Shown here: positions 1-64,000 of the stretch, piece after piece
How positions within the stretch are numbered: position 1 is the first letter of the stretch
How the letters are laid out: every line of letters begins with the position of its first letter
Assembly (NCBI GenBank): GCA_024278835.1
Contig: JAJRSK010000042.1
Coordinates: forward strand, 30 to 64,029
Reading direction: 5' to 3'
DNA: 64,000 bases
DNA from: Campylobacterales bacterium
GTDB taxonomy: Bacteria; Campylobacterota; Campylobacteria; Campylobacterales; QNZT01
The notes under the pieces: model-generated
Seen by the model: the letters and a program-made list of their open reading frames with translations, nothing else
The model's database searches: none
What the model was told of the DNA's origin: nothing
Program-made: the position numbers and the translations under genes

Positions 1-96
1 AGACCACGAAAATGTCTTGATTGGAAAACACCATATGAAGTGTTTCAAGAACTTTCAGGGATTGATGCTAGAATTGTGGTTCAGGGTATTCGTTAG
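1..96 (+). mobile_element. 3' end of an IS30-family transposase gene (partial, runs off the left edge)
   Basis: Frame 1 is open from base 1 to TAG 94-96 and reads RPRKCLDWKTPYEVFQELSGIDARIVVQGIR. The RPRKxL..TPxEVF block is the typical C-terminal motif of IS30-type DDE transposases. No terminal inverted repeat identified. Confidence 0.5.
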
Positions 97-177
97 AGAT
101 GCGAATCCGCCTATAGAAGTTAATCCTGAAATAGAAGATAGTATGTTTACTACAAGAAGATTAGAAAAAGGACTGTA

Positions 178-1500
178 ATGCGAAAGGTTGTTTTATCTCT
201 GTTTGTAGCTTTATCTCTCTTTGCAGATAGTGCAGATGAACTTTTAGATGGTTTTGATGATGCTCCAAAAGTAGATAATGTAGCCGATGACTTACTTGAT
301 GGATTTGACGATGAAGTAAAAGAGAGTGTAGCAAGTGATGAAAAAAACCCATTGCAAAGGTGGGGTATCGAAGGGAAATTTACCCAATCTGCTGCCTATA
401 GCTTTCACAATGACGCACCTCATGATGGACTCAGTATGTTTAAAAGTGCGCTCTTTTTGGAGTATAATTATGCGCTTTGGAAGGATTTTAAACTCAAAAT
501 TAATGGGGTAGGGTTTTATGATACCTCGTATCTTCTCAAAGGGCGAGATGAATTTTCTGATGAGGATATCGATGCGCTTGAGAGTGAAGTAGAACTCTAT
601 GATGCCTATATTCAAGGTGCACTCACAGATAGATTGGATATCAAAGCAGGACATCAAGTTGTAGTCTGGGGGAAAAGTGATACCATTCGTATCACAGATG
701 TCATCAATGCCCTTGACAATCGTCGTCCTGGGATGACAGATATCGAGGATTTGCGTTTGCCACAGGCGATGGTAAAGCTAGACTACTATCATGATAACTG
801 GCGAATATCTCCTATCATGATAGTGCAACAAAAATTCAACAAAAACCCACCATTTCAAGGAGATTTTAACCCTAGTCCTAAAAAACTACCTTCGCAACAT
901 AGACCACATTCACCTTCTTATGCACTTAATGTCGCAGGGGAGTTTTCGGGTTTTGATGTGGATTTTTACTTGGCAGATATTTATGCGCAAGATGAGTTGG
1001 GGTTGCCTTTTGTCAATCACAACAAAAAGATGCAGATGGCTGGTGTGGCGTTAAACTATGTTTATGAGAGTTGGCTCTTAAAGGGTGAATTTGCCTATAA
1101 AAAAGATTTTGTTTTTTTACAGAGTGGTAATGAGAAGTTTGATAGAGTTGATTCACTTTTAGGATTTGAGTACAACGGCTTTGCCGATACGAAACTCAGT
1201 TATGATATTGCTAACAAACATATGCAAGATAAAAGTCCTCTTTTTGAACAAGATAGCTACCAGCACGCTTTTCGTATCACAAGTGATTTTCTCAATGCTA
1301 CCTTGCAGGCAAATTATCTTGTTTCGTTGTTTGGAAAAAAGCTTGATGAAGGCGGCTTTCAAAGGGCGTGGATGAAGTACGATATCGCTGATGGTATCAA
1401 TGCTAACTTTGGGATAGTTGACTATATTGGTGGATCTGCAATGTTTGATGCAATAGATGATAATGATATGATTTTTGTAGATATTTCATACAGTTTTTGA
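178..1500 (+). CDS. Secreted outer-membrane beta-barrel-like protein (DUF1302-like)
   Basis: RBS AAAAAGGA upstream. Signal peptide MRKVVLSLFVALSLFA. Duplicated acidic motif D(E/D)LLDGFDD. Block GHQVVVWGKSDTIRITDVINALD resembles DUF1302-type OM proteins. C-terminus ...VDISYSF is aromatic, as in barrels. Family recalled from memory, not searched. Confidence 0.5.
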   Translation: MRKVVLSLFVALSLFADSADELLDGFDDAPKVDNVADDLLDGFDDEVKESVASDEKNPLQRWGIEGKFTQSAAYSFHNDAPHDGLSMFKSALFLEYNYALWKDFKLKINGVGFYDTSYLLKGRDEFSDEDIDALESEVELYDAYIQGALTDRLDIKAGHQVVVWGKSDTIRITDVINALDNRRPGMTDIEDLRLPQAMVKLDYYHDNWRISPIMIVQQKFNKNPPFQGDFNPSPKKLPSQHRPHSPSYALNVAGEFSGFDVDFYLADIYAQDELGLPFVNHNKKMQMAGVALNYVYESWLLKGEFAYKKDFVFLQSGNEKFDRVDSLLGFEYNGFADTKLSYDIANKHMQDKSPLFEQDSYQHAFRITSDFLNATLQANYLVSLFGKKLDEGGFQRAWMKYDIADGINANFGIVDYIGGSAMFDAIDDNDMIFVDISYSF

Positions 1501-1565
1501 AAAAATACTTGTTTAAGAAAAATATAATTTACTTTTTGTATACTGTTCTTTAAAGGAATCAGTTT

Positions 1566-2483
1566 ATGAAAAAAATAGTAACGTTGTGTGTTGTGGCAAG
1601 TTTTGCATTTGCTAAAATGGAGACTGATGTTGCTTTGACTGCAGGATACAATAAGTTAGATCAACCGTATTATGTATATTCACATCGTGCTTTTTATGGT
1701 GTTAGGGCAGGAGTTTACATAGATGATCATATTGGCTTTCAGATTGGGTTTGAAAAGCCCGATCAGGCAAACTGTATCGGCTTGCAGTTAAAAAGATATT
1801 ATGCAAATACTTTATTAATGACAAAACTAGCTAATGGTCTTAAGCCCTATGGTGTAGGAACATTAGGCTATGAAACGAGTTCTGCTGATGATGATTATAG
1901 ACCTAGTCAAGCTTTTTTAGGTCTAGGTCTTGGTGTGAAGTATGATATTAATCAAAATTTTAATCTGTTTCTTGAAACTAGAGCGTTAAAAAGTCTAAAG
2001 AGTGATGATTTAACACTAGCTACAACACTGGGACTTGGATATAGCTTTGATACAGGGTATGCAACTTCTAGTATGCTCAATGATGAAGTAAAGGTAGTGC
2101 ATAAAAAGCAGAACATTACCAGACCTAAAATCAGACCAGTAAGGATAGAAAAACCTATGCCTACTCTGCCAGTAGCAAGTGAGCTAAATGTCTCTTATGA
2201 TATAAGAAAACCTATTATTTCTAAAACGATAGTGGTAAAACCTGCTTCTTCTCAAGGTAACCTTTTTGTGCAAATCGTAGCACTTACCACAAGTTCCCCA
2301 AGGTCTGCAGTGAGAAAACTACACGCAGAGGGAATCAGCAATGTTCATGTTAAGAAAATGTATCAAAAAGGAACATCTTACTCTTTTGTTGTTGTGGGTC
2401 CTTATGAGACAAGAGCCTCTGCTAGTAGAGCGCTTAGGAAACTAAAAGCACATCATGCAGGGGCATTTATCAAGAATTTTTAA
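1566..2483 (+). CDS. Small OMP-like barrel domain fused to a C-terminal SPOR (peptidoglycan-binding) domain
   Basis: Signal peptide MKKIVTLCVVASFAFA. N-terminal ~160 aa has Gly/aromatic alternating strands. C-terminal LFVQIVALTTSSPRSAVRKL...VVGPYETRASASRALRKLK fits the SPOR pattern. Confidence 0.5.
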   Translation: MKKIVTLCVVASFAFAKMETDVALTAGYNKLDQPYYVYSHRAFYGVRAGVYIDDHIGFQIGFEKPDQANCIGLQLKRYYANTLLMTKLANGLKPYGVGTLGYETSSADDDYRPSQAFLGLGLGVKYDINQNFNLFLETRALKSLKSDDLTLATTLGLGYSFDTGYATSSMLNDEVKVVHKKQNITRPKIRPVRIEKPMPTLPVASELNVSYDIRKPIISKTIVVKPASSQGNLFVQIVALTTSSPRSAVRKLHAEGISNVHVKKMYQKGTSYSFVVVGPYETRASASRALRKLKAHHAGAFIKNF

Positions 2484-3328
2484 GGACAAGGTATGATGAA
2501 GCTATCTAAATTTCGTTTTTTTAGGATAGCTGTATAACCCAAAGTAGAAGCTTTTTGACAAACTTCTGCTTTGAAACGCTTCTCTGTATATGCCGTGATA
2601 TTTGTATCATTATGATAGTCGATATACTCTGTAGCAAAGACAGCTTTTCCTAGGATTGAGTAAGCGTGCATCCCTTCTTCCTCACCAAGAGTAAAGGCAT
2701 TTTCACTGAGCGCCCAGTCAAATTTGTTTGCGTACTCTTGGCTAAGTTCTTGAGCATTTTTTTGCCCGATGCTAAGTCCTCGCTTGTGTGCTTCATCTAT
2801 CAACCAATCAACATAGTGTTTGGCATCTTCTAGGGTGAGAGCAAAGCCGGTGTAGTTAGTATCACTATCCCATGTATAGACATCTATATTGTCAGGTTCT
2901 ATCCCGTCAAAGCCCTTGGATTTTATCATGTCAAATCGCTTTATCATGATGGGAGCCAGAAGGTCTAATCGTTTGATATTTAAAAGTCTTTCCTCTTCCC
3001 AACCAGGATATTTTGTCCCGAGTAACTCCTGCGGAAAAGTATCTTTATCAGGACGATAGACTTCCCATGAACCAACAGAAAGATAAGCGATAACTTTTTT
3101 TCCTCTTTTATGAAGCGCTTCTATCGTCTCTTTACTCGTGTTAAAAGCATCTACATCAACGATGTCGATATCCTCTGCAAAAGAACTATTTTCATCAACA
3201 TCTTGTAAGTTCCAATCAAAAGTACTGTTTGCTTTGGGGATAAATACAGTGTTGTCAATTATCGAAGGTGTCGAGCTACCGCAACCTGCGAGTAAAAGTG
3301 TTAAAAATAGTGAATTTATTATCTTCAA
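2480..3328 (-). CDS. GH114-type endo-alpha-1,4-polygalactosaminidase-like lipoprotein
   Basis: Lipobox LTLLLAGCGSS. Motifs KKVIAYLSVGSWE, GFDGIEPDNID and YVDWLIDEAHKRGLSIGQKN fit the glycoside hydrolase family 114 TIM-barrel (PelA/Ega3-like). Confidence 0.6.
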   Translation of the reverse strand: MKIINSLFLTLLLAGCGSSTPSIIDNTVFIPKANSTFDWNLQDVDENSSFAEDIDIVDVDAFNTSKETIEALHKRGKKVIAYLSVGSWEVYRPDKDTFPQELLGTKYPGWEEERLLNIKRLDLLAPIMIKRFDMIKSKGFDGIEPDNIDVYTWDSDTNYTGFALTLEDAKHYVDWLIDEAHKRGLSIGQKNAQELSQEYANKFDWALSENAFTLGEEEGMHAYSILGKAVFATEYIDYHNDTNITAYTEKRFKAEVCQKASTLGYTAILKKRNLDSFIIPCP

Positions 3329-3834
3329 AATCGTGACTTTTGACTTTTCAGTGAACGCATAAAGAGTCCTAATCCACCCACAAAAAGCACTATCATCATA
3401 ATCAAATCAAAGGCACTCATTCCCTGAAGAGAAAAGTTGATACTCGCGATGATACCAAAGGTCAAAGCGATGATGCTAGCGATAGTGAGAAACCAGCCAA
3501 TTTTGTTTTGTGAATTATAAAATATCATACCGATACCGAAGATAAAAGGGATAAGTACCATGCCATTGGTGACTTGGTAGTTTCCTATAGAAAAGAGACC
3601 ATGCCCCATAGAAAGGTAGTGATCGACGTGGATTGAGCGCAGGAAAAGATACCCACCTGCAATCATCATGATAAGCCCTATAAAGAAACTCCCTTCTCCG
3701 CCGTCATTGCCACCAGCCCCTCTGTACATATCAATCCTTTTGTAGGGCTTTACTATGTCATATATCTTACCTAGAGGCTCAGACCGTAGGGAGGATTTGT
3801 CCTCGTAGTAAGATATATGACATAGCAAAGCCAT
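3325..3834 (-). CDS. Integral membrane protein of unknown function, co-transcribed with the GH114 gene
   Basis: 169-aa ORF with about 4 hydrophobic segments. Its stop overlaps the GH114 start by 4 nt. The true start may be the internal MYRGAGG. Confidence 0.4.
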   Translation of the reverse strand: MALLCHISYYEDKSSLRSEPLGKIYDIVKPYKRIDMYRGAGGNDGGEGSFFIGLIMMIAGGYLFLRSIHVDHYLSMGHGLFSIGNYQVTNGMVLIPFIFGIGMIFYNSQNKIGWFLTIASIIALTFGIIASINFSLQGMSAFDLIMMIVLFVGGLGLFMRSLKSQKSRF

Positions 3835-3855
3835 TTCTCATATCTTAGCATTTTT

Positions 3856-3864
3856 TGCTATAAT
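3856..3864 (+). promoter_or_regulatory. Extended -10 element TGCTATAAT upstream of moaD
   Basis: TGnTATAAT lies 14 nt before ATG 3879. The same 9-mer precedes three other genes in the window. Confidence 0.35.
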
Positions 3865-3878
3865 CTTGCTAAAGGAAT

Positions 3879-4103
3879 ATGATGGCTAGATTAGAATTTT
3901 TAGGACCTATTAACCGTAAAGCGATGGATGTTGATATCTCTAACCTGAAGGAGTTGAAAACCTTACTAAAAGATGATAAAGAGTTACAAGAGTGGCTTGG
4001 AAACTCTGCAGTAGCGGTCAATGATACACTGGTGTCAACGCTTGATACACCCATAAAAGAGGGTGATAAAATCTCACTTTTGCCTCCTGTGTGTGGTGGC
4101 TGA
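3879..4103 (+). CDS. moaD: Molybdopterin synthase sulfur-carrier subunit MoaD
   Basis: 74 aa ending ...LLPPVCGG, the ubiquitin-like Gly-Gly terminus. ATGA overlap with the following moaE. Confidence 0.8.
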   Translation: MMARLEFLGPINRKAMDVDISNLKELKTLLKDDKELQEWLGNSAVAVNDTLVSTLDTPIKEGDKISLLPPVCGG

Positions 4104-4543
4104 TGTTAGCACTGTATGAGGGAGACTTACCGGTAGATGAAATCTTGAGTGATTGGTATAAAGAGTTTAAAGAGAAAAACTATGGTGCATTTATCAACTT
4201 TGTGGGGATTGTGCGTGATGAAGATGGTATAGATGGACTTAGTTTTGATATCTATGAACCTATTCTAAATAGCTGGTTTGATACTTGGCAATCCAAAGCG
4301 CAAGAGAGAGGGGCTTATCTACTGATGGCGCATTCTAAAGGGGATGTACTCAATCATGAGAGCTCTTACATCTCTGCGGTTCTTTCTCCAAAGAGACGGG
4401 TTGCATTGGAACTGATAGATGAGTTTGTAGAAGATTTCAAGGCATCTGCGCCTATATGGAAGTATGATATCATCAATGGTAAAAGAGAGTATGCGCTTGA
4501 TCGTAGTACAGCGTTAAAAAATTCTGGAATATTAAAGGGTTAA
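4103..4543 (+). CDS. moaE: Molybdopterin synthase catalytic subunit MoaE
   Basis: MLALYEGDL..., FVGIVRD and ...SAPIWKYD fit the MoaE pattern. Start placed at ATG 4103 (ATGA overlap with the moaD stop) rather than the ORF-track GTG 4091. Confidence 0.8.
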   Translation: MLALYEGDLPVDEILSDWYKEFKEKNYGAFINFVGIVRDEDGIDGLSFDIYEPILNSWFDTWQSKAQERGAYLLMAHSKGDVLNHESSYISAVLSPKRRVALELIDEFVEDFKASAPIWKYDIINGKREYALDRSTALKNSGILKG

Positions 4544-4545
4544 GT

Positions 4546-5763
4546 GTGGGTTTTGTAAGTTTTGAAGAGTCGATAGAGAAATTGTTAGGTAGTATGGATG
4601 CTTCTTATTCTCATTCTCATGAAAAAGTTTTTTTGGATGATGCTGTTGGGCGTGTGTTGGCTGAGGATATCGTAGCAGATCATAACTCTCCGGCATATCC
4701 TACTTCGGCGATGGATGGTTATGCGTTTAAATTTGATGATCAGAGTTTAGAACGTCTAAAAATACAAGGGGTGATCCCTGCTGGTGAGTATAAAGATGAA
4801 GAGATAGTTGGAGGGATGTGTATCAAAACTTTTACGGGCTCTTTAGTCTGTTGTGGTGCAGATACGCTGATTCCTATTGAAAATGTTGAAGTAGATGGTG
4901 ATGAAATCATCATCAAAGAAGAGGTTCCTTTTGGATGTTCTGTGCGTCCTGTGGGGGAAAACTATAAAGCGGGTGAAGTGCTCATTGCCAAGGGAGCGAA
5001 ACTAGATTTTGCAGAGATTGGTGTGCTGGCAAGTTTGAATGTTTCTCAAGTTGCAGTGTATAGAAAACCAAAAGTAGCGGTACTATCCACAGGGAGCGAA
5101 ATCCTTGATGTGGGTGAGAAACAAACCAACCCTTCACAAATACGCTCTTCCAATCAATTCACCTTAGCTGCACTTACTAAAAAAGTAGGGGCAGATGTGC
5201 ATCGCTCTCCTTTGGAAAAAGATGATAAAGAGACGATTGAGCGTAGTATCAAGGATGCTCTCTCTCATAGTGATATCGTGGTGACGACGGGTGGGGTGAG
5301 TGTCGGGGATTATGACTTTGTCAAGGATATCTTGGCTGGTTTGGATGCGGAGTATATCACCGAAGGTGTGACGCTGAAACCGGGACAACATATAAAAATA
5401 GTGAAGGTAGGGAAAAAGTATATCTTTGCACTTCCTGGTTTTCCTTATAGTTCGACGGTAACGTTTATACTTTATGTTATCCCGATGATTCGCTATATGA
5501 TGGGGATGGAGCCGAAACTGCCGATGAAAAAAGCAAAACTAAAGAGTGCTTATAAGAAAAAATCAAATAAAACAGAAGTAGCCGTAGGAAATCTACACTT
5601 TGTAGAGAATGAATATCTTATTGATTTTAAAGGAAAACGCGCAGGTTCTTCAGCGATATTGACCAATATGCTAGGGACTGTGGCGCTTATCATGATAGAT
5701 AAAGAGAGTGGTGATTTAGTAGCGGGTTCTATGGTGGATTTTATAGATATGGATGCGCTCTAG
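4546..5763 (+). CDS. moeA: Molybdopterin molybdenumtransferase MoeA
   Basis: 405 aa with MoeA motifs SPAYPTSAMDGYAF, VLSTGSEIL and VVTTGGVSVGDYDFV. GTG start. Confidence 0.85.
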   Translation: MGFVSFEESIEKLLGSMDASYSHSHEKVFLDDAVGRVLAEDIVADHNSPAYPTSAMDGYAFKFDDQSLERLKIQGVIPAGEYKDEEIVGGMCIKTFTGSLVCCGADTLIPIENVEVDGDEIIIKEEVPFGCSVRPVGENYKAGEVLIAKGAKLDFAEIGVLASLNVSQVAVYRKPKVAVLSTGSEILDVGEKQTNPSQIRSSNQFTLAALTKKVGADVHRSPLEKDDKETIERSIKDALSHSDIVVTTGGVSVGDYDFVKDILAGLDAEYITEGVTLKPGQHIKIVKVGKKYIFALPGFPYSSTVTFILYVIPMIRYMMGMEPKLPMKKAKLKSAYKKKSNKTEVAVGNLHFVENEYLIDFKGKRAGSSAILTNMLGTVALIMIDKESGDLVAGSMVDFIDMDAL

Positions 5764-5767
5764 GTCA

Positions 5768-6313
5768 ATGTTGCAAAAAAAACTTCTTAATCTACTACTA
5801 ACGCTTGGCGTTTTAGTCTATATCGTCTTTGAAGAGTTGATATGGGAGCGATTTGCTCTGCCTATCATCAACTATATCAACGCGTTGAAGGTGTTGAAAA
5901 GATTAGAGGTGTATCTACAAACAGTCAATAGCAAACTTATTTTGGTGATATTTGTTTTGTTGTTTGTGTTGGTTGAGTTTCAAGGTCTTTATGCAGGCGC
6001 ATTGTTTTTAGAGGGAAAGGTCTTGCATGGTGCGCTTCTTTATGCAGGGAAAATTCCTATCGCTGCTTTTACTTTCTGGCTTTTTCGTGTGACAAAGCCT
6101 AAACTTATGGAATTTGCATGGTTTGAAAAGTCTTATCTGTGGATGATGGGTATCATAGAGAAGATAAAAGCTAGTGAAGTCTATCGCAATATCAAGGCGC
6201 GTACAACAAAGATAAAAGCATTTGTCAAAGCGCAGTTTTTTAAAGATAAAAGTGCGATAAAAAGGAAGGTGCAGACTATTTATAAGAGGTTAAAGGCACT
6301 TTTTAAGATGTAA
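5768..6313 (+). CDS. Membrane protein, unknown function
   Basis: ORF with 3-4 hydrophobic helices and a Lys-rich tail. ATG 5768 chosen within the ORF-track frame. Confidence 0.4.
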   Translation: MLQKKLLNLLLTLGVLVYIVFEELIWERFALPIINYINALKVLKRLEVYLQTVNSKLILVIFVLLFVLVEFQGLYAGALFLEGKVLHGALLYAGKIPIAAFTFWLFRVTKPKLMEFAWFEKSYLWMMGIIEKIKASEVYRNIKARTTKIKAFVKAQFFKDKSAIKRKVQTIYKRLKALFKM

Positions 6314-6331
6314 ATAATTTCAGAGGTGCCA

Positions 6332-6865
6332 TTAAAAAAATAGGAATTTTTTCTTTTTCTCCACATATCCTATAAGTATATCTTGGGATAGAATGTGTCC
6401 CTGCATGGTATCTTCGATATTTTCTTTACTAAGACCTTTTGGGTTTAAATTTTCTATATCAAGTGCATAGATTCTAAATCTGTATCCATGTTTTCCACTT
6501 CCCTTTGGTGGGCAAGGGGCGATATAGGTTTTTTTCCCATTGGTTGTGAGGGCGAGTTTTGAACCCTTTGGATGGATTTCACCCTCGTTGATAGATGTCG
6601 TCGTAGATGGTATGTCATATACAATCCAATGATTCCACATGCCACCTACTGCATCTGGATCATCCACAATCAACACAAAGCTCTTAACATCTTTAGAGTG
6701 AAAATTCCAACTTAGTTGAGGGGATAAACTTTGACCATAACAGGTATGCTTTTGTGCGAGGGTCTCTTTATTTTTAAAATTTAAGCTTGTAAGTTTCATC
6801 TGTGGCTCCTGTGCTAGTAGTGCTGTAATAAGGAGAGTATATATAAAAAAGAATTTTATTTTCAT
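6332..6865 (-). CDS. YbhB/YbcL-family PEBP (Raf-kinase-inhibitor-like) periplasmic protein
   Basis: Signal peptide MKIKFFFIYTLLITALLA. Motifs FVLIVDDPDA, WNHWIVYDIP and GKHGYRFRIYALD are typical of bacterial PEBP. Confidence 0.75.
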   Translation of the reverse strand: MKIKFFFIYTLLITALLAQEPQMKLTSLNFKNKETLAQKHTCYGQSLSPQLSWNFHSKDVKSFVLIVDDPDAVGGMWNHWIVYDIPSTTTSINEGEIHPKGSKLALTTNGKKTYIAPCPPKGSGKHGYRFRIYALDIENLNPKGLSKENIEDTMQGHILSQDILIGYVEKKKKFLFF

Positions 6866-6941
6866 GTGTAGTCCCTCTTTAATTTCAGGTTACTGTCTGT
6901 GCGACGATAACGAATTGTAACAAATTTTATTAGAGATATCC

Positions 6942-6994
6942 TTGACAAAGAAACTCTTTTCCCCTATACTTTGCATCACAAAGTAATTTGCAAA
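6942..6994 (+). promoter_or_regulatory. Sigma70-like promoter plus candidate operator for the membrane-protein/HTH/LolA-like/RND operon
   Basis: TTGACA (6942-6947), 17 bp, TATACT (6965-6970). It is followed directly by the inverted repeat TTTGCA-N13-TGCAAA (6970-6994). ATG at 7004. Confidence 0.45.
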
Positions 6995-7003
6995 GGAAAA
7001 TAT

Positions 7004-7618
7004 ATGAGCGAAAAAGAGGAAGCACTACAGCATCTGAGTGAGATAAAATCAGCATTGGTAGATAGGAATTCATTTTTTCCATATAACTACAATGCCCTTG
7101 TCAGCTGGGGTGTTATTGGAATGTTTTTGACGATGGTGATGCCTTTTGTTATAAAAGAGTCTGTGTTGCAGGGGACAATTTTGACAGCTATCATGATGCT
7201 TGTTGGTTTTGTGGTAGAGGGATTTTTGACCAAGCGGGTCAATGAAGATTATGATATAGAAACTTGTACTAAAAAACAGCGTTTTATCGCGACAACATTT
7301 GGCATAGGTACACTGTTTGGATTGGCGATGACAGCACTTTTGGCACAGGCAGGAGTTATCATCCCTATTTTTGCAGTATGGATGTTTGTTTGTGGCATGG
7401 GTGATTTGTCGGTGGGATATGTGCTCAATATGAAGATATTTACACTTCAGGCATTTATCATGATAGGGGCTTCATTGCTTGTTTTGATACTCTCCTTTTT
7501 TATGGGAGATTTGGGCAATTTGGATAGTGCATTTTTCTATTTTGCACAAGGCTTGTCATTTGCTACCGTGGGTCTGCTTCCTATCATGATAGCTAGAAAG
7601 TTACAAAAGGATAGCTAG
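7004..7618 (+). CDS. Polytopic membrane protein, unknown function
   Basis: About 5-6 TM segments. RBS AAAGGA 7 nt before ATG 7004. Its stop overlaps the GTG start of the HTH gene. Confidence 0.45.
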   Translation: MSEKEEALQHLSEIKSALVDRNSFFPYNYNALVSWGVIGMFLTMVMPFVIKESVLQGTILTAIMMLVGFVVEGFLTKRVNEDYDIETCTKKQRFIATTFGIGTLFGLAMTALLAQAGVIIPIFAVWMFVCGMGDLSVGYVLNMKIFTLQAFIMIGASLLVLILSFFMGDLGNLDSAFFYFAQGLSFATVGLLPIMIARKLQKDS

Positions 7619-7896
7619 TGTTTGATCCACTATTGCATCAAGAAGTGCGTTCAAAATTGATTTCTCTACTCATCGCCAATGATGAACTGCCTTTTATGGC
7701 GCTCAAAGAGATGCTTGAAGTCACCGATGGCAATCTTTCTAGTCATTTAAACAAATTAGAAAAAGGTGCCTATATCATGATAGAGAAGAGTTTTGAAGGG
7801 AAGCGTCCAAAGACGGTGGTGCATATCACTAAAGAGGGAAAAAAGGCGTTTAAGGCGTATATAGAGACATTGAAAAAATTTATCGAGGAGAATTAA
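7618..7896 (+). CDS. Winged-helix transcriptional regulator (HTH_34-like)
   Basis: 92 aa. ...FMALKEMLEVTDGNLSSHLNKLEKGAYIMIEKSFEGKRPKTVVHITKEGKKAF fits the small winged-helix family pattern. Confidence 0.7.
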   Translation: MFDPLLHQEVRSKLISLLIANDELPFMALKEMLEVTDGNLSSHLNKLEKGAYIMIEKSFEGKRPKTVVHITKEGKKAFKAYIETLKKFIEEN

Positions 7897-8649
7897 ATGA
7901 GAAAAATTATAGTAGCAAGTTTATTAGTAGCATCAAGCCTTTTGGCTTTGACAAACCAAGAGATAGCAGACAAGGCAGATAAGGTAACGGATGGTTTTGA
8001 GAGCTCTATCTCAAAAACCGAGATGACCTTGGTAAATGCGAGTGGGCAAAAGTCCATACGGGATTTGTTGATGAAAACGCTAGAAGGAGAAAATGGTGAT
8101 AAAACGATTTCTGTTTTTCTCTCTCCTGCAGATGTAAAAGGGACAAAGGTACTAGGTTGGGAACATGCTGATCGAGATGATGATCAGTGGTTGTATCTAC
8201 CAGCACTCAAGCGTGTCAAGCGAATTGCAAGTCGCAACAAGTCGGGCTCTTTTATGGGGAGTGAGTTCTCTTATGAAGATATCGGCAATCAAAATCCTAG
8301 TAAGTTTACCTTTGAAGGTGAGCCTAAAACGGTGATGTTGGATGGTGTGGAGTGCTATCAAGGTGCACGCGTGCCAAAAGATAAAAACTCAGGATACACC
8401 AAGCAAGTCACTTGGGTAGATACTAAAGATTTTTTGATTCGTAAGATTGATTATTATGATAGAAAAGAAGAGCTTTTAAAGACGGCTATTTTTTATGACT
8501 ACAAGCAGATAGAGGGTGTGTGGAGAGTAGGAAAAATAGAGATGAAAAATCATCAAAATGATAAATCTACCATGTTGATTTGGAAAGAGGACAAGATAAA
8601 AGCAGGATTAAAAGATAAGGATTTTAACAAACGGGAGCTCAAAAAATGA
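7897..8649 (+). CDS. LolA-like outer-membrane lipoprotein-sorting-type protein
   Basis: Signal peptide present. DQWLYLPALKRVKRIASRNKSGSFMGSEFSYEDI is the hallmark block of the LolA_like family that accompanies RND exporters. Confidence 0.7.
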   Translation: MRKIIVASLLVASSLLALTNQEIADKADKVTDGFESSISKTEMTLVNASGQKSIRDLLMKTLEGENGDKTISVFLSPADVKGTKVLGWEHADRDDDQWLYLPALKRVKRIASRNKSGSFMGSEFSYEDIGNQNPSKFTFEGEPKTVMLDGVECYQGARVPKDKNSGYTKQVTWVDTKDFLIRKIDYYDRKEELLKTAIFYDYKQIEGVWRVGKIEMKNHQNDKSTMLIWKEDKIKAGLKDKDFNKRELKK

Positions 8650-9809
8650 GAAAGTTAGCACTTCTTGCGCTTGCGCCACTTATCATGATAGCAGGGGAGT
8701 TGGAGTTTAAAGGCAATATCGGGCTTGAAGCACAGTACCTCAAGCACGACATCGCCAACAAACGCGATAATGCCTTGGCTTTGAGAGTAGAAGTAGAAGT
8801 GAAAAAAGAGGTCGGTGATGGGGTCTTTGTCATGAAGATGAAAAGAATCATGGATAAAGATGACCATGAACGACGCTATATGGACTTTTCCGATCTCTAT
8901 TATCAGTATAATTTTGAAAACGCTGATATCTTGATAGGACGAAATACAAGATTTTGGGGAGCATTGGAGTTTTATAATCTTACAGATGTTTTTAACACCA
9001 AAGACTTTTTGGATGACCCATTTGATTATGATTCTAAGCTAGGGGCTTGGAATGTCGCCTATACACACTATCTTAGGAGTGGTGAAGTCTCACTCATCGT
9101 GAAGCTTCATGAAGAGAGACAAAAGGTGCAAGATAGAGAGTCGGTCAATAACTTTTTCCCGCTTCCTTATCATGATAAGGTACGTACACAAAAAGATGAA
9201 AATCGTCCGACACTCTACTTGAAGTATAGTGGTTCTGGAGAAGAGGTACAGGTGGATTATGGCGTGGTATATCAAAATGGTTATGACGCTAAACGCTACA
9301 TCACAATGCGTAATGGTACTTTAGAGCAAAATGCTTTTGTTGTTAATAAATTGATGGGATATGTCACCTATATCCATGGTGATACGATTTATAAAACAGA
9401 AGCAACTTATGCTTTGAGTGATGAGGATAAGGTAGCAGACTATGGTGAAATCGGTGTGGGTTTAGAACATACGCTCTATGCTTTTTGGGAAAAGAGGGAC
9501 TTGGGACTTTTGATAGAGTACTATCGTTATGAGGCTTCAGATGATAAGAAAGTGAATTTAAATAGTTTTTTTGCAGATGATTTGACGCTGGGATTTAGAC
9601 TCTCGATGAATGATTTGTCAAGTTCCCAAGTGCTAGGGGGACTTGATATCGACTTGGACAGCAACGAGAAAATCTTTTTTGTAGAGTATGAAACACGGGT
9701 GATGGAAGAGTATAAACTCAAAACTTCTTATACCCATTTGGCACCTGAGGATGCGTCAATATTTAAAGAGTTAGACAAGGTAAAACTTGAGTTTGGTTAC
9801 TATTTTTGA
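8646..9809 (+). CDS. Outer-membrane beta-barrel-like protein (distant DUF1302-like paralogue of 178..1500)
   Basis: Signal peptide MRKLALLALAPLIMIAG. ILIGRNTRFWGALEFYNLTDVFN parallels the GxxVVWG...TDVIN block of ORF 178..1500. C-terminus ...LEFGYYF. ATGA overlap with the upstream gene. Confidence 0.45.
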   Translation: MRKLALLALAPLIMIAGELEFKGNIGLEAQYLKHDIANKRDNALALRVEVEVKKEVGDGVFVMKMKRIMDKDDHERRYMDFSDLYYQYNFENADILIGRNTRFWGALEFYNLTDVFNTKDFLDDPFDYDSKLGAWNVAYTHYLRSGEVSLIVKLHEERQKVQDRESVNNFFPLPYHDKVRTQKDENRPTLYLKYSGSGEEVQVDYGVVYQNGYDAKRYITMRNGTLEQNAFVVNKLMGYVTYIHGDTIYKTEATYALSDEDKVADYGEIGVGLEHTLYAFWEKRDLGLLIEYYRYEASDDKKVNLNSFFADDLTLGFRLSMNDLSSSQVLGGLDIDLDSNEKIFFVEYETRVMEEYKLKTSYTHLAPEDASIFKELDKVKLEFGYYF

Positions 9810-9907
9810 TACGGGTAAAGAGCAAAGCTCCTTACTCTACGCTAACACTGAGTTTCACTCGGCGTGATGCCCGCGCGCAGATAAACCGCGCTTAAACAAA
9901 AAGGAAA

Positions 9908-12187
9908 ATGATGACAAAGTATATAAATTTTTTAGACAAGTTCAAGTGGATTATTGCCATTGGTGTTCCACTATTGGTGCTGGCTTTGGCTTCCAATCTC
10001 AAACACTTAGAGATGGATGGCTCTTATCGTATATGGTTTGGAGAAGAGTCAAAAACGCTTACAGATTATGATGACTTTCGTCGTACTTTTGGTAATGATG
10101 ATGCCTTGATTATCTCCTTTAAAGATGAGAATGGGATTTTTAACAAAAAGGCACTCCAATCCATAGATAACATCACTCAAAAACTTTGGCGTACGAAGTA
10201 CGTCGCTCGGGTGGATTCTATCACCAATTATCAGTATGTACACGCCAATCCAGAAGAACCTGATGATGTCATCGTAGAGGATTTTATTCAAGATATTGAT
10301 AGTAGGGATGCGGTGTATTTTTCGGATAGGGAAGAGATAGCGGTCAATGATTCGTTGATTGTAGATGGCTTTATCTCACGCGATGGAAAAACTACGATGA
10401 TTTCAGCGCGGCTGACACCTAAAGTCAATGATGATAGTGATAAAAGTGGTGAAATCATGAAGCTAGTTGAAGAGATATTAGCACCCGAAATTGTACGCAC
10501 AGGGTACAAATATCATCTCAATGGTGGTCCACCACTCAATCAAGCTTTTGTCCAGATAGGAACAAGTGACGCGACGACCTTTACACCACTAGTTTTGATA
10601 GCATCGATGTTGCTATTGTTCTTACTCTTTCGTCGTGTTTCAGGGGCACTTATCCCTATCGCCGTAGTGATTTTCACCTTTATGACGGTACTTGCTGTGC
10701 AGGTATTACTCGGGTATAAACTCAATAACTTTACGGCAAATCTCCCCGTTTTTGTCGTGGCGATTGGGATAGCAGATGCGGTGCATATCTATATCATTTG
10801 GTTGATGTATAAGAGAGAGGGACAGGTAAACAAAGAAGCCGTACTTCATAGTGTGCAGAAAAATATCTTGCCTGTTTTTCTCACTTCACTCACCACCGCG
10901 ATAGGGTTTGCGACGCTTACTATTTCTAAAGTTATTCCTGTTTTCACCTTGGGGATTGCGACAGCCAGTGGAGCAGTACTTGCATTTTTAATTTCTCTTT
11001 TGTGGATGCCGGCGGTATTACTATTACTTAAAAAAGATGTGAAATCAGAAGTGGTAGAAAAAGTGACCAATAAAAAACCATTGGGTTATGGTGCGTTTAT
11101 CGTCAGAAACAATAAAAAGATTATCATGATAACCACACTACTTTTTCTCATCCTAGGTGCTGGGCTTTTTAAAGTTAAAGTCGATAGCAATACCATTCGT
11201 TATTTTGATAAGAGTGTTGATATCCGAAAATCAACAGAATTTATCATGGAAAACCTGACGGGTCCCATGGCATATGAAATTGTTGTGGATGCTGGTAAAA
11301 AAGACGGTATCAAAGCCCCTGAATTTATGAAAACTGTGGAAAAGTTTTGTAAAGAGTACCAAGCACACTTTCCTGATGTGAGACATATGAGTTCGCTTGT
11401 CGATACGGTCAAACGATTTAACAAAGTACTAGACAACAAAGAGGAGGTGCCAGATAGTCAAGAGATGATAGCACAGTATCTGTTACTCTATTCACTCTCA
11501 TTGCCACAAGGGATGGAAATCAATGACAAGATGGATATCAATGAGCAAAAACTGCGTGTTACGGCACAAGTCAATATCGTGGATACCTCGGTCGATCTGG
11601 AACAGATTCGTTATGTCGAAGCATGGTGGAATAACACGCCTTTTTCTGCCTCTGTACAAGGGCAGACTGCGATGTTTGCTTATATGCAGAGTGATGTGAC
11701 GGATACACTTATCTATTCTCTTTCTTTGGCGATATTTTTAGTGTCGATGATTATGTTATTTATCTTTAAGCGAGTCAAGTTACTTTGGGTTTTTATCTTG
11801 CCAAATATCTTACCTGTGATGCTTGTGGTAGGTTTGATGGGGTGGATTGGTATCAATATAGATATCGGTGTTGCCATTGCTGGAGCTATCATCATCGGGG
11901 TTGCAGTGGATGATACGATTCACTTTTTGGTGAAGTATTTTGACGCACGAAAAAGAGGGCTTGATTTGGCTGAGAGTTTTGATGAAGTACTGAGATATGC
12001 AGGGAAGGCGATACTTTTTACAACGATTATACTGAGTCTTTCGTTTTCACTTTTTGCTTTTAGTACTTTTACGCCAAATCAAAACTTTGGTATCGTAACG
12101 GCATCAGCACTTGTTATAGCCTTTATTGTGGATATCTTGTTGCTTCCTGCTTTGTTATCGTTGACGGACAAGGCAAAAAGGGGTTAA
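9908..12187 (+). CDS. RND-superfamily exporter (COG1033 / MMPL-HpnN-like)
   Basis: 759 aa with two 6-TM bundles, each preceded by a large soluble loop. Duplicated AIGIADAVHIY / GVAVDDTIHFL-type motifs. Confidence 0.8.
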   Translation: MMTKYINFLDKFKWIIAIGVPLLVLALASNLKHLEMDGSYRIWFGEESKTLTDYDDFRRTFGNDDALIISFKDENGIFNKKALQSIDNITQKLWRTKYVARVDSITNYQYVHANPEEPDDVIVEDFIQDIDSRDAVYFSDREEIAVNDSLIVDGFISRDGKTTMISARLTPKVNDDSDKSGEIMKLVEEILAPEIVRTGYKYHLNGGPPLNQAFVQIGTSDATTFTPLVLIASMLLLFLLFRRVSGALIPIAVVIFTFMTVLAVQVLLGYKLNNFTANLPVFVVAIGIADAVHIYIIWLMYKREGQVNKEAVLHSVQKNILPVFLTSLTTAIGFATLTISKVIPVFTLGIATASGAVLAFLISLLWMPAVLLLLKKDVKSEVVEKVTNKKPLGYGAFIVRNNKKIIMITTLLFLILGAGLFKVKVDSNTIRYFDKSVDIRKSTEFIMENLTGPMAYEIVVDAGKKDGIKAPEFMKTVEKFCKEYQAHFPDVRHMSSLVDTVKRFNKVLDNKEEVPDSQEMIAQYLLLYSLSLPQGMEINDKMDINEQKLRVTAQVNIVDTSVDLEQIRYVEAWWNNTPFSASVQGQTAMFAYMQSDVTDTLIYSLSLAIFLVSMIMLFIFKRVKLLWVFILPNILPVMLVVGLMGWIGINIDIGVAIAGAIIIGVAVDDTIHFLVKYFDARKRGLDLAESFDEVLRYAGKAILFTTIILSLSFSLFAFSTFTPNQNFGIVTASALVIAFIVDILLLPALLSLTDKAKRG

Positions 12188-12193
12188 ATTGCT

Positions 12194-12222
12194 ACATCAT
12201 CCATTTAAATTTCGGATGATGT
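12194..12222. terminator. Hairpin after the RND gene
   Basis: ACATCATCC (12194-12202) and GGATGATGT (12214-12222) form a perfect 9-bp stem with an 11-nt loop, 7 nt after the stop. There is no clear U-tract. Confidence 0.35.
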
Positions 12223-12288
12223 GATAAAAATACAGATTTAATACACATTGAGCCGATACTATTATGGTATATCAATATAGGTGGTTGT

Positions 12289-14082
12289 ATGATAGTAGAA
12301 TCTTTTGCGCAAAAAGTTAAATCAGATGCAGAATTAACCCAAGCTTTTATGCGTATCATGATAGCTTCTTCTATCATGATAGTGCTCTTTTTTGCACAAT
12401 TTTTTTATACGAACTTTTTTCCAAATATACTCATTGCATCAATTCTCTATACAGTTTTTAGTATTTTGTGGTTTATTGTAGTCTATAAAAATAGTGGTGA
12501 ATACCCCGTTAGACGCGTATTAGGGATACTTTCTGATCTTGGTATCCTCTCTTATGGTATCGACAATTCAAATATTGTCGCCGCAAGTCTCTATCCTCTC
12601 ATACTTTGGGTAATTATTGCCAATGGATATCGCTATGGGGTAAAATATCTTTATATCGCACTAGCCATAGCGGTCGTTTTATTTCAATTTTCAACACATA
12701 ATAATCCTTATTGGGATGGATACCAAGAGTTAATCGCCATGATGACGGTAGGATTGATTGGGTTGCCACTTCTTTTTTCACTACTGTTAAATAAAGTGAG
12801 CAGTTTAAATGAGGCACTTGTCCTTAAAACAGATGATCTTGAACAACGACTCTATCATGATAGTATGACACAACTGCCCAATAGAGAAGCATTGAACAAA
12901 GAGATAGAAAAAGATGATTTTTATGCTTTGACGCTGATAGATATCAATAACTTTGGTCATTTCAACGACTTATATGGGATGAAGGTTGGCAATGAAATCC
13001 TTATAAATTTAGCAAAGTTTTTAACAAAACTTGCCTATAAACATGGGCTTATTGTCTATAGACTTAGTGGAGATAGTTTTGTGCTTCTACAAAAAGATGA
13101 CATTTCTGCTAAAGAGTTTGAAAAGAAGATTTACATCATTGTAGAAGCGTTGGATGCATGCAAAATGTCTATTACCTCACTTAAGTTAAAAATCAAAGTG
13201 AACTTTACAGTTGTCACAGTATATGTCCAAGATAAAGTCCTTGAAAAAGCCAACATGACCTTGTATTTTGCAAGAAAAAGAGGTGAAAGATACTGGGTCT
13301 ATGATGAGAGTATCAATAGGCAAGATGAAGTGGAAAATATCTTGTTTTGGGAAAAAGAGATACATAATGCTATCTTAGAAGATAGAATTGTTCCCGTTTT
13401 TCATCCTATTATTGATGTTGAGGGTAAGATTGTTAAATATGAAGTGTTAATGCGGATGAAAATAAAAGAAGCAGGGAGAGTGAAGCTCTATTCGCCTATC
13501 GAATTTTTAGAGATAGCAGTTAAAACCAATCAATATGAAAAACTGACCACTATCATGATAGAAAAGAGTTTTGAGGCTATGGCAGGAAAAGAGTGTGATT
13601 TTAGTGTAAATTTAACATTTTCCAATATTCAAAATAAAAATATGGTGATGTTTTTAAAATCTAAAATCGATGAGTATCACTTAGGAGATAGGCTTATACT
13701 CGAGATAGTAGAGAGTGAAGATATCTATAATTTTGAGATAGTAAAGACTTTTGTAGCTTATTTACGCTTACTAGGTGTGCGTTTTGCGATAGATGACTTT
13801 GGTACGGGCTATTCCAATTATATGCATGTTTTTGAAGTGATGCCAGAGTTTATAAAACTAGATGGGTCTTTGATACAAAGTATAAATAAAGATGAAAATG
13901 CTTATAAGTTTGTGGGTTCTATCGTACTTTTAGCAAAAAATCTAGGGATTAAAACTATCGCAGAGTTTGTGCACAATGAAGAGATATTTGAAATCACAAA
14001 AACACTTGGTGTAGATGAATTTCAAGGTTCTTTCTTTTCTAAGCCACTGACTCGAAAACAGTTAGAAGAGAAGCAAATATGA
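12289..14082 (+). CDS. Membrane-anchored GGDEF-EAL protein (degenerate GGDEF, probably active EAL phosphodiesterase)
   Basis: N-terminal ~170 aa is polytopic. The GGDEF position reads SGDSF. EAL-domain motifs EVLMR, EIVESE, DDFGTGYS, KLDGSLI and QGSFFSKP are present. Confidence 0.8.
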   Translation: MIVESFAQKVKSDAELTQAFMRIMIASSIMIVLFFAQFFYTNFFPNILIASILYTVFSILWFIVVYKNSGEYPVRRVLGILSDLGILSYGIDNSNIVAASLYPLILWVIIANGYRYGVKYLYIALAIAVVLFQFSTHNNPYWDGYQELIAMMTVGLIGLPLLFSLLLNKVSSLNEALVLKTDDLEQRLYHDSMTQLPNREALNKEIEKDDFYALTLIDINNFGHFNDLYGMKVGNEILINLAKFLTKLAYKHGLIVYRLSGDSFVLLQKDDISAKEFEKKIYIIVEALDACKMSITSLKLKIKVNFTVVTVYVQDKVLEKANMTLYFARKRGERYWVYDESINRQDEVENILFWEKEIHNAILEDRIVPVFHPIIDVEGKIVKYEVLMRMKIKEAGRVKLYSPIEFLEIAVKTNQYEKLTTIMIEKSFEAMAGKECDFSVNLTFSNIQNKNMVMFLKSKIDEYHLGDRLILEIVESEDIYNFEIVKTFVAYLRLLGVRFAIDDFGTGYSNYMHVFEVMPEFIKLDGSLIQSINKDENAYKFVGSIVLLAKNLGIKTIAEFVHNEEIFEITKTLGVDEFQGSFFSKPLTRKQLEEKQI

Positions 14083-14120
14083 TTTTTAGGTATACTTATT
14101 AAAATATTTTAGGAGTAAAG

Positions 14121-14633
14121 ATGAAAAAAATTCTAGTGATGATATCGTTTTTGATGTCAACCCTTTGGGCAGTCAATATAGGTGAAACACCCAAAAGTGT
14201 TATAATAGAAGGTGACAATGGCGGACTTATTTCTGGAAGTGCTTGGAATTCTTCTATGCTTAAAGATAAAGTACATGTACTTTTTTATGTAGATCCAGAT
14301 GAAAAAGATACGAATGAAGCATTTGCAGATGCCCTGAAAGCTTCAAATCCTGATAGGAGTAAGTTTGCATCAGTGGCAATTGTCAATTTAGCTGCCACTT
14401 GGAAGCCAAATATCATTATTGAAGCACTTTTAAAGTCTAAACAGAAAAAATTTCCACATACAATTTATGTAAAAGATAAGAAGAAGGTTTTGGTAAAAGA
14501 GTGGGGACTTGAAGATGATAATTCAGATATTCTTGTGTTTGATAAAAGTGGTAAGGTTCTATATAGCAAGGCAGGAAAACTTGATAAGAATGAGATAGAT
14601 AAGGTACTTAGCTTGATAAAAGGGAATCTATAA
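14121..14633 (+). CDS. YtfJ-family periplasmic protein
   Basis: Signal peptide MKKILVMISFLMSTLWA. Length and the LFYVDPDEKDTNEAF...IVNLAATW pattern recall YtfJ/HI0045. From memory. Confidence 0.5.
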   Translation: MKKILVMISFLMSTLWAVNIGETPKSVIIEGDNGGLISGSAWNSSMLKDKVHVLFYVDPDEKDTNEAFADALKASNPDRSKFASVAIVNLAATWKPNIIIEALLKSKQKKFPHTIYVKDKKKVLVKEWGLEDDNSDILVFDKSGKVLYSKAGKLDKNEIDKVLSLIKGNL

Positions 14634-14639
14634 CCCTAT

Positions 14640-14981
14640 ATGAGTACGATACTTTTAATGCTTCTACTCCCCATAGGAGCATTGTTTTACCAGAATGAGC
14701 TTAAAAATAGAGGAAAATATCAGGCGATATTTGATGACTATATCCAAAAGGTAGATGCAAGCAGTGATTTGAGTGATGCAGAAAAACTAGCACAAGTGAG
14801 AAAGCTTTTTATCGCAAATCGCTATGAAGTGAACACGATAAGTGACAAGGAAATAGTTGGAGAGAGGAAGATTTTGAGTATGGGGCTTTTGATGATGGGG
14901 CTTTTTGTCTATGTCTTCTACTTCTTCTTTTTTCAAAAACCGCACAAAATTGTCTATAGTATAAAACCCCAAAGAAAATAA
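14640..14981 (+). CDS. Small membrane protein, unknown function
   Basis: 113-aa ORF with N- and C-terminal hydrophobic segments, 6 nt after the preceding gene. Confidence 0.35.
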   Translation: MSTILLMLLLPIGALFYQNELKNRGKYQAIFDDYIQKVDASSDLSDAEKLAQVRKLFIANRYEVNTISDKEIVGERKILSMGLLMMGLFVYVFYFFFFQKPHKIVYSIKPQRK

Positions 14982-15042
14982 GGCGATAAATACGCATTAT
15001 TGCCCGACTTTCTTTGGATTTATGGATGGGTCAGTTTTAGAA

Positions 15043-15327
15043 TTATCTAAAAGAACCCATACCAAATTTTGCAGCATCTTGACCTGCTTTTGCTCCAGCA
15101 TTAGCGGCATCTTGCCCCGCTCTTGCACCTGAGTTTGCAGCATCTTGACCTGCTTTTGCCCCAGCATTAGCGGCATCATTCCCAGCTTGTGCACCAGCGT
15201 TTGCAGCATCTTGACCTGCTGTTGCACCTACATTTGTACTGTGTGAACCCATATCCATAAATCCACCTGCTGATACAACTGTTGCAGCGCCTAAAAGTAA
15301 TGTTGCGATTGAAAGTCTTAATTTCAT
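15043..15327 (-). CDS. Small secreted Ala/Gly/Asp/Gln-rich protein built from 11-residue repeats
   Basis: RBS AAGGAG 5 nt before the ATG. Signal peptide MKLRLSIATLLLGAATVVSA. Five tandem units AGQDAANAGA(K/Q/R). Confidence 0.6.
   Translation of the reverse strand: MKLRLSIATLLLGAATVVSAGGFMDMGSHSTNVGATAGQDAANAGAQAGNDAANAGAKAGQDAANSGARAGQDAANAGAKAGQDAAKFGMGSFR
15071..15228 (-). repeat. 66-bp tandem repeat (2 x 33-bp sub-units), about 2.4 copies, coding
   Basis: gcagcatcttgacctgc recurs at 15071, 15137 and 15203, and the intervening sequence is nearly identical. Confidence 0.8.
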
Positions 15328-15362
15328 CTCGTCTCCTTAGTTTTAAATTTGTTTACATCGAA

Positions 15363-15416
15363 AGTATAGTACAAGTGTGTTACCAAACTGCAAGGGAAGT
15401 GTTAGTGGAGTGTTAG
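15363..15416 (-). promoter_or_regulatory. Promoter of the repeat-protein gene with phased CTAACAC boxes
   Basis: The minus strand reads CTAACACTCCA CTAACACTTCC CTTGCAGTTTG GTAACACACTT gtac TATACT. The units are 11 bp. The -10 is at 15368-15363, 36 nt before the ATG. Confidence 0.5.
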
Positions 15417-15477
15417 TGTTGCTGAAGTAGTTCTAGGTATAATAAAATATGTATATAATTATAGTTAGGAGTAATAT

Positions 15478-16122
15478 ATGTCAACTGCAACAATTTTGTT
15501 ATTGGAAGATGATGCACTACTACAGGCAACTATTCGTGAGATTTTAGAAGCTGCTGATTATGAAGTGGATGTAGCTAATGACGGCGAAGAGGCAGCAAAT
15601 CTTTGTTTTGACAATCATTACCAACTCTATATATTTGATATCAATGTACCAAAGATTAATGGTATTAACCTTTTGGAAGATTTAAGATGCGCAGGAGATG
15701 AAACACCTACCATATATATGACGGCGTTGGTTGATTTGGACTCCATTACCAAAGCATTTGATGCAGGTGCTGAAGATTATCTTAAAAAACCTTTTTATCC
15801 TCAAGAGTTACTTTTAAGGGTTAATGGTAGGTTAAAAAGTGCTCCAACCAATGCGATTATATATAAAACTATTGAGTATTATCCCTTGACAAAGGAGATT
15901 TTTAAAGAGGGGAAAATCATCTCTCTTGGTAGTGTACAAATTAAGATTTTTGATATGTTGATGCAAAATATAGGTAAATTAACACATAAAGAGACATTGA
16001 TTGATTTACTTGAACATCCCTCTGATACAGCACTTAGAGTTGCTATGACAAAACTAAAGCAAAAACTTGAGGTAGAGATAACAAATGTAAGAGGTTTGGG
16101 TTATATTCTTGAAAAAATATGA
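15478..16122 (+). CDS. OmpR/PhoB-family response regulator
   Basis: Receiver domain (ILLLEDD...IFDINVPKINGI...K) plus a winged-helix C-terminus (...VRGLGYILEKI). Confidence 0.85.
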   Translation: MSTATILLLEDDALLQATIREILEAADYEVDVANDGEEAANLCFDNHYQLYIFDINVPKINGINLLEDLRCAGDETPTIYMTALVDLDSITKAFDAGAEDYLKKPFYPQELLLRVNGRLKSAPTNAIIYKTIEYYPLTKEIFKEGKIISLGSVQIKIFDMLMQNIGKLTHKETLIDLLEHPSDTALRVAMTKLKQKLEVEITNVRGLGYILEKI

Positions 16123-17164
16123 AATTGAATCATTTTCAAAAAGTTTTTTACTTTTTTTTACTTCATTAGGACTTTTTTTGGTGCTTATCTCTTACCAAGA
16201 CTATAGGCAGATTATGGGTGATTTTGACCAAAATATATTTACACAGATGCGCCTTTGTAGTTTTGATTTAGAGTGCCCAGATTTTCAGATAGATTTTAAA
16301 GAAAAAGGAGATCAGAAACCACTCTTGCTCTATAAGTTAGATAATGGCATAGAAGCATATTTTGTTGTGCCAAGTTCAAAGGACTATTTTTTAACCATGA
16401 GATATGAAGGGGAAAAATATAAACTTGCAAAACAAGCTGTTATGAATGGAAGTATTGGAAAGTTTGTTTTTTATCTTTTATTGATTGCTTTGATATCTGT
16501 ACTTTTTTCATTGTATGCACTCTCTCCGATGAAAAGAGCTATTGTTCTGATAGAGGAGTTTATAAAAGATATCTTACATGATTTTAATACACCTATGTCC
16601 TCTATCATACTTAATAGTGCTCTTTTAGAGAGTGATGATAAAAATAGACAGAATATATTTAGAATCCAACAAAGTGCTCAACAAATCTTGAGGTTAGAAG
16701 AAAATTTAAAGTCTTATTTAGGAGAACTTCAAACACAAAAAGAGATTTTTGATTTAGTAGAGATGCTTAGGCAAGAGCAGAAATGTTTACAAAAAGTTTA
16801 TTCAGCGATAAATTGGAAAATAGAAGGTGAAACAATAAAATTATATACAAGTAAGGTAGCATTCTCTAGGATAATATCCAACATTTTGGAAAATGCAGCA
16901 AAATACAATAAGCGAAAGGGAAATATTACCATAAAAATAGACTCAAAAAATAGAAGTATGAAAATCATCGACACAGGTCTAGGGATAGAAAATCCAGAAA
17001 AGATATTTGAACGATTTTATAGTGAGCATGATAGAGGTACGGGTATAGGATTGCATATTGTGAAAAAACTTGCCAAAGAGTTAAATATTTTGATTGAAGT
17101 TGAAAGTAGTATAGGAAAGGGAAGTTCTTTTCAACTCAGTTTAAAAGAACTAACTAACCGCTAA
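16109..17164 (+). CDS. Sensor histidine kinase
   Basis: Two TM segments bracket a ~95-aa periplasmic loop. H-box ILHDFNTPMSS. N box ENAAKYN. G boxes DTGLGI and GTGIGL. TTG start overlaps the regulator gene. Confidence 0.85.
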   Translation: MKKYEIESFSKSFLLFFTSLGLFLVLISYQDYRQIMGDFDQNIFTQMRLCSFDLECPDFQIDFKEKGDQKPLLLYKLDNGIEAYFVVPSSKDYFLTMRYEGEKYKLAKQAVMNGSIGKFVFYLLLIALISVLFSLYALSPMKRAIVLIEEFIKDILHDFNTPMSSIILNSALLESDDKNRQNIFRIQQSAQQILRLEENLKSYLGELQTQKEIFDLVEMLRQEQKCLQKVYSAINWKIEGETIKLYTSKVAFSRIISNILENAAKYNKRKGNITIKIDSKNRSMKIIDTGLGIENPEKIFERFYSEHDRGTGIGLHIVKKLAKELNILIEVESSIGKGSSFQLSLKELTNR

Positions 17165-17172
17165 CGGATATT

Positions 17173-17181
17173 TGTTATAAT
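17173..17181 (+). promoter_or_regulatory. Extended -10 element TGTTATAAT
   Basis: TGnTATAAT lies 29 nt before ATG 17211. Confidence 0.35.
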
Positions 17182-17210
17182 GGGACTGAGAAAAAATATA
17201 AAGAAGAATA

Positions 17211-17951
17211 ATGATAAAACTATCAACAATGACTATATTGCTACTGTTTAGTCAAGCAATTTTGTTGCAGGCAGAGTCAAATAATATAGATATACAAATA
17301 GATAAAATAAAGAATGCACCTGAAGAACAACGGTATATGCTTGTTAATGAACTCAAAAAGCAGATTGCAAAAATGAATGCACTTCAGCAAGCTAGAGCTG
17401 TTTCCCGATATCAAGAAGAGAGTTTAAGAGCACAGCAGAATGCAAATATGGCAAATGAGTTACAGACTATCAATCAAATTAATCAAGAGCAAGAGAGACA
17501 GCTGATCGTGCCAACGATAGATGAACCTATTGTCAAGCATGTACCAGTAAATCCAGAAGAGAATTTTAAATTATATGATGAGTCTAGCTTTAATCCCGTC
17601 CCTGAATATGATTCGTCAAAAGAGTCTGTTCCTGTTGAACCTCTTTATCATGATAACGCAGATAAGGCAAGTGAAAATATACCTAACGGAGAGAATTTTG
17701 ATAAGTACGTTCCCGTAAAACCAAGTTACGAGAAACCTAATAAGTATGTTCCGGAAAAACCAAGTTACGAGAAACCTAGTAAATATGTTCCATCGAAACC
17801 AAGTGAATATACACCAAAACAACAAGAGTACAATGAACCTGAAAAACCTACTTCTAGTCAGACAAGTAGTGATATGTCAAGTAAATCTGATTTGCAAGAA
17901 CCCTCTAAACAAATACCAAGTAAATCTTTTCCATCAAAGGGGAGATTTTAG
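17211..17951 (+). CDS. Secreted Pro/Lys/Glu-rich repeat protein
   Basis: Signal peptide MIKLSTMTILLLFSQAILLQA. Coiled-coil-like N-terminal part. C-terminal half is low-complexity with KYVPxKPSYEKPx repeats. Confidence 0.5.
   Translation: MIKLSTMTILLLFSQAILLQAESNNIDIQIDKIKNAPEEQRYMLVNELKKQIAKMNALQQARAVSRYQEESLRAQQNANMANELQTINQINQEQERQLIVPTIDEPIVKHVPVNPEENFKLYDESSFNPVPEYDSSKESVPVEPLYHDNADKASENIPNGENFDKYVPVKPSYEKPNKYVPEKPSYEKPSKYVPSKPSEYTPKQQEYNEPEKPTSSQTSSDMSSKSDLQEPSKQIPSKSFPSKGRF
17703..17810 (+). repeat. 39-bp (13-codon) tandem repeat, about 2.7 copies, coding
   Basis: The units start at 17703, 17742 and 17781. The unit is aag tay gtt ccn nnn aaa cca agt tac gag aaa cct art. Confidence 0.8.
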
Positions 17952-17953
17952 TG

Positions 17954-18787
17954 ATGTATTTCGTAAAACTTTTTATTATAATAGTACTTTTACAAAACTT
18001 TTTATTTGCCTACATTGATAGTGATTTTGATGGTGTGGGTGATAGATATGATAAATGTCCAAATACACCATTTTCGGATTTAGTTGATAAAAATGGCTGT
18101 ACAATACAAAAAGTTTCTATCATCAAAGAGATCAGAATATTAACAGTGATTGCTGGGATGAATTATTCAGATTATCGTGCGAAACAAGGCAATAAGACAA
18201 GAACACTTTCTCAGTCATTAGAACTTGATTATGAGATACAAAAGATTAAGCTGATGCTACGTATCTCACGCTTTACATCAAAAAATACTCCATTAAGCCA
18301 GTACGATAACAACTCTTTTTCAGATACTAAGCTTGCTTTGCAGTATAAATTAGATCAAATGATACCTAATGTAAGTCTTTCACTAGGAGGGGGAATAGCG
18401 ATACCCAACTATAGAGGGAGTATGCATAATAATGGATTTGATTTTTATTATTCTTTGAGTGGTAGTTATTCCATAAAAAAATTATCCCTTTTTGGTAGTT
18501 ATACTTTTACAAAAATAGGTGATAAAGATTTAAATTATTTAACATACCAAAATACAAATGCTTTTAGTTTTGGAACAGGGTATAGTTTTACCCCAAAACT
18601 TTACAGCTCTTTGTTATACTATGTCAGTGATTCCATCATTAAGTCAGCAGATAAGATAAAAAGTATCTCTTGGTTTTCTTTCTACAACATAAATAAGAAG
18701 AGCTATTCCACACTATCCTTTTCTCATGGGCTCGATGATGACACTACTAGTAATAGCTATGGAGTACAGTTTGGATACAGGATTTAG
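17954..18787 (+). CDS. Outer-membrane barrel-like protein with N-terminal thrombospondin-type-3-like Ca-binding motif
   Basis: Signal-like N-terminus. DSDFDGVGDRYDKCPNTP...DKNGC. The remainder has alternating strand patterns and ends ...GVQFGYRI. Confidence 0.5.
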   Translation: MYFVKLFIIIVLLQNFLFAYIDSDFDGVGDRYDKCPNTPFSDLVDKNGCTIQKVSIIKEIRILTVIAGMNYSDYRAKQGNKTRTLSQSLELDYEIQKIKLMLRISRFTSKNTPLSQYDNNSFSDTKLALQYKLDQMIPNVSLSLGGGIAIPNYRGSMHNNGFDFYYSLSGSYSIKKLSLFGSYTFTKIGDKDLNYLTYQNTNAFSFGTGYSFTPKLYSSLLYYVSDSIIKSADKIKSISWFSFYNINKKSYSTLSFSHGLDDDTTSNSYGVQFGYRI

Positions 18788-18805
18788 AGTATTCTTCTAT
18801 ATCTG

Positions 18806-18859
18806 CTAACACTTCGCTAACATTTCACTAACACTTTACTTATGTATCTTCAATATACT
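18806..18859 (+). promoter_or_regulatory. Three tandem 11-bp CTAACAY boxes plus a TATACT -10 upstream of the rhodanese gene
   Basis: CTAACACTTCG (18806-16), CTAACATTTCA (18817-27), CTAACACTTTA (18828-38), 15 nt, then TATACT (18854-59). ATG at 18891. Confidence 0.5.
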
Positions 18860-18890
18860 TCTAGAGAAATAAAACTTTAAAGGAGTGAAT

Positions 18891-20330
18891 ATGAAAACTA
18901 TTAGCACATTGTTTAGTATGGCCGCTGTGATAGGTATAATGATGGGTTGTGGAGGAGAAAGTAACAAGTCATTAGTTGATCAAAACAGAAAAAATCTTTC
19001 AGCCACTTTATCAAGTCAGATTGATTTAACAACTGCGCAGTCTACTTTGAATAATCCGTATATTATAGATGCAAAAACAGTCATAAACTGGGTTAATAAT
19101 TGGCAAAAAAATAGACCTTGTGATGTAAAAGGAAAGCTTATCATCTTGCAAGTAGGAGAAGCCTTCATAGATGATGGTGTGCACTCTTTTATTAAGCATG
19201 ATGATGTAAATGTTTTTACATTTAACAAAACAGGTGGATGTAGCAATACTGATCCAATGTTTGATAGAACAGATGGTGTTTCAGTGATTCCAAAAGCTGT
19301 ATTAAGTGGTCAGATGATGGATGGGGCGTTTCAGATGTATAACATTGATCCAATCAATGATATGATTTTGATAGTTGCAGGTGGTGCAGAAAATGAAAAA
19401 GGTATGTCAGAAAATTCCGCAGCAGTAGCAAGGTTTGCATGGTCTATGAAATACTGGGGGCTTGCACACTATGCTGTACTTGATGGCAATATCCAGTATA
19501 TGTTAAATGCCCAAATAAATCCTTCTATTAAAGATTCTGGTGTGAATTCCCTAGATGATATATTTGTTGCTAAAGATTCTACACCGCCGATGAGTGGTAC
19601 ACACTCTGTTAAAGAGATTAAAGCAATGAACCAAGGTGTTATGGCTAGCTTGACTGAGATGATAAATGTTGTTAAAAATTGTCCGACAAAGGCATTTATT
19701 CTAGATGCTAGAAGTGCTGATGAATACAATGCAAATAATAGCGTTAAAAAATCAAAAACCGAGGCATCTATCTGCGGAGAAAATCATGATCAACAATGTT
19801 ATACAGCGATAGAAGGGCATATCAAGGGTTCTAAGCATATCGATTATACGGATTTTATCGTACGTGATGATATGACTATTGATATTAATAAAGATGGAAA
19901 AGTAGATGCCCTTGATGCCTCTTATCGTTATAAAACAGCAGAAGAAATATTGAATATTTTAAAAGAAAGTGGATTTGATGCGAAGTGTCAAACATTATAT
20001 ACTTATTGTAGAACAGGAACAAGAGCGGCACTGCCTGCCTTTATAGGAACAGATATATTACATATCAATACAAAATTATTTGATGGCTCTTGGATAGAGT
20101 GGGGAAGATTAGCTGGAAAAGTAGGTACAGTTGATGTTCATGGCAATTTAATGTTACGGGAAGATAGCCCTTGGAGAACAGATATCCCGGAGCTGACAGA
20201 AAAATTAACTTACAATCCTTCTAACTTGGTGGCTCCAAGAATTAGAGATGGCAGTACATTGAAAGTAGATGAGTATGCTTGTAGTGCAGATAAAATTAAA
20301 TGTGATGATATAAACTATTTAAAGAATTAG
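18891..20330 (+). CDS. Rhodanese-domain (sulfurtransferase-like) lipoprotein
   Basis: RBS AAAGGAG. Lipobox GIMMGCGG. Tandem rhodanese-like domains. Active-site loop YCRTGTRAA (CRxGxR) in the C-terminal domain. Confidence 0.7.
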   Translation: MKTISTLFSMAAVIGIMMGCGGESNKSLVDQNRKNLSATLSSQIDLTTAQSTLNNPYIIDAKTVINWVNNWQKNRPCDVKGKLIILQVGEAFIDDGVHSFIKHDDVNVFTFNKTGGCSNTDPMFDRTDGVSVIPKAVLSGQMMDGAFQMYNIDPINDMILIVAGGAENEKGMSENSAAVARFAWSMKYWGLAHYAVLDGNIQYMLNAQINPSIKDSGVNSLDDIFVAKDSTPPMSGTHSVKEIKAMNQGVMASLTEMINVVKNCPTKAFILDARSADEYNANNSVKKSKTEASICGENHDQQCYTAIEGHIKGSKHIDYTDFIVRDDMTIDINKDGKVDALDASYRYKTAEEILNILKESGFDAKCQTLYTYCRTGTRAALPAFIGTDILHINTKLFDGSWIEWGRLAGKVGTVDVHGNLMLREDSPWRTDIPELTEKLTYNPSNLVAPRIRDGSTLKVDEYACSADKIKCDDINYLKN

Positions 20331-20335
20331 AGGTA

Positions 20336-20374
20336 TTTATCATGATAGAGTAAGTATTTCTCTATCATGATAAA
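20336..20374. terminator. 15-bp-stem hairpin built from two copies of the iterated palindrome
   Basis: TTTATCATGATAGAG, 9-nt loop, CTCTATCATGATAAA, starting 6 nt after the rhodanese stop. Confidence 0.4.
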
Positions 20375-20498
20375 CATGTTTAGTACAATGATTTTCTATC
20401 ATATGAGAAGAAGAGAGATACTTCAAATATATAATATATAAATATTGGCACACCTTTTGCTAATAAAGTTAAATATATTATATTATTAGGGGTTTTAT

Positions 20499-20885
20499 AT
20501 GAATAATTTATTTTCAAAGTCAGCAAGTCGTTTTAGTGTCAATGTACCACAGTCAGTACTTTTCTCAGATAACTTAGTCTCGCTATCAGATAAACAGACA
20601 CGTATTCAAGAGATAGAGTTCGCACTTGAGCGTATCTTTGCTGTAGAAAATCAACTCACAATACTCGAGACTATTAAAGTGCAAAATATGCAAAGAGAGA
20701 TAGAAAAAATTAAGCAAAAATATGCAGAGACTAATCGTATCATGATAGCACTAGATGAACTACGAATCAGCAACTTCCAAGAGAGAATAGAAGCAATCTA
20801 TGTAGAGAATAAGCCTACTTCAAAGGAGTTTATACATGCAGAGAGATTGATGCAAAAGAGAGAAGAGCTTTTGGCTTTCTTGTAA
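20499..20885 (+). CDS. Hypothetical coiled-coil protein
   Basis: 128-aa ORF with heptad-like charged/hydrophobic pattern. No recognisable family. Confidence 0.4.
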   Translation: MNNLFSKSASRFSVNVPQSVLFSDNLVSLSDKQTRIQEIEFALERIFAVENQLTILETIKVQNMQREIEKIKQKYAETNRIMIALDELRISNFQERIEAIYVENKPTSKEFIHAERLMQKREELLAFL

Positions 20886-20958
20886 AACAACAAAATTTTC
20901 AGTATAATCAACCGTATGTATAACATACTTTAATGAATAACAATAAAGGATAATATTT

Positions 20959-21491
20959 ATGGGTTTAATTGATATATTGATGAATAGTGGCAATGGTGAT
21001 TTACTAAAACAGATAGGACAAAAAGCAGGCGTGAATGAGACACAATCTAGGGACTTGCTAAGTACACTTGGTTCAGCGATGCTTGGACAGGTGAAGGGAA
21101 GAGTAGAGAGTGGTAGTCATGACTCTACAGGGCTAGAAGGACTCATTAAAAATAGTAAGTATGCTGAAATGATTGATGAACCATCTCATCACTACAATGA
21201 TAGAAAAATGGCAGACAACGGTAATGATCTTTTGAAATATATCACCGGTTCCAAAGAGGGCTCTCGTGAAGTAGCTTCACAAGTTTCTAAAAAACAGGTG
21301 TAAGTTCTTCAATTATCAAGTCACTACTTCCTATGATAGCACCGATGATTATAGGTAGTCTTGGGAAAGGCTTGATGGGTGGTGGAAATCAAAAATCTGG
21401 CTCCTCTGGGCTAATAGGTATGCTTGACTTTGACCATGATGGTTCTGTCATAGACGATGTCGCAGGACTTGCGATGAAATACCTATTTTAA
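20959..21491 (+). pseudogene. DUF937-family protein gene interrupted by a frameshift in an A6 run
   Basis: ORF 20959-21303 stops just after AAAAAA (21289-21294). The next frame continues open as GVSSSIIKSLLPMIAPMIIGSLGKGL...LAMKYLF to TAA 21489-21491. Adding one A restores one 177-codon ORF. Confidence 0.6.
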
Positions 21492-21506
21492 TTTTTAACA
21501 TTATCA

Positions 21507-21532
21507 TGATAGGCAGTTTGAACTGCTTATCA
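21507..21532 (+). terminator. Hairpin after the DUF937 gene
   Basis: TGATAGGCAGTT / AACTGCTTATCA form a stem with one G-U pair. It overlaps a palindrome copy at 21502. Confidence 0.35.
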
Positions 21533-21555
21533 CTATCTTCCACTTAGGAGAGTTA

Positions 21556-23289
21556 TTGCAATATCTCATAGACTTTTTAGAAAATAAAAATATTGAAAAA
21601 TCAGCCATCTTTAGCCAACTTAAATGTAATCAAGAAGAGGCACTCATCTTGCGCCATCTCGTAGAGAGGCACGTAAAAGGCGATGCTGAAAGTATGGTTT
21701 TTCAAGTTTTAACGGAGCTTTTTCCCTCTGAAAATTATGAATACATCAAACATTTGCCACTTGTAAAAAACTTACTAGACCTTGGCTGGATAGCACAGAA
21801 TAATTTTGCACAAGTCAAGATAGGAGACTCTTCAAACCTTGAACTTATACATTCTTCTGTTAGCCTCTCTGTAGCATTAGTTAAACTTTTAGAAGAAGGA
21901 ACACTTGAGGCACCACTCCCAGAGCTTATCCCCTATAGTGATAATCTTGAATACCTAAAAGATCAATTTCAGCGCATAGAACTTTACCAAAAGATAAGTA
22001 CTATCAGACACCACTATGCTAAAAAATCTCTTAATATAGATAGACTTACTAAACGACAGAAAAACTTAGAAGAGCGGATAGAGGAGCGTGTGAAATTAAC
22101 CACACAAAATCTACCTGTAGAGACGTTATTTAAAGAAAATGAGCTTAATCCTAAAGAACAAGTTATTTTTTTAGCGCTTTTAAAAGAGGAGTATTCGGGG
22201 GAGTTAGAGAGTTTAAGAGAGATGAATACCCTCATCAACCTTATTTCTGAAAATGATTATGACAAGATAAAGTATCGCTCACTGATAGAAGACAGTTCTA
22301 CGCTCATCGAAAAAGAGATTATTGATTATGATGAATTGTTGACAACATTTGGTGGTGTGACGCGAAGTTTTTTTATCAATGAAGAGTTTTTACGAAGCAT
22401 TATGCACCCACATAAAACTAAAAAACCTGAGAAAATGAAGATAGAAGCATTGGTAGAAGAACAAGAGATATTTGAACTTATGAAGCCTCGTACTAAGCTG
22501 GAAGATGTGGTGTTACACCCAAAAACACGTGAACTCTTAGATACTATCTTAAAGCAGATGGATAAAAATGTTGCCAAGCTTTTGTCAGACTGGGGTGTCA
22601 CAGATAAGAAAAAAGGCATTGATGCAAAGCTGATATTTTATGGTCCTCCAGGAACAGGTAAAACGATGACGGCGCTCTCTTTTTCCAAGACACTCAAGCG
22701 GTCGGTACTTAGTTTTGATTGTTCTAAAATTCTCTCTATGTATGTAGGGGAGAGTGAAAAGAATGTAAGAAATATTTTTGACTCCTACAAAGAGTTGGCC
22801 AAAAAGACAAAGACACAACCGGTACTGCTTTTAAATGAAGCTGACCAATTTTTAAGTGCGCGTACGACAGCAGGAGTAAGTGGCAGCGATAAGATGCATA
22901 ATCAGATGCAAAATATCTTTTTAGAGCAGATTGAAAACTTTGAAGGTATCTTGATTGCCACGACAAATCTACTAGAAACCATAGATGTAGCATTTTCACG
23001 ACGTTTTGACTATAAGATAGAGTTTGCAAAACCAAACTATAAACAGCGTCTTATATTATGGCAAAATATGCTTCCACAAAATGCAGACTATGAAGAGAAT
23101 TTTTCCATAGAAGCACTTGCAAAAGCAGAGCTTACGGGAGGTCAAATAAAAGTCATCATCAAAAATACTGCCCTTACAGTAGCGGTAAAAGAGTTACCAA
23201 TCTTCACAAATGAAGATTTTAACAATGCGATATTACGTGAGAAAAAGGGTGCTTTTGGTGAAGAGAAAACCGTTGGATTTGTTTCATAA
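21556..23289 (+). CDS. Classic-clade AAA+ ATPase with a long helical N-terminal region
   Basis: Walker A GPPGTGKT. Walker B VLLLNEADQF. SRH region ...ATTNLLETIDVAFSRRFD. TTG start after RBS AGGAG. Confidence 0.8.
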   Translation: MQYLIDFLENKNIEKSAIFSQLKCNQEEALILRHLVERHVKGDAESMVFQVLTELFPSENYEYIKHLPLVKNLLDLGWIAQNNFAQVKIGDSSNLELIHSSVSLSVALVKLLEEGTLEAPLPELIPYSDNLEYLKDQFQRIELYQKISTIRHHYAKKSLNIDRLTKRQKNLEERIEERVKLTTQNLPVETLFKENELNPKEQVIFLALLKEEYSGELESLREMNTLINLISENDYDKIKYRSLIEDSSTLIEKEIIDYDELLTTFGGVTRSFFINEEFLRSIMHPHKTKKPEKMKIEALVEEQEIFELMKPRTKLEDVVLHPKTRELLDTILKQMDKNVAKLLSDWGVTDKKKGIDAKLIFYGPPGTGKTMTALSFSKTLKRSVLSFDCSKILSMYVGESEKNVRNIFDSYKELAKKTKTQPVLLLNEADQFLSARTTAGVSGSDKMHNQMQNIFLEQIENFEGILIATTNLLETIDVAFSRRFDYKIEFAKPNYKQRLILWQNMLPQNADYEENFSIEALAKAELTGGQIKVIIKNTALTVAVKELPIFTNEDFNNAILREKKGAFGEEKTVGFVS

Positions 23290-23522
23290 AGTAACATATG
23301 CATTATATAACGACTTAATTCAAACTATTTAACGTCTCAATGGACATTTGATTTATCATCTAAATCTCGGATAATAGATTAAATGTATCATTTAGTTACA
23401 AGCGTAGTAAAAAACCTTCAGAGTAATCTACAATTTAGTCCTTCCTTTAAACAAAATATTGTAAAATTTAAAATTAGAAAATATTATAATTAATGATATT
23501 ATCACTCTATAAAGGATTATCC

Positions 23523-23912
23523 ATGAGCCATATGGTAGTTGACCATCCCTATTTTGGGGCATTTATCTTCTTTGTTTTAACCTTCGGAGCATTTATTGGG
23601 ACGACAGTTTTATCTCGATTTGTCAGTAGAAAGTTAGCGAGACTTGACAACGAAAAGCTTAAACTCTCTATATACGAGTGTGGACCACAGGTAACAAAGC
23701 AACCAAACAAGATGTCTTCACAATTTTATCTTTACGCGTTGTTGTTTATCTTATTTGATGTGGAGATTATCTTTATGTTCCCTTGGGCTATTGACTTTAA
23801 AGTTCTTGGCTGGTTTGGATTTGCAGAGATGATTATTTTTATTATATTACTTGCAATTGGATTTATATACGCATGGAAAAAAGGAGCGCTTGAATGGCAC
23901 AGCATAAAGTAA
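23523..23912 (+). CDS. nuoA: NADH-quinone oxidoreductase subunit A
   Basis: Three TM segments. YECGP and FDVEIIF motifs. ATG 23523 chosen after RBS AAGGA. Confidence 0.85.
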
Positions 23913-24403
23913 ATTATTTACAAGATAGTGGATTACCTGTAGCATTGACTACAGTGGATAAATTGGTTCAATGGGGGCGATCAAACTCTTTATGGCCTTT
24001 AACGTATGGTTTAGCATGTTGTGCGATTGAGATGATGGCATCGGGTGCCTCGCGATATGATTTTGATAGATTTGGTACGATTTTTAGAGCGAGTCCTAGA
24101 CAAGCTGATGTGATGGTTGTTGCCGGAACATTGACGAAAAAGCATGCACAATTCATTAGAAGACTATATGATCAGATGACAGAGCCAAAGTGGGTTATCT
24201 CCATGGGCTCATGTGCCAATACTGGTGGTATGTTTAATACTTATGCAACGGTGCAAGGGGTGGATAGAGTCATTCCTGTAGATATCTATCTTCCTGGTTG
24301 TGCACCTAGACCTGAGACACTACAACACGCGCTTATGATACTGCAAAAGAAGATAAGACGCGAGAGTGCTTTTCAAAAACTTAAACCAAAGAGGTTAGTG
24401 TAA
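23894..24403 (+). CDS. nuoB: NADH-quinone oxidoreductase subunit B
   Basis: [17 protein letters not shown] and [12 protein letters not shown] are the N2-cluster ligand motifs. Confidence 0.9.
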
Positions 24404-25200
24404 TGAGAAAGTATCAAAATAGGAAAAATGCCCAAGCAAAAGCTTACTATAGTGATAGATTTTATTCTGCACCTCCAGTACCTACCACTGATGTAGCAAC
24501 TGATGAGGTTTTTGCAGCAGATTTAAAAAGTTTAGAGGCAAAGTTCAAGATATCCAAGTCTTATATACAAGCAGGACAGATGGTGCTTTTTATCGAGCCT
24601 AATGATATAAAAGCTATCATGATACACCTCAAAGAGGAGTTAGCATATGACTTTATGTCTGAAATGTCAGCGATTGATTTCTTAGAAAAAAGAGGTGAAT
24701 TTGAGATTTTTTATCAGATGCTTTCCATGACAAAGAGAAAAAGACTGCGTGTAAAGTTTGCTATCAAAGAAGATCAAGCCGTTGAGACAATCACAGATGT
24801 TTTTTCTTCTGCAAACTGGGCTGAGCGGGAGATGTATGATATGTTTGGTATCATCGTTAACAATCACCCTTACTTAAAAAGGTTGATTATGCCTGAAGAT
24901 TGGAGTAGTTATCCACTCTTGAAAACTTATCCACTGATCGGTGATGAAGCCGGTCAATGGTATGAGATAGATACCATATTTGGAAAAGAGCATCGCGCTA
25001 TTGTTGGTCCTGAAATCAGAGATACAAAACGTGTTGATGCTAAAGATACAACACAATTTGCAAGGGTTCGTCATGAGGTACCTTATGGGGAAGCTCCTAG
25101 TTCAAAACCTACTAATTATGCACAATTTCAAGAAGATGGTGGCGTGCCACTCATCACCAAGTTCAATGTTGAACAAAAAATATTAAAAGATAGGAAGTAA
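24403..25200 (+). CDS. nuoC: NADH-quinone oxidoreductase subunit C
   Basis: ANWAEREMYDMFGI and HPYLKRLIMPEDW motifs. Has a C-terminal extension. Confidence 0.85.
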   Translation: MRKYQNRKNAQAKAYYSDRFYSAPPVPTTDVATDEVFAADLKSLEAKFKISKSYIQAGQMVLFIEPNDIKAIMIHLKEELAYDFMSEMSAIDFLEKRGEFEIFYQMLSMTKRKRLRVKFAIKEDQAVETITDVFSSANWAEREMYDMFGIIVNNHPYLKRLIMPEDWSSYPLLKTYPLIGDEAGQWYEIDTIFGKEHRAIVGPEIRDTKRVDAKDTTQFARVRHEVPYGEAPSSKPTNYAQFQEDGGVPLITKFNVEQKILKDRK

Positions 25201-25203
25201 TAG

Positions 25204-26435
25204 ATGCAAACTCCTAATAGACTAAAACCATTTTATGAAAACTTAGTATTTGAAAAAGAGGGCAATCAAATGATTGTCAACTTTGGCCCACAGCACCCTT
25301 CCGCGCATGGACAGTTACGACTGATTCTTGAACTAGATGGTGAACAAGTTGTTAAGGCTGTTCCTGATGTAGGTTACCTACACCGTGGTATGGAAAAGAT
25401 GGCTGAAAACATGATATATAATGAGTATCTTCCAACAACAGATAGAATGGATTATATCGCAGCTGCGTCAAACAATTATGGTTTTGCCTTGGCGGTTGAG
25501 AGACTCTTAGATATCGAAAAGAGATTCCTAGACGTGCAGAAGTTATCAGAGTGATGCTTTTAGAATTAAATAGAATTATTTCTCACCTTTTCTGGCTTGC
25601 TACACATGCACTTGATGTTGGGGCTATGTCAGTATTTTTATTTTGTTTCCGTGAACGTGAGTTTGCTATGGATCTTATGGAAGATTATTGTGGTGCGAGA
25701 CTGACACATTCTGCTATCAGAATCGGTGGTGTACCACTAGACTTACCATCAGATTGGATAGACAATCTTCATAAATTTATCACGAAGATGCCTGAAAATA
25801 TCGCCGATTATGAGGGGCTTTTAACAGAAAATAGAATCTGGAAAATGAGACTTGAGGATGTAGGTACGCTAACAGCCCAAGAAGCGATGAGTTGGGGTTG
25901 TTCAGGACCCACACTACGTGGTTCAGGTGTGGCTTGGGATATTCGTAAGGAAGAGCCTTATGGTATCTATGATGAACTAGACTTTAAAGTGCCTGTTTCT
26001 GATAAGTGTGATTCGTACGGAAGATATAAGTTATATATGGAAGAAATGCAACAATCAGTTGATATATTGCATCAGTTGATTCCTAAGTATAAAGAGAGTC
26101 CACATGGATTGATGGCGAAAGTGCCTCAGTATATGTCGGCAACGAAAGAAGAGTTGATGACAGATAACTTTGCTTTGATGCAACATTTTGTTTTAGTTAC
26201 GCAAGGTATGAGACCGCCGGTAGGGGAAGTGTATGTAGTGACTGAGTCACCAAAGGGTGAACTTGGTTTTTATATCAACTCGCAGGGAGATCCATACCCA
26301 TATAGATTGAAAGTAAGAGCACCTAGTTTCTTCCACACAGCGTTGTTGCAAGAGATTTTAGTAGGTACTTATTTGGCGGATGTTGTTACTATCATTGGTA
26401 ACTTAAATATCGTTTTTGGTGAAATTGATAGATAG
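25204..26435 (+). pseudogene. nuoD: NADH-quinone oxidoreductase subunit D, reading frame broken once (frameshift between 25500 and 25554)
   Basis: ORF 25204-25554 ([10 protein letters not shown]...) and ORF 25551-26435 (...[14 protein letters not shown]...) are the N- and C-terminal parts of NuoD. The second frame is open from 25500 and reads [12 protein letters not shown]. Adding one A in GAAAAG (25517-25520) fuses them. Confidence 0.85.
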
Positions 26436-26444
26436 GGGATAGAG

Positions 26445-26681
26445 ATGGAAAGATATGATTTAAGAAAACTAAAAGATGAAAAACTAACAAACCGTATGGT
26501 AGAAGTGATGGATAAAATCGCAAAGCCAGGTGAAGTGATGATTTTTATGTTTGAAGTGGGTGATTTTTCACCTGTACATACCACTATGGATGTTATGAAA
26601 CAACAAGGTCATGACATTATGAATTCTATCAAGTTCAATGAAGTAGATTGGACGTTGGTTGTGAAAAGGAAAGCTTCTTGA
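26445..26681 (+). CDS. Small protein occupying the nuoE position (TusA/SirA-like pattern without the catalytic Cys)
   Basis: 78 aa. YDLRKL...KIAKPGEVMIFMFEVGD...QQGH...WTLVVKRK follows the TusA-fold spacing, but the CPxP cysteine is absent. Confidence 0.5.
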   Translation: MERYDLRKLKDEKLTNRMVEVMDKIAKPGEVMIFMFEVGDFSPVHTTMDVMKQQGHDIMNSIKFNEVDWTLVVKRKAS

Positions 26682-28678
26682 GTAAAGTCCTTTTCTCCAC
26701 TTGGCAAGGCGAGTTCATCGATAATCGAGGCTTACCTGTAGATGAGTGGAAAGAGTCATCCTTTAAAGTCCCAGCGACATACCAAAATGATATCAATTCT
26801 AAAATTTTTATCGGTTGGAATGGCCTTGTTGTTTTTGAAGAAGGAGTTGATGTTATCAAAGCCGGTGCAGAATATGCCGCGCAATATCAAATCTATTCAG
26901 AAGCCTGTGGGCGATGTGCGCCAGGAAGATGGGGAGGAAGAATCCTTTATGATCTTTTTGACAAGATAGCACGGGGTGAAGGAACACAAGGTGATGTCGA
27001 TCACTTAAAAGAGATTTCTGACACGATGATGCAGACAAGTAAGTGTGAAATAGGGCGCACAGTGCCTATACCATTACTTAATATTTTAGAATATTTTGAA
27101 ACAGAGATAAGAGACCTTATCGACAATCAAAAAGCCTCACCTGACTATGCCAATGAAGATATCAATTATATAGCAAAAGTAACAGCACCTTGTATGGATG
27201 CCTGTCCTGACCATGTAGATATCCCTGCTTATATAGAAGGTGTAAGGGATTTACAATTTACAGAGAGTTTAGTAGCAACAAAGCAGACGATGCCATTAGC
27301 GCATACTTGTGGTCGTGTATGTCCACACCCTTGTGAAGATGAGTGTCGTAGAATGAATCTTGATGAACCTATCTCTATTATGGAACTTAAGAGAATCGGT
27401 GCGGATTATGAGACTGATTATGACCAAGAGTTTAAGTATCCTTATGAGCCAAAACCATTAAATGGGAAAAAGGTAGCTATCGTTGGTGCTGGACCTGCAG
27501 GATTAACAGGTGCATATTATCTAGGACTTGAAGGTGTACAGTGTGATGTGTTTGATTATCTACCAGTACTAGGTGGGGAAGTTGCAGTTGGTGTACCTGA
27601 GTATCGTATGCCATATGATAAGTATAAAAGAGATATCGATGCTATCGCAGCACTTGAAGGTGTTAACTTCATACCAAATACGATGGTAACAGCAGATATG
27701 TTAAGAAAGTTTGAAAAAGAATATGACGCTATTTTACTAGCATCGGGCACAAGAATATCGAAAAAAGTAAGAGCCAAAAATGAAGACCCTTCCATGGAAG
27801 GTTACTGGCCAGCAATTCCTTTTCTTGATCAAATAAATCTTAGCGTAAAGTGGAATTTAGCAGAAGATGTGGATCTTACAGGGAAGACCATTGTCTGTGT
27901 TGGTGGTGGTTTTACTTCTATGGATGTTGTGAGATGTTCTATCCGAGCGGGTGCTGAGAAAGTTATCATGTTATATCGTCGTGATGCAAAAACGATTATC
28001 AGAAACACAAGCGAAGAAGAGTACCATGAAGCAGTTGAAGAGGGTGTGGAGTTTATCTTTCACTCGGCTATTGAAGAGATATATGATGAAGACCATAAAA
28101 TCACCTCTTTAAAAGTAAATCGTTTTGAGTTAGTACCTGATCCTGATGGTGGACGTGCGCAACTTGTAAAGATAGAAGGTGAAGATTTTGAAATACCGTG
28201 TGATTATTTGATTCCTGCGGTAAGTCAAGATGCTGACTTGACATACATTCCTGAAGAGTGGGAGTTAGAGTTAACATCTTGGAATACACTTAAAACAGAT
28301 GGTACAACGTATCAAACAAGTAGAAAAGGTATCTTTGCTGCAGGTGACTGTGAGTATGGACCGATGACTATTGTTAATGCTGTTGGTCAAGCTAAACGTG
28401 CCTCTTCTGTGATGGGTCGCTATATCCATACGGGTAAATTAGACTTACTTGATGAAGAAATCATGGAAGACCATTTACGGAAACTTAGGGTTTATGATAA
28501 AAAAGAGACTGTTACTGGTTGGGTAGCTGGTCTACCAAGAGAAGTAAGTGAAAAGATGGATGTTGAGGAAAGAAAGTTTGTACAAGATGAAGTCAACTTT
28601 GGTTTCACGCAAGAACAAGCAATCAACGAGGCAAGTCGCTGTATGCGATGTTATTATATAGCAATGGTGGCGGTGTAA
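26648..28678 (+). CDS. NuoF-C-terminal-remnant fused to a GltD-like NAD(P)H-dependent FAD/Fe-S oxidoreductase (occupies the nuoF position)
   Basis: The N-terminal ~150 aa resemble the NuoF SLBB/N3 region (SEACGRCAPGRWG...SKCEIGR). Then CMDACPDHVDIPAY...HTCGRVCPHPCEDECRR, then KKVAIVGAGPAGLTGAYYL and IVCVGGGFTSMDV dinucleotide folds. The start is uncertain: TTG 26648 or TTG 26678. Confidence 0.75.
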   Translation: MDVGCEKESFLSKVLFSTWQGEFIDNRGLPVDEWKESSFKVPATYQNDINSKIFIGWNGLVVFEEGVDVIKAGAEYAAQYQIYSEACGRCAPGRWGGRILYDLFDKIARGEGTQGDVDHLKEISDTMMQTSKCEIGRTVPIPLLNILEYFETEIRDLIDNQKASPDYANEDINYIAKVTAPCMDACPDHVDIPAYIEGVRDLQFTESLVATKQTMPLAHTCGRVCPHPCEDECRRMNLDEPISIMELKRIGADYETDYDQEFKYPYEPKPLNGKKVAIVGAGPAGLTGAYYLGLEGVQCDVFDYLPVLGGEVAVGVPEYRMPYDKYKRDIDAIAALEGVNFIPNTMVTADMLRKFEKEYDAILLASGTRISKKVRAKNEDPSMEGYWPAIPFLDQINLSVKWNLAEDVDLTGKTIVCVGGGFTSMDVVRCSIRAGAEKVIMLYRRDAKTIIRNTSEEEYHEAVEEGVEFIFHSAIEEIYDEDHKITSLKVNRFELVPDPDGGRAQLVKIEGEDFEIPCDYLIPAVSQDADLTYIPEEWELELTSWNTLKTDGTTYQTSRKGIFAAGDCEYGPMTIVNAVGQAKRASSVMGRYIHTGKLDLLDEEIMEDHLRKLRVYDKKETVTGWVAGLPREVSEKMDVEERKFVQDEVNFGFTQEQAINEASRCMRCYYIAMVAV

Positions 28679-28679
28679 T

Positions 28680-30914
28680 ATGACAAAAGTACAACAGCTA
28701 ATTAATTTTGAAATAGATGGGAAAGCGGTTCAGGGTACGAAAAATGAAACCATTTTACAAGTAGCACGTAGAAATGGTATCTATATACCAACCATGTGCT
28801 ATTTGACAAAAGTTAAACCTATCGCTTCTTGTCGTATGTGTGTGGTTGAGATTGAGGGTGCTGATGCGCCGATACTCTCTTGCCAAGAGAGAGCCGTTGA
28901 GGGTATCAAGATACAAACGCAGTCTGCAGAGCTTTACAAACAACGACAAAATATCATGAAATTGTATGATGTAAACCATCCACTTCAGTGTGGCGTTTGT
29001 CCAAAGTCTGGTGAGTGTGACTTACAAAATAAAACTTTAGAGTTTAATGTAGCAGCACAAAGTTTCTCAGCAGTTGAACAACCAAGAGAATTAGAAGATT
29101 GGGGAAATATCACTTATGACCCTTATCTTTGTATCATGTGTGAAAAATGTGTGAGAGTTAGCAATGAAATAGTAGGTGATGGTGCACTGCAAATTTCTGC
29201 TGGTGGGTATAACTCAAAAATCATCAACACAAAACTAGATAGTAAAAACGTAGACTGGGGTGAATGTGCTTCTGTTTGTCCTGTTGGGGCACTTTCTGAC
29301 TTAGATTTTAAATATAACACCAATGCTTGGGAGCTTAAACGCGTTCCTGCTTCTTGTGCACATAGTTCACTCGCAAATATGATTTATTATGAAATCAAAA
29401 ATGAGCGTATTTATCGTGTACGAAATGAGTTTGAGTTTGATTCTATGGCAGGTGTTTGCCGTTATGGATATGATTATGCTAACGAAGGTAGTAATGATCA
29501 TGATGATATGCAAAAAGCACTCAAAGCATTTAGCGAAGCTGATACGATAAACTTTTCTTCCATTATCACCAATGAAGAAGCATTGATATTACAAAAATTA
29601 AAAGAAAAATACGGATATAAACTTATCAATAATGAAGCAAAAAACTATCAAAAGTTTTTGAATGCTTTCTCTTCTACTTCTGGAAAATCATTTTATAGTG
29701 GCAGTTCGGATGCTATCAAAGAGAGTGACTTTATCATGATACTGGGCTCTAAAATAGCAGATGATATTCCAGGGCTTAAATTTAAGGTTAATCAAGCATC
29801 AAAGAGACAACGTGCACAGATAGTCTATATGCATCCAATCGAAGATGTAAGCATTAAAAATATCATCACCCAATATATCAAATATGAAGCAGGAAGTGAG
29901 GAGAGCGTTTTAGCAATGGTAGCTAAAGCGATACTCAAAGAAGCAGACTTACCAAAAGCCTTAGCTGATATCGACGAAGGATATATCTCAGCAGAGTCCA
30001 ATGTAGGTGAAGAAGAGATAGCTATCATGATAAAGCGGATGGTGAGAAAAAATAATTTTTCTTTTATCGTGGGATCAGATCTTTATGCCCATCCGCAAGC
30101 AGAAAATATCGCTAAGATGTTAGGCTTGATAGAGAAGTATAGTGATTTTGAAGTAACTATCATCCCTCCGATGGTGAATACCTTAGGTGTTTCATTGATA
30201 TGTGATATAGATGATGAAGCTGGTAGTAAAAGTATCGGGTATAACGCTGTAGGTGATTTTGTTTTATCTTCTTTGCAAGATGCTGGTGATGTCAATATGC
30301 CCGCTATCAACCAGCAAGAGGGGACATTTACAACGCTTAATAAAAGAGTAGTACCGACAAATGTGGCATTGCCTTTTGATGGTTTTTGTCTTAATGACCT
30401 TGCCAATGAGTTAGGGTTAGATAAAAGGTATACCATAGACTATACAGAAGAACTTCCAGCATCTTCAGGATATAAAGTAAGAGAATTTGATAGTTTGGAT
30501 AACCATTTTGATGTAACAGGTGAAGAAGTACGTGGCTATGCACTGAGTGATTCTTTGGTTAAAAAAAGTGTTGAATTGGCTCCTTTAACAGATTTGGAGA
30601 GTTTTGATGGTGTAGTGATTTATTCTTGCAACCCTAATAGTCAAAAAAATGTATTTACAAATATTTGTAAGTATTTGAAAACTGATGCAGTACTGGCAGG
30701 TTCAGCACAGTTTGCGGTAGCTGCAAAAGTAAAAGATGGTGATGTACTTTCTATCATGATAGATGGTCAAACAATTGAAAGGGTCTTTAAGCTGAGTAAC
30801 GAACTAAAAGGCACGATAGCATTGATGCCAATATTTGATTTGGGGTTTGAGGGGCAAGCACTATTGTCGAAGTATAGATTTAATAAAGTAAATATAACAC
30901 AGGTGAATAAATGA
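28680..30914 (+). CDS. nuoG: NuoG-like subunit, paralogue 1
   Basis: [2Fe-2S] region CYLTKVKPIASCRMCVVEI. HPLQCGVCPKSGECDLQ. CIMCEKCVRV...CASVCPVGAL. Long molybdopterin-oxidoreductase-like C-terminal part. Confidence 0.8.
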   Translation: MTKVQQLINFEIDGKAVQGTKNETILQVARRNGIYIPTMCYLTKVKPIASCRMCVVEIEGADAPILSCQERAVEGIKIQTQSAELYKQRQNIMKLYDVNHPLQCGVCPKSGECDLQNKTLEFNVAAQSFSAVEQPRELEDWGNITYDPYLCIMCEKCVRVSNEIVGDGALQISAGGYNSKIINTKLDSKNVDWGECASVCPVGALSDLDFKYNTNAWELKRVPASCAHSSLANMIYYEIKNERIYRVRNEFEFDSMAGVCRYGYDYANEGSNDHDDMQKALKAFSEADTINFSSIITNEEALILQKLKEKYGYKLINNEAKNYQKFLNAFSSTSGKSFYSGSSDAIKESDFIMILGSKIADDIPGLKFKVNQASKRQRAQIVYMHPIEDVSIKNIITQYIKYEAGSEESVLAMVAKAILKEADLPKALADIDEGYISAESNVGEEEIAIMIKRMVRKNNFSFIVGSDLYAHPQAENIAKMLGLIEKYSDFEVTIIPPMVNTLGVSLICDIDDEAGSKSIGYNAVGDFVLSSLQDAGDVNMPAINQQEGTFTTLNKRVVPTNVALPFDGFCLNDLANELGLDKRYTIDYTEELPASSGYKVREFDSLDNHFDVTGEEVRGYALSDSLVKKSVELAPLTDLESFDGVVIYSCNPNSQKNVFTNICKYLKTDAVLAGSAQFAVAAKVKDGDVLSIMIDGQTIERVFKLSNELKGTIALMPIFDLGFEGQALLSKYRFNKVNITQVNK

Positions 30915-33256
30915 GTGATATTACAGTAGAAATTAACGGAATAAAATGCAAAGCACAAGAGGGCGAGTTCCTTTTAAATATTGCACGGCGTGAAGATATC
31001 TTCATCCCTGCAATTTGCTATCAGACACAATGTTCTCCCTCTCTTGCTTGTAGGCTTTGTATCGTTGAAGCAGACGAAAAAAGAGTTTATGCGTGTAATG
31101 CCAAAGCCAAAGATGGCATGGTTATCAATACAAATAGTGATGAGATAGCAGTTGAACGTAAAACAATCATGCAAGTCTATGATGTCAATCATCCACTTCA
31201 ATGTGGTGTGTGTGATCAAAGTGGTGATTGTGAATTACAAAACTATACACTTTATATGGATGTTGATAAACAAGACCATGCTATTGCTGATACCTTTAGA
31301 CCGATTCGAGACTGGGGATTGATGAAATATGATGCGGGACTTTGTATCGTGTGTGAAAAGTGCGTGACTGTCTGTAAGGATATGATTGGGGATGCGGTAC
31401 TTAAAACTGTACCTCGTGGTGGTGAAGCACTTCCTAAAGAGTTAAAGGCAAGCATGCCAAAAGACTCATATGCGATGTGGAATAAACTACAAAAATCTAT
31501 CATCGGTACCGTCAATGAAGATGATTCTTTAGAGTGTCAAGATTGTGGTGAGTGTATCGCAGTTTGCCCTGTTGGTGCACTTGTAAGTAGTGATTTCCAG
31601 TATACATCAAACTCTTGGGAATTGACTAAGATACCTGTGGCAAACCCTCATAGTAGTGATTGTTCTTTAGTCTATTATGAGACAAAACATGGTGATATGA
31701 AAAACTATGACACAAAGATTTTTAGAGTAACCAATGATGCACACTATGTTTCACTTTCGGGTGCGGCTAGATTTGGTTATGATTTTGAAAACCGTGTGGC
31801 AGGAAAAGATAAAGCATTTTTTGACAAAGCAATTGATTTTATCAAAAATGAGGCAGATACGATAAGATTTTCTTCTTATATCACCAATGAAGAAGCATTG
31901 ATTTTACAAAAGATAAAAGAGAAGTACAATCTCAAACTTATCAATGAAGATGCAAGAGCATATCAAAAGTTCATGCAAGCCTATACGTCAACAAGTAGTG
32001 AAACTCTTTATAATGGTACATTAAAATCTATCAAAGCCTCAAACTTTGTTATCTCAGTGGGTACAGCAGTACGTTATGATGCGCCAACTGTTGGGTTTGC
32101 TATCAACAATGCGATGACGATGAATAAAGGTGCGGGAATGTACTTTCACCCTGTAGGGGATAAAGTAGTTGATACTTTTTCTAAAAACATGATGGCTATC
32201 AACAATGCGATTGGCTCGGAAGAACATGTGTTGGCATATGTATTAGAAACATTTGCAAAAATAGCACAAGAAGCAGAAGAAGTAACAGTACCAGCACTTC
32301 CAAAAGAGATTGAAAATGTGATTTCTAAATACGATAGTGCAGTAGTGGGGCTAGCTGAAGATTTTGAAGCAACTTTAACAAAGATGCTTGCCAAAAAAGA
32401 TACTTTTTCTCTTGTCCTAGGTGAAGATTTGTATCATCATGAGAAGGCAGAAAATATCGCAAAAATAGCTGGGCTTATCTCTCTGTATACAAACTTTTCT
32501 GTGACTATCATCCCTTCAAAAACAAATACTTTAGGTGTTTCATTGATTTGTGATTTGGATGATGAAGCTGGAAGTAAGATCTTGGGATATAATGCTGAAG
32601 GTGATTTTGTACTAAGTGCATTGGGTGATGGTGACTTAGATATGCCTGCACTTAATCAACAGGAGGGAACATTCACTAGTTTAGATAAAAAAGTAGTTCC
32701 TACCAATGCTGCTCTTCCTTATTCTGGTTATGTCTTAAATGATATAGCCAATGCACTAGGACTAGAAGCAGAACTCACAATTGACTATACACCACAATTG
32801 CCAAAGAAAAGTGGATTTATGATGGCAGATTTTGATGCACTTCCAAACTTGTATGACAATGCAGGCAATGAAGTTAGAGGATATGACTTAAATGTGAAGT
32901 CAGTAAAAGCGGAAGGAAAGTTAGAAAAACTTTCAAAAGTGAAAGAGATGAAAGGGGACATTGTCTATCTTTCAAATCCAATCAATCAGTTTTCTGCCTT
33001 TACAAATAAAGCACATCAACTCAAATCTACAGGTGCTGTTTATGTATCAGCTGAGTATTTAGAAGCAAAAGGATTTGCAGAAGGTGATACGCTAGAAGTA
33101 AAGAGTGAAAATGGTGAGATAAGTGCTAAAATTGAATTAGATAAGCAATTATTAGGGGAGATAGCGTATCTTCCAACATTTGATACAAGTTTAAATACTA
33201 AAGCGTTGTTTAGTGATGGATTTAGATTTACAACAGCAACAATAAGAAAGGTGTAA
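30911..33256 (+). CDS. nuoG: NuoG-like subunit, paralogue 2
   Basis: Same Fe-S motif set (CYQTQCSPSLACRLCIVEA, HPLQCGVCDQSGDCELQ, CIVCEKCVTV, CIAVCPVGAL). ATGA overlap with paralogue 1. Confidence 0.8.
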   Translation: MSDITVEINGIKCKAQEGEFLLNIARREDIFIPAICYQTQCSPSLACRLCIVEADEKRVYACNAKAKDGMVINTNSDEIAVERKTIMQVYDVNHPLQCGVCDQSGDCELQNYTLYMDVDKQDHAIADTFRPIRDWGLMKYDAGLCIVCEKCVTVCKDMIGDAVLKTVPRGGEALPKELKASMPKDSYAMWNKLQKSIIGTVNEDDSLECQDCGECIAVCPVGALVSSDFQYTSNSWELTKIPVANPHSSDCSLVYYETKHGDMKNYDTKIFRVTNDAHYVSLSGAARFGYDFENRVAGKDKAFFDKAIDFIKNEADTIRFSSYITNEEALILQKIKEKYNLKLINEDARAYQKFMQAYTSTSSETLYNGTLKSIKASNFVISVGTAVRYDAPTVGFAINNAMTMNKGAGMYFHPVGDKVVDTFSKNMMAINNAIGSEEHVLAYVLETFAKIAQEAEEVTVPALPKEIENVISKYDSAVVGLAEDFEATLTKMLAKKDTFSLVLGEDLYHHEKAENIAKIAGLISLYTNFSVTIIPSKTNTLGVSLICDLDDEAGSKILGYNAEGDFVLSALGDGDLDMPALNQQEGTFTSLDKKVVPTNAALPYSGYVLNDIANALGLEAELTIDYTPQLPKKSGFMMADFDALPNLYDNAGNEVRGYDLNVKSVKAEGKLEKLSKVKEMKGDIVYLSNPINQFSAFTNKAHQLKSTGAVYVSAEYLEAKGFAEGDTLEVKSENGEISAKIELDKQLLGEIAYLPTFDTSLNTKALFSDGFRFTTATIRKV

Positions 33257-33257
33257 T

Positions 33258-34253
33258 ATGAGTGAAAGTTCTTATATAATAGAAACGATAATCAAAGTTA
33301 TCGTTATATTGACAGTGTTTTCTGCATTGGCAGGTATCACGACTTACTTTGAAAGAAAAGTGTTAGCATTTATGCAAAGAAGATTGGGGCCTATGCATGT
33401 TGGTCCTTTTGGAATCTTGCAGGTAGCGGCAGATGGTATCAAGCTTTTTACAAAAGAAGATATCGTTCCTCAACATGCTGTAAAACCTATCTTTATGATA
33501 GCACCGGTGATTGCTTCTGCAACAGCATTTATCGCGATGGCTGCGGTACCTTTTTTACCAGAGTTTACACTTCCATTTACGGATTATGTGGTACATCCAA
33601 TTGTAGCAGATATTGATATCGGTATACTTTTTGTCGTCGGTGTGATGGCCGTAGGTATGTACGCCCCACTACTAGGTGGTATGGCATCGAACAATAAATG
33701 GTCACTTTTAGGGGCAGCAAGAACTGTTGTTCAAATGCTTTCATTTGAAGTAGTAACGGGTTTGTCTCTTATTGCTCCGCTTATGATGGTTGGTTCTCTT
33801 TCACTTATAGATATCAACGATTATCAACAAGGTGATACAGCATGGTTAGTAGCCTATCAACCAGTTGCATTTATACTTTATGTTATCTCTGGCTATGCAG
33901 AAACTAATAGAACACCATTTGATTTGTTAGAGCATGAAGCAGAAATCATTACAGGTTATGCAACCGAGTATTCTGGTATGAGATGGGGACTTTTTGCTAT
34001 CGGTGAGTATGCCAATATGTTTACTGTGGCATTTGTTGCATCACTTGTATTTTTGGGTGGTTACAATGATATGTGGTTTATCCCTGGAGGACTTGCAATC
34101 ATTATGAAAGTTTCTGCACTGATATTTTTGTTTTTATGGGTTCGTGCGGCTTGGCCACATGTAAGACCAGATCAATTGATGTGGTTATGCTGGAAAGTAT
34201 TGATGCCTTTAGCGTTTGTCAATATCTTGATAACCGGTATAGTATTAATTTAG
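33258..34253 (+). CDS. nuoH: NADH-quinone oxidoreductase subunit H
   Basis: RKVLAFMQRRLGP, ETNRTPFDL.EHEAE and YANM motifs; 8 TM segments. Confidence 0.9.
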   Translation: MSESSYIIETIIKVIVILTVFSALAGITTYFERKVLAFMQRRLGPMHVGPFGILQVAADGIKLFTKEDIVPQHAVKPIFMIAPVIASATAFIAMAAVPFLPEFTLPFTDYVVHPIVADIDIGILFVVGVMAVGMYAPLLGGMASNNKWSLLGAARTVVQMLSFEVVTGLSLIAPLMMVGSLSLIDINDYQQGDTAWLVAYQPVAFILYVISGYAETNRTPFDLLEHEAEIITGYATEYSGMRWGLFAIGEYANMFTVAFVASLVFLGGYNDMWFIPGGLAIIMKVSALIFLFLWVRAAWPHVRPDQLMWLCWKVLMPLAFVNILITGIVLI

Positions 34254-34260
34254 GGAGTGG

Positions 34261-34878
34261 ATGATGGATTTAACAAATTATAATAATAGAAATGTTTCAG
34301 ATGATTATATTTACATGGAGATTGATGAGACACCAACACGGTGGCAAGATCAGTTTGCTAGAGTTGTAAAGAGAACTTTTTCAGGTGAACTCTTTGTTGG
34401 TTTATGGATTGTATTTCGTGAGATGCTAAAATTTGACATACACACAGTACAATATCCTTTAGAGAAACTTCCTATTAGCCCAAGATATAGAGCACTTCAT
34501 GAGATAAAAAGACTTGTAGAAAGTGGCAATCAAGCTTGTATCGGTTGTGGGCTTTGTGAAAAGATTTGTATCTCTAACTGTATACAAATTGATACAAAGT
34601 ATGGTAGTAAAGGTCGTAAAGTTGTAAGAGGTTGGACACTTAATCTTGGTCGTTGTATCTATTGTGGATACTGTGCTGAAGTTTGTCCTGAACTTGCTAT
34701 CACACATGGACAAGATTATGAAAATGTAGCAGAGCAAAGAGCACATTATGCAGCTTTACCTGACTTAGTTACGCCAATGGATTCGTTTAAAGCTGGAAAG
34801 CAAAAACAATATCCAGGTTTTGGTTCACTTAGTCCTAATGCTAGTGAAAATGTTAAAAAAACGCCGTTGGCATATTAA
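34261..34878 (+). CDS. nuoI: NADH-quinone oxidoreductase subunit I
   Basis: Two ferredoxin motifs: CIGCGLCEKIC and CIYCGYCAEVCP. Confidence 0.85.
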   Translation: MMDLTNYNNRNVSDDYIYMEIDETPTRWQDQFARVVKRTFSGELFVGLWIVFREMLKFDIHTVQYPLEKLPISPRYRALHEIKRLVESGNQACIGCGLCEKICISNCIQIDTKYGSKGRKVVRGWTLNLGRCIYCGYCAEVCPELAITHGQDYENVAEQRAHYAALPDLVTPMDSFKAGKQKQYPGFGSLSPNASENVKKTPLAY

Positions 34879-34888
34879 AGGATGATGA

Positions 34889-35476
34889 ATGTATGAAATA
34901 GTAGCGTTTTATCTATTTTCGGCTTTAACGATATGGATGTTCCTTATCGTTGTACTTAGTAAAAATGCACTCTATGCAATGAGTGCATTAGCAGCAGGAA
35001 TGATTTTAATCTCTGGATTTTTCTTCTTGCTTAATGCAAGTTTCTTGGGTGTAGTTCAAATCATTGTCTATACAGGCGCTGTTATGGCTCTGTATGCATT
35101 TGGTATGATGTTTTTGGATACAACACAAGATATCAAAGAAGATGCACATAATCCAAAAATCATTTATGGTCTTTGGATAGCAAGTGCTTTGTTAATCGTA
35201 TTCATGGTAACTGCACCTTTTGCAGCAGAGCATTTAGCACTTGATTCGCCACTTAGTGATCCTAAACTATGGGATGGTACAAACCCTCAACAGGTTGGTG
35301 TTATCTTATTTACAAAATACTTGATTCCATTTGAACTAGCGGCAGTAATGCTTTTAGTCGCAATGATTGCAGGTATTATACTTGTAGGTAAAAAAATGGA
35401 TGCAAGTTTAACGACTACTGGTGTAGAAGCAGCAAAAGTTGAAGAAGAAGAATTTCATGTAAAGGATGAGAAATGA
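34889..35476 (+). CDS. nuoJ: NADH-quinone oxidoreductase subunit J
   Basis: Position in the operon, 5 TM segments, and the VVQIIVYTGAVMAL motif. Confidence 0.8.
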   Translation: MYEIVAFYLFSALTIWMFLIVVLSKNALYAMSALAAGMILISGFFFLLNASFLGVVQIIVYTGAVMALYAFGMMFLDTTQDIKEDAHNPKIIYGLWIASALLIVFMVTAPFAAEHLALDSPLSDPKLWDGTNPQQVGVILFTKYLIPFELAAVMLLVAMIAGIILVGKKMDASLTTTGVEAAKVEEEEFHVKDEK

Positions 35477-35775
35477 TAACACTGACACATTATTTAGTTT
35501 TATCTGCCATACTGTTTGTTATCGGATTGGTAGGTGTTATGAGAAGAAAAAATCTTTTAATGTTATTTTTCGCAACTGAGATTCTACTCAATGCTGTTAA
35601 TATAGGCTTTGTGGCGATTGGAAATTTTTATGCTGATTTAACAGGTCAAATGTTTGCATTTTTTATCATTGCCGTTGCTGCAAGTGAAGTAGCAGTTGGA
35701 CTTGGGTTACTTGTACTTTGGTATAAAAAAGAGGGTAGTATCGATCTTGATACACTTCAAAGAATGAAAGGTTAG
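35473..35775 (+). CDS. nuoK: NADH-quinone oxidoreductase subunit K
   Basis: 100 aa with 3 TM segments. Conserved Glu in TEILLNAVN and AASEVAVGL. Confidence 0.85.
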   Translation: MITLTHYLVLSAILFVIGLVGVMRRKNLLMLFFATEILLNAVNIGFVAIGNFYADLTGQMFAFFIIAVAASEVAVGLGLLVLWYKKEGSIDLDTLQRMKG

Positions 35776-35780
35776 GCGTG

Positions 35781-37661
35781 ATGGAAAAATATGTATATAT
35801 AGCACTTTTTGCTCCGTTAGTGGGGTCTCTGTTTGCCGCTATTTTTGGTGCTACACCAAAGAAGTTGTTTGTAGGCATCGTGACAAGTGGTCTTTTGTTT
35901 ACTTCGTGAGTGGCATCAATCATACTTTTGATGAATGTGCATGGTGAGCATACGATTCATGTAAAGATGATGGATTGGATAGCTGCTGGGGGATTTGACC
36001 TTGATTTTGGCTTTATGGCTGATCAAGTTTCTGTTATCATGATGGTAACGGTGACTACGGTTTCAACACTGGTACATGTCTATTCTATAGGGTATATGGA
36101 TCATGACAAGGGCTTCAATAGATACTTTTCATATCTTTCAGCATTTGTATTCTCAATGATGATACTTGTTATGAGTGATAACTTCTTGGGTCTATTTATA
36201 GGTTGGGAAGGCGTTGGTGTCTGTTCTTGGTTACTTATTGGTCACTGGTACTTTAAAGAAGATGTTAGTACAGATGTCAATCCTGCGATTTCTCCTTCTT
36301 ATGCAGCCAATGAAGCATTTGTGATGAATAGAATAGCTGATCTTGGTATGCTTATCGGTATTTTTATGATTTATTGGAATCTTGGTTCTTTAAATTATGA
36401 TGTTGTCTTTGCCAATATAGGTACATTGAGTCATGGTACAATTACAGCTATCGGTATTTTCTTATTTATCGGAGCTATGGGTAAATCAGCACAATTTCCA
36501 TTGCATACTTGGCTTGCCAACGCGATGGAAGGTCCAACACCAGTTTCTGCATTAATTCATGCGGCAACAATGGTTACAGCCGGTGTCTATTTGGTGATTA
36601 GAAGTAATGAAATTTATATGTTGATTCCAAATGTAGGATATTTTATCGCTTGTCTTGGTGCTTTTGTTGCAGTATTTGCTGCGTCAATGGCATTGGTCAA
36701 TATGGAACTTAAAAGAATCATCGCTTACTCAACACTCTCACAACTAGGATATATGTTTGTAGCGGCTGGACTTGGTGCTTATTGGATAGCACTTTTCCAC
36801 CTTATGACACACGCATTTTTTAAGTCTGTTCTTTTCCTTGGTGCAGGTAATGTTATGCATGCTATGGATGATGAAAGATATATCAATAAAATGGGTGGAC
36901 TTGGTAAAGTCTTACCATGGACGATGGGTATCATGACGGTTGCTTCTGTTGCCCTCGCGGGTATCTGGCCATTGGCTGGTTTCTTCTCAAAAGATAAGAT
37001 TTTAGAGACAGCATTTGCTGAAAATCACTATATATTATGGGTAATGCTTTGGATGGGTGCTGGTATGACAGCGTACTATAGTTTTAGACTCATTATGATG
37101 GTGTTTTTTGGTAAGAAAAACTATGGTACTGAGAAACATCCACATGAAGCGTATACATTTGTTATCGTTGCGATGTTACCATTGGCAATCTTAGCAGTTA
37201 TTGCTGGTTTCTTTGAACATCCATTTATGCACTATGTGACGCAAGTTTTACCAGAATATCATCCACATGTAAGTACAGGTACTTTTATCTTCTTATTAGT
37301 GGTGACATTAGGAATTGCATTGAGTGGTATTGCCTTGGCAATCATCAAGTTTTCAAAAGGTGATTTCGATGACTTTTTTAGAAAAATTGGGGTACATAAA
37401 GTGTTGTCAAATCAATACTTTATACCACAGTTTTATGCTGATAAAATAGTGAAGCCTTATGGTGCTTTGTCTAAATTGGCGTGGAAGATAGATATGAAGA
37501 TAGTGGACGCGACCGTTGATATGATCGCAGGAGTCATCTATAAAACAGGTGATAAAGCAAGATGGATGCAAAGTGGTAACTTATCAAACAACTTAAGATG
37601 GATGGTCTTTGGTTTGGTGATTTTACTGTTACTTGCAGTTATTTATAGACCTGGTATGTAA
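35781..37661 (+). pseudogene. nuoL: NADH-quinone oxidoreductase subunit L with an in-frame TGA at codon 43
   Basis: ATG 35781 opens MEKYVYIALFAPLVGSLFAAIFGATPKKLFVGIVTSGLLFTS, then TGA (35907-35909). The same frame continues as VASIILLMNVHG... to 37661. The ORF track only reports 35910..37661. Confidence 0.8.
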
Positions 37662-37672
37662 GGAGTAGGCGG

Positions 37673-39199
37673 ATGAATTCATTATTAACATTATTAATAT
37701 TCTTCCCAGCGGCAGCTGCGTTGTTTGGATATATGATTGAACAAAAAAATATAAGAGCGTATGGTATCACAATTACAGCGATTGAATTTGTGTTATCTTT
37801 GGCTTTGTGGCTTGGATATGACGGCACTGTTGCTGGTTATCAATTTATGGAGCATGCTTCGATAGTGGCCTCATATGGTATCAATTATGATTTAGGTATA
37901 GATGGTATATCACTGTTTTTAATTATCATGAGTACGTTTATGACGATGATTGCTATCATTGGCTTGACAGTTAAAGATAATCTGAAAAACTTGATTATTT
38001 CAGTACTTGTGTTAGAGATGACTATGGTGGGAGTTTTTGCTGCATTAGATGTGATACTTTTTTATATCTTTTGGGAACTTTCTTTAATTCCTATGTTATA
38101 TATCATCGGTGCATGGGGTGCAAAACTACGAATATATGCAGCAGTTAAATTTTTCCTCTATACCTTTGCTGGTTCGTTGGTGATGTTGCTGGGTATATTA
38201 TATGCAGCATTTCTCTATCATGATAGTACAGGTATGTGGTCATTTTCTATTGAAGCGTGGCAAGCGTTTCCATTTGCATATACTGATCAATTATGGTTAT
38301 TTGCAGCCTTTTTCTTTGGATTTGCTATCAAAGTACCAATGGTGCCGTTTCATACGTGGTTACCATATGCACATGGTCAAGCACCAACGATTGGTTCAGT
38401 AATCTTAGCAGCGGTACTTTTGAAGATGGGAACTTATGGTTTTGTAAGATTTTCTCTTCCTATGTTCCCAGATGCTTCTGTTTACTATATGATTCCAGTA
38501 GCGATAGTGGCACTTGTCATGATAGTTTATACTGCGCTTATTGCGTATGCGCAAGAAGATATGAAACAAGTCATTGCGTATAGTTCGGTATCACACATGG
38601 GGGTTATCGTACTTGGTACATTTGCGATGAACTCTGAAGGTATCACTGGTTCACTATTTTTGATGCTTTCACATGGTATTGTCTCGGGTGCTCTGTTTAT
38701 GCTTGTGGGTGTTATATATGATAGAAGACATACAAAATTGATGAGTGAGTTTGGTGGGTTGGCGTCAGTTATGCCGATTTATGCAACTATTTTTGCTGTG
38801 ATGTTAATGGCTTCAGTAGGATTACCATTAACAATTGGTTTTGTTGGTGAGTTTTTATCTTTATTAGGTTTCTTCAAAGTATCACCTATCATAACAGCCA
38901 TTGCTGGAACAACGATTATTTTTGGAGCAGTATATATGTTGTCGCTTTACAAAAAATCATTTTTTGGTCCATTAAAGAACGAAAAAAATGCAAATTTAAA
39001 AGATTTGACATCACAAGAGTTGACAGCACTTGTGCCGTTGGTAGCCTTGGTGGTTATTTTGGGTGTATACCCGAAACCTGTGTTAGATCCAATCGATGGG
39101 AGTGTTAAAACTATGATAGTCAATATGGATAAAAAAGCAGTTACACAAGAAGCAAAAGATATGTTTGCTAAAGCAAATACAATCGGAAAGGATAAATAA
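37673..39199 (+). CDS. nuoM: NADH-quinone oxidoreductase subunit M
   Basis: Antiporter-like subunit. Motifs [15 protein letters not shown] and AYSSVSHMG. Confidence 0.9.
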
Positions 39200-40692
39200 T
39201 GTTAGATCCAATTTCAATAGATGTTGCATCATTAAATCTTGCTAGTTTGCTTCCAATGTCAATCATCATTTTGGGAGCATTGGCTATAATTGTTATAGAC
39301 TTAGTGACAAAAGATCTTCATAAGAGTTTTTATGTTGTTATCAGTGAACTGTTTATTCTTCTTTCCCTTGGAGCTGTATTTGGATACTCTGGGGATGCAA
39401 GAGGCTTTTTTGATGTGATGTTGGTGGATGGTATCGCTCAATTATCAGAAGGTATCATATTGGTGGCGTCAGCTCTTTTTATACCATTGGCATTAACATC
39501 TAAACGTTTTCACGAGTATTCGTATCCAGAGTTCTTTGCACTCTTTTTGTTTATGATTGCTGGTTTCCAATTCATGGTAGCAACTGATAATTTAATCATG
39601 ATTTTTATCGGTTTAGAGACAGCATCTTTGGCACTTTATACACTCATAGCAATGCACAATAGAGAGAGATCACTGGAAGCAGCTATCAAGTATTTTACGA
39701 TGGGTGCCTTAGCCGCTGGTTTCTTTGTATTTGGTGCGATGATTTTATATGCCTTGACAGGAAGTGTTGAGATTCATAAGATTTCAGAAGTCTTAGTGAC
39801 TAAACACTTTGAGCCGATGGCTGGTGTATTAACAGCAGTTGTCTTTATGCTTGCAGCACTAGGATTTAAACTCTCTATGGTGCCATTCCAAACATGGGTA
39901 CCAGATGTTTATGAAGGTGCTTCTGCACCACTAGCTGGATATATGTCGGTTGTGCCAAAGATTGCAGGTCTTGTTGTGGCGATGAGACTTTTTGAATTTT
40001 TAGTACATGCAGATGTTGTATGGGTACAAAATATACTATGGATAGTAGCCGTTGTTACTATGACATTAACGAATATCATGGCACTTGTACAAGAATCAGT
40101 CAAAAGAATGCTTGCCTATAGTTCTATCTCTCACGCTGGTTTTGTTATGTCAGCGATTTTGATAGGAACCACACAGGCAAACTCGGCACTCTTTTTATAC
40201 TGGGTACTTTTTATGTTTACGAACCTTGGAGCATTTACCATGCTATGGGTATCTCGTCATAAAACAAAAGTAGGTGAAAACAAGACTAGATTTGATCATC
40301 CTTATGAAAAATTTTCTGGTATGGTGAAAATTATGCCAGTTAATGCTCTTATCATGGGTCTATTTATGCTCTCACTTGCGGGTATGCCGCCATTTTCACT
40401 ATTTTGGGGTAAGTTGTATCTCATGAGTTCAGCGATTAACTCTGGATTTATTGTACTTGCAGGGATCATGGCACTTAACTCGGCTATATCTGTATATTAT
40501 TACCTGAAACTGGTAGTGTATATGTTTCTTAGAGAACCGAGCAAAGATAGTAGCATCATATATATGAAAGGTGCACCTGTTGCACTAAAAACAATTATAG
40601 GTTTTTCTGCAGCAGCTACACTACTTGGTACTTTTATGGTAAGTCCTCTTTTGGATATGATTACACAGTATGTGAAGGCTAGTGGATTTTAA
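39199..40692 (+). CDS. nuoN: NADH-quinone oxidoreductase subunit N
   Basis: Antiporter-like subunit, last in the operon. Motifs [20 protein letters not shown] and AYSSISHAG. Confidence 0.9.
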
Positions 40693-40698
40693 TTTGAG

Positions 40699-40726
40699 AT
40701 AGGTAGCTAGTAGACTAGCTACCTAT
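40699..40726. terminator. Hairpin terminating the nuo operon
   Basis: ATAGGTAGCTAG-taga-CTAGCTACCTAT forms a perfect 12-bp stem, 7 nt after the nuoN stop. There is no strong U-tract. Confidence 0.5.
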
Positions 40727-40809
40727 ACTTAGCCTTGTATAGAATATTCGATATTCTGTTTTTAATTTTAGGCATATGTATAAGCCTTTCTCCTTAAAAT
40801 AATCTCCTT

Positions 40810-40818
40810 ATGCTATAA
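40810..40818 (+). promoter_or_regulatory. Extended -10 element TGCTATAAT only 8 nt before ATG 40827
   Basis: Exact TGnTATAAT. The spacing implies a leaderless or near-leaderless transcript. Confidence 0.35.
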
Positions 40819-40826
40819 TCAACCCT

Positions 40827-43184
40827 ATGATTAAATCAATATTTTTAATTTTATTTCCTATATATTTAATTAGTGGAACTCTTGCACTAAATGTTGTTCG
40901 TGATAATAATAAAACTTACTCTATCATGCATATCGAAGATAGTGAAACGATAAGATGTGATGTAAAGATGAATAGTGATTTTAAAGATCAAATTATATGT
41001 CAATTTAAAAATATACTAACCCACGATGCCGAACCATTAGAAAATAGATACTTCAAAATTGATTTATTTGATAAACAAATTGTCGTGACACCTAAATATA
41101 ATTTTGAATACTATCCATTGAAAAAAACATTTATCAAAGACAAGACTATTGATACTGACAAAGGCTTATCTTATAGTCATTGGATAATCATAGGTTTTAA
41201 AGGTAAGTCAACACTTTATACTAAAAAGAGAGAGAGTGGTCTCTCATTCCCGATAGAATTTAAAAAAAGTACATTGCCAGCTATTGGGGAGTTGGATTTT
41301 GATTTAAACCCCATTGAGAAAAATATAAATGCTAAAGCACTTGTGAAGATAAAAGCACTCTATCATGATAAAAAATATGAAAAAGTCATAAAAGAGGCCG
41401 ACTATCTCTCAAGTGAAGAAAAGAGTAGTTTTACTAACGAAGCAAAACTATTTAAGATTCGCTCACTTGATAAAATCATAAATGACACAGACACAAAATC
41501 CAATGATGATGGACTTGACCCTCTTGATATCATTGATTTAGCCCATGATTGGATAGCTGATAACCCATCCAATATACATCTCCCTGAGATGTATATGTAT
41601 ATTGCAAAGACCTATTTAAAGATAGGAAGATCAAGTAAAGCAAAAAAGTATTTAGATATTTTAGAGAGTGAATACAAAGATAGTAAATATAATTTTCTTG
41701 CAAAACTTGCTAATGCTGATAAGATATATAGAGTTAAGAACAAAGATGATGCCATAAAAAGATATAAAGAGATTTTATATAATACAAAAGATTTTGAAGT
41801 TGCATCGATAGCAGCCTTAAAACTCACCAAGGCATATGCAGATAAAAAAAAGATAAAAAAGGCCAAGGAATTTTTTCAAAAAATTCTTACGGCTAATGAG
41901 TCATTTGTCAAATCCCATGCAGAAGAAGCGTATGTACTGGCAAAAACATTCGCAGAGAATAATGAGAGTAATGTCTCCTTGCAGATAGGAACATTACTGC
42001 ACAATGATATAAAGAATTCTCAACTAGATGAAGATGAACTTAAGAAAAATATCGCATATTGGAATGAAAAAGCAAAAAATAATGACAAGGCGATAGAGCT
42101 ATATAAACAATATCTTGATGTTGAAAAATATGGAAAATATAGAGACTTTGTAAGTGAGAGACTCGACAAAGTGATGCTAGGCAGTGACGAAAGCAATGAG
42201 ACGAAAAAATTAGCCTATCTTGATACTATCATGACAAAGTATAAAGAAGATGCCATTTATGCTAAAGCACTGTTAGCAAAAGCAAATATATTGTTAAAAG
42301 ATGCAAAGTATGATGAGATTTTATCTATGAAAAAGCCTCTAAAAAAATATGGTGGTGAAACGCTATTAAAGGAGGTAGCCAAAAAGCAGTTGGCTATATA
42401 CTATCATGATAAGAGGTGTAAAGAGGCAGTAGCACTAGAAGATGAGTACAATCTCAGCGTTCAGCCAAGTCAAGAAGAGTTAGCATTTAACTGTTATAGT
42501 CAGTTAAATGCATACGATAAAGCACTCTCTATATCCAAAAAGAAGATGAAAAGTGATGACTTAGAAGAGAAATTGAAATGGACTTATAATAGTGCAAAGA
42601 TTTATATCAAACAAAGAAAAAACAAGGCTCTGATTTTGGCTGCTGATGATGTAGACAAACTACAGAAATTAGTCAAAACGGATAAGTACAATGATATTAT
42701 TTATGAGAAGATAGAGGCGTATTATCATCTGGGTGGATATGATGAGTTGATGCTACGAGAGGTGCAACGATGCGAAAAGATTTTTCCAGACAGTGTCAAA
42801 AATCTTGATGTTTTTGAAAAGGTACTACGCTATGCAAAAAAGAGAAAAGATATATCACTCATCATCAACTACGCCAAAAAGATGATAGCACTCCAAGAGA
42901 AGTACCACCTAGACACTTATACACCCAAGCTAGAACTGGACTACATCAAAGCCCTAAGAGAGAAAGGTATGTATAAAAAAGCCCTAGAAGAAGATATCAA
43001 GCTACTCTACAAGAAACTCAGCGACGCACAGCGTGCCCAAGTGCTCTACATCGCAGGAGATTTAAGCGAAAAGTTCAAAAAGTTCAAAGAAGCCAAAGAG
43101 TTTTATACTAAGTGTGGAGAGATAGTATATGACACGGCATGGGTAGAGCTATGTAGTGAGAATTTGCAGTTGTTGGATGAGTAG
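40827..43184 (+). CDS. Large secreted TPR/helical-repeat protein
   Basis: Signal-like N-terminus MIKSIFLILFPIYLISGTLA. The C-terminal 550 aa are Lys/Glu/Tyr/Ala-rich helical repeats of TPR-like spacing. Confidence 0.5.
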   Translation: MIKSIFLILFPIYLISGTLALNVVRDNNKTYSIMHIEDSETIRCDVKMNSDFKDQIICQFKNILTHDAEPLENRYFKIDLFDKQIVVTPKYNFEYYPLKKTFIKDKTIDTDKGLSYSHWIIIGFKGKSTLYTKKRESGLSFPIEFKKSTLPAIGELDFDLNPIEKNINAKALVKIKALYHDKKYEKVIKEADYLSSEEKSSFTNEAKLFKIRSLDKIINDTDTKSNDDGLDPLDIIDLAHDWIADNPSNIHLPEMYMYIAKTYLKIGRSSKAKKYLDILESEYKDSKYNFLAKLANADKIYRVKNKDDAIKRYKEILYNTKDFEVASIAALKLTKAYADKKKIKKAKEFFQKILTANESFVKSHAEEAYVLAKTFAENNESNVSLQIGTLLHNDIKNSQLDEDELKKNIAYWNEKAKNNDKAIELYKQYLDVEKYGKYRDFVSERLDKVMLGSDESNETKKLAYLDTIMTKYKEDAIYAKALLAKANILLKDAKYDEILSMKKPLKKYGGETLLKEVAKKQLAIYYHDKRCKEAVALEDEYNLSVQPSQEELAFNCYSQLNAYDKALSISKKKMKSDDLEEKLKWTYNSAKIYIKQRKNKALILAADDVDKLQKLVKTDKYNDIIYEKIEAYYHLGGYDELMLREVQRCEKIFPDSVKNLDVFEKVLRYAKKRKDISLIINYAKKMIALQEKYHLDTYTPKLELDYIKALREKGMYKKALEEDIKLLYKKLSDAQRAQVLYIAGDLSEKFKKFKEAKEFYTKCGEIVYDTAWVELCSENLQLLDE

Positions 43185-43231
43185 AAAAAATAAAAAAATC
43201 TTTATCAAGTAAATGAATTTCTTATTTAAGG

Positions 43232-43297
43232 CTCAATTGTAGCTGAATTGTCACCAAAATGTGCTTCAATTGTTGCCCAATTGTTGCCAAAACAAAA
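43232..43297. repeat. Array of 5-6 tandem 11-bp units containing CAATTGT
   Basis: ctCAATTGTag, ctGAATTGTca, ccAAAATGTgc, ttCAATTGTtg, ccCAATTGTtg, ccaaaacaaaa, in strict 11-bp register from 43232. Confidence 0.6.
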
Positions 43298-43430
43298 ACT
43301 TTTCAAATCTATAAAGATTAAGATAGATATTTAAGTTTAGTTTGTTACAGTTGTAAGGGTATATCATGATATAGAACTTTGGTTTTCTGTAAAGATTTAA
43401 ATTTTTTAGACAATGATAGGAAAATTTTAC

Positions 43431-46009
43431 ATGAATAAGAATTTAGTAAGTAAAAGTTTATCACTATTGGTGCTACCATTATTGATAGGCTGCGGTGGAT
43501 CTAGTGATCCAACTAGTAGTGTAGTTTCAGAAACAGACAATAGTTCTGTTACAAAAATGGGGGGGGTTCTAAAATCCTTTCAAATGGTCAAGCGATGTCC
43601 ATCATCCCCAAACAAGCAACAGGTAATGGTGACTACTATCTAGCACCAAGTGTAAAGTTTGCCAAGATAGGTATGGGAAACCATGTAACAGAGATGACTT
43701 ACATCGATGAAAATGGTGACAATCACTATGGATTAGATAACATCTTCAAAACACATCTCAAGGTGATGTCTTTAGATATGCACTATAACTCTAGCAATGC
43801 AAGAGATGGCTATGTAGATATGGGACACTGGAGGACAAGCTTTACCTCTCGTATGGACTTTCCTATCAACGAAGGGGATATCAAAGACAAGTCAAACTTT
43901 TATGATACGCCTAGAGATGCTTGCGAGAGTGGATTTGCTGATATAAAAGAGAGTGCTTATAGAGGGATTTTAAAAGAGGCTACTTCAGTCTATGATAAAG
44001 ACCATGATATGTGTATCCTCAAACAAGATGGAAAAGATATCGGTAAATTTATCGTATGGAATCGAAGTCAAAAAAGAGATGATGTTCACTATATAGAGAC
44101 AGCTGCACAAGAGTTTTTAACCTTTGTTAAAAATGATGAAGGCAAGTTTGTATCTGAACAAAGTGGTATCGTACTTGAACTAACACAAGAGGAAAATGGT
44201 GCATTTAGCTACAAAGATGCACAAGACATCCTCAGACGCTATAACAGTGATGGAAAACTTGTCTATATCATGAAAGAAGGACAAGAAGCACACCTGACTT
44301 ATGATGAGAGTGGCAAGCTAGATAAAGTGACTGGTGCTTTAGACAATGTGATAGACTTTGATTATAACGAAGATGGGCTTGTAACTGAAATCAGTATAAA
44401 TCAAGAACAGGCTAAAGTGGCAATAGACTATGATGATAAAAAGCTCTTTAGTAGTTTTAGTATGCTGGTAAGAGATAATAATGGTACTATGCAAAATCCA
44501 AATACAACGAACTTCAGTTATACAGAAAAAAATTTACTTTCACAAATAAAAATTCTTGGGAAAATAGATGAAAGCAACAATACAATTCCAGATGTCTTGA
44601 TGTATTTTGGTTATGATACTTTAAATAGAGTAGATAAAACTGAAAGTACCGCGGGAATGGAGCATTATAAATATCATTCGTTAAAGGTAGAAAAAACTTT
44701 ACATAACGGAGCTATTGTAGATTCAGATATCATCTTTTTTAAATCAAAACAGATGATAAAAAGAATGGAAGATGCTTCTATCTTAACTGAATATGATTTC
44801 AACAAAGAAGGATTGGTAAGTGAAGTTGCTTTAGCGGAAGAGGTAGAAGATAATAATTCATCAAATATACAATCAAATGCATTATCTTTAACAAAAACTT
44901 TAAATATTCAAATAGACTACAATAAAAAAGGACTTATAAAATCTCAGTATCTTGAAACATCTGATGGTACTAAAAAGTTTACAAACTATGAGTACAAGAC
45001 TCAATATAATAAACCTACAAAGGTGCTAACTGAAAAAGATGTTACATTTTTCGACTTCAATAACAAAGGTCAATTGATAAAGATGTCGTATTTGAAGTAT
45101 GATAAAGATATGAAGTTAAAATCTCATGCTCTTGAAGATATTAAACTAGAATCAGAGTATCAAGAGATATCATATGTCTATGATAAAGAGGGAATGTTGG
45201 TAAAAGCTACTGATGAAGTTGAAGGCGATATAACAAACTTTATTTCGACAAGAAATGGTGAAAGTTTAGCAGGAAACATCCAATCAAACGGTTGGAATAC
45301 TGCTATGCTATCGGGTTGGACTTTTTGGAATCCTACTTCTTGGTGGACTAGATGGGTTAAAGGATCTGTCAATGGCACAGTATATAATGTTGCAGACGCA
45401 AACACAAAAACAGCCTTTATTAGTGGAGCTGGAGGCAGTAGTGCTCGCTCTTTATATGCTTGGAATGTAAATAATAATTCTCAACATTTTCACTGGGAAA
45501 GCATTAGTTATCATCGATATTTAAGACAAGATATATTCGATAAAGGAAATGCAGAAAGGTTAGTAGTTATTGGTCATAGTTATGGGGGAGACAGCGATGT
45601 TGAAGGTGCTTGTGCTCCTAGAATTGATAAAAAGGTAGATTTATTAATCACCGTTGATCCAGTTGGAGTACAACCTCATATGCTATTTACCAGAGCACGC
45701 ACAAAGTTCTGGATAAATATATATGCTGATGCAGGAAGACAGTGGCCTGGTATCAAGATAAAGTGGAAGTGTGGCTGGTGGTATTGTTACCCTAAGTTTT
45801 ATTACTTAGATTCACAATGGCATGGTTCTGATTGGATAGCTTGGCTAGGTGGTAAAGGAAGCTATTCGTCATATGGAAAATATGTTCCTGCTAATAAACG
45901 TATAACAGTTCGAGCTCATCATGATGAAGTTCAAATAATGGTTAATGACTTACAGTCCAAATATGGAAATAACTATGATTTCAATATTAGAAACTATCTT
46001 AACCATTAA
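43431..46009 (+). pseudogene. YD/RHS-like-repeat lipoprotein with C-terminal alpha/beta-hydrolase (lipase-like) domain, frame broken at a G8 tract
   Basis: RBS AGGAAA. Lipobox LPLLIGCGGSS. ORF 43413-43643 and ORF 43595-46009 join if the G8 run becomes G9 (...TKMGGGSKILSNGQAMSIIPK...). Repeats YDESGKL, YNEDGLV, YNSDGKL, FNKEGLV, YNKKGLI, FNNKGQL, YDKEGML. C-terminal VVIGHSYGGDS, TVDPVG and AHHDE. Confidence 0.6.
43559..43566 (+). repeat. Poly-G tract (G8) inside the lipoprotein gene
   Basis: atgGGGGGGGttc. It is the longest G/C homopolymer I noticed in the window and lies exactly at the frame break. Confidence 0.7.
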
Positions 46010-46549
46010 TTTAAAGCATAACAATCACTTTATAGTGATTGTTATGCTTGGTTTGGTTTTTACTTTTAATGGTTGCACTAAAAAAGTTGATGTTGTTAGC
46101 TTTATTGAAAAGATTGATGGTCCAAATCTTGACGATTATAATCTGATTATGCAAAGACATAATAATAAAGAGATATTTAATCAAGAAGATGAAACATCTC
46201 TTTATAGGATGAGTTTTTTAATACACTTAACCTATGATAAAGATAGAGAGTACTCTCCTCCATCAATTAAGTTGGCATCATGTGATAAAAAAACAGTGTA
46301 TCCCTATTTAGTAAAAGTTTTTTTACTGATGAAAGAAATACGTATTATTTCTATTTTAAAATTAGCGAGTTGAAAGAAATAGGTTTCAGTATAGACAAAG
46401 AAGAAAATCTATGTCTTTATCAATCAGAAATACATAAAAATGGTGTATCTGGTGCTATGGAAGAGTTTAATATCCAAAGTAACAAAATAATTATACCCTC
46501 AAACGAACTTGAAAATATTGTACTAGAATATGAAAGTTTAACCCAATGA
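45975..46549 (+). pseudogene. Candidate immunity lipoprotein, frame broken at a T7 run
   Basis: MISILETILTINLKHNNHFIVIVMLGLVFTFNGCTKK (lipobox-like) overlaps the toxin 3' end. The ORF stops at 46373, but the next frame is open from the T7 run (46318-46324) to TGA 46547-46549 (TDERNTYYFYFKISELKEIGF...EYESLTQ). Confidence 0.4.
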
Positions 46550-46977
46550 AAGCCTTTATCCTCATGGCTATCATGATAAACACATACTTATCAGCAGCAG
46601 AGACAAACACAACAACCCACGCCTACTACTACAAAGGAGAACTAACATATCTCACAAAGGTAGCAGATATAAATCAAACTACTGTGTCGGAAAACAACGA
46701 AACAAACATTACAGTAAAAAAGCCAACACTCACCTATCATGATAGTGTAGGAAATCTCATCACTATCACAAATAGACTCATAGTCAAGTTTAAAACAAGA
46801 GATATCAATGTTTCTCGTGTAGAGCGTGACTACAACATCACACAGGTCAAACAAAGACGGCGTATCCATATCTTTACAGTGCCTGATATAGAAGATGTTT
46901 TAGATGTAGCCAAAGCGATATATGAAAACGAAGATGTTAAGAAGAATCAGGGTCAAAGCTTAATTCTTAACTTTTAA
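46546..46977 (+). CDS. Small secreted protein, possibly a remnant of a protease pro-domain
   Basis: Signal peptide MKAFILMAIMINTYLSAA. NRLIVKFKTRDINVSRVERDYNITQVK...VLDVAKAIYENEDVK resembles an S8-type propeptide but has no catalytic domain after it. Weak. Confidence 0.35.
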   Translation: MKAFILMAIMINTYLSAAETNTTTHAYYYKGELTYLTKVADINQTTVSENNETNITVKKPTLTYHDSVGNLITITNRLIVKFKTRDINVSRVERDYNITQVKQRRRIHIFTVPDIEDVLDVAKAIYENEDVKKNQGQSLILNF

Positions 46978-46991
46978 ATCGCTAGCACCCT

Positions 46992-47026
46992 TATCATAAT
47001 AGCCTTTTTTTTAAGCTATTATGATA
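46992..47026. terminator. Bidirectional hairpin between convergent genes
   Basis: TATCATAATAGC-cttttttttaa-GCTATTATGATA forms a perfect 12-bp stem. The loop is T-rich. Confidence 0.5.
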
Positions 47027-47037
47027 CACCTAATCCA

Positions 47038-47145
47038 CTAAAAAAAATCAGCTATCTTCCAGTTTTTCTTATGCGCTATATATGCAATAACTCCAGCGAA
47101 GACAAAACCAACAGGTATAATCAATGGGGCAATATTATTCATCAT
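47038..47145 (-). CDS. Possible 35-aa hydrophobic peptide
   Basis: MMNNIAPLIIPVGFVFAGVIAYIAHKKNWKIADFF. Its ATG overlaps the stop of the 86-aa ORF by 11 nt. Not in the ORF track because it is under 60 aa. Confidence 0.25.
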   Translation of the reverse strand: MMNNIAPLIIPVGFVFAGVIAYIAHKKNWKIADFF

Positions 47146-47395
47146 CTATCCTTTTAAGTTTTTTGACAAAGTAATTTAAATCAATATAAGTATAAAAAAT
47201 GGCGATAGCCACAAAGATAAAAATAAAAGTAAACCCATACCCTATCCAGTTTCCATCTTGCAAGAACTTGATAGCATAAGCTCCAAATCCACCATCTATA
47301 GCCAACAAAATTATAAGTTTTTTATACAAGCTATCAATAATCTTTGAGATTAAATCAATATACTCTTTTTTATCTACTTTGTTCATAACACTCAT
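47135..47395 (-). CDS. Small membrane protein, unknown function
   Basis: 86 aa with two hydrophobic helices. Confidence 0.4.
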   Translation of the reverse strand: MSVMNKVDKKEYIDLISKIIDSLYKKLIILLAIDGGFGAYAIKFLQDGNWIGYGFTFIFIFVAIAIFYTYIDLNYFVKKLKRIDDE

Positions 47396-47623
47396 TGTAA
47401 CATAAAGTTATAAATACCTAAACAAAAACATATGCCCCACTTCTCTCCCTCATCGAACCAAACGGATTAAGCACCTCTTGGGAGTATGACGAAAAACTAA
47501 AAGAGACGCGTGTTGATGTGATAGTAGCGAGAGATGAGAAGGGCTTTAAGAAGTCAGATATCTCTGTTTATGCACCAAAAGAATTAATCAAACTTATAGC
47601 TAGTAAACGCTTTTAACATATTT

Positions 47624-47632
47624 TGCTATAAT
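47624..47632 (+). promoter_or_regulatory. Extended -10 element TGCTATAAT upstream of ilvE
   Basis: It lies 29 nt before ATG 47662. RBS AGGA. Confidence 0.4.
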
Positions 47633-47661
47633 AAGCCAAATTTATGATATTAGGATAACGA

Positions 47662-48582
47662 ATGGAAAAAGCAAAGTATATATGGATGGACGGAAAGCTC
47701 ACTCCTTGGGATGAGGCAACAGTCCATGTATTGACGCATACCTTGCATTATGGAAATGGGGCGATTGAGGGGACGAAGGCGTATAAGACAGTAGATGGTA
47801 GATGTGCTATTTTTAAACTGCACGAACATACACAGCGACTTTTGAACTCATCAAAGATGACTTTGATGGATGTGCCTTATACAGTAGAAGAGTTAAATGA
47901 CGCACAAGTGAAGTTACTACAAGAAAATGCACTATTTGATGGGGCATATATCCGACCACTTGTTTATCTAGGGTATGGTGTGATGGGGCTTTATCACAAA
48001 GATTGTCCAGTGCAGGTGAGTATCTCTGCATGGAAATGGGGAGCTTATCTAGGTGAAGAAGGGCTTAAAAAAGGTATCAGACTTAAGATTTCTTCCATGA
48101 CTAGAACGCCAAATACCTCTGGTATGGGTAAAGCAAAAGCCGTAGCAAACTACTTAAATAGTCAAATGGCAAAGTTTGAAGCGGTAGAAGCAGGGTATGA
48201 TGAAGCATTACTTCGTGATGATCAGGGCTATATCGCAGAAGCGAGTGGTGCTTGTTTTTTCATGGTACGAGATGGCAAGTTGATATCTCCACCAAGTGAT
48301 AATACATTGGAGTCCATTACGCAACAAACAGTGATAGATTTAGCAACAGATATGGGGATAGAAGTTATAAGACGTCGTATCACGCGTGAAGAGATTTATA
48401 TCGCTGATGAAGCCTTCTTGACGGGTACAGCAGCAGAAGTGACACCTGTACGAGAAGTGGATGCACGGGTTATCGGTAAAGGGTGCCGTGGTGAAATCAC
48501 AGAGAAATTGCAAAGTGCCTATTTTGATGTAGTCGCAGGAAAGAATGAAAAGTATCTAAAGCATTTAACCTATATCAACTAA
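47662..48582 (+). CDS. ilvE: Branched-chain amino acid aminotransferase
   Basis: 306 aa, fold-type IV PLP enzyme pattern (HYGNGAIEGTKAY, ...GKAKAVANY, ...EAFLTGTAAEVTPV). Confidence 0.9.
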   Translation: MEKAKYIWMDGKLTPWDEATVHVLTHTLHYGNGAIEGTKAYKTVDGRCAIFKLHEHTQRLLNSSKMTLMDVPYTVEELNDAQVKLLQENALFDGAYIRPLVYLGYGVMGLYHKDCPVQVSISAWKWGAYLGEEGLKKGIRLKISSMTRTPNTSGMGKAKAVANYLNSQMAKFEAVEAGYDEALLRDDQGYIAEASGACFFMVRDGKLISPPSDNTLESITQQTVIDLATDMGIEVIRRRITREEIYIADEAFLTGTAAEVTPVREVDARVIGKGCRGEITEKLQSAYFDVVAGKNEKYLKHLTYIN

Positions 48583-48643
48583 ATCTTGATAGAGTAAGTG
48601 CAGATAAGTCTTGCCGTAAGGCAAAGCTTTAGTAGCGCGTGAA

Positions 48644-48670
48644 TTGGTTGGGGGCTTTGCTCCCAATCAA
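48644..48670 (+). other. Strand-specific RNA hairpin between ilvE and the SPFH gene
   Basis: TTGGTTGGGGGC-ttt-GCTCCCAATCAA forms a 12-bp stem with two G-U pairs, which are only possible in the plus-strand RNA. It lies 32 nt before ATG 48702. Confidence 0.35.
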
Positions 48671-48701
48671 GATGAAAATAAAAGTAAAAAAGGGAAGAAC
48701 A

Positions 48702-49823
48702 ATGCCAGCAGATTTAAATGACTATTTTAACAAAGGCAACAAGGGAAGTGGCGGTAACGGTGGTGGAGGTGATAAGCCCAACAGACCACAGCGTCCTAAA
48801 AGAGAGACACCAAAATTTTTAAATGAATTTGGAAAAAAGACAGGACTTTTATATACATTGATGGGGCTAATAGCGCTTTTAGTGATAGCCAAGCCATTTG
48901 TCGTGATAAACTCAGGTGAAGTGGGCATCAAAGCCACAGCAGGTAAGTATGAGAAGGATCCTTTGAGACCTGGTTTGCATCTATTTATGCCATTTGTGCA
49001 ACAAGTGATGATTGTAGATACGAAAGTAAGAAGTATTAACTACACGGGTTCAGTAGGACATGATATGTCATCATCTACTGGAAGAAGAAGTAGTATGAGT
49101 GGTGCAGGTGGTGTGATGAATGTACCTTCTATCTCAGCATTAGATGCTAGAGGGTTGCTTATCTCGATTGATATCACGGTACAATATCGACTTAAATCGG
49201 ACACAGCGCCGCAAACTATCGCTACATATGGTACATCATGGGAAGAAAAGATTGTTAATCCAATTGTTCGTGATGTAGTAAGAAATGTAGTAGGTAGTTA
49301 TAAAGCAGAAAATTTACCACTTAAAAGAAACGAAATTGTTGCTGAAATTAGAATAGGTATTGAAAAACAAATCAATGCTAAATCTGGTCAACCAGTAGAG
49401 TTAAGAACTGTTAATTTACGTGAGATTATCTTACCAGCAAAAATTGTTGAACAAATCGAACGTGTTCAAATTGCTAAACAAGAAGGTGATAGAGTACAGT
49501 TAGAAGTACTACGTGCAAAACAAGAAGCTGAGAAAAAAGCAGCACTTGCTCAGGGTGACGCGGATGCTAGAAAGATTCGTGCACAAGGTCAAGCGGACGC
49601 AGTCAAGATAGAAGCAGATGCCAATGCTTATGCCAATGTTGAGATTTCAAAGTCTTTGACACCAGACATCTTAACACTTAAGCAGATAGAAGTACAAGGG
49701 CAATTTAATCAAGCTCTCTCTGTTAACAAAAATGCACAGATATTCTTGACTCCTGGTGGTTCAACACCAAATATTTGGGTTGATTCAAAAAGTAGACAAG
49801 AAAAGATATCTACACAAAACTAA
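48702..49823 (+). CDS. SPFH/prohibitin-family membrane protein
   Basis: Gly/Pro-rich N-terminus, one TM segment, then an SPFH core ([15 protein letters not shown]...[11 protein letters not shown]) and an Ala/Gln/Glu coiled coil. ATG 48702 chosen (RBS GGGAAG) over GTG 48639. Confidence 0.75.
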
Positions 49824-50506
49824 TGCAAGAAATCATTAATAAAATAGACTGGGAAAAGAGTGAACTTATCCCAGTCATCGCACAGGAGTATCAGACCAAA
49901 GAGGTACTGATGCTAGCCTATATGGATAAAGAAGCACTTAGTCTGACACTCTCTACGAAAAAAGCCCACTACTTTTCACGCTCCAAACAACGCATCTGGA
50001 TGAAGGGTGAAACAAGTGGCAATATCCAAAATATCAAAGATATTTTTATCGACTGTGATAATGATACATTGCTTATCATGATAGAACAAGTAGGTGGGGC
50101 TGCCTGTCATACAGGGCGAAAATCTTGTTTCTTTACAAAACTAGAGAGTGATGAGATTGTGAGTGACGTAGATGAAAGTGTCGTGGCAAATTACTCGATA
50201 ATGGATCAGCTTTATCATGTGATACAAGAGCGAAAGGGTGTTGATCCTAAAAGCTCTTATGTCGCATCCCTGTTGCATAAAGGTGAAAATGCTTATCTTA
50301 AAAAGGTTGTTGAAGAAGCAGGAGAGTTTTGTTTTGCAGTGAAGGATAATGATGAAGAAGAGATTATCTATGAAGCAGCAGACTTGGCATTTCATACCTT
50401 AGTAGCGCTCGGGGATAAAAATATCAATCCTGATCGTATCAAACAAGAACTTGCTCGTCGTTTTGGACTCAGTGGTATCGAAGAAAAAAACTCCCGAAGT
50501 GACTAA
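49823..50506 (+). CDS. hisI: Bifunctional phosphoribosyl-AMP cyclohydrolase / phosphoribosyl-ATP pyrophosphatase
   Basis: HisI block (LIPVIAQEY...MKGETSGN...CDNDTLL...GAACHTG) followed by a HisE block (YVASLLHKG...KVVEEAGE...EAADLAFH). Confidence 0.9.
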
Positions 50507-50508
50507 GG

Positions 50509-51039
50509 ATGTTACAACATATCAAGCAGGGGCTGATTGATTATATCCATGCCTTAACAGTCTATGACTATATTGCATTTGCTTGGTTGTTGTTTCTTTT
50601 TCTTATCATCCTGACCCTAGCTATTTTGCTGGGGCGTAAAAAACCTACCCTTGCTATCTTTCTTATCATGATAGTCATTCTTTTGATGTTTGTCGCCCCT
50701 TTTGGCATAAAATATTTTTTAGATAAAACGGTACGAAAAGTAGATGTTGTGACCGATAAAATCTCTAAGTTACATTTTGCTTCCTCCTTGATAGTCACAG
50801 GTCATCTGATAAATGTAGGTAAAATTCCTTACCAAAAATGCACTATCAACGCCAAAGTTTTTAAAATAAGTGAAAATAAATACAGAAATATTTTAAATAA
50901 TTTAAAGCCTTTGCGAAATAAGACGATAGTAGTAGATAAGAATATCTCAGAGGGGGAAGAGGCAATGTTTAAGATAGTATTTGACAAGTTTACCTATAGT
51001 AAAGAGTACAATGTCACGCTATCTGGGGAATGCTACTGA
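50509..51039 (+). CDS. DUF2393-like membrane protein, paralogue 1
   Basis: Two N-terminal TM segments plus a beta-rich domain. Architecture parallels the next ORF. Confidence 0.45.
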   Translation: MLQHIKQGLIDYIHALTVYDYIAFAWLLFLFLIILTLAILLGRKKPTLAIFLIMIVILLMFVAPFGIKYFLDKTVRKVDVVTDKISKLHFASSLIVTGHLINVGKIPYQKCTINAKVFKISENKYRNILNNLKPLRNKTIVVDKNISEGEEAMFKIVFDKFTYSKEYNVTLSGECY

Positions 51040-51572
51040 TGTATATGACGCTGATTCATTGGATAGCAGTCGTTATCTTTGTGCTTCTTTTTTTGATATT
51101 GATACTTCTCTCTTTAAAGGAGAAAAATAAAAAGACAATGCTGGGTATGATGTTTTCTTCTTTTCTTGTGACAACACTTGCCTGTGTCGTGTCGCTGTTT
51201 GTGATAGAAAAATATACTAAAAAAGCAAAAATTCTCTCCTATACACAAAAAAGAAATTTGGCAAATGAGACGATTATGTTTCAAGGTAGCATACAAAATA
51301 TAGGCAAGTTTAAAATCGGCTACTGTACTATCGAAGTAAAACTCTCTAACAATGCGATGAAAATGGGACGACCAAAAGAGGCTTTTTTCAAGCCAAGTAC
51401 CTCGCTTGGACCAATGTTCTCTTCGAAAGAGATGAAAGCATCTGTCGTAAAAGAGGAGTTTACCGTAGTAAAAAATTTGGATGCAAAAAAAGTAAAAAAC
51501 TTCCGAATTTACATGAAATACCCCCCTTATATGAAAGCGCCAGGACTCAAACTCACACTCAATTGTCACTAA
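51030..51572 (+). CDS. DUF2393-like membrane protein, paralogue 2
   Basis: Same architecture, overlapping the previous gene by 10 nt. Confidence 0.45.
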   Translation: MLLMYMTLIHWIAVVIFVLLFLILILLSLKEKNKKTMLGMMFSSFLVTTLACVVSLFVIEKYTKKAKILSYTQKRNLANETIMFQGSIQNIGKFKIGYCTIEVKLSNNAMKMGRPKEAFFKPSTSLGPMFSSKEMKASVVKEEFTVVKNLDAKKVKNFRIYMKYPPYMKAPGLKLTLNCH

Positions 51573-51605
51573 AATGCTGCTAATTTTATAAGATTTAAAA
51601 ATTTA

Positions 51606-51627
51606 GCAACATTTCGGCAACATTTAT
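51606..51627 (+). promoter_or_regulatory. Two tandem 11-bp GCAACATTT boxes upstream of the DUF11 cluster
   Basis: GCAACATTTCG GCAACATTTAT. This is the same xxAACAYTT core and 11-bp register as the CTAACAY boxes at 18806 and 15395-15416. Confidence 0.35.
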
Positions 51628-51761
51628 GATTTAATTATTTAAATTATTCTCTTTCTTTTTTCTGTATTCTCATTTAGTTAAAAATTATTCTTCATAGTAA
51701 ATATTATTTGTACTTAATTTTCTCTTTTCACATACGATATAAGGGTGTCGAAAATTTGATT

Positions 51762-52712
51762 ATGAGGCGGGAGATGAAGTACATTATAATCATATTTTTA
51801 GCCATAAATTTGTCCACTCTTTTTGCAAAGGGTGTAGCTGCTGGCACAGTGATACAAAACTCAGCAACGCTAAGTTTCACCATGGAGGAGGAGACTTTTA
51901 GTATAGAGAGCAATGTTGAAAAAAGTATTGTAGCCCAAGTGATAGATGTAAAAGTCTCATGGATGGATACAAGAGCTGTGGGAGTAAGTGCTGGGGAGAG
52001 CGACAAAGTCTTGACCTTTAGGGTGACAAATAGTGGCAATGGTAGAGATAGATTTACTCTAAAAGCAGATGAACTAGATTTCAAGTCAGCATTTTCTTTA
52101 ATGAGAAAAAAGATCTATTTAGATACCAACAACAATTTTCGTTTTGATGCGTCTGATCGGGAGAGAAAGGCGGTGACACTAGGAGCAGATAGAGAGAAAT
52201 TGGTTTTTGTAGTTTCAAAAATTGATAAAAGTTTATCTGTTGCAAGTGGTAGTCAAAACTTTGTGAGCTTGAAAGCTATTTCTAAGACTGGGGGGTCTGG
52301 GGAAAAGGGCACAGTTCATGAAGGAAAAGGTATTGATGGTGTTGACGCTGTTGATGGTTTTTTGGGAGGTATGAGTGAAGATGAAGGAGTATATACATTT
52401 TTAATCGCCAATGTGGTGATAAAGAAAGATGTCTATTTTTCTGATGGACTTGTTAGGGTTTTGCTTACAGTTACTGTCAGGGGAGAGGGACATGTAAGAG
52501 ATGTAAAAATCGTAGATAAAATACCTCAGGAAACTAAGTATGTTAAAGGGTCGTTGCGACTTGATGGTGACTTTATGAGTGACCAAAGAGATGCAGATTC
52601 TGGAAGATACAAAAAAAAGAGAGGTAAGCGTAAAGCAAGAGTAGTCATGAGTTTGGGTGAACTTGATACTTCAAGTTTTCACACCATTACATACAGTTTA
52701 AAAATAGGATAA
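51762..52712 (+). CDS. Secreted DUF11-type repeat-domain protein (P1)
   Basis: Signal peptide MRREMKYIIIIFLAINLSTLFA. N-terminal AAGTVIQNSATLSF. C-terminal VTVRGEGHVRDVKIVDKIPQETKYVKGSLRLDG fits the DUF11 / conserved repeat domain pattern. Confidence 0.55.
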   Translation: MRREMKYIIIIFLAINLSTLFAKGVAAGTVIQNSATLSFTMEEETFSIESNVEKSIVAQVIDVKVSWMDTRAVGVSAGESDKVLTFRVTNSGNGRDRFTLKADELDFKSAFSLMRKKIYLDTNNNFRFDASDRERKAVTLGADREKLVFVVSKIDKSLSVASGSQNFVSLKAISKTGGSGEKGTVHEGKGIDGVDAVDGFLGGMSEDEGVYTFLIANVVIKKDVYFSDGLVRVLLTVTVRGEGHVRDVKIVDKIPQETKYVKGSLRLDGDFMSDQRDADSGRYKKKRGKRKARVVMSLGELDTSSFHTITYSLKIG

Positions 52713-52722
52713 GGAAAAGAGT

Positions 52723-53211
52723 ATGAAAAAAGGCGTGTTAGCAACAGGGATAGTCGTAGCACTTATTTTTGCATCAAGTTTATCGGCAAAGACAGCAGAT
52801 GTAACATTGAGCACAAAATCTTATAAAGAGGTAGTCAAGATAAATAGTGCTGGGGAAAAGGAGTTTGTGTTAGAAGCGGCTAAAAAAGTGATACCAGGAG
52901 ATTATGTTGTCTATAAGAACTCTATCATCAATCATACCAATACAAGTGTCAACAACATGGTCTTAAACAATGCTATTCCGAAACATACAGAGTATGTAGC
53001 AGATAGTGCAAAATGCCAAAAAGATTGTGATATTTTATTTTCAGTAGATGGTGGAAAGAAGTTTGATAAGCCTGAGAAACTCATGGTCAAAGTTGGAGAT
53101 AAAGCACGTTTGGCATTGCCAAAAGAGTATACCAATGTGAGATGGGTTTTAACATCAGCATTAGAGGCAAATTCAGTCACGGATGTCAGTTTTAAGACGA
53201 GATTACAGTAG
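52723..53211 (+). CDS. Secreted single-DUF11-domain protein (P2)
   Basis: Signal peptide present. PGDYVVYKNSIINHTNTSVNNMVLNNAIPKHTEYVADSA...VRWVL. Confidence 0.55.
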   Translation: MKKGVLATGIVVALIFASSLSAKTADVTLSTKSYKEVVKINSAGEKEFVLEAAKKVIPGDYVVYKNSIINHTNTSVNNMVLNNAIPKHTEYVADSAKCQKDCDILFSVDGGKKFDKPEKLMVKVGDKARLALPKEYTNVRWVLTSALEANSVTDVSFKTRLQ

Positions 53212-53305
53212 TGGTGGAGTTGTACACTCAGGGAGGAAATGGAGGAAGATTTTCTCTTTGAGTGTATAACGCTTAGTAAAAAATTTTATTCCTATGGGGG
53301 GAAAT

Positions 53306-54391
53306 ATGTTTTTAAAATCAAAAAAGAAAGTAGTGGCAGCACTACTATCAGTAAGTGCAACAAGTGCATTTGCAGCAGGTACACTTTCAGGTACAAATGT
53401 TGACTCAACGGCGTCTTTATCATTTTCAGTAAATGGTACAACATCAGAAGTCACATCAACGAATAGCTATAAAGTGGATAATAAGGTGGATTTAACGGTT
53501 TCAACTGTGGATACACAAGCAGTAACAGTGAGTCCAGAAGCAACAAATGTTTTATTAACATATAAAGTACGAAATGATGGAAATACGGTACAAGATTTTA
53601 TACTTTCTTCATTAACAACATCAACAACGGTATTTGCAGCGGGTAATGCAGTAACAGATGATTATGATTTGACGAACGTGAGAGTCTTTGTAGATTCTAA
53701 CGGCAATGGTATCTATGATGAAGGAACAGATACGCAAACGTATATCGATGAGCTTGCTCCTGATGCAGATGTGACAGTATTTATCGTAGCAGATGTACCA
53801 GCTGATGCAGTCAATGATGCGGTGGCTATCTATGACTTGCAAGCGCAAGTAGCGCAAGGTGAAACAGTAGGTACGGAAGGCGCCGTCATCGCGACTGACA
53901 ATGCAGGTCAAGCAGATGATGCGGCAACAGTACAGATTGTATTTGCTGATGGTGCTGGAACAACGGATGTACAGTATGATGGTATCTTTTCAAGTGCAGA
54001 TGCTTGGAAAATCGTTACAGCAGATGTGACAGTTTCTAAAAATTCTATCGTGGTAAGTGATCCAGTTAATGGAACAACGAATCCAAAGAGAATTCCAGGT
54101 GCGGTTGTGAGATATTGTTATATCGTGCAAAATGCTACAGGTGGTGCAGAAGCGACAGGCGCACTGATTACGGATATATTAAATCCGACGGTACTTGATT
54201 TATCAGCGGCAACGGTTGCTACTTATACTGGAACAGGAACATGTACCTGTGACGCAGCAGATGCTGATATCACGGGTGAAAATGGTGCGCTTGGACAAAA
54301 TCCAGATGCACAAGGTCAAGTAAAAGTAGATTTTGACACGGTAGCGGGTGGTGTGACAGAATGTGCTTATGTTTCAGCTACTATCAAATAA
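53306..54391 (+). CDS. Secreted Thr/Ala/Asp/Val-rich DUF11-type protein, probable major structural subunit (P3)
   Basis: Signal peptide MFLKSKKKVVAALLSVSATSAFA. AAGTLSGTNVDSTASLSF is paralogous to the P1 N-terminus. PGAVVRYCYIVQNATGG. ATG 53306 chosen; there is an upstream in-frame ATG at 53294. Confidence 0.55.
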   Translation: MFLKSKKKVVAALLSVSATSAFAAGTLSGTNVDSTASLSFSVNGTTSEVTSTNSYKVDNKVDLTVSTVDTQAVTVSPEATNVLLTYKVRNDGNTVQDFILSSLTTSTTVFAAGNAVTDDYDLTNVRVFVDSNGNGIYDEGTDTQTYIDELAPDADVTVFIVADVPADAVNDAVAIYDLQAQVAQGETVGTEGAVIATDNAGQADDAATVQIVFADGAGTTDVQYDGIFSSADAWKIVTADVTVSKNSIVVSDPVNGTTNPKRIPGAVVRYCYIVQNATGGAEATGALITDILNPTVLDLSAATVATYTGTGTCTCDAADADITGENGALGQNPDAQGQVKVDFDTVAGGVTECAYVSATIK

Positions 54392-54408
54392 ATAGTTAGA
54401 CTGGATAT

Positions 54409-57400
54409 ATGATGCAAAGAGTGAAGTGGTTATATTACCCTTTGCTCTTTGTACTTATCTCTTTTTCTTCTTTGCAGGCTAGTTCTTTTACAGATATCAT
54501 TTTTGATGCGGCAGAAGTAGAATTTAAAATAGAAGCAGAAGATGAGATTTATGTGAGTACTTCAAATCACGTTAAAGTCAATGTAGAACTTAAAGAAAAG
54601 AAGCCACAAGTTACACAACCTACTCTCTCATTTTATCGCTACGATAAAGATTCTGATGCTTACCTAACTGTATCACAAACCGATTTTTCGCCCAATGAAG
54701 CTGTGAGTGGATCCTTTAATCCAATGACTCCTTTGTTGTTAGAAGATGGGAGTGAGATAGATATAAGCAAAAAGATACCAGCCATCAAATGCCTAGTATA
54801 TAAGCGCAATGAACCTTTGATAGTGCTCTATCATGATAGCAATGTAAGTGAAAAAAAAGCTATCAAATTGATTATCAGCACAAAAAAAGATAAGGAGATT
54901 ATCCGTTTAAGAAATAGCGATACAAATAGTTCTCTTTTTGTCGGCTATATTAACACCACAACAAAATGTCTCAAGAGATGTGACGGAAAGCTTTTTGTAG
55001 AAAAAGGGACACAAATCAGAGCATCTTTAGAGGAGTTAAAGAAGCGCAAAAGTAGATCTTTTACACCTATGATAGTGGCAGTTGCTAGTGTAGAGAGTGA
55101 AACACTTAGCACATTAGCAGAGGTGACAGAAAAAGAGGCAGATATATGGATAACGCTTCATGCTAGTAAAGATAAAGCCTCTTTGGGTGAGTTTATAAAA
55201 TATACCTGTACTATTGAAAACAGAGGTGAAGCGGATGTTGTGGATGCAAAGCTACATAATCTTCTCTCAGATGGTGTGGTATATAGAAGAGATACTTTTA
55301 TGTTTGAGGATAGTAAGCAGCGTAATCTTCGCTTTGCAAAAGATAAAAAGTCTTTTATTTTTCCTTTCTCTATCAAGGCAGGTGAAGAGAAGGAGTTTTC
55401 ATTTGTTACGCAGGTAGATATCGATGCTAAAAAGTCCATCCAAAGTCTCTGCTATGTAGCATTTGATACCAAGCAGTCAAATCAAAGTGCTGCTAACACA
55501 ACAATAGAGAGAGATTTTGATAACAAGTCGCTTATCGTAGGAGAACTAAGCCTTAAGGGAAGTGATGCAAATATCTCTTTAGCGGGTGTACGCTTTTACT
55601 TAGAAAATGGTACCTTTGTCCATAGTGATAAGAATGGAAAATTTCATTTTGAAGGTCTCTCTCTTGGTTCTCATGTTGTCAGTATAGATAGTGACAGTAT
55701 CTCTGGGAGATTTGTGAGCAAAGAGTGCAAGGCAAATGCTAGAAATATGGGCAGTAAAACTTCTATCTTTGTCGATACAGAATTTTCACACATTCAAAAA
55801 GTACGCTTCTGTTTAGAGGAGGATAAGCAGACTAAGGCACTAGATGCTTCGCTCTCATTTTCTGTGCCAGAGATAGCAAAGGAGACGATGCCCTCTTTTG
55901 GTGAAAAGGATTTTAAAAAGCATAAAAAGAGTGATATATTTTTATGGCCAAGAGAAGATTTTGTACCACCTATGCCTTCTCTAAAAGTAGCATTTTTACA
56001 TCAATCAGATGAAAAAGTTGTACTCTATCTCAATGGGGTAAAAGTAGATATGCTCAACTATGATGGGTTTGTTAAAGCGCGTAACAAAAAAAGAACTATC
56101 AGTAAATATCGTGGTATCGATATCATAGATGGGGACAATACACTAGAAGCAAAGGTTTATGCTAAAGATGGCGCTTTAAAAAAGGTGCTCAAGCGAAAAG
56201 TACACCTCTCTACTTCACCCGTACGAGCAAAAGTGATAGAGGAGAAATCCCTACTACTTTCAGATGGAAAAAATCCACCAGTCATTGCGGTGCAGTTTTT
56301 TGACGCGAGTGGATATCCTCTAAGGTCAGGGATGGTGGGGACATTTAGCGTTGAAAAACCATATATGTCAAAGGATAGATTGGACACCTTAAAAGATAAT
56401 CCCCTCTCTAGTATCAATGGAGAGGATAAATATACTATTTTAGAAGATGGCATTGCTTATATCGCTTTGCAAGAGACCACGACTTCGGGTGAAGTGAAGC
56501 TTCATTTTCCTTTTCAACAGAGCAATGAATATACAAAAGTATGGCTCTCATCAACACCAAGAGCGTGGTTTATCGTAGGGTTTGCAGAGGGGAGTGTAGG
56601 GTATAAGACTATCAAAGATACCTTAAAGCCAAGCAAGGCGTCACACCTCTATCATGATAAACAGATTTCATTTTTTGCCAAAGGAAAGATAGGCGCTGAC
56701 GCACTTTTGAGTATCGCTTATGATAGTGGAAAAGAGCGTAGCTTAGAAGTTTTAGAGGCGATAGATCCGCGTAGTGAATATACGGTATATGGGGATGAAA
56801 GCATGCAACAAAATGAAGCCCCAAGTAGTAAAAAACTCTATATTAAGATAGAAAAAAAGAGTTTCTATGCGCTCTTTGGAGACTTTGATACAGGGCTAGA
56901 TGCGCATGAATTGAGTCGCTATTCGCGTCGTGTAAATGGTATCAAGTCAGAACTCAAGGCTGAGCGATTTGAATATAACGCTTTTGTAAGTCAGAGTAAA
57001 ACAAGCTATATGAGGCAAGAGCTTCGAGGCGATGGCACAAGTGGACTCTATCATCTTAAAAGTAAGGCTATCATGATAGGCTCTGAAAAAGTGACTATCC
57101 AGGTGCGTGATAGATACCGTGATGAAGTGATTGTTTCAAAAAAAGTATTAAATCCTCTTTTGGATTATAATATAGATTATCAAGCAGGAACGCTCTACTT
57201 TAAAGAGCCTATATTGCGTAGAGATAGGGCTGGAAATCCGCAATTTATCATCATAGAAGCAGAGGTAGAGGATGGTGGCAAAAAGCGTCTCTCTTATGGT
57301 GGACGTGGGGCGATGAAGTTTTTTTCTGGCAAGCTAGAAGTAGGTATGAGTCTGCTTGGTGAGGAAGATAAAGATGATGAGATAGATACGCTCTATGGCT

Positions 57401-58905
57401 TTGATGCGAAAATAAATGCAAGTCAAAATCTTGTTTTCAATGCCGAATATGCCCAAAGTAAAAAAAATATAGAGAACAACAGCAGCGTTGCCAAGGCATA
57501 TCTAGCGGAACTTACCTATCATGATAGGTATAGTGAAACAAAGCTCTATTATAAGATGCAAGAGGATTTTTTTGGTTTTGGACAACAAAATCTCTCTCAA
57601 AGTGGTACAAGAAAATATGGTGTGGATTCCACTATAAATTATTGGGAAAATATGGCTATCAAGTTGGCGCTTTATGGAGATGAGGTGTTAAAGAGTGGTG
57701 AAAAGAAAAATGTAGCAGAAGCATTTTTGCAGTATCACAAAGCTAATTTCTTGGCAAATATAGGCTATCGCTATGGTAAATCCAACCTCAAAGGTGATAA
57801 AGGGGCTTCGCAACTGCTCTCTTCTATCTCAAAAAGATTTTTTCATAACAAGGTGAAACTTTCAGCCGCTTATGACTATACGCTTGGAGGAAAATCAGAT
57901 ATGCTTTTAAATCGTGCATTTGTGGAGGCATCCTATTTTGTCAATCAATATGTAGAAATCTTTGCCAATCATGAGATAGAAGAGGGTGAAACTATTAAAA
58001 CCAACCAGAGTCGTGCTGGTATCAAAGGTAGACCATGGCAGGGGGCAACAGTAGAGAGTGCAATGGTCAATGAATTTGATAATGATACGGTGCGTCTATT
58101 TGGACTTTTGGGTATCAATCAGAGTTGGCAAGTGCGTAAAAACCTTATCATCAACGGCTCAATTGAGCGAGAGCAGACAGTAGAGGGTGAGGGAGAGGAT
58201 TTTACAGCGTATGCTTTTGGTGTAAATTACCGTAAAAATAGGTGGGTTTATAGCGCAAAAACGGAGTATAGAACTGCCAAAACAGAGGATAAAATCAACC
58301 TAGACCTTGGGGTATATACAGAGGTGAATAAAAACTTGGGCTTGGCATTTGGCAGTAGAACACACCTTGTGAGAGATGAAGAGGGAGATTCCCATACAAC
58401 AAGTGCTAATTTCTCCTTGGCGTATAGACCCGAAGGTGGTGTGATGGTGATAAATCGTCTAGAGTACCTCTATGAGAGCGATGAGCATAGTAAAAGTGCC
58501 AAAACAGTTGAACGATTTTTGTGTGTGGCACATCCGAGCAAAAAGAGTACACTATCGGGGCATTATGGATTAAAATATACGCAAGATACGATAGATGACA
58601 AAGCGTATGATTCGTGGATTGATACGCTTGGTGTCGCGTACCTCTATGATGTAACAGATAAAATAGAGTTGGGATTTGGGGCTAGTTTATTGCACGCTTA
58701 TGATAGTCAAAGTTTGCTAGAGAGTTTGGGTGTGTATGTAGGGTATAACCTCTTTAAAAACGCTTATGTAGGTCTTGGATATAACTTTGTAGGGTATGAA
58801 GATCCAGATTTTAATAGTTTACGAAATAGTCAAGAGGGAGTTTTTGTGAAATTTCGCCTAAAATTTGACCAAGAGTCTTTAAAAAATATTGTTGATAAGT
58901 TTTAA
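54409..58905 (+). CDS. 1498-aa outer-membrane protein: DUF11-like and CarboxypepD_reg/Cna-B-like domains plus a very large C-terminal beta-barrel (P4)
   Basis: Signal peptide ...FSSLQASS. LGEFIKYTCTIENRGEADVVDAKLHNLL. GVRFYLENGTFVHSDKNGKFHFEGLSLGSHVV. The last ~750 aa are alternating Tyr/Gly-rich strands ending ...GVFVKFRLKF...DKF. Confidence 0.55.
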   Translation: MMQRVKWLYYPLLFVLISFSSLQASSFTDIIFDAAEVEFKIEAEDEIYVSTSNHVKVNVELKEKKPQVTQPTLSFYRYDKDSDAYLTVSQTDFSPNEAVSGSFNPMTPLLLEDGSEIDISKKIPAIKCLVYKRNEPLIVLYHDSNVSEKKAIKLIISTKKDKEIIRLRNSDTNSSLFVGYINTTTKCLKRCDGKLFVEKGTQIRASLEELKKRKSRSFTPMIVAVASVESETLSTLAEVTEKEADIWITLHASKDKASLGEFIKYTCTIENRGEADVVDAKLHNLLSDGVVYRRDTFMFEDSKQRNLRFAKDKKSFIFPFSIKAGEEKEFSFVTQVDIDAKKSIQSLCYVAFDTKQSNQSAANTTIERDFDNKSLIVGELSLKGSDANISLAGVRFYLENGTFVHSDKNGKFHFEGLSLGSHVVSIDSDSISGRFVSKECKANARNMGSKTSIFVDTEFSHIQKVRFCLEEDKQTKALDASLSFSVPEIAKETMPSFGEKDFKKHKKSDIFLWPREDFVPPMPSLKVAFLHQSDEKVVLYLNGVKVDMLNYDGFVKARNKKRTISKYRGIDIIDGDNTLEAKVYAKDGALKKVLKRKVHLSTSPVRAKVIEEKSLLLSDGKNPPVIAVQFFDASGYPLRSGMVGTFSVEKPYMSKDRLDTLKDNPLSSINGEDKYTILEDGIAYIALQETTTSGEVKLHFPFQQSNEYTKVWLSSTPRAWFIVGFAEGSVGYKTIKDTLKPSKASHLYHDKQISFFAKGKIGADALLSIAYDSGKERSLEVLEAIDPRSEYTVYGDESMQQNEAPSSKKLYIKIEKKSFYALFGDFDTGLDAHELSRYSRRVNGIKSELKAERFEYNAFVSQSKTSYMRQELRGDGTSGLYHLKSKAIMIGSEKVTIQVRDRYRDEVIVSKKVLNPLLDYNIDYQAGTLYFKEPILRRDRAGNPQFIIIEAEVEDGGKKRLSYGGRGAMKFFSGKLEVGMSLLGEEDKDDEIDTLYGFDAKINASQNLVFNAEYAQSKKNIENNSSVAKAYLAELTYHDRYSETKLYYKMQEDFFGFGQQNLSQSGTRKYGVDSTINYWENMAIKLALYGDEVLKSGEKKNVAEAFLQYHKANFLANIGYRYGKSNLKGDKGASQLLSSISKRFFHNKVKLSAAYDYTLGGKSDMLLNRAFVEASYFVNQYVEIFANHEIEEGETIKTNQSRAGIKGRPWQGATVESAMVNEFDNDTVRLFGLLGINQSWQVRKNLIINGSIEREQTVEGEGEDFTAYAFGVNYRKNRWVYSAKTEYRTAKTEDKINLDLGVYTEVNKNLGLAFGSRTHLVRDEEGDSHTTSANFSLAYRPEGGVMVINRLEYLYESDEHSKSAKTVERFLCVAHPSKKSTLSGHYGLKYTQDTIDDKAYDSWIDTLGVAYLYDVTDKIELGFGASLLHAYDSQSLLESLGVYVGYNLFKNAYVGLGYNFVGYEDPDFNSLRNSQEGVFVKFRLKFDQESLKNIVDKF
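57513..57530. repeat. Longest perfect version (18 bp) of the iterated palindrome
   Basis: TACCTATCATGATAGGTA equals its own reverse complement. It is one of at least 40 TATCATGATA copies (see findings). Confidence 0.9.
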
Positions 58906-58958
58906 ATTTTATTTGTAAAATGTCGATATAGGGAAAAGAATTAAAAAAAAGGATTTTT

Positions 58959-60977
58959 ATGAAATTTCTACTCAACCCGCTCATCAAATTTTTAAGCTCT
59001 ATCTCGTATAGTGCGAAGTTTATGTTTATCGGTGTCATTGCAGTTACCTATACATCATTTTTGGTCTATCAAAACTATGTATCACTCTCTTCTGATGTAG
59101 CCTTTTCTCAAAAAGAGTTAGATGGGGCAAAGTTGCTTCCAAGTGCGAAGTCGTTGATTCTTCAAACACAAAAGCTCCGTGGCACAACGGCACTTCTACT
59201 TAGTGGTGAAGCTTCTGTTTCTAGTAAAGTTGCTACACTCTCTCAAGATGCAAAAAAGCAGTTGGAACAGGTAAAGCGTGAGATAAGTTCATCACCTATA
59301 CAAGGCTTGGATAAATTGGTTTCCGAGATGGAGAATAAGCTAAACCACCTGAGCTCCTCTGCCCCATCAATGCCAGCAAAAGAGGCATTTGTTGCTTATA
59401 CGGCGCTCATAGAAAAAGAGTTGGATTTGATTGTGCTCATCGGCGATAACGCCAACCTTATCTTGGACCCCGATTTAGATAGCTTTTATATGATGGATGC
59501 GGTTATCAATAAATTGCCACAGATATTTGAAGCAACAGGCAAAGCGAGAGGATTAGGGGCATCTGTATTGAAAAAAGGTATGATTGACAAAGAGCAAGAG
59601 CTAAAATTGATGGAGTTAATCTCTGTAAACAACTATAATATACATGCTCTTGAAAATGGCTTTCAATCTGCTTATAGTGCAAATCCAGCTATTAAGGAGA
59701 GAGTAGATGGCAAGAAGGAACAATTAAAAAATCAGATAACTAGCTTCTCTAAGGATACACTCACTAATGCTGTTAAAGCAAGTGCTATGGAGGGGAAAGT
59801 ATATTTTCAAAAAGGTACCGATGTCATAGATACAGCAGATAGCCTCTATCATGATGCACTAGCAGAACTTGAAATATTGCTTCAAATCCGTGTCGATGCC
59901 CTAAAAGCAAAAGAGATGACACTGTTTATTGAAGCAACGCTTTTTTTCCTCTTTTTACTGGCATTTTTTATGGCATTTTATCACTCAGTAAGTGGCGCGG
60001 TTGGTGCTATGGTTAGCCAACTCAAGGAGATAGAAGAGAGCAAAGATTTATCGCGTGATATCATGATAGATACCAAAGATGAACTTAGTGAAATCGCTAA
60101 GGCGTATAACTCTTTTAGGGTTGCTTTGCATCAGACGATGCAAGATGCTATATCGGCAGTAGATTCAAGTACAAATGAAGCACAGAGCATGCAAGAGAGT
60201 TCTAAAGAGATGAGTGAAAACTCTAAAAATATGTCAGATATCATCTCTCAAGTAGCACAAAAAGGTGAAGATATCAGACATCAACTCGAAGATTCAAAAG
60301 CCTTAGCACAAAACTCAAAAGAGCAGATAAGTACCGCCTATGAGACGCTTCAAAGTGCAACTACTTCTATTCAAAACTTGGCTGCACAAGTGGAAGAGAG
60401 TTCACACAAAGAGATGGAGATGGCAGATAAAATCAACCAACTCAGCCAAGATGCCAATGATGTCAAAAATGTTCTACATGTCATCAACGACATTGCAGAA
60501 CAGACCAATCTCTTGGCACTCAATGCAGCGATTGAAGCAGCGCGTGCAGGGGAGCATGGTAGAGGATTTGCAGTCGTGGCGGATGAGGTGCGTCAACTAG
60601 CAGAAAAGACACAAAAATCTCTCTCTGAAATCAACGCTACTATCAATGTCATCATGCAAAATATCACTGAAGCTTCTTCTGAGATGAATCAAAATGCCAA
60701 AGATATCTCTTCGATGACAGAAACTTCAGAAGGAGTACTTAAAGAGGTAGAGTGGGTCAATACGATTATGGATGAAGCAACAAAACAGATAGAGCTTTCA
60801 GCCCAAAGCATCGAAAAAAATGCAGAAGGTGTTGAATCCATGGCAAATGAACTACAAGAGACGGATAAACTCTCAGTGAGTAATTCGAAAAAAGTGCACT
60901 CTATCACAGATAGTTCATCTACACTTGCAGGCAGAGTCAATGAAATTAAAGAGAAAGTTAACGCCTTTGTACTATAA
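58959..60977 (+). CDS. Methyl-accepting chemotaxis protein with NIT-like periplasmic sensor
   Basis: The sensor region with [16 protein letters not shown] recalls the nitrate/nitrite-sensing NIT domain. HAMP domain. Signalling hairpin [38 protein letters not shown]. Confidence 0.85.
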
Positions 60978-62168
60978 AACCGAATTTTCTCCGGCTCTAT
61001 AGCCGCTAGACCAAGCCCAGTGGAGGTTATAGCCTCCACAATCTCCATCTATATCCACGACTTCTCCTGTAAAATATAATCCTTTCACTAACTTTGATTC
61101 CATTGTTTTGGGATTTATCTCTTCTGTCAAGATACCCCCAGCCATAATCTCCGCTCCCTTAGCCCCTCGTGTACCTGAAATGGAGACTTTGAGGTTTTTT
61201 AGTGTGTAGGCTAGGGTGTTGATGGTTTTGTTGTTTAAGGGTGTGTTGGCGTCTAATTTTGCCACTATCATGATAGGTTCTATCAGTTTTTTGGGGATGA
61301 TGCCATTGAGCCATAAGTAGAGAGGGAGTTTGAGGGGAAGTTGTTTTTGTAAAAGGGCTTTGAGTGCCTGTTGTGAAAAATCAGGCAGGAGGTCTATCAT
61401 GATAAAGACATCTTGCTTTTTCATCGTCGCTCGCGAAGCGATACGGCTAAGGTCAAGTATCGCCGAACCAGAGAGTCCATAGGAGGTAAAAAGTAAATCT
61501 CCTTTTATCCCCATCTTGGGTTGGTTATCGACATATATCTCCATCTCTGCTTCTATCTTGACGCCAGATGCTTTGGTGAAAACTTTTTCAGGCGAGTTGA
61601 GTTGGACAAGTGCGGCAAAAGGTTTTTCTACTTCGTGTCCAAACGCCTTGGCAAAGGCATATCCAGACTCACTAGAGCCTAGGTTTGGCATGGCACCTGA
61701 ACCTGTGGCGATGATGACAGCATCGGCTAGTGTGTGTGTATCATGATAGTGTAGGATAAAGTGCGCATTCTCTTTTTCTATCTTTTCTATCTCACACTCT
61801 TTGACGAAAGTTACGCCATATTTTTTACACGCAAACCCTAGAAAATCTACCACACAAGAGGCTTGATGCGAGAGGGGATAGAGCCTAGTACCATTGCCAC
61901 GACGAAGTTGTAAACCAAGTTCATTAAAAAATTTTTTGGCATCAAACTGTATAGTTTCTTTGGCAAAATGGGGGTGTTTTCCGTGGTAATTTTCAAGTGA
62001 GATATTGTCGTTGGTGATGTTGCATCGACCGTTACCAGAGGCGTGAATCTTTTTGCCGATCTTGGCAGATTTTTCATAGACGGTGACTTTGGCACCTGCT
62101 TTGGCGGCGGTGATGGCAGCGACGAGTCCTGAAGCGCCTGCTCCAATGATAGCGATATCTTTTTTCAT
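60972..62168 (-). CDS. HI0933/BaiN-like NAD(P)/FAD-dependent oxidoreductase
   Basis: [31 protein letters not shown], and C-terminal [25 protein letters not shown]. Confidence 0.8.
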
Positions 62169-62220
62169 GGTAGTTATTGTACCATAGGGGATATCTATCT
62201 ATCCCCTAAAATGAGACAAT

Positions 62221-62559
62221 TTATGCTTTTTTGACAAACTCTTGTTTGAGCTTGATAGCACCAACACCCGGTACTTTGCAGTCGATATTGTGTCCATCGT
62301 CGCCTTCTACGAGTCGGATAGTTTTAATCTGTGTGCCGACTTTGATACCTGAAGAGCTACCTTTGACTTTCAAATCTTTGATAACAGTCACACTATCTCC
62401 ATCTTGCAAGATAGTACCATGGGCGTCTTTTACAACAAGCCCTTCTTCTTCTATCTCCTCTTGTGACCACTCGTGTGCACACTCTGGACAGACATAGAGT
62501 GGGCCATCTTCATAGGTATATTCACTACCACATTTTGGGCAGTTTGGTAAAGCTTCCAT
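62221..62559 (-). CDS. yjdM: Zinc-ribbon protein YjdM/PhnA
   Basis: [29 protein letters not shown] plus a C-terminal beta domain ([17 protein letters not shown]...[11 protein letters not shown]). Start set at the internal Met. Confidence 0.8.
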
Positions 62560-62629
62560 TTTTTTCCTTTTGTAGTTTGGCGTAATATAGCAAAAACTCA
62601 TTTATAATTTACCTAGTATTTTCTCTTTA

Positions 62630-62638
62630 TGCTATAAT
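62630..62638 (+). promoter_or_regulatory. Extended -10 element TGCTATAAT only 6 nt before ATG 62645
   Basis: Exact TGnTATAAT. The spacing implies a leaderless pqiA transcript. Confidence 0.35.
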
Positions 62639-62644
62639 AGTTAA

Positions 62645-63289
62645 ATGATTGAACAATATAGTGGAATCACTTTAGATAATCTCACCATTTGTAAAAAATG
62701 TGACACCTTACACCGTAAAAAATTGCTCAAGATTGGTGGTGTGGCAAAGTGCAGAGAGTGTGGTTCGGTACTTTATAGGCGACATAGAAACTTGGTGGAT
62801 TATGGTTTGGCGATTGGGATTGCTGCACTTATCTTTTTTATCATCGCTAATGCTTTTCCTATCGTGGATATTTCTCTTCGTGGGGTACATCAAGCGATTT
62901 CTCTGCCTTCTGTACTTTTGTCTCTTTTTGAAAATGGATTTTTCTTGGTAGGGATTTTTTGTTCCTTTGTGATATTTATCTTTCCTTTTACTGTGCTGGT
63001 GGTTTTTATCTGGATTATGTGGCTCTTAAAGATACGGCGTGGGGAACAGGCAGTAGAGTCTTTGTTGGTGCTTCTTGCTAAAATTCTTCCATGGAATATG
63101 ACAGAGATTTTTCTCATCTCTGTATTTGTAGCCTTGGTGAAGCTTATCGGGTATGCGCAGATTCATTTTGGGCTCTCTTTTTGGGGACTTATCGCCTTTG
63201 TAGCGTTTGATTTGTATCTCTCAAAAAGTATCAGTATCGATGAACTTTGGCGGGCTAAAAAGAGAATATTTAAGGGTAAAGATGTCTAA
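62645..63289 (+). CDS. pqiA: Paraquat-inducible protein A-like, first half-protein
   Basis: Zinc-ribbon CKKCDT...CRECGS followed by 4 TM segments. Same architecture as the next ORF. Confidence 0.7.
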   Translation: MIEQYSGITLDNLTICKKCDTLHRKKLLKIGGVAKCRECGSVLYRRHRNLVDYGLAIGIAALIFFIIANAFPIVDISLRGVHQAISLPSVLLSLFENGFFLVGIFCSFVIFIFPFTVLVVFIWIMWLLKIRRGEQAVESLLVLLAKILPWNMTEIFLISVFVALVKLIGYAQIHFGLSFWGLIAFVAFDLYLSKSISIDELWRAKKRIFKGKDV

Positions 63290-63866
63290 GTATATAAGAT
63301 GCCCCATCTGCGAAGCAGTCAATCTCGATACCACATCCAAGATAACTTGTAGACGATGCAAGCAGAAAATCTATCATGATAAGGGTTATAGCTATCAGCA
63401 AACACTTGCTTATTTAATCACGGCGATGATTTTATTTATCCCTGCCAATCTCTATCCGATGCTCAGTACCAATACACTGGGAGAGACCACGACAAACACT
63501 ATCATCGGTGGCGTGATCGTGTTGTGGGAACATGGCTCTTATCCTATCGCCTTGATTATACTTTTTGCTTCTGTTTTTGTGCCAATTTTGAAATTTATCA
63601 TGATAAGCTATCTTTTAGTATCAGCTAAATATGGCAGAGGGTCACAAAGAGTGGATAAACAGAAACTTTTTTATATCACTGAGATTATAGGGCCTTGGTC
63701 GATGATAGATGTCTTTGTTGTGGCGATACTCGCATCTTTGGTGCAACTTTCTATCGTGCAGATTGAGCCAGGAGCGGCGACGACGGCATTTGCTGCGATG
63801 GTGTTTTTTACGCTTTTATCAGCACTAAGTTTTGATACACGATTAATATGGGAGAAAAATAGATGA
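63282..63866 (+). CDS. pqiA: Paraquat-inducible protein A-like, second half-protein
   Basis: CPICEA...CRRCKQ plus 4 TM segments and GPWSMIDVFVVAIL. ATG 63282 overlaps the previous stop by 8 nt. Confidence 0.7.
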   Translation: MSKYIRCPICEAVNLDTTSKITCRRCKQKIYHDKGYSYQQTLAYLITAMILFIPANLYPMLSTNTLGETTTNTIIGGVIVLWEHGSYPIALIILFASVFVPILKFIMISYLLVSAKYGRGSQRVDKQKLFYITEIIGPWSMIDVFVVAILASLVQLSIVQIEPGAATTAFAAMVFFTLLSALSFDTRLIWEKNR

Positions 63867-64000
63867 AAAAAGAGGAAATTTTAGAGGTAGAGGAGTCTGA
63901 ACGCATTCAGGTGCTCACTTCTATCTGGATGGTGCCTTTGATAGCCTTGCTAATCGCACTTTGGCTTGCGTGGCAATACTTTTCTCAGCTAGGGCCAAAA
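63863..64000 (+). CDS. pqiB: PqiB/MCE-family protein, 5' part (runs off the right edge)
   Basis: ATGA overlap with pqiA. MKKEEILEVEESERIQVLTSIWMVPLIALLIALWLAWQYF is the typical N-terminal anchor. Confidence 0.6.
   Translation, partial: MKKEEILEVEESERIQVLTSIWMVPLIALLIALWLAWQYFSQLGPK

Follow-up and report, generated by a model that had tools for sequence, protein, structure and literature searches.

For the cyanobacterial palindrome HIP1, a methylation-dependent increase in transformation (Kamoku & Nielsen 2024 preprint, 10.1101/2024.09.10.611283) and co-variation with the machinery of DNA uptake (Rodriguez-Cruz et al. 2026 preprint, 10.64898/2026.06.24.733823) have been described, and its positional conservation has been interpreted in terms of chromosome structure (Xu et al. 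2018, PMC5861425). Uptake sequences reach comparable prominence elsewhere, with 1471 copies in the H. influenzae genome and 1892 in that of N. meningitidis (Findlay & Redfield 2009, PMC2817400). In the 64-kb window, by which we mean the whole stretch of DNA analysed here, we found 40 copies of the exact 10-base palindrome TATCATGATA, whose longer form with one flanking base on each side is YTATCATGATAR. Almost certainly it is a hyper-abundant word specific to the genomes of one lineage, an uncultured clade of Campylobacterales, and belongs to the same class as HIP1 and the DNA uptake sequences known from Neisseriaceae and Pasteurellaceae. The literature searched contained no description of TATCATGATA, and such a word appears to be undescribed so far outside the cyanobacteria and these two families. 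The evidence comes from the window of about 64 kb and some 200 kb of related contigs rather than from whole genomes.

Abundance and shape of the word

The sequence-only reading had claimed at least 40 copies and an excess of more than 100-fold, and both figures were borne out. Against the 40 copies present, dinucleotide shuffles give an expectation of 0.20 (maximum 2) and an order-3 Markov model 1.0, and against the 36 in coding sequence, shuffling codon order within genes gives 0.32 (maximum 3 in 1000); the excess is about 130-fold. When synonymous codons are shuffled with all proteins kept, 7.1 copies are expected in the coding sequence of the window (maximum 15). The signal is all-or-none: perfect copies stand 130-fold over expectation, while sites with one, two and three mismatches stand at 2.7-, 1.1- and 1.0-fold, so that one-mismatch variants are barely enriched. 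There are 21 of the latter rather than the dozen or so first estimated (one given as 36044 lies at 36035), and five fall in one window-specific 4.5-kb segment (P 0.017 uncorrected; Fisher test not significant).

The base before the palindrome is C or T in 34 of 40 copies and the base after it G or A in 37 of 40 (71/80 when symmetrised), and 12 copies have the full form CTATCATGATAG, all as first reported; the full constrained word is 10–12 bp. Copy 34 (57517–57526) was also correctly described as the core of a perfect 18-bp palindrome at 57513–57530. Beyond ±1 there is no flank conservation among the 40 copies, the information content being about 0. This bears on whether the copies could be the central parts of a miniature mobile element (MITE or REP-like) or remnants of past insertions. 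In other organisms such an association does exist, since metagenome contigs L101, L113 and L127 have TATCATGATA within a conserved, roughly 120-bp element and it also occurs in the satellites of L061 and L073. In the window, however, 90% of copies are in frame and neither gene length nor orthologue alignment is disturbed. With its unconserved flanks, and with sites that derive from codon substitution rather than insertion, the window refutes the mobile-element explanation, to which we give practically no credence there.

Placement in genes and spacers

As first claimed, 23 copies encode Ile-Met-Ile (IMI) and 13 encode Tyr-His-Asp (YHD), in genes of both strands, with four copies intergenic. 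Its overall frequency is roughly 0.5–0.8 copies per kb. Spacers and genes are equally dense in the word (0.93 and 0.60 per kb), and window-specific, low-GC segments bear it at normal density. In the first part of the window it occurs in a DUF1302 outer-membrane protein gene (178–1500; 787–796, YHD, and, 26 bp away, 813–822, IMI), in moeA (4546–5763; 5688–5697, IMI), in a hypothetical gene (6971–7618; 7456–7465 and 7582–7591, both IMI), in an HTH_34 winged-helix regulator gene (7618–7896; 7773–7782, IMI), in a second hypothetical gene (8646–9809; 8681–8690, IMI, and 9168–9177, YHD), in an RND/MMPL transporter gene (9908–12187; 11122–11131, IMI) and in a GGDEF-EAL gene (12289–14082; IMI at 12354–12363, at 12372–12381, 18 bp further on, and at 13551–13560, YHD at 12853–12862). 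From 7456 onwards these copies are kept in L210, one of the sequences compared, except that 9168–9177 reads TATCTAGATA there and 12354–12363 reads TATCATGGTG. The copy at 17646–17655 (YHD; hypothetical gene 17211–17951) lies in a segment, 14945–20429, that is missing from L210, and that at 20738–20747 (IMI; hypothetical gene 20499–20885) is CATCATGATA in L210.

The copies in conserved enzymes show what the word has displaced. In nuoC (24403–25200) the IMI at 24615–24624 is kept in L001 and L210, and VMK, VMT or VMR is found outside the clade. The NuoG-like gene (28680–30914) has three IMI copies: 29732–29741, first listed at 29742, is kept in L001 and L210 and absent from L002 (IVV outside the clade); 30023–30032 is kept in L001 and has one mismatch in L002 and L210 (KML, DML or RMK outside); and 30752–30761 is kept in L001, L002 and L210 (IEL, IEV or IKV outside). 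The gene for an antiporter-like nuo subunit (37673–39199), at the NuoM position in the operon, has a YHD copy at 38216–38225, kept in L001 and replaced by YHQ or NHQ outside the clade. This copy's context FLYHDST, like the LLIMIEQ of hisIE (49823–50506; 50074–50083, IMI, kept in L200, L202, L203, L205 and L206), had been correctly cited. Two YHD copies in a DUF7494 protein gene (40827–43184; 41361–41370 and 42402–42411) are kept in L200 and L205, L206 having YKA and LVD respectively. A hypothetical gene (46546–46977) holds 46569–46578 (IMI), within the window-specific segment 43200–47650, and 46735–46744 (YHD). A DUF2393 gene (50509–51039) holds an IMI copy at 50664–50673, first listed at 50674, which is kept in L200, L202, L205 and L206 and has one mismatch in L203.

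The gene for a 1498-aa repeat protein (54409–58905) carries four copies: 54829–54838 (YHD; kept in L202, L203 and L205, one mismatch in L200), 56650–56659 (YHD; kept in L200, L202, L203 and L205), 57069–57078 (IMI; kept in 5/5 relatives, with varying flanking codons around a fixed motif) and copy 34 (YHD; kept in L200 and L202, CATCATGATA in L203, L205 and L206). The IMI at 60059–60068 in a chemoreceptor (MCP) gene (58959–60977) is kept only in L200, other relatives having LHV, LHI or IVI. In a minus-strand flavoprotein gene (60972–62168), 61266–61275 (IMI) is kept in L200, L202, L203 and L206, and 61395–61404 (IMI) and 61739–61748 (YHD) in 5/5 relatives. Finally, pqiA (63207–63866) has 63372–63381 (YHD; kept in L200, L202 and L203) and 63596–63605 (IMI; kept in L200, TATCTTGATA in L202 and L203).

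The claim that all four intergenic copies sit in hairpins stood in part. Those at 20338–20347 and 20363–20372 form the 5' and 3' arms of a 15-bp stem (-24.4 kcal/mol, z -6.5) closely following the ORF 18885–20330 stop codon, and 21502–21511, upstream of an AAA+/WHD ATPase gene, lies partly within a hairpin (z -3.4), but 43362–43371, at the edge of segment 43200–47650, folds no differently from shuffles (z -0.5). As a single strand, the 12-mer by itself has a hairpin energy of 0 kcal/mol.

The two tripeptides are themselves over-represented, IMI 7-fold and YHD 16-fold, as they would be if the excess were a side effect of a peptide or codon preference, or of a signal at the RNA level. However, the exact word encodes 23 of the 25 IMI and 13 of the 14 YHD tripeptides, the neighbouring LMI, IMV and IML are depleted, and the word remains 5-fold over expectation with proteins fixed. 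Synonymous positions are invariant within the word although the same codons vary elsewhere, and an RNA signal would have no need of a palindrome. Two unrelated peptides, two frames, both strands and the spacers share one DNA word, and a protein-, codon- or RNA-level origin can be regarded as refuted, with very little probability left to it.

Conservation of the word as DNA

At least eight related assemblies bear TATCATGATA at 0.4–0.84 per kb. L001 and L200–L207 stand at 0.42–0.84, against 0.62 in the window, and the density drops with distance to 0.17 in L002, 0.08 in L208 and about 0 in L003–L041. GCA_054040595.1, GCA_054028155.1 and GCA_054019895.1 are motif-bearing MAGs, and independent motif-rich metagenome contigs bear housekeeping genes (AcrB, NadA, QueC, TsaD, BamA, NapB). 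Orthologue alignment indicates that the IMI and YHD sites are lineage-specific, since distant relatives encode other residues there (e.g. IVV, KML, IEL, YHQ). The sites arose by substitution, the word replacing ancestral codons without insertion, and build-up was gradual along the lineage, with L002 intermediate and sites gained singly. Among genomes 72–85% identical, 50–100% of aligned sites are kept against 7–24% of ordinary 10-mers: 5/5 in L001 (ordinary 10-mers 0.23), 13/14 in L200 (0.24), 10/12 in L202 (0.20), 8/12 in L203 (0.125), 9/12 in L205 (0.093), 6/12 in L206 (0.114) and 7/10 in L207 (0.074). Third-codon positions within the motif match in 152/154 cases against a background of 60–68%, and the intergenic copy at 21502, retained in L210, extends the conservation beyond genes. 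Judged from these alignments, all ten positions, synonymous ones included, stay fixed across species-level divergence; what is maintained is the word itself rather than a protein, an RNA or a mobile element. Any function acting at the DNA level would account for such positional conservation just as well.

One such function would be binding by an abundant chromosome-organising or nucleoid-associated protein, TATCATGATA being a denser analogue of the matS, SlmA-binding and Noc-binding palindromes, with each site selected for folding, segregation or replication-linked functions and DNA exchange playing no part. A dimeric DNA-binding protein suits a perfect palindrome of 10–12 bp, and the strong positional conservation at synonymous and intergenic sites and the equal density of spacers and genes agree with this. 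Known structural palindromes, however, number tens of copies per genome and their proteins accept degenerate sites, whereas TATCATGATA extrapolates to more than 1000 copies per genome with scarcely any enrichment of near-matches. The spacing of copies over the 64 kb looks random (CV 1.07), and no candidate protein was found in the ORFs scanned. We consider a chromosome-structural role unlikely, although Xu et al. 2018 (PMC5861425) reached that reading for HIP1 from similar conservation data, using the same two conservation tests as we did.

The palindrome contains CATG and TCATGA, typical methyltransferase targets, and the sequence-only reading had proposed these as a methylase or restriction core. 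Counts outside the motif leave this unsupported: CATG is not avoided (163 against a codon-aware expectation of 170), which leaves the restriction link without support, and TCATGA shows a mild excess (32 against 19.6); GATC and AATT are strongly avoided in the same window. Neither core alone can explain a constrained word of 10–12 bp, since methyltransferase sites are typically shorter. The scanned subset of window ORFs contained no gene for a methyltransferase or restriction enzyme, nor did the ORFs on 13 motif-rich metagenome contigs, and neither the scanned window ORFs nor about 150 kb of related contigs yielded a reader protein, a methyltransferase or a competence gene linked to the motif; the genome may encode an orphan methyltransferase elsewhere. 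These observations also bear on the idea that the word is a functionless by-product of biased repair or conversion tied to a methyltransferase (as in very-short-patch repair, or in the methylation-dependent mismatch-repair model that Elhai put forward for HIPs), near-matches being converted to the word and existing copies repaired back. Conversion would be expected to give the all-or-none spectrum with its small one-mismatch surplus, and the gradual build-up and the five near-matches lying in the 4.5-kb segment are also in its favour. On the other hand, protection extends to every one of the ten positions, among them the synonymous positions 1, 3, 4, 6, 9 and 10, which single-base T:G to C:G patch repair cannot account for. 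The one-mismatch variants, few as they are, show no preference for the outer positions, in contrast to those of HIP1 in Elhai 2015, and no Vsr-like gene was seen in the ORFs scanned. A repair by-product is thus improbable, to about the same degree as a structural role.

A possible role in DNA exchange and comparison with known systems

The role we tentatively prefer for TATCATGATA is in DNA exchange, and we set out its steps in order of decreasing certainty. The reader of the word would be a highly specific protein with two-fold symmetry that recognises it in double-stranded DNA, because the palindrome is perfect, its single-strand hairpin is essentially unstable and recognition is all-or-none. 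It may then tag the cell's own or kin DNA for uptake or processing in natural transformation, or for recombination. The tag might require methylation of the CATG core, as is reported of HIP1 and as holds for RAATTY, a known methylation mark in Campylobacter. Copies could accumulate and persist through molecular drive plus selection. We infer a methyltransferase, or an uptake or recombination reader, for TATCATGATA. An exchange role is suggested by a density equal to that of DUS and USS, by the strong hairpin that the close pair 20338/20363 makes just past a stop codon, by the normal density of the word in window-specific, low-GC segments, and by the effect of HIP1 on transformation and its co-variation with the uptake machinery. 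Taken as a whole, description and exchange role together, our explanation has somewhat less than an even chance of being right, and the exchange role alone is rated no higher.

Although TATCATGATA matches DUS and USS in density, it is palindromic, and to our knowledge none of the known uptake sequences is. Its effect on the proteome is also far stronger, with tripeptides enriched 7–16-fold against about 2-fold for USS/DUS (PMC2817400), which may be a sign that selection, and not drive, acts directly on the individual sites. The likeness to HIP1 that was first proposed holds for every property testable here: TATCATGATA is a perfect palindrome over-represented more than 100-fold, scattered with no flank conservation over spacers and genes of unrelated function, lineage-specific, and conserved in position at the DNA level.

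Abundance and placement of the palindrome

The 10-mer palindrome TATCATGATA is present in exactly 40 copies in the 64-kb window. The sequence-only reading of this DNA had listed the position of each copy, and its coordinates are correct apart from two typing errors (29742 for 29732 and 50674 for 50664). It had also claimed a large excess over chance, which is borne out by 40 copies observed versus 0.2–1.0 expected: dinucleotide-preserving shuffles give 0.20 copies with a maximum of 2, and an order-3 Markov model gives 1.0. The coding sequences hold 36 copies, against an expectation of 0.32 (maximum 3 in 1000) when codon order is shuffled within each gene and of 7.1 (maximum 15) when synonymous codons are shuffled with all proteins kept. 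Under the codon-shuffle null the excess is confined almost to the exact word, with 36 sites observed versus 0.28 expected at zero mismatches (130x), 19 versus 7.1 at one mismatch (2.7x), 81 versus 72 at two (1.1x) and 439 versus 441 at three (1.0x). The enriched unit is the 10-mer and not its core: of 71 occurrences of TCATGA in the window, 49 lie within the 8-mer ATCATGAT, and 40 of these 49 8-mers lie within the 10-mer. The word is preceded by C or T and followed by G or A in 71 of 80 half-sites, and information in the flanks is about zero past +/-1, so that the full word is YTATCATGATAR.

The window is 93% coding, and the 36 coding copies are spread over 27 genes of unrelated function on both strands. 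The division among frames described earlier was reproduced, with 23 copies reading xxT-ATC-ATG-ATA (Ile-Met-Ile, IMI), 13 reading TAT-CAT-GAT-A (Tyr-His-Asp, YHD) and 4 intergenic; the absence of copies from the third frame is trivial, since that frame carries TGA. Genes carry 0.60 copies per kb and spacers 0.93, the spacing of copies is near exponential (CV 1.07), and copies look evenly placed along genes. Among the window proteins IMI is over-represented 7-fold and YHD 16-fold, the exact word encoding 23 of the 25 IMI and 13 of the 14 YHD tripeptides, while the neighbouring tripeptides LMI, IMV and IML are depleted, which indicates that the DNA word shapes the proteins and not the reverse. 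A peptide or codon preference is ruled out, as one word serves two peptides, both strands and spacers, with its synonymous positions invariant. A structure formed in single-stranded DNA is likewise ruled out by hairpin energies of 0 kcal/mol for the 12-mer and only -1.7 to -2.6 for the 16-mers.

Three other features of the window were noted. The nuoD reading frame (25204-26435) is broken into two ORFs, 116 and 294 aa long, that overlap; the junction lies near 25519-25555, where the window reads GAAAAGAG and the related loci L001, L003 and L005 read GAAAAAGAG. This leaves the window one A short in a homopolymer, through either a genuine frameshift or a mistake in sequencing or assembly. NuoD is intact (410 aa) in the related assembly L210 (GCA_054040595.1). 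An intergenic element of ~75 nt at 48601-48692, between aminotransferase and Band_7 genes, contains two hairpins (CTTGCC-GTAA-GGCAAG and TTGGTTGGGGGC-TTTG-CTCCCAATCAA) and recurs in at least four tandem copies at 9-283 of metagenome contig L121 (FXBE01002965.1); no Rfam family was matched in the window, this element included. A tandem repeat at 15061-15236 (period 33/66 nt, 2.5-5 copies) lies within a small minus-strand ORF, 15043-15327.

Conservation and spread among relatives

No genome identical to the window was found in the species-representative collection. For the NuoG-like protein, the top relatives come from MAGs that carry the label uncultured Sulfurospirillum sp. or Campylobacterales bacterium, with amino acid identities of 88%, 79% and at most 70%. 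Queries with two other proteins, the 1498-aa repeat protein and the AAA+ ATPase, added more relatives; with the ATPase the clade stands out as 15 sequences that are 85-96% identical, after which identity drops to 73%. Relatedness and motif density go together. Copies per kb number 0.62 in the window, 0.42 in L001, 0.78 in L200, 0.69 in L202, 0.84 in L203, 0.68 in L205, 0.56 in L206 and 0.51 in L207 (a range of 0.42-0.84 across the window and eight related assemblies), then 0.17 in the more distant L002, 0.08 in L208 and about 0 in L003-L041. The evidence covers these 64 kb and ~200 kb of related contigs from organisms known only as MAGs, and a figure of >1000 copies per genome is an extrapolation.

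Within the clade the word is retained far beyond its surroundings. L001 (84% nucleotide identity) keeps 5/5 window sites versus a fraction of 0.23 for ordinary 10-mers; the corresponding values are 13/14 and 0.24 in L200 (85%), 10/12 and 0.20 in L202 (83%), 8/12 and 0.125 in L203 (78.5%), 9/12 and 0.093 in L205 (76%), 6/12 and 0.114 in L206 (77%), and 7/10 and 0.074 in L207 (72.5%). Retention in these seven relatives is thus 50-100% for sites versus 7-24% for background 10-mers (P 1e-3 to 1e-7). In L210, 12/16 window sites are kept versus a background of 0.40, and all aligned L210 sites are common to the window. Third-codon positions inside the motif are identical in 152/154 comparisons versus a background of 60-68%, and the same codons (ATC, ATA, CAT and others) are free to vary elsewhere. 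Synonymous positions fall at 1, 4 and 10 of the word when it is read as one peptide and at 3, 6 and 9 when it is read as the other, so that the word is constrained as a whole. At site 57069 the word is fixed among relatives while the codon before it varies (GCT, GTT or CCT), as does the one after it (GGC or GGT). Conservation extends to an intergenic copy, that at 21502. As orthologous positions carry the word in independent assemblies, an assembly artefact is ruled out.

Outside the clade other codons stand at these positions. At five sites of the nuo operon, the IMI sites correspond to IVV; to KML, DML or RMK; to IEL, IEV or IKV; and to VMK or VMT, and the YHD site to YHQ or NHQ, with the same pattern of replacement on the right side of the window (YKA, LVD, LHV and HHD in relatives). 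Judged by these alignments, the sites arise via substitution, some of them with radical amino acid changes, and not via insertion. Together with the lack of conserved flanks this rules out a mobile element; the conserved body or terminal repeats, the insertion and the mostly intergenic location that define a MITE or REP were not found, the copies being in frame. L002 is intermediate, having some sites in common with the window and ancestral codons at others, so copies have accumulated over time along this lineage.

Two segments of the window are missing from its closest relatives. The first, 14945-20429, is absent from L210, has a GC content of 0.335 and holds a two-component system, hypothetical ORFs and three motif copies. 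The second, 43200-47650, is absent from L200, L205 and L206, has a GC content of 0.33, and holds an 804-aa ORF with no Pfam match, three motif copies and 5 of the 21 one-mismatch sites of the window.

No comparable palindrome was found in Campylobacterota lineages other than this clade. The candidates AAAGCTTT, TTAGCTAA, AAAATTTT and GCAATTGC show weak enrichment (P 1e-2 to 1e-4 before correcting for 256 palindromes). GCAATTGC occurs four times in 12.7 kb of L208 (5450-9266; expected 0.19, P 5e-5 before the same correction), the nearest lineage without the motif, where it encodes Ala-Ile-Ala and is partly conserved as protein in other lineages; it is therefore unlikely to be another iterated palindrome.

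When metagenomes were scanned for closely paired copies of the word, ~12 more contigs emerged with dispersed, in-frame, Y/R-flanked copies in housekeeping genes (AcrB, NadA, QueC, TsaD, BamA and NapB), and the best named match of one of them is "Campylobacterales bacterium". Density varies along contig L096 (1-9138), whose first 1.76 kb hold 7 copies, whereas only 1 lies in a 5.4-kb efflux operon that is 75% identical in nucleotides to that of L209, a contig of GC 0.32 with no copy in 23 kb. L209 was considered as a motif-free close relative, its AcrB being 86% identical to that of L096; with its GC of 0.32 and an alignment limited to the efflux operon it is not a clean sister comparison, and the operon may have been transferred horizontally.

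Many other contigs from the pair scan are unrelated elements containing the word by chance. A conserved, multi-copy element of ~120 bp (L101, L108, L109, L113, L119, L127, L147, L148, L163, L166, L181, L183 and L193) has the word, as (A)TATCATGATA(T), two or three times at spacings of 11 and 24 bp beside ...GATATTTTCGTGCCAACCCTG; it is a genuine repeat that belongs to a different organism. The same scan of viral contigs found no phage with dispersed copies; the matches were operator-like clusters (L059 and L063), a 171-bp satellite that includes the word (L061 and L073) and chance pairs. The clusters, at 400-2200 of L059 and 500-2200 of L063 (IMG/VR, GC 0.27-0.30), comprise 14 GTATCATGATAC-type palindromes in ~2 kb of mostly non-coding DNA, often paired and adjoining TATAATATAG promoter-like boxes. 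The arrangement resembles operators arrayed in the early region of a phage, where the 10-mer is put to another use.

The proposed reader of the word and its possible role

From the perfect palindrome of 10-12 bp and its all-or-none specificity we infer that the reader is a dimer with two-fold symmetry, which works on double-stranded DNA as specifically as restriction-modification enzymes do. The scans of window ORFs turned up no methyltransferase, restriction enzyme or competence gene, and neither did those of 70 ORFs from 13 motif-rich metagenome contigs, where PADLOC detected no restriction-modification component and the Pfam matches were to housekeeping genes. Small ORFs at 20.3-21.5 kb, candidates for a reader encoded near copies, gave no DNA-binding match. 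The phylogenetic boundary of the word is clean, with sister lineages lacking it, so that the reader protein should be findable by gene-content comparison across existing MAGs, and long-read metagenomes could test the methylation hypothesis.

In the assembly L210, a gene at 3-899 of contig JBPKYR010000015.1 encodes an NgoFVII-type restriction-endonuclease C-terminal B3-like domain (PF20731, E 3.8e-15). It lies directly upstream of a block syntenic with the window from 6941 onward, the window having no such gene there, and a motif copy follows its stop codon, at 922.

The sequence-only reading saw in CATG / TCATGA a methylase or restriction core. The restriction half of that suggestion found no support in the sequence, CATG beyond the motif being at expectation (163 versus 170 under the codon-shuffle null); TCATGA beyond the motif is mildly enriched (32 versus 19.6). 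Other sites are strongly avoided in the coding sequences of the window, namely GATC (77 versus 270 expected, z -12.7) and AATT (271 versus 483, z -12.0), and TGATCA is also low (13 versus 30). The avoidance of GATC and AATT looks like long-term restriction pressure, and the lack of such a signature at CATG speaks against a restriction enzyme for that site. With regard to an orphan methyltransferase, the lack of CATG avoidance is neutral.

The role that we favour for the word is that of a tag in DNA exchange. It would be recognised as a mark of own or kin DNA in recombination, or in natural transformation when DNA is taken up or processed; recognition might proceed via methylation, and the tag could be maintained by drive plus selection. 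This reading draws on the DUS/USS-like density, the steep mismatch profile, the clade-specificity, the hairpin pair, the reports on HIP1 in transformation and the precedent of RAATTY, all compared below. Counted on the same side is the normal word density of the low-GC window-specific segments, an anecdotal observation from two segments. Pointing against it are the uptake sequences known so far, which are non-palindromic, and an effect on the proteome much stronger than that of USS/DUS.

The conservation of sites cannot by itself separate exchange from a structural or a repair origin, and for HIP1, whose role is still debated, DNA exchange, chromosome structure and biased repair have all been proposed. 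A binding site for a structural or nucleoid protein would fit the same conservation, and we regard it as rather unlikely. Equally doubtful, in our estimation, is that the word is a functionless product of motif-directed repair or conversion; repair of the single-base very-short-patch kind is ruled out, being unable to protect all ten positions. Returning to exchange, our proposal in full, which we put forward as possible and hold only tentatively, is that this uncultured Campylobacterales clade may have independently evolved a HIP1-/DUS-like own-DNA tag, YTATCATGATAR, whose symmetric reader, possibly methylation-dependent, would bias uptake or recombination towards kin DNA.

Comparison with known systems

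Hyper-abundant genomic words are rare; besides cyanobacterial HIP1, the well-studied ones are the DUS/USS of two families of Proteobacteria. Full-text literature searches with the word and related concepts returned no description of it, the 10-mer and 8-mer matches being primers and unrelated items, and none was found in the literature on uptake sequences in Sulfurospirillum and Epsilonproteobacteria.

Chi and KOPS are, like the word, over-represented short words tied to DNA processing. Both are asymmetric and strand-skewed, whereas a palindrome cannot carry orientation, and an oriented signal of that type is therefore ruled out. A Chi-like role has been suggested for HIP1 (preprint 10.1101/2024.09.10.611283). 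REP and MITE elements are also short, palindromic and present in many copies, but they lie between genes, spread by insertion and have a conserved body of greater length, in contrast to a word found 90% in frame in genes and derived from substitution.

A closer precedent comes from the same phylum. In Campylobacter jejuni a methylated RAATTY palindrome marks DNA that is acceptable for transformation, a precedent for self-tagging by a methylated palindrome. The Campylobacter motif is a degenerate 6-mer, common by composition, whereas the word is a hyper-abundant 10-mer written into genes; AATT, the core letters of RAATTY, is strongly avoided in the window (271 versus 483 expected).

The uptake sequences DUS (Neisseriaceae) and USS (Pasteurellaceae) share with the word a density of roughly one copy per kb, here 0.42-0.84 in the window and eight related assemblies, as well as a specified length of 9-12 bp and clade-specificity. 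DUS pairs form hairpins in terminators, and one close pair of the word can likewise form a hairpin, with a 15-bp stem directly after a stop codon, a small-number statement (n=1). USS and DUS reach 1471 and 1892 copies per genome in H. influenzae and N. meningitidis, and build up within genes in permissive frames with visible effects on tripeptide frequencies, as does the word (Findlay & Redfield 2009, PMC2817400). The word's mismatch profile resembles the over-representation of uptake sequences, which is steep against mismatch load (Bakkali 2007, PMC1939737). The differences are that DUS and USS are non-palindromic, that 90% of copies of the word are located in ORFs versus 65%, 49% and 34.5% of uptake sequences in three species, and that its tripeptides are enriched 7-16x, a far stronger effect on proteins than the about 2x of USS/DUS (PMC2817400). 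Moreover, uptake sequences in those species are missing from genes without homologues in relatives, whereas the word is present in window-specific segments.

The closest likeness is to HIP1 (GCGATCGC) and the alternate HIPs of cyanobacteria, which are perfect palindromes as well. Over-representation is 15-300-fold for HIP1 and about 130-200-fold for the word; both are scattered over genes and spacers with unconserved flanks, both show lineage-specific variants or absence, and both contain shorter palindromes of the kind that methyltransferases typically recognise. Xu et al. 2018 (PMC5861425) applied the same two conservation tests to HIP1 with the outcome obtained here, sites and constituent codons being more conserved than controls. 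[quoted passage not shown] The bias of one-mismatch variants to outer positions that marks the HIP class is not visible for the word, though it has only 21 such sites (symmetrised counts of 5, 4, 1, 6 and 5 at positions 1-5). The word is AT-rich and 10-12 bp long, versus the GC-rich 8 bp of HIP1.

As far as sequence can tell, the word displays every testable property of the HIP class (an over-represented palindrome, dispersal without a longer repeat, conservation above controls), while a place among DUS/USS would require uptake bias. It is not HIP1 itself, TATCATGATA differing from GCGATCGC and the host belonging to the Campylobacterales (Campylobacterota) and not to the Cyanobacteria. It is thus an independent example in sequence and phylum, with an unusually sharp specificity of 10-12 bp, and in practice it provides a cheap marker for binning contigs of the clade and for flagging foreign DNA within it. 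If the proposed role is true, the word would be the first own-DNA tag system of this sort in Campylobacterota, and the role of HIP1, debated for 30 years, would have a second, independent model.

Follow-up and report, generated by a model that had tools for sequence, protein, structure and literature searches.

A predicted phase-variable, lipid-anchored YD-repeat protein with a toxin-type hydrolase domain and a candidate immunity lipoprotein in a Campylobacterales bacterium

The window analyzed here, a 64,000-nucleotide stretch of DNA from a deep-sea Campylobacterales bacterium, contains a gene (gene A) whose predicted product joins a lipoprotein signal to a short region of YD/RHS repeats and a C-terminal alpha/beta-hydrolase-like domain, and which is directly followed by a gene for a small lipoprotein (gene B). 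Judged from its sequence, the pair is a variant of the polymorphic toxins that is anchored as a lipoprotein, lacks the Rhs cleavage core and is apparently phase-variable; its toxicity and the immunity to it are putative. The explanation we favor, with somewhat better than even confidence, is that gene A encodes a phase-variable lipid-anchored YD toxin exported by the Sec and Lol pathways, that gene B neutralizes it, and that the locus has been trimmed. Toxicity, substrate, immunity and delivery route of this system are what we infer from the features described below.

Gene A is divided between two open reading frames of the forward strand. The first (43413-43643) contains the lipoprotein signal LLVLPLLIGC, with its Cys codon at 43491-43493, and thereby the lipobox (LLIGC) reported in the earlier note; the second (43595-46009, 804 aa) contains the YD repeats, the linker and the hydrolase motifs. 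The 5' part of the gene (43413..43558, + strand), made up of start codon, signal peptide and a Ser/Thr-rich tether, leads into a tract of eight G residues (43559..43566, + strand) and from there into a conserved N-terminal domain (43567..44134, + strand, +2 frame, placed by alignment) that includes GDYYLAP..., MGHWRTSF and a conserved Cys pair. The YD/RHS repeat region follows (44147..45229, + strand), about 360 aa of predicted beta-hairpins, in which all seven YD motifs listed previously were clearly recognized (aa 216, 236, 257, 402, 442, 488 and 529); the Trp-rich linker between repeats and hydrolase domain was also present (45290..45355, + strand, aa 566-587), and the toxin-type domain occupies 45362..46009 (+ strand). 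The ATG at 43413 is more likely to be the start codon than that at 43431: the latter is ATT in relative L013, whereas the former is kept in both L001 and L013. Lipoboxes were also found in seven more distant full-length members sharing this architecture, while an eighth (P0016) has just a lipobox-like LTVSC, unmatched by the pattern. In the relative P0015 the N-terminal domain, where AF2 confidence is low, gave a weak match to DUF6531.

The absence of a visible T6SS or CDI partner and of an RHS cleavage motif, remarked on in the earlier note, held up over a wider range of sequence. The Rhs-associated core (TIGR03696) was not found in the window protein or in P0002 and P0004, the DPxGL cleavage motif is absent from the aligned gene A linker, and the gene A protein gave no match to a PAAR domain. 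Neither the window nor approximately 100 kb of the relatives' flanks contained a PAAR, VgrG or CdiB-type partner, and no T6SS genes were seen at the window locus or in those flanks.

Both genes had been described as currently out of frame, which stands for gene A but not for gene B. An independent assembly, namely the Logan contigs of run X1 from the same sample as the record, holds 100% of the sampled words of the window at a depth of ~94, with zero base differences over 43300-46640. The G8 of gene A was reproduced by these contigs, whereas the A7 of the record at 46287-46293 is A8 in them, rendering gene B one continuous reading frame; elsewhere in the window they mend A-run breaks in a DUF937 gene and in nuoD and a TGA in nuoL. 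Four other lesions of the record are mended by the X1 contigs, yet the G8 is kept. The frame break of gene A is real, and that of gene B is a consensus error of the record. The latter sits at the A7 run, because it is there that the contigs add one A; a T7 run considered as its site was rejected on the same evidence.

Comparison of the repeat region with RHS and teneurin shells agreed with its description as YD/RHS-like. Pfam RHS_repeat matched all 11 family members (best E 6.4e-10), its score in the window protein being sub-threshold (21.1 bits, cut-off 22), and NF041261 RHS_core partially matched the gene A repeats. A Foldseek search with the AF2 model of this region returned Rhs, teneurin and Tc shells at E 1e-17 to 1e-10, with RhsA, Tse5, Tse15, teneurins and TcB/C as top matches; TM-scores were low (0.1-0.2) for a low-confidence model of some 360 aa set against Rhs chains of 1021-1414 aa. 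The pLDDT was 75-83 at aa 180-320, mostly 50-70 beyond, and below 50 at aa 458-523.

The hydrolase domain carries, on the + strand, a GG.G motif (45419-45436), the predicted catalytic residues Ser662 (45578-45580, in GHSYGG), Asp688 (45656-45658, in TVDPVG) and His775/776 (45917-45922, in RAHHDE), and a Cys pair (45767-45787). All three motifs of the plausible Ser-Asp-His set proposed earlier were present in the 804-aa frame, and the proposed order of lipoprotein signal, YD repeats and C-terminal alpha/beta-hydrolase-like domain is supported. A phmmer search of 1.84 billion representatives yielded 52 relatives of the domain; among 30 aligned sequences GHSxGG and DPV are strictly conserved and W, GG and H almost so, and an alignment of 36 sequences agrees. 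The best match of the domain profile in the PDB was the esterase 7c4d (E 4.6e-6), further matches being DUF1234, chlorophyllase, PAF acetylhydrolase and lipases; these alpha/beta-hydrolase matches (E 4.6e-6 to 1e-3) span roughly the first 110 positions. AF2 modeling gave a pLDDT of 53 for the whole gene A protein and 48 for the C-terminal domain, and Foldseek with the latter model, at this pLDDT of only 48, returned nothing at E 0.001 or better; because both models are poor, the fold and the triad geometry rest on the sequence motifs and the partial profile match. No family reached the Pfam threshold for the domain (Chlorophyllase, Abhydrolase_6 and PGAP1 were weak, DUF2235 gave none), and the Pfam families that define Tle1-4 (such as DUF2235 for Tle1 and Lipase_3-like for Tle2) had no match at E <=1 in 11 family members; the remote relative P0033 alone reaches Lipase_3 (26.9 bits). 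The Campylobacterales version of the domain has a 30-aa Trp/Cys-rich insertion.

In two of the relatives (P0031 and P0033) a TIGR03696 Rhs_assc_core (73.5 and 46.2 bits; cut-off 32.5) stands directly before the same hydrolase domain, and in P0040 a Tox-PAAR-like domain is joined to it, adjoining a DUF2169 gene; these carriers belong to other phyla. Within the gene A family, the N-terminal part of the window protein groups with L001/L002 (71% identity), while its C-terminal domain groups with L003/L004/L006 (63-65%, as compared to 38-39% to L001/L002); identity to L003/L004 is 57-58% in the N-terminal part and 63-64% in the C-terminal one. The N- and C-terminal matrices are discordant, and the alignments show the C-terminal domain of gene A to have been swapped as a module relative to the N-terminal phylogeny. 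By its predicted features, the domain is classed as a toxin-type cassette from an alpha/beta-hydrolase family in which Ser and Asp are invariant and His nearly so.

Gene B (45975..46549, + strand; A7 in the record, A8 in X1) encodes a small lipoprotein with lipobox FNGC, the candidate immunity protein. Its reported overlap with the 3' end of gene A is plausible only with a start at ATG 45975, which gives a proper signal peptide and an overlap of 35 nt. The family comprises only 18 proteins and has no Pfam domain; its conserved features are two Cys and, at the C-terminus, the motif SN..YTAEEIN..YEAL. A lipoprotein of 168-227 aa is located directly after gene A in every locus with downstream sequence, with five gene B copies in tandem at L004 and one extra in X2/X3. 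Between loci gene B is 20-35% identical, even where gene A is 77-90% identical, its best matches tend to follow the type of C-terminal domain, and its dN/dS is 0.27-0.46. The gene is kept where gene A is a remnant of 70-73 aa (L014, L015/L016), as well as in X2/X3, which have a similar deletion (43512->45792); the Rhs-CT gene P0031 likewise has a lipoprotein next downstream. Tli proteins, the immunity proteins of Tle effectors, are periplasmic proteins or lipoproteins, as is candidate gene B. An immunity role is argued against by L001/L002, in which gene B is 31% identical compared to 77% for the hydrolase domain, by the recurrence of gene B downstream of the subtilase module in L006 and L014, and by the distant relative L017, in which no small gene follows downstream in the same direction. 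With its location, variability, arrays and survival as an orphan, gene B nonetheless fits a protein conferring immunity to the hydrolase, and the toxin/immunity reading put forward in the earlier note has gained support from the domain's occurrence behind an Rhs core or a Tox-PAAR-like domain, from the C-terminal swap, and from the gene B arrays and their retention.

A conserved operon was identified around the two genes, in which gene A and its gene B copies (one to five) are followed by genes for an S8 subtilase and for two lipoproteins, of 90 aa and of 300 aa. The earlier note had missed this operon with its subtilase and two additional lipoproteins. The window has the remnant of a secreted subtilase, signal peptide and Fervidolysin-type prodomain only (46546..46977, + strand; homology ends at ~46950), which shares 71% identity with the first 135 residues of the S8 peptidase from L001; the catalytic domain and both downstream lipoprotein genes are missing. 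This junction was confirmed at full depth in X1; in a second strain, covered at depth 30, the sequence runs on into YAQPSFIKKV. As read from these alignments, the window locus is a trimmed version of the operon. The subtilase and the two other lipoproteins are under strong purifying selection also without gene A (S8 97% identical, dN/dS 0.08); therefore the remainder of the operon has a function that does not depend on gene A, and gene B could be part of it.

That the members of the operon are all envelope proteins (four lipoproteins and a secreted S8 peptidase), that the subtilase module is so strongly selected in the absence of gene A, that gene B paralogues lie on both sides of it, and that the hydrolase domain diverges much more slowly than gene B would all agree with a different explanation, which we regard as possible but rather unlikely: gene A may encode a phase-variable surface enzyme or adhesin, an esterase/lipase anchored in the outer membrane on a YD stalk and acting with the secreted subtilase and the lipoproteins in degradation or attachment, directed for example at particles, at biofilm matrix or at the surfaces of animals living at vents, with poly-G switching and the hypervariable gene B serving evasion of phages or grazers. 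Phase variation does classically control surface structures in Campylobacterota (PMC3068675, PMC5808241). A toxin is suggested instead by the same hydrolase domain's place behind Rhs cores or a PAAR-like domain in other phyla, which is a toxin position, by its exchange as a module, and by the arrays of gene B and the survival of gene B in loci that have lost gene A, both typical of immunity genes.

The two frames of gene A meet at the G8 tract, where one extra G joins them, as in the intact L001 (...KKMGGGSKILSNGQGMSIIPKQ); in the window, G9 would read M-G-G-G-S, and in the G8 state the product ends at 43643. The tract lies ~20 codons after the lipobox Cys, with ON lengths of 6, 9 and 12, and is found at orthologous codons in most relatives, as G7, G8, G9 or G10. 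Nine lineages bear it, two of them ON (G9 in L001 and in L013/P0099) and seven OFF: G8 in the window and X1, G7 in L002, in L004/L005 and in L006/L007 (two assemblies in each of the last two cases), G10 in L008 and in X10, and ATA+G9 in X12. These lengths were read from assembled contigs, which drop minor variants; they vary even among strains with flanks 95-97% identical to the window. The G8 is the sole G/C run of at least 7 in the 64 kb window (expected 0.22), and in the relatives' loci (80 kb) such runs occur only at the tract site, bar one C7 at the start of contig L004. An ORF of ~800 aa without internal stops was present in all eight sequences compared, five of them OFF alleles. Between L001 (ON) and L002 (OFF), dN/dS was 0.10 in the N-terminal and 0.15 in the C-terminal part (dS 0.6-1.0), and for gene A overall it was 0.10-0.27 at dS >=0.6; such ratios show the OFF alleles to be under purifying selection. 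With its length setting the frame, ON and OFF alleles both present and the OFF reading frames kept, the G run acts much as a phase-variation switch would.

The interpretation of the gene A frameshift as decay was not borne out, a conserved poly-G switch being found in its place. It is improbable that gene A is a recent pseudogene in a decaying islet, its G run a mere mutational hot spot and the locus on its way out: the five independent OFF alleles compared each retain an uninterrupted 2.4-kb ORF under the low dN/dS given above, the tract occupies the same codons in lineages whose proteins are just 50-60% identical, and ON alleles exist. These observations stand against the OFF state of seven of the nine lineages, the truncated subtilase and missing lipoprotein genes of the window, the outright deletion of gene A in L014, L015 and X2/X3, and a frameshift outside any homopolymer in L009; the proportion of two ON in nine does not depart significantly from one-third, the value expected if the tract slips freely (p ~0.38, binomial estimate).

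We consider it quite improbable, too, that the G8 allele is not truly off, slippage on the G run during transcription or translation giving a small, constant share of full-length protein, so that the tract would serve as a dimmer and not as a heritable switch. Runs of 7-10 identical bases are a substrate for RNA-polymerase slippage in other systems, and most alleles are one base off the ON length (G7 for ON G8, G8 for ON G9, G10 for ON G9). Bacterial transcriptional slippage, however, is documented mostly for A/T runs, and the DNA tract lengths differ between near-identical strains, a signature of replication slippage.

Regarding delivery, the earlier view that YD toxins normally depend on T6SS or CDI leaves two known classes out of account, the Sec-exported YD toxins (WapA; T2SS/Sec class, PMC3482391) and the lipoprotein toxins (SitA); the "undescribed delivery mode" suggested for gene A is therefore less novel than stated. 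Gene A resembles WapA of Bacillus and Streptococcus (PMC12704120) and the T2SS/Sec RHS class (PMC3482391) in its predicted export by the general pathway, in surface-displayed YD repeats, and in a toxin at the C-terminus that is paired with an immunity gene downstream, both candidates here. It differs from them in its Gram-negative host, in being lipid-anchored via the lipobox rather than wall-associated, in a toxin-type domain that is predicted to be an alpha/beta hydrolase and not a nuclease, and in a candidate immunity protein which is itself a lipoprotein. The T2SS/Sec class comes with subtilisin-type processing proteases (PMC3482391, Table 1), and most gene A loci have a nearby subtilase; the subtilase, however, persists without the toxin, so that a processing role is only putative. 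SitA of Myxococcus (PMC5562445, PMC8546572) is alike in architecture, with an N-terminal lipobox and a polymorphic C-terminal toxin, and in its adjacent immunity gene (both candidates in gene A), as well as in delivery without an injection apparatus, proposed here; SitA is delivered by TraA/TraB-dependent outer-membrane exchange (PMC5562445, PMC8546572). SitA proteins, in contrast, have no YD repeats, and their toxins act in the cytoplasm, whereas the lipoprotein immunity candidate suggests an envelope target.

The T6SS Rhs/YD toxins RhsA, Tse5 and Tse15 (PMC8636562, PMC10684867) share with gene A the YD/RHS repeats, a variable, exchanged C-terminal toxin-type domain with a small gene directly downstream, and the occurrence of the same hydrolase domain behind genuine Rhs cores (P0031, P0033). 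Gene A, in contrast, has a lipoprotein signal in place of PAAR/VgrG coupling, repeats that are probably too short for a closed cocoon, neither an Rhs-associated core nor a DPxGL autoproteolysis motif, and a poly-G switch. That gene A is a conventional T6SS Rhs effector with its secretion genes elsewhere in the genome, as its best Foldseek matches and the fusion of a domain relative to Tox-PAAR-like might suggest, is very unlikely given the cleavable lipoprotein signal and lipobox conserved across the family, the lack of a PAAR domain and TIGR03696 core in gene A, repeats of ~360 aa as opposed to the ~1000-aa cores of the matched structures, and flanks devoid of T6SS genes. The Tox-ABhydrolase-1/2/3 and Tle1-4 domains (PMC3482391, "Lipid-modifying toxin domains") are alike in their GxSxG elbow, Ser-Asp-His order and C-terminal place on Rhs- or PAAR-type carriers, and differ in that the present domain reaches no Pfam family threshold and has the Trp/Cys-rich insertion in Campylobacterales. 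Poly-G/C contingency loci of Campylobacter jejuni and Helicobacter pylori (PMC3068675, PMC5808241, PMC2831843), which belong to the same order as the window host, are similar in that a surface-protein gene (predicted here) carries a run of 7-10 G within its 5' coding part, with ON and OFF lengths in different strains; here, however, the host is of a free-living, vent-associated Campylobacterales lineage, and the gene under control encodes a toxin-like YD protein, in place of the glycan-modifying enzymes, restriction systems or flagellar genes controlled in those loci.

According to the lipid-anchored toxin explanation, the gene A product would be a lipoprotein exported by Sec and Lol, in which an N-terminal domain and a short YD/RHS beta-sheet stalk carry a predicted esterase/lipase-type hydrolase. 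Slipped-strand changes in the length of the tract, read as Gly-Gly-Gly, would switch it ON and OFF; the dominant population of the window genome, with G8, would be OFF, and G9 would be ON. In the ON phase the protein would be anchored in the outer membrane, and it would probably be exposed at the surface, released in vesicles or cut by a protease. The hydrolase domain may attack an envelope component of neighboring bacteria, most likely a membrane lipid, while gene B, a fast-evolving, periplasm-facing lipoprotein that is intact here, may neutralize the hydrolase in the producer.

If true, this would be a weapon that does without T6SS, CDI and an Rhs cleavage core and is delivered through contact between surfaces, in vesicles or upon proteolytic release. 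We tentatively suggest, at less than even confidence, that free-living vent Campylobacterales may use such a polymorphic, lipid-anchored YD toxin as a bet-hedging device, the conserved poly-G tract turning it ON in only a fraction of the cells, while immunity would always be intact and would be left as an orphan once the toxin is lost.

The three genes of the locus lie on the plus strand between 43413 and 46977. Their host is a member of the Campylobacterales: at 90% its IlvE clusters with those of MAGs labelled as Campylobacterales or as Sulfurospirillum arcachonense. The runs containing the sequence are mostly hydrothermal-vent metagenomes. In the deposited record the YD-repeat lipoprotein gene (gene A) is present as two ORFs: a 5' ORF of 76 aa (43413-43643), which reads MIGKFYMNKNLVSKSLSLLVLPLLIGC-GGSS... 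and carries a classical lipoprotein signal, and a main ORF of 804 aa (43595-46009), the frame of which has no stop as far upstream as 43540; a G8 run at 43559-43566 lies in the stretch where both frames are open. A small lipoprotein gene (gene B) starts at 45975 or 46044 and ends at 46549, split in the record into 142 and 59 aa, and is followed by a third ORF of 143 aa (46546-46977) consisting of a subtilase signal peptide and prodomain, and nothing more. The gene A motifs quoted in the earlier note were all recovered in the 804-aa part, namely the seven YD motifs, the Trp-rich linker, GHSYGG (Ser662), TVDPVG (Asp688) and RAHHDE (His775/776). A tblastn search of the window revealed no second copy of gene A parts, gene B or the operon proteins, and no operon remnants beyond 46950; no sign of phage or defence genes was noticed either.

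The reading frames were compared with the Logan contigs of X1, the sequencing run of the source sample; these contigs were assembled independently of the record, and X1 contains 100% of the window's sampled words. One contig (5658 nt, depth 94) spans 43300-46640 with zero base differences and a single gap, where the A7 run of gene B (46287-46293) is one A longer. With A8, gene B reads without interruption (...CDKKNSVSLFSKSFFTDERNTYYFYFKISELKEIGF...LEYESLTQ) and aligns over its full length with its relatives; it is thus a single ORF and not, as had been claimed, out of frame. The T7 run previously proposed as the frameshift site was rejected, as the difference sits in the A7 run. In the X1 contigs the DUF937 gene also gains an A at 21288 and nuoD one at 25516, and position 35909 is G, not A, which removes the in-frame TGA of nuoL. 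The differences between record and contigs are therefore four (21288, 25516, 35909 and 46286), and all four lesions vanish at full depth. The record thus has consensus errors, mostly deletions in A runs, whereas the G8 run of gene A was reproduced in the X1 contigs. Of the five "lesions" of the window, the four in nuoD, nuoL, gene B and the DUF937 gene stem from the record and should be given no biological interpretation. The truncation of the subtilase was reproduced in X1 at full depth. A second, rarer strain in the source sample (X1 contig of 2683 nt, depth 30) has a subtilase gene whose continuation is intact and runs on into the catalytic part (...YAQPSFIKKV), and is ~95% identical over the shared part, 46818-46941 of the window.

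The frame of gene A is set by the G run. Ten homologues of the protein were found among 5.8 billion proteins, all from Campylobacterota-type metagenome bins and 40-61% identical; scans of genome contigs and of metagenome contigs yielded just one new locus each (L003 and L013; L012 was a contig already counted as L004), so that the family is rare. As read from assembled contigs, the tract is G8 in the window and in X1, which is OFF (in-frame lengths 6, 9 and 12), and G9, or ON, in the relatives L001 (875 aa) and L013/P0099. It is OFF at G7 in L002, at G7 in L004/L005 and again in L006/L007 (ON length 8 for each pair, and two independent assemblies in each case), and at G10 in L008. In all of these alleles the tract occupies the same codons, directly after the lipobox tether. 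Strains with flanks 95-97% identical to the window, found in two other runs, carry G10 (X10) and ATA+G9 (X12). The tract is absent from L003 and P0010, where gene A is in frame, and from L009, where a different frameshift is present. At this last locus (2893-3090), GTAGGTACAGGT stands in place of the G run and the reading frame shifts at a site without repeats that separates the signal peptide from the body; gene A may be a genuine pseudogene here, or the contig may be in error.

The G8 run is the only G/C run of at least 7 in the 64-kb window (expected 0.22), and in 80 kb of relatives' loci such runs occur at the tract site only, barring a lone C7 right where contig L004 begins. None of the eight ~800-aa gene A ORFs contains an internal stop. 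Comparison of L001 (ON) with L002 (OFF) gave a dN/dS of 0.10 for the N-terminal and 0.15 for the C-terminal part, with dS at 0.6-1.0. Judged from these alleles, gene A would fit the definition of a contingency locus, being mostly out of frame, under purifying selection and equipped with a hypermutable tract that is conserved. Loci of this type have been described from Campylobacter and Helicobacter (PMC3068675, PMC5808241, PMC2831843).

The repeat part of the protein is related to YD/RHS proteins. The Pfam RHS_repeat model scores marginally below threshold in the window protein and matches 11 of 11 members of the family (best E 6.4e-10), and NCBIfam RHS_core aligns over a partial stretch. The AF2 model of the 804-aa ORF was poor overall (pLDDT 53), with only the repeat region at aa 180-340 usable (pLDDT 75-83); its Foldseek matches were RhsA, Tse5, Tse15, VgrG-linked Rhs cores, teneurins and TcB/TcC, at E 1e-17 to 1e-10 with a TM of only 0.1-0.2. 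A full Rhs core is about three times longer than the gene A repeat region (~360 aa), and TIGR03696, the Rhs-associated core with the cleavage motif, is absent from the protein. Due to these two features, the gene A product is classed as a YD-repeat lipoprotein and not as an Rhs protein proper.

For the C-terminal hydrolase-like domain (aa 591-804), 52 relatives emerged from a complete phmmer search of 1.84 billion representatives. Many of them come from more distant lineages and share the lipoprotein-YD architecture; of 11 distant representatives inspected, seven had a recognisable lipobox. In two relatives, P0031 and P0033, TIGR03696 (73.5 and 46.2 bits, cut-off 32.5) lies immediately before the domain and ends in ...DPTGL and ...IDILGL, respectively, and a third, P0040, joins an N-terminal Tox-PAAR-like domain to the hydrolase domain and adjoins a DUF2169 gene. 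Judging by domain order, the position of the hydrolase domain in these three proteins is unmistakably that of a toxin. Alpha/beta-hydrolase toxin domains are known in polymorphic toxins as Tox-ABhydrolase-1 to -3 (PMC3482391). No Pfam family matched the gene A C-terminal domain at cut-off.

Across 30-36 diverse domain sequences GHSxGG and DPV are invariant, and W, GG and His nearly so, with a GG.GD motif upstream of them. A profile built from a broader alignment (A3) matched alpha/beta hydrolases in the PDB, with an esterase at E 4.6e-6, DUF1234 at 3.8e-4, a chlorophyllase at 6.7e-4, and PAF acetylhydrolase and several lipases at ~1e-3 or weaker; the profile of the narrow alignment (A2) gave nothing significant against the PDB. 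The putative Ser-Asp-His triad is supported by conservation and residue order and not by geometry, since the AF2 model of the domain alone (8-sequence alignment) failed, with a pLDDT of 48 and a best Foldseek match to the PDB at noise level (E 0.019). The Campylobacterales version of the domain contains a Trp/Cys-rich insertion (KCGWWYCYP), which, together with the conserved Cys pairs of the gene A protein, fits a predicted extracytoplasmic location. The N-terminal 530 aa of the window protein are nearest to L001/L002 (71% identity), whereas its C-terminal domain is nearest to L003/L004/L006 (63-65%) and just 38-39% identical to L001/L002; these discordant affinities indicate that lineages have swapped the toxin-type end, in the manner of polymorphic toxins.

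A lipoprotein of 168-227 aa is encoded directly 3' of gene A in every locus with downstream sequence. This gene B family is small (18 members in the big database), lacks a Pfam domain and is only 20-35% identical between loci, including L001 versus L002, in which gene A is 77-90% identical; it retains two Cys and a C-terminal SN..YTAEEIN..YEAL motif, and its best matches tend to track the type of hydrolase domain. L006 and L014 have a further copy at the operon end, L004 has five in tandem, and a related vent strain in runs X2/X3 has one more than the window. In the latter, 657 extra bases, the size of one additional gene B copy, lie between gene B and the subtilase gene (window 46482-46532). 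The five L004 paralogues (4295-8020) are mutually 35-58% identical with near-identical C-termini (YTAEEINAVMD.YEAL.), and two have near-identical signal peptides, the first 31 residues being identical; from its sequence, the array looks like the outcome of gene conversion or cassette shuffling. A lipoprotein gene is likewise found downstream of the Rhs-CT gene encoding P0031, with no detectable homology to gene B. In the distant relative L018 an ORF with a signal peptide lies 18 nt past the gene A homologue; L017, also distant, has none.

Gene B is also kept where gene A is lost. In L014 (3960-4172) and in L015/L016 (1597-1818 and 432-653, respectively), a gene A remnant of 70-73 aa, comprising the start and the last 50 codons with the same junction, lies upstream of an intact gene B, and the subtilase and other lipoproteins are kept. 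This deletion is old, as the two remnants have diverged from one another. A similar one in X2/X3 (43512 to 45792) removed gene A from the lipobox to the last ~72 codons. Retention of gene B without gene A would be the behaviour of an orphan immunity gene.

In most loci gene B is followed by an S8 subtilase of ~630 aa (Fervidolysin-type prodomain) and then by lipoproteins of ~90 and ~300 aa. Where gene A is deleted the subtilase is retained at 97% identity with a dN/dS of 0.08, which argues for a role of the subtilase module beyond the processing of gene A. The main weakness of the immunity reading is that gene B might belong to this separate role. An apparent break of the subtilase in the gene-A-deleted L014 was rejected, being a 10-N scaffold gap. 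The subtilase gene has a dS of 0.16 between L006 (8462-9661) and L014 (4818-6017), compared to 0.8-2.5 for flanking housekeeping genes, which suggests a recent exchange of this segment between lineages. The products of the two extra operon genes (L006 10376-11566, L009 8051-9245, L008 5157-5886) are lipoproteins that belong to no Pfam family and have conserved motifs at the C-terminus: HIRVLEFD..SKIPEYLVKLPI in the 90-aa protein, and VDESYDAS.TP... with a calcium-site-like end, VDTDGDG.ADE, in the 300-aa protein. A second arrangement in X2/X3 (contigs of ~1.3 kb) joins window 43454-43616 to 46603, with the signal peptide, G8 and first gene A codons followed by 875 unrelated bases, after which comes the subtilase gene; here the switchable leader of gene A may drive a different cargo. 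The islet occupies differing chromosomal sites in each lineage (L001, L002, L004/L005, L006 and L015 flanks), repeatedly beside toxin-antitoxin modules (HepT/MNT, BrnT/BrnA, MqsA-like) and nucleotidyltransferase genes.

Translated in frame, gene A would yield a lipoprotein that combines a YD stalk with a Ser-Asp-His hydrolase of toxin type. In ON cells it would be exported by Sec, lipidated and carried to the outer membrane by Lol; the hydrolase could then reach neighbours through contact, vesicles or proteolytic release and damage an envelope substrate. The site of action would be the periplasm or membrane, as the neighbouring gene B product is a lipoprotein, and gene B would shield the producer cell. 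OFF cells would be spared the cost or risk and yet remain immune. In this genome the locus is OFF (G8) and without the subtilase module, and the cell would be immune, gene B being intact.

Taken singly, the parts of this locus are of known kinds: YD polymorphic toxins, poly-G contingency loci, WapA-type toxins exported by Sec (PMC12704120), RHS toxins of the Sec/subtilisin class (PMC3482391) and SitA lipoprotein toxins (PMC5562445, PMC8546572). The literature searched contained no such combination of a Gram-negative YD lipoprotein without an Rhs core, a hydrolase cassette that Rhs and PAAR carriers share and Pfam lacks, a candidate immunity lipoprotein and a conserved tract for phase variation, and no description of interbacterial antagonism under the stochastic ON/OFF control of a contingency tract. 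If the proposed scheme is true, YD-type polymorphic toxins in Gram-negatives would gain a route without a secretion machine, leading by way of Sec and Lol to display on the outer membrane; up to now the main examples of such a route are WapA of Gram-positives and the SitA lipoproteins, which are unrelated. It would also define a compact Ser-Asp-His hydrolase toxin family, lacking a Pfam model and common to Rhs, PAAR-like and lipoprotein carriers, and alongside it a family of lipoprotein immunity candidates. Interbacterial antagonism would be switched stochastically ON and OFF by a contingency tract, and poly-G phase variation would extend to deep-sea relatives of the host-adapted Campylobacter and Helicobacter.

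Follow-up and report, generated by a model that had tools for sequence, protein, structure and literature searches.

Chaperone-usher pili rely on a separate chaperone or terminator. Polymerisation without a chaperone has a precedent in AbpX, whose donor-strand polymerisation is triggered by calcium (bioRxiv 10.64898/2026.01.04.697558). CLIPPER domains, the current name of DUF11 (PF01345), are typical of the stalks of fibrillar adhesins (PMC12617251). Here we analyse a unit of four genes, P1 to P4, located in a 64,000-nt stretch of Campylobacterales DNA (hereafter, the window). We consider the chances evenly balanced that this unit encodes a chaperone-free, usher-like fibre assembled by hairpin complementation and anchored by P4. 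The role that a chaperone or terminator plays in chaperone-usher pili would then fall to a donor hairpin of P4, and P1 and P3 have kept a D-x-N-x-N-G-x-x-D loop, for which the calcium-triggered AbpX offers a parallel. If this reading is true, the gene set may constitute a new way to build a surface fibre.

Organisation and conservation of the gene unit

All four genes lie on the + strand, with intervening gaps of 10, 94 and 17 nt, and reading of the ORFs and sequences bears out the first-pass annotation, which had described them as co-directional and as encoding signal peptides throughout (Table 1). By eye, each signal peptide passes from a basic to a hydrophobic segment and ends in an A-x-A type site; the cleavage sites of P1-P3 lack Cys, and these proteins are therefore not lipoproteins. 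An alternative ATG of P1 at position 51774 would yield a protein of 312 aa, the length of its close orthologues. Upstream of P1 there are three putative promoters on the + strand, recognised as consensus matches only (51603-51630, 51678-51707 and 51727-51755), and a strong, G-rich ribosome-binding site precedes P3 at 53306.

Table 1 Features of the four-gene unit. Positions refer to the window; residues are numbered within the respective protein.
Feature	Position	Strand	Description
Region upstream of P1	51573..51761	+	AT-rich, non-coding; likely promoter region of the unit
P1 gene	51762..52712	+	316-aa ORF; weak DUF11/TIGR01451 matches at residues 229-280
P1 N-terminal hairpin	51828..51932	+	Residues 23-57; motif A-G-T-x-I-x-N-x-A-x-h-x-Y/F ... 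S-N, kept across 63 orthologues
P1 C-terminal truncated CLIPPER (putative acceptor)	52401..52709	+	Residues 214-316; hhalign to P4 CLIPPER 98.6%
P2 gene	52723..53211	+	162-aa ORF; secreted, single truncated CLIPPER domain
P3 gene	53306..54391	+	361-aa ORF
P3 N-terminal hairpin	53375..53479	+	Residues 24-58; two 12-residue strands predicted, pLDDT about 95
P3 C-terminal truncated CLIPPER (putative acceptor)	54014..54388	+	Residues 237-361
P4 gene	54409..58905	+	1498-aa ORF; signal peptide, donor-type hairpin, Ig-like domains, predicted giant C-terminal barrel module
P4 N-terminal hairpin	54481..54594	+	Residues 25-62; homologous to P1/P3 hairpin; motif I-x-N-x-A-x-A-x-W/F/Y
P4 complete CLIPPER/DUF11 domain	55141..55500	+	Residues 245-364; has its own b8-b9 hairpin
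P4 CarboxypepD_reg/prealbumin-like beta-sandwich	55525..55821	+	Residues 373-471; AF2 strands at model residues 4-102
P4 two further beta-sandwich domains	55936..56553	+	Residues 510-609 and 625-715; AF2 secondary structure
P4 C-terminal conserved module	56569..58902	+	Residues 721-1498; predicted outer-membrane barrel

The gene set recurs in hundreds of bacterial species: the P3 profile recovered at least 574 confirmed stretches from a collection with one genome per species, and more than 625 P3 homologues extend across phyla at 42-50% identity. Among 80 loci fetched, a P4-type gene adjoins P3 in every one of the 68 with enough downstream flank, P2 lies upstream of P3 in 70 of 74, and the majority of related loci have a P1 orthologue placed in the operon as it is here, P1-P2-P3-P4 being the commonest order. 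The layout is the same in Nitrospirota and modified in Acinetobacter (164, 895 and 2029 aa), where the 895-aa protein has the same two termini and a much longer middle. Co-conservation of the four genes, for which Campylobacterota had been suggested as the testing ground, thus holds across many diderm phyla. No other gene family (chaperone, sortase, ATPase, enzyme, ABC transporter or regulator) is co-conserved across the related loci, in agreement with the initial view of a cluster devoid of chaperone, ATPase and sortase. Likewise, Pfam, NCBIfam, PDB sequences, PDB folds and the searched literature yielded neither a pilus, adhesin or secretion pathway of known character that is homologous to the set nor a description of this gene set.

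A CLIPPER domain apparently split between proteins

The assignment of a DUF11 segment to each of the four proteins stands, by different routes. With cut-offs of 24 bits for TIGR01451 and 24.6 bits for PF01345, P2 exceeds the former (27.2 bits) and P1 (23.1 bits) and P4 (23.7 bits) fall just under it; on PF01345 the P4 domain reaches 22.5 bits while spanning positions 1-113 of the 114-position profile, and its homologues exceed the cut-off. P3 alone produced no DUF11 match in the domain-profile scan; its homologues do carry PF01345, and hhalign relates its C-terminal domain to the P4 CLIPPER domain with 96% probability. P1 and P3 are indeed paralogues, as proposed from the window alone: BLASTP aligns roughly their first 160 residues (E = 4e-14), their N-domain profiles match at 99.8%, and the post-signal motif and Asp/Asn loop that they share are kept across 54 to 82 homologues.

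Comparison with the complete domain of P4 shows that the C-terminal CLIPPER of P1, P2 and P3 lacks its last hairpin (strands b8-b9). All three stop at position 97-98 of the 133 positions of the P4 domain: the alignment of P1 ends at position 97, which is its last residue, and that of P2 (hhalign 97.7%) at position 98, which is its C-terminus. The PF01345 match of P3 homologues similarly extends as far as profile position 84 of 114, where the protein itself ends. The strands missing from these acceptors are matched by the N-terminal hairpin of mature P1, P3 and P4. In the P3 hairpin, T26 occurs in 81 and G29 in 79 of 82 homologues; residues 28-62 of P4 align with residues 28-60 of P1 (hhalign 90.9%), and a P4-type N-terminal hairpin is found in nearly all barrel proteins of 86 loci. 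Profile comparison revealed no match to b8-b9 in the N-terminal 27 residues of P2.

This correspondence was assessed with permuted profiles, in which the C-domain is followed by the protein's own N-terminal hairpin, aligned by hhalign with the complete P4 CLIPPER and controlled by column shuffles. The hairpin raised the score from 76.7 to 97.3 for P1 (shuffles 78.5 +/- 1.8, maximum 84.0) and from 57.7 to 70.5 for P3 (40 shuffles, 57.8 +/- 1.3, maximum 62.0). In a Pfam scan, permutation of the sequences improved the DUF7619 score by 5.8 to 11.2 bits and the DUF11 score by 0.7 to 5.8 bits, against at most 1.7 bits on either for reversed-hairpin controls. The idea that the conserved N-terminal strand acts in complementation, which the first-pass annotation had offered as speculation, has thereby gained specific support. 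The earlier account differs in that it did not assign a donor hairpin to P4 itself; bearing the same N-terminal hairpin, P4 looks like the anchoring member of the chain rather than a pore alone.

The three residues of the isopeptide triad, Lys, Asp and Asn, are conserved on the two sides of this split. On the acceptor side, the Lys is present in 81 of 82 P3 homologues (K245) and 61 of 63 P1 orthologues (K222), and the Asp in all 82 P3 homologues (D252, N276 and D290 are each found in 82 of 82) and in 61 of 63 P1 orthologues (D252). On the donor side, the Asn occurs in 73 of 82 P3 homologues (position 34), 55 of 63 P1 orthologues (N33) and 59 of 67 P4 orthologues. The window itself departs from this pattern, with Ser in P3 and Asp in P4 at the donor position and Asn retained in P1; hence, a Lys-Asn lock would here be available only at the joint that receives the P1 donor.

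When proteins of the 86 loci were sorted by donor hairpin and acceptor domain, three classes emerged: 114 proteins of 287-895 aa with both (P1 and P3 type), 77 acceptor-only proteins (P2-type and optional proteins of 466-1042 aa), and 75 donor-only proteins, of which almost all are barrel proteins with a complete CLIPPER of their own. Donors and acceptors balance at 3:3 in 21 loci and at 2:2 in 19, and acceptors outnumber donors in 12. The existence of acceptor-only and donor-only proteins argues for complementation between molecules, since such proteins make sense only in that case.

P4 combines Ig-like domains with a predicted giant barrel

The CarboxypepD_reg/Cna-B-like segment attributed to P4 is weak in the window (SpaA fold match, E = 0.062) and clear at the equivalent place in homologues (CarboxypepD_reg, E about 1e-10). 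One homologue displays Invasin_D3/Big_1-like matches in the region equivalent to residues 510-715. The C-terminus of P4 is predicted to fold into a giant barrel in the outer membrane with 32 strands or more, which upholds, as a prediction, the very large membrane barrel postulated at the outset. In the AF2 model of residues 370-1498 (pLDDT 78.9, pTM 0.69), three early strands are followed by an inserted short-stranded, putatively plug-like domain (residues 810-931), 32 consecutive long strands (residues 944-1486, nt 57238-58866) and, at the end, a helix. The AF2 secondary-structure string is the sole source for the strand number, the 'plug' and the closure of the barrel. The top Foldseek matches are exclusively large outer-membrane barrels (probability 1.00), namely LptD, SlpA, SprA, FimD, TonB-dependent receptors and MtrB, all at TM <= 0.34, and no close solved relative was found among PDB folds. 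The barrel module aligns end to end, is always C-terminal and comprises 2,920 clusters at 50% identity. Most P4 relatives, though not the P4 of the window, carry an OmpA-type peptidoglycan-binding domain after the Ig-like domains and ahead of the barrel. This second departure from the earlier account speaks for a periplasmic location of P4, at least in its middle part.

Proposed fibre assembly and competing explanations

The scheme that follows is inferred from the above as regards complementation in trans, chain order, covalent locking of the joints, transit through the barrel, location at the surface and function. P1-P4 would be exported by Sec and the giant C-terminal barrel of P4 inserted into the outer membrane; the hairpin of one protein would enter the open CLIPPER (DUF11, CnaA-like) of the next to form a head-to-tail chain. 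Acceptor-only P2 is proposed as the cap or tip, a place that could also suit a larger acceptor-only protein of other genomes, which has an additional N-terminal domain; P1 is proposed as a minor or adaptor subunit and repeated P3 as the major subunit forming the shaft. The donor-only hairpin at the N-terminus of P4 would be the base that tethers the chain to the cell. In most family members, an isopeptide bond between Lys and Asn could seal each joint, with Lys and Asp supplied by the acceptor and Asn by the donor hairpin. The chain would reach the cell surface by way of the barrel lumen and would serve adhesion or matrix building.

The candidate shaft subunit P3 is the most conserved of the four proteins (74% identity, against 43% for P4 of the same genome), is acidic and has the strong ribosome-binding site. 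Mature P3 has a pI of 4.05, and Thr, Val, Ala and Asp make up 51% of its residues, in accordance with the richness in these four that the first-pass annotation had noted; its description as almost Lys-free was slightly overstated, given eight Lys (2.4%). Several observations nevertheless speak against a fibre. The conservation of P3, which remains strong through the whole N-terminal 290 residues, is unusually high for a surface-exposed pilin, and the donor Asn is absent from P3 and P4 of the window. Given the OmpA-type domain of most P4 relatives, P4 may have its donor end in the periplasm, and the assembly would then not have to leave the cell. Furthermore, the AF2 model of P3, with two beta-sandwich domains in a defined arrangement (pLDDT 92.9, pTM 0.77) and a hairpin as confident as the rest, fits a closed, self-complemented monomer at least equally well.

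Such monomers are the basis of the strongest competing explanation, circular permutation, which we hold to be possible though clearly less probable than the fibre. The N-terminal hairpins of P1 and P3 would complete their own C-terminal CLIPPER, perhaps with a Lys-Asn staple, giving closed and compact proteins of two domains, highly stable and not polymerising; an isopeptide bond formed within one molecule would block later swapping. Pairing between molecules would be left to P2 and the spare hairpin of P4. Instead of a fibre, this would yield a fixed complex in the outer membrane (P4-P2, to which P1 and P3 may or may not be bound) that works as an adhesin or a structure of the envelope. Besides the confident P3 model, the equal numbers of donors (P1, P3, P4) and acceptors (P1, P2, P3) in the core set favour this scheme, as does the conservation of P3, which is expected of a compact protein with fixed partners. 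However, a donor strand folded onto its own molecule is a frequent outcome of AF2 monomer modelling, so that the P3 model does not discriminate. In the 12 loci where extra acceptor-only proteins bring acceptors above donors, at least some P1 or P3 hairpins would have to be given away, and in canonical tandem arrays b9 runs into the next domain, which corresponds to the trans geometry; complementation in cis would probably require the N-domain to be folded back.

Two further schemes appear improbable, to a similar degree. In the first, P3 would form an S-layer or other two-dimensional coat, an outer-membrane lattice of acidic, putatively calcium-binding subunits. P4 would anchor the lattice and serve as the pore for export, and P1 and P2 would be minor components of the lattice or its anchoring. 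Many S-layer proteins resemble P3 in composition, pI and a calcium-type loop such as the one kept here; high conservation would fit many lattice contacts, and the best fold matches of P4 include Deinococcus SlpA, whose 30-strand barrel anchors an S-layer. However, the SlpA match is generic (TM 0.2-0.26), P3 is small (36 kDa) and matches no known S-layer protein in sequence or fold, and a grammar of one donor and one acceptor leads to a linear chain rather than a lattice. In the second, P4 would be a self-exported fibrillar adhesin of autotransporter-like topology, its N-terminal Ig-like stalk passing through its own barrel to be displayed, and P1-P3 would be accessory proteins that extend or decorate the tip. 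In P4 and its relatives, the N-terminal half consists of adhesin-stalk domains in series (CLIPPER, typical of such stalks as cited above, SdrD_B, CarboxypepD_reg and Big/Invasin-like), and the barrel lies at the C-terminus, where classical autotransporters have theirs. Yet 12-16 strands suffice for self-export in type V systems, far fewer than the 32 or more predicted here, P4 has no Pfam autotransporter match, and the crossing of the outer membrane by P1-P3 would be unexplained unless they used the same pore. In addition, the OmpA-type domain between stalk and barrel in most relatives must be periplasmic, keeping at least the barrel-adjacent part of P4 inside, although the more N-terminal stalk could still exit via the lumen.

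Finally, an uptake or transport complex with P4 as a large gated pore and P1-P3 as periplasmic or surface binding proteins, comparable to SusC/SusD or porin-cytochrome complexes, is very unlikely: the fold matches of P4 do include TonB-dependent receptors, SusC and MtrB, and its barrel, like that of SusC-type proteins, has a CarboxypepD_reg domain in front of it, but the domain scan detected no plug or TonB-box family in P4, P1-P3 are not lipoproteins, enzyme, ABC transporter and regulator genes are not co-conserved, and transport does not account for the split-domain grammar.

The four genes also differ in their content of the palindrome TATCATGATA, of which the window contains 40 copies against 0.2 expected. 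Location of the copies across the window confirms the initial count, with none within P1-P3 and four inside P4, at 54829, 56650, 57069 and 57517.

A four-gene unit of secreted CLIPPER-domain proteins

The window carries four head-to-tail, co-directional genes, whose products are here called P1 to P4 and which are separated by gaps of 10, 94 and 17 nt in the ORF reading of the window. This layout agrees with the first-pass annotation, which had proposed a surface-fibre or S-layer assembly system made of DUF11 proteins and a giant barrel (P4). Within the unit, the + strand showed no terminator-like site; a 189-nt AT-rich stretch lies directly 5′ of P1 and a G-rich ribosome-binding site stands in front of P3. 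The true start of P1 is uncertain and may be either of two in-frame ATGs 12 nt apart (51762 and 51774): GGAG lies directly 5′ of the second, from which the protein would have 312 aa, a length also called in close relatives (orthologues have 311-314 aa). As predicted earlier, all four proteins appear to carry a typical N-terminal Sec signal peptide; a lipoprotein (lipobox) Cys at the cleavage site is absent from each.

Coordinates of the features of the four-gene unit and its flanks in the window (nucleotide positions unless residues are stated)
Feature	Position	Strand	Basis or remark
DUF2393 small-membrane-protein gene, first of two tandem overlapping copies	50509-51039	+	directly upstream of the unit
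DUF2393 small-membrane-protein gene, second copy	51030-51572	+	directly upstream of the unit
P1 gene	51762-52712	+	ORF, 316 aa
P2 gene	52723-53211	+	ORF, 162 aa
P2 C-x3-C pair (CQKDC)	52978-52992		residues 86-90
P3 gene	53306-54391	+	ORF, 361 aa
P4 gene	54409-58905	+	ORF, 1498 aa
P4 beta-sandwich domains	residues 373-471, 510-609, 625-715		AF2 model
P4 short-stranded domain (three strands lie between the sandwiches and it)	residues 810-931		AF2 model
P4 32 consecutive long strands (a terminal helix follows)	residues 944-1486		AF2 model
Promoter-like site	58892-58921		overlaps the end of P4, before the chemotaxis gene
Methyl-accepting chemotaxis protein (chemoreceptor) gene	58959-60977	+	53 nt after P4
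TATCATGATA sites	787, 813, 5688 ... 63596; within P4: 54829, 56650, 57069, 57517		count in window

The DUF11 domain (PF01345/TIGR01451) was renamed CLIPPER in 2025; it has a CnaA-like Ig fold and can hold an Asp-catalysed Lys-Asn isopeptide bond, the Lys-Asp-Asn triad not being universal across the family (PMC12617251). The earlier assignment of a DUF11 segment to every protein stands for P1, P2 and P4, which give weak yet consistent direct matches. Only P2 exceeds the curated threshold (TIGR01451, 27.2 bits versus a cut-off of 24), P4 staying just under it (PF01345 profile positions 1-113 of 114, 22.5 bits versus 24.6). P3 alone gives no DUF11 match and is reached only via its homologues, many of which match, and via profile links. 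Homologues of both P3 and P4 pass the family model, and in hhalign-type profile comparison the CLIPPER domain of P4 is related to the C-terminal domains of P1, P2 and P3 at 98.6%, 97.3% and 96.0%, respectively. As judged from these alignments, the four-gene set belongs to the CLIPPER domain family, in a split form.

P1 and P3 are indeed paralogues, as first suggested, over their N-terminal halves (BLASTP E = 4e-14; N-domain profiles 99.8%). The description of P3 as almost Lys-free was a slight overstatement, mature P3 having 8 Lys (2.4%), with a pI of 4.05 and T+V+A+D making up 51% of its residues. The CarboxypepD_reg/prealbumin-like domain attributed to P4 is clear in relatives and weak in the protein of the window. 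PDB sequence searches with P4, P2 and the P3 profile returned nothing useful, and the chain sequence (as read from an alignment) of 9IFR, the one CLIPPER crystal structure solved so far, used as query to test whether its parent protein is a member of the P4 family, gave no match.

A CLIPPER domain divided between the two ends of the subunits

PF01345 matches in P3 homologues end at profile position 84 of 114, which is exactly the last residue of the protein. Likewise, P1, P2 and P3 all end at position 97-98 of 133 when aligned with the complete CLIPPER domain of P4. Thus aligned, their C-terminal domains (acceptors) are cut after strand b7 and are devoid of the last beta-hairpin, b8-b9, on which the isopeptide Asn sits in the solved CLIPPER domain (9IFR, PMC12617251). 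The mature proteins P1, P3 and P4, in turn, all start with a common hairpin (donor) that has the motif I-x-N-x-A-x-h-x-aromatic ... S-N. We appended the N-terminal hairpin of each protein to its own C-domain profile and scored the product against the P4 CLIPPER domain, using 40 column shuffles and reversed hairpins as controls. For P3, the score rose from 57.7 for the C-domain alone to 70.5 with the hairpin, against 57.8 +/- 1.3 (maximum 62.0) for the shuffles and 56.7 for the reversed hairpin; the corresponding values for P1 were 76.7, 97.3, 78.5 +/- 1.8 (maximum 84.0) and 77.4. The alignments of both extended profiles continue through b8-b9 of the P4 domain. In Pfam scans, permutation raised the scores on DUF7619 by 5.8 to 11.2 bits and those on DUF11 by 0.7 to 5.8 bits, the reversed-hairpin controls gaining at most 1.7 bits on these models. 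The earlier speculation that the N-terminal strand could act in strand complementation is supported to the extent that the hairpin of P1, P3 and P4 matches the missing b8-b9; complementation in trans is the part that we infer.

The intramolecular isopeptide bond of the published CLIPPER domain has Lys, Asp and Asn positions that can be mapped, and the triad proves to be conserved across the split in homologue alignments. The acceptor Lys (K245 in P3) is present in 81 of 82 P3 and 61 of 63 P1 sequences and the acceptor Asp (D290 in P3) in 82 of 82 and 61 of 63, whereas the Asn is found in the donor hairpin of 73 of 82 P3, 55 of 63 P1 and 59 of 67 P4 sequences. Among the proteins of the window, the donor Asn is retained in P1 and replaced by Ser in P3 and by Asp in P4; the Novosphingobium arvoryzae orthologue is one of those in which it is kept. 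The CLIPPER domain of P4 is itself complete, and the P4 family consensus retains Lys, Asp and Asn, the domain in the window having Asn at the expected Asp position in the alignment. A canonical intramolecular isopeptide in P3 was considered and rejected, there being no conserved Asn or Asp after D290. The same applies to a second acceptor inside P4, where neither the N-domain (residues 63-240) nor the middle region (470-720) resembled CLIPPER or the N-domain of P1/P3 in profile comparison.

Classification of every ORF of 86 loci yielded three clean classes; homologue ORFs were called mechanically, and the donor test allowed for the over-extension of some N-termini. The first class combines donor and acceptor (P1/P3 type; 114 proteins of 287-895 aa) and includes an 895-aa Acinetobacter protein with both P1/P3-type ends around a long middle. 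The acceptor-only class (77 proteins) comprises the P2 type and optional proteins of 466-1042 aa, and the donor-only class (75 proteins) consists nearly entirely of barrel proteins, which have a complete CLIPPER domain of their own. The optional acceptor-only proteins, found in many loci, have a P3-like truncated C-domain and an N-terminal region that is unrelated and devoid of the donor hairpin, and are candidate tip adhesins. They are encoded upstream (L027, L037, L040, L050, L052, L053, L065 and L066) or downstream (L017, L031, L036, L041, L043, L045, L055, L058, L060, L064 and L082); the window has none.

Predicted structures of P3 and P4

The AF2 model of P4 (residues 370-1498, 28 homologues in the alignment; pLDDT 78.9, pTM 0.69) supports the earlier notion of a very large C-terminal barrel; its long strands are predicted to be hairpin-connected. 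Foldseek searches against the PDB returned exclusively large outer-membrane barrels, with a probability of ~1 (1.00) and TM of at most 0.34: LptD, Deinococcus SlpA, T9SS SprA, the FimD usher, TonB-dependent receptors and MtrB. The C-terminus of P4 is thus modeled as a barrel-type fold of at least 32 predicted strands with no close solved relative, preceded by a putative plug (residues 810-931). P3 was modeled with higher confidence (pLDDT 92.9) as a long hairpin (residues 31-56) followed by two beta-sandwich domains. Its fold matches are generic tandem Ig-like proteins (integrin legs, MSCRAMMs, AgI/II), all with low TM. The generic, low-TM matches from the fold searches gave no family assignment for P3 or P4.

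Distribution and gene neighborhood

The unit occurs in hundreds of species from at least eight phylum-level groups, all hosts being diderm among the matches listed. P4 has close relatives in Campylobacterales; its distant relatives, with 1600-2080 aa, come from Nitrospirota, Acinetobacter and other sources. Its C-terminal module (residues 721-1498, ~780 residues) is represented by 2,920 clusters at 50% identity, 1,042 of them at E <= 1e-30; in the best 150 of the 2,920 matches the module is aligned over most or all of its length and ends at or near the C-terminus of proteins of up to ~3000 aa. P3 is more conserved than P4, with 42-50% identity across phyla, and metagenomes contain P3 sequences by the thousand. 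In a collection of one genome per species, a P3 profile search yielded at least 574 confirmed stretches, from Campylobacterota, Zixibacteria, Eisenbacteria, Krumholzibacteria, Sphingomonadaceae, Gammaproteobacteria, Burkholderiales, Spirochaetales and Thermodesulfobacteriota, cultured strains among them. The plasmid collection contained a single full-length copy, on an unannotated Novosphingobium megaplasmid; the match in a Sphingomonas paeninsulae record covers only 21% of the query.

The conservation of the four-gene unit extends through Campylobacterota and well beyond. Among 80 fetched loci, a P4-type gene adjoins P3 in all 68 with enough downstream flank, and P2 lies upstream of P3 in 70 out of 74. 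The commonest order is P1-P2-P3-P4; three Campylobacterales MAGs (L011, L012 and L014) have P3-P1-P2-P4 or P3-P2-P1-P4, with the barrel gene always last. The first-pass annotation had noted the lack of a chaperone, ATPase or sortase. None is present among P1-P4, and clustering of all other ORFs from the 80 loci revealed no further co-conserved family (chaperone, sortase, ATPase or protease). Given that no other family is co-conserved and that the neighbors are syntenic only in close relatives, the unit is self-contained. The DUF2393 genes, which accompany it only in close Campylobacterales relatives and are probably unrelated neighbors, and the chemoreceptor gene, which follows P4 in the closest relative and not in more distant loci, were ruled out as components of the system. 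A gene for a GGDEF response regulator comes next after P4 in a Nitrospirota locus.

The window carries a short form of P4. Most P4 relatives, including those of L003/L004 (Nitrospirota), contain mid-protein, before the barrel, an OmpA_C-type peptidoglycan-binding domain (PF00691), which is absent from the 1498-aa P4. This domain lies at profile positions 735-860 of the P4 family alignment (A3). Solved OmpA/MotB/Pal-type domains, which it matches with E values as low as 1.5e-18, are the only PDB sequences matched by the P4 family profile. The Acinetobacter venetianus version (L001/L002, 2429-6418 and 16035-16727) has much larger subunits, namely the 895-aa protein with donor and acceptor ends and a 1329-aa protein with CLIPPER, SpaA_4 and SdrD_B domains, and a further gene, for 230 aa, that overlaps the barrel gene at its end.

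A possible assembly mechanism and its alternatives

The existence of acceptor-only and donor-only proteins implies that at least some complementation takes place between molecules. On the simplest view, the subunits would form a chain by hairpin complementation, anchored at the P4 barrel, a reading to which we give even chances. The tip of a linear chain would be the acceptor-only P2 or, in other genomes, a larger adhesin-like protein; P1 would serve as adaptor and P3 as the repeated shaft unit, and the N-terminal hairpin of P4 would form the base, tying the chain to the barrel. The role of chaperone or terminator would be built into the barrel protein, following the logic of chaperone-usher pili, and a covalent lock would be possible at each joint in most family members. 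By analogy, the chain may pass through the barrel and become exposed at the surface. Chaperone-free, calcium-triggered donor-strand assembly has been described for AbpX (bioRxiv 10.64898/2026.01.04.697558), and homologue alignments of P1 and P3 show a conserved calcium-type loop.

Several observations nevertheless weigh against such a chain. The conservation of P3 is unusually high for an exposed pilin. Furthermore, the OmpA-type domain stands between the Ig-like domains and the barrel in most P4 relatives, so that this part of P4 would be periplasmic, and the donor end may be as well. The confident P3 monomer model suits a closed, self-complemented P3 equally well, and an intramolecular bond, if formed, would block exchange. 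A complex of closed monomers, in which the hairpin completes the domain of its own molecule, is a reading that we consider unlikely. An S-layer, a self-displayed adhesin and a transport complex together take up the remaining share.

The anchored chain has a stronger version, which we put forward only tentatively and regard as doubtful: a new diderm pilus or secretion class in which CnaA-type pilins polymerize covalently without sortase, chaperone or ATP, via a natural split isopeptide domain. The hairpin, with its Asn, would snap into the open domain (Lys and Asp) of the next subunit, a joint comparable to a natural SpyTag/SpyCatcher pair, and the chain would be threaded through and anchored by a barrel of at least 32 strands bearing the last donor hairpin.

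Relationship to known surface structures

The system would work most like chaperone-usher pili (type 1/P pili: FimA-H, FimC, FimD), yet does not belong with them. Both have a compact operon for several secreted Ig-fold subunits and one large outer-membrane barrel (here a predicted one) with extra beta-sandwich domains; C-terminal folds that lack a piece, a putative donor at the N-terminus and a proposed tip protein only able to accept likewise recall those pili. FimD is among the P4 fold matches, as a generic barrel match (TM up to 0.34), and SafDAA among those of P3. However, P1-P4 have no match to a PapD-like chaperone family, and none is co-conserved across the 80 loci. Usher or Fimbrial Pfam matches are likewise absent from P1-P4, and the P4 family profile finds no such match in the PDB. 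The usher barrel has 24 strands; that of P4 has at least 32 predicted strands and, unlike the usher, itself carries a donor element. What is missing here is a two-strand hairpin of a CnaA-type domain rather than one strand of the pilin fold, and the split isopeptide triad is a further difference. The truncated CLIPPER domain with its matching N-terminal hairpin is an arrangement analogous to that of incomplete-Ig pilins in another fold family, with pairing in trans as the presumed step.

Sortase pili (SpaA, Spy0128, BcpA) share with the unit CnaA/CnaB-type Ig pilins, Lys-Asn isopeptide chemistry and tip, shaft and base roles. They are Gram-positive structures linked by transpeptidation, whereas the link here would be autocatalytic inside the complemented domain and the carriers are exclusively diderm among the matches listed. 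No sortase gene was found in or near the unit, nor an LPXTG-type sorting signal, and in P1-P3 nothing follows the last beta-strand. Type V pili of Bacteroidia (FimA/Mfa1) also polymerize by strand exchange without a classical chaperone, and an isopeptide bond has been reported in a Gram-negative pilin, according to its mention in PMC12617251. Their pilins are, however, lipoprotein precursors primed by proteolysis and donate a C-terminal strand, the donor of P1 and P3 being N-terminal; P1-P4 have neither a FimA-family Pfam match nor a cleavage-site Cys. Autotransporter (12-16 strands) and intimin/invasin barrels gave no Pfam match to the conserved ~780-residue module. Membership in sortase pili, type V pili and autotransporters thus fails for all three.

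Archaeal threads (Saci_0406) and the TasA/AbpX family likewise rely on donor-strand complementation without a dedicated periplasmic chaperone, and the threads have additional covalent inter-subunit bonds (PMC9715654). They differ in fold, sequence and the lack of an outer-membrane barrel partner, and the 50 best fold matches of P3 include neither. The very large barrels LptD (26 strands), Deinococcus SlpA (30), T9SS SprA (36) and MtrB (26), whose lumens are of a size that can hold folded proteins, are the top fold matches of the P4 module, but with TM of only 0.11-0.30, no sequence similarity, and other partners and gene context.

The closest relatives by domain family are the CLIPPER domains of fibrillar adhesins (9IFR; Barringer et al., Protein Sci 2025, PMC12617251). 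Published examples have the whole domain, repeated in tandem within one long polypeptide, unlike the form in P1-P3. The domain-defining paper mentions no secretion, dedicated barrel or operon, and the split form is not described in it. Matches to "DUF11 + usher" in the literature were word-start artefacts (DUF115, DUF1127), and the DUF11 proteins treated in the papers on the Litorilinea grappling hook and on F-ENA are unrelated. Neither a description of the module nor homology of the set to a characterized adhesin or pilus pathway was found in Pfam, NCBIfam, the PDB or the part of the literature searched.

How CnaA/CLIPPER adhesins are exported and anchored in Gram-negative bacteria is not addressed in PMC12617251. 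Here the module gives a specific answer that can be tested, namely a giant barrel dedicated to the task and subunits bearing their own assembly code at both ends. If correct, this would add a pilus or secretion class beside the chaperone-usher, type IV, type V, curli and sortase systems, account for several thousand proteins now labelled "hypothetical" or "DUF11 repeat" (~2,900 barrel clusters at 50% identity and at least 574 P3 stretches), and yield a natural protein polymer that ligates itself and might be useful in protein engineering. Should the subunits turn out to be closed monomers, a circularly split isopeptide domain co-conserved with one of the largest predicted outer-membrane barrels would be new structural biology. 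Cultured carriers for experiments exist in Novosphingobium (N. arvoryzae KCTC 32422), Qipengyuania (Q. vulgaris DSM 17792), Erythrobacter, Parasphingorhabdus (P. flavimaris SW-151) and Acinetobacter venetianus.

Additional sequence features

Disulfides are common in CLIPPER domains (PMC12617251). P2 contains a C-x3-C pair, and P3 has four Cys (271, 313, 315 and 353) that are conserved among close relatives. At the DNA level, searches for repeats, terminators and Rfam families gave nothing relevant in the region except a genome-wide 10-bp palindrome, TATCATGATA, with 40 copies in the 64-kb window versus 0.2 expected from base composition. Its core, ATCATGAT, has 49 copies and the 12-mer CTATCATGATAG 12 copies in the window. 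As read initially, P1-P3 contain no copy and P4 contains four, all inside the coding sequence. TATCATGATA is similar in kind to the highly iterated palindrome HIP1 known from cyanobacteria.
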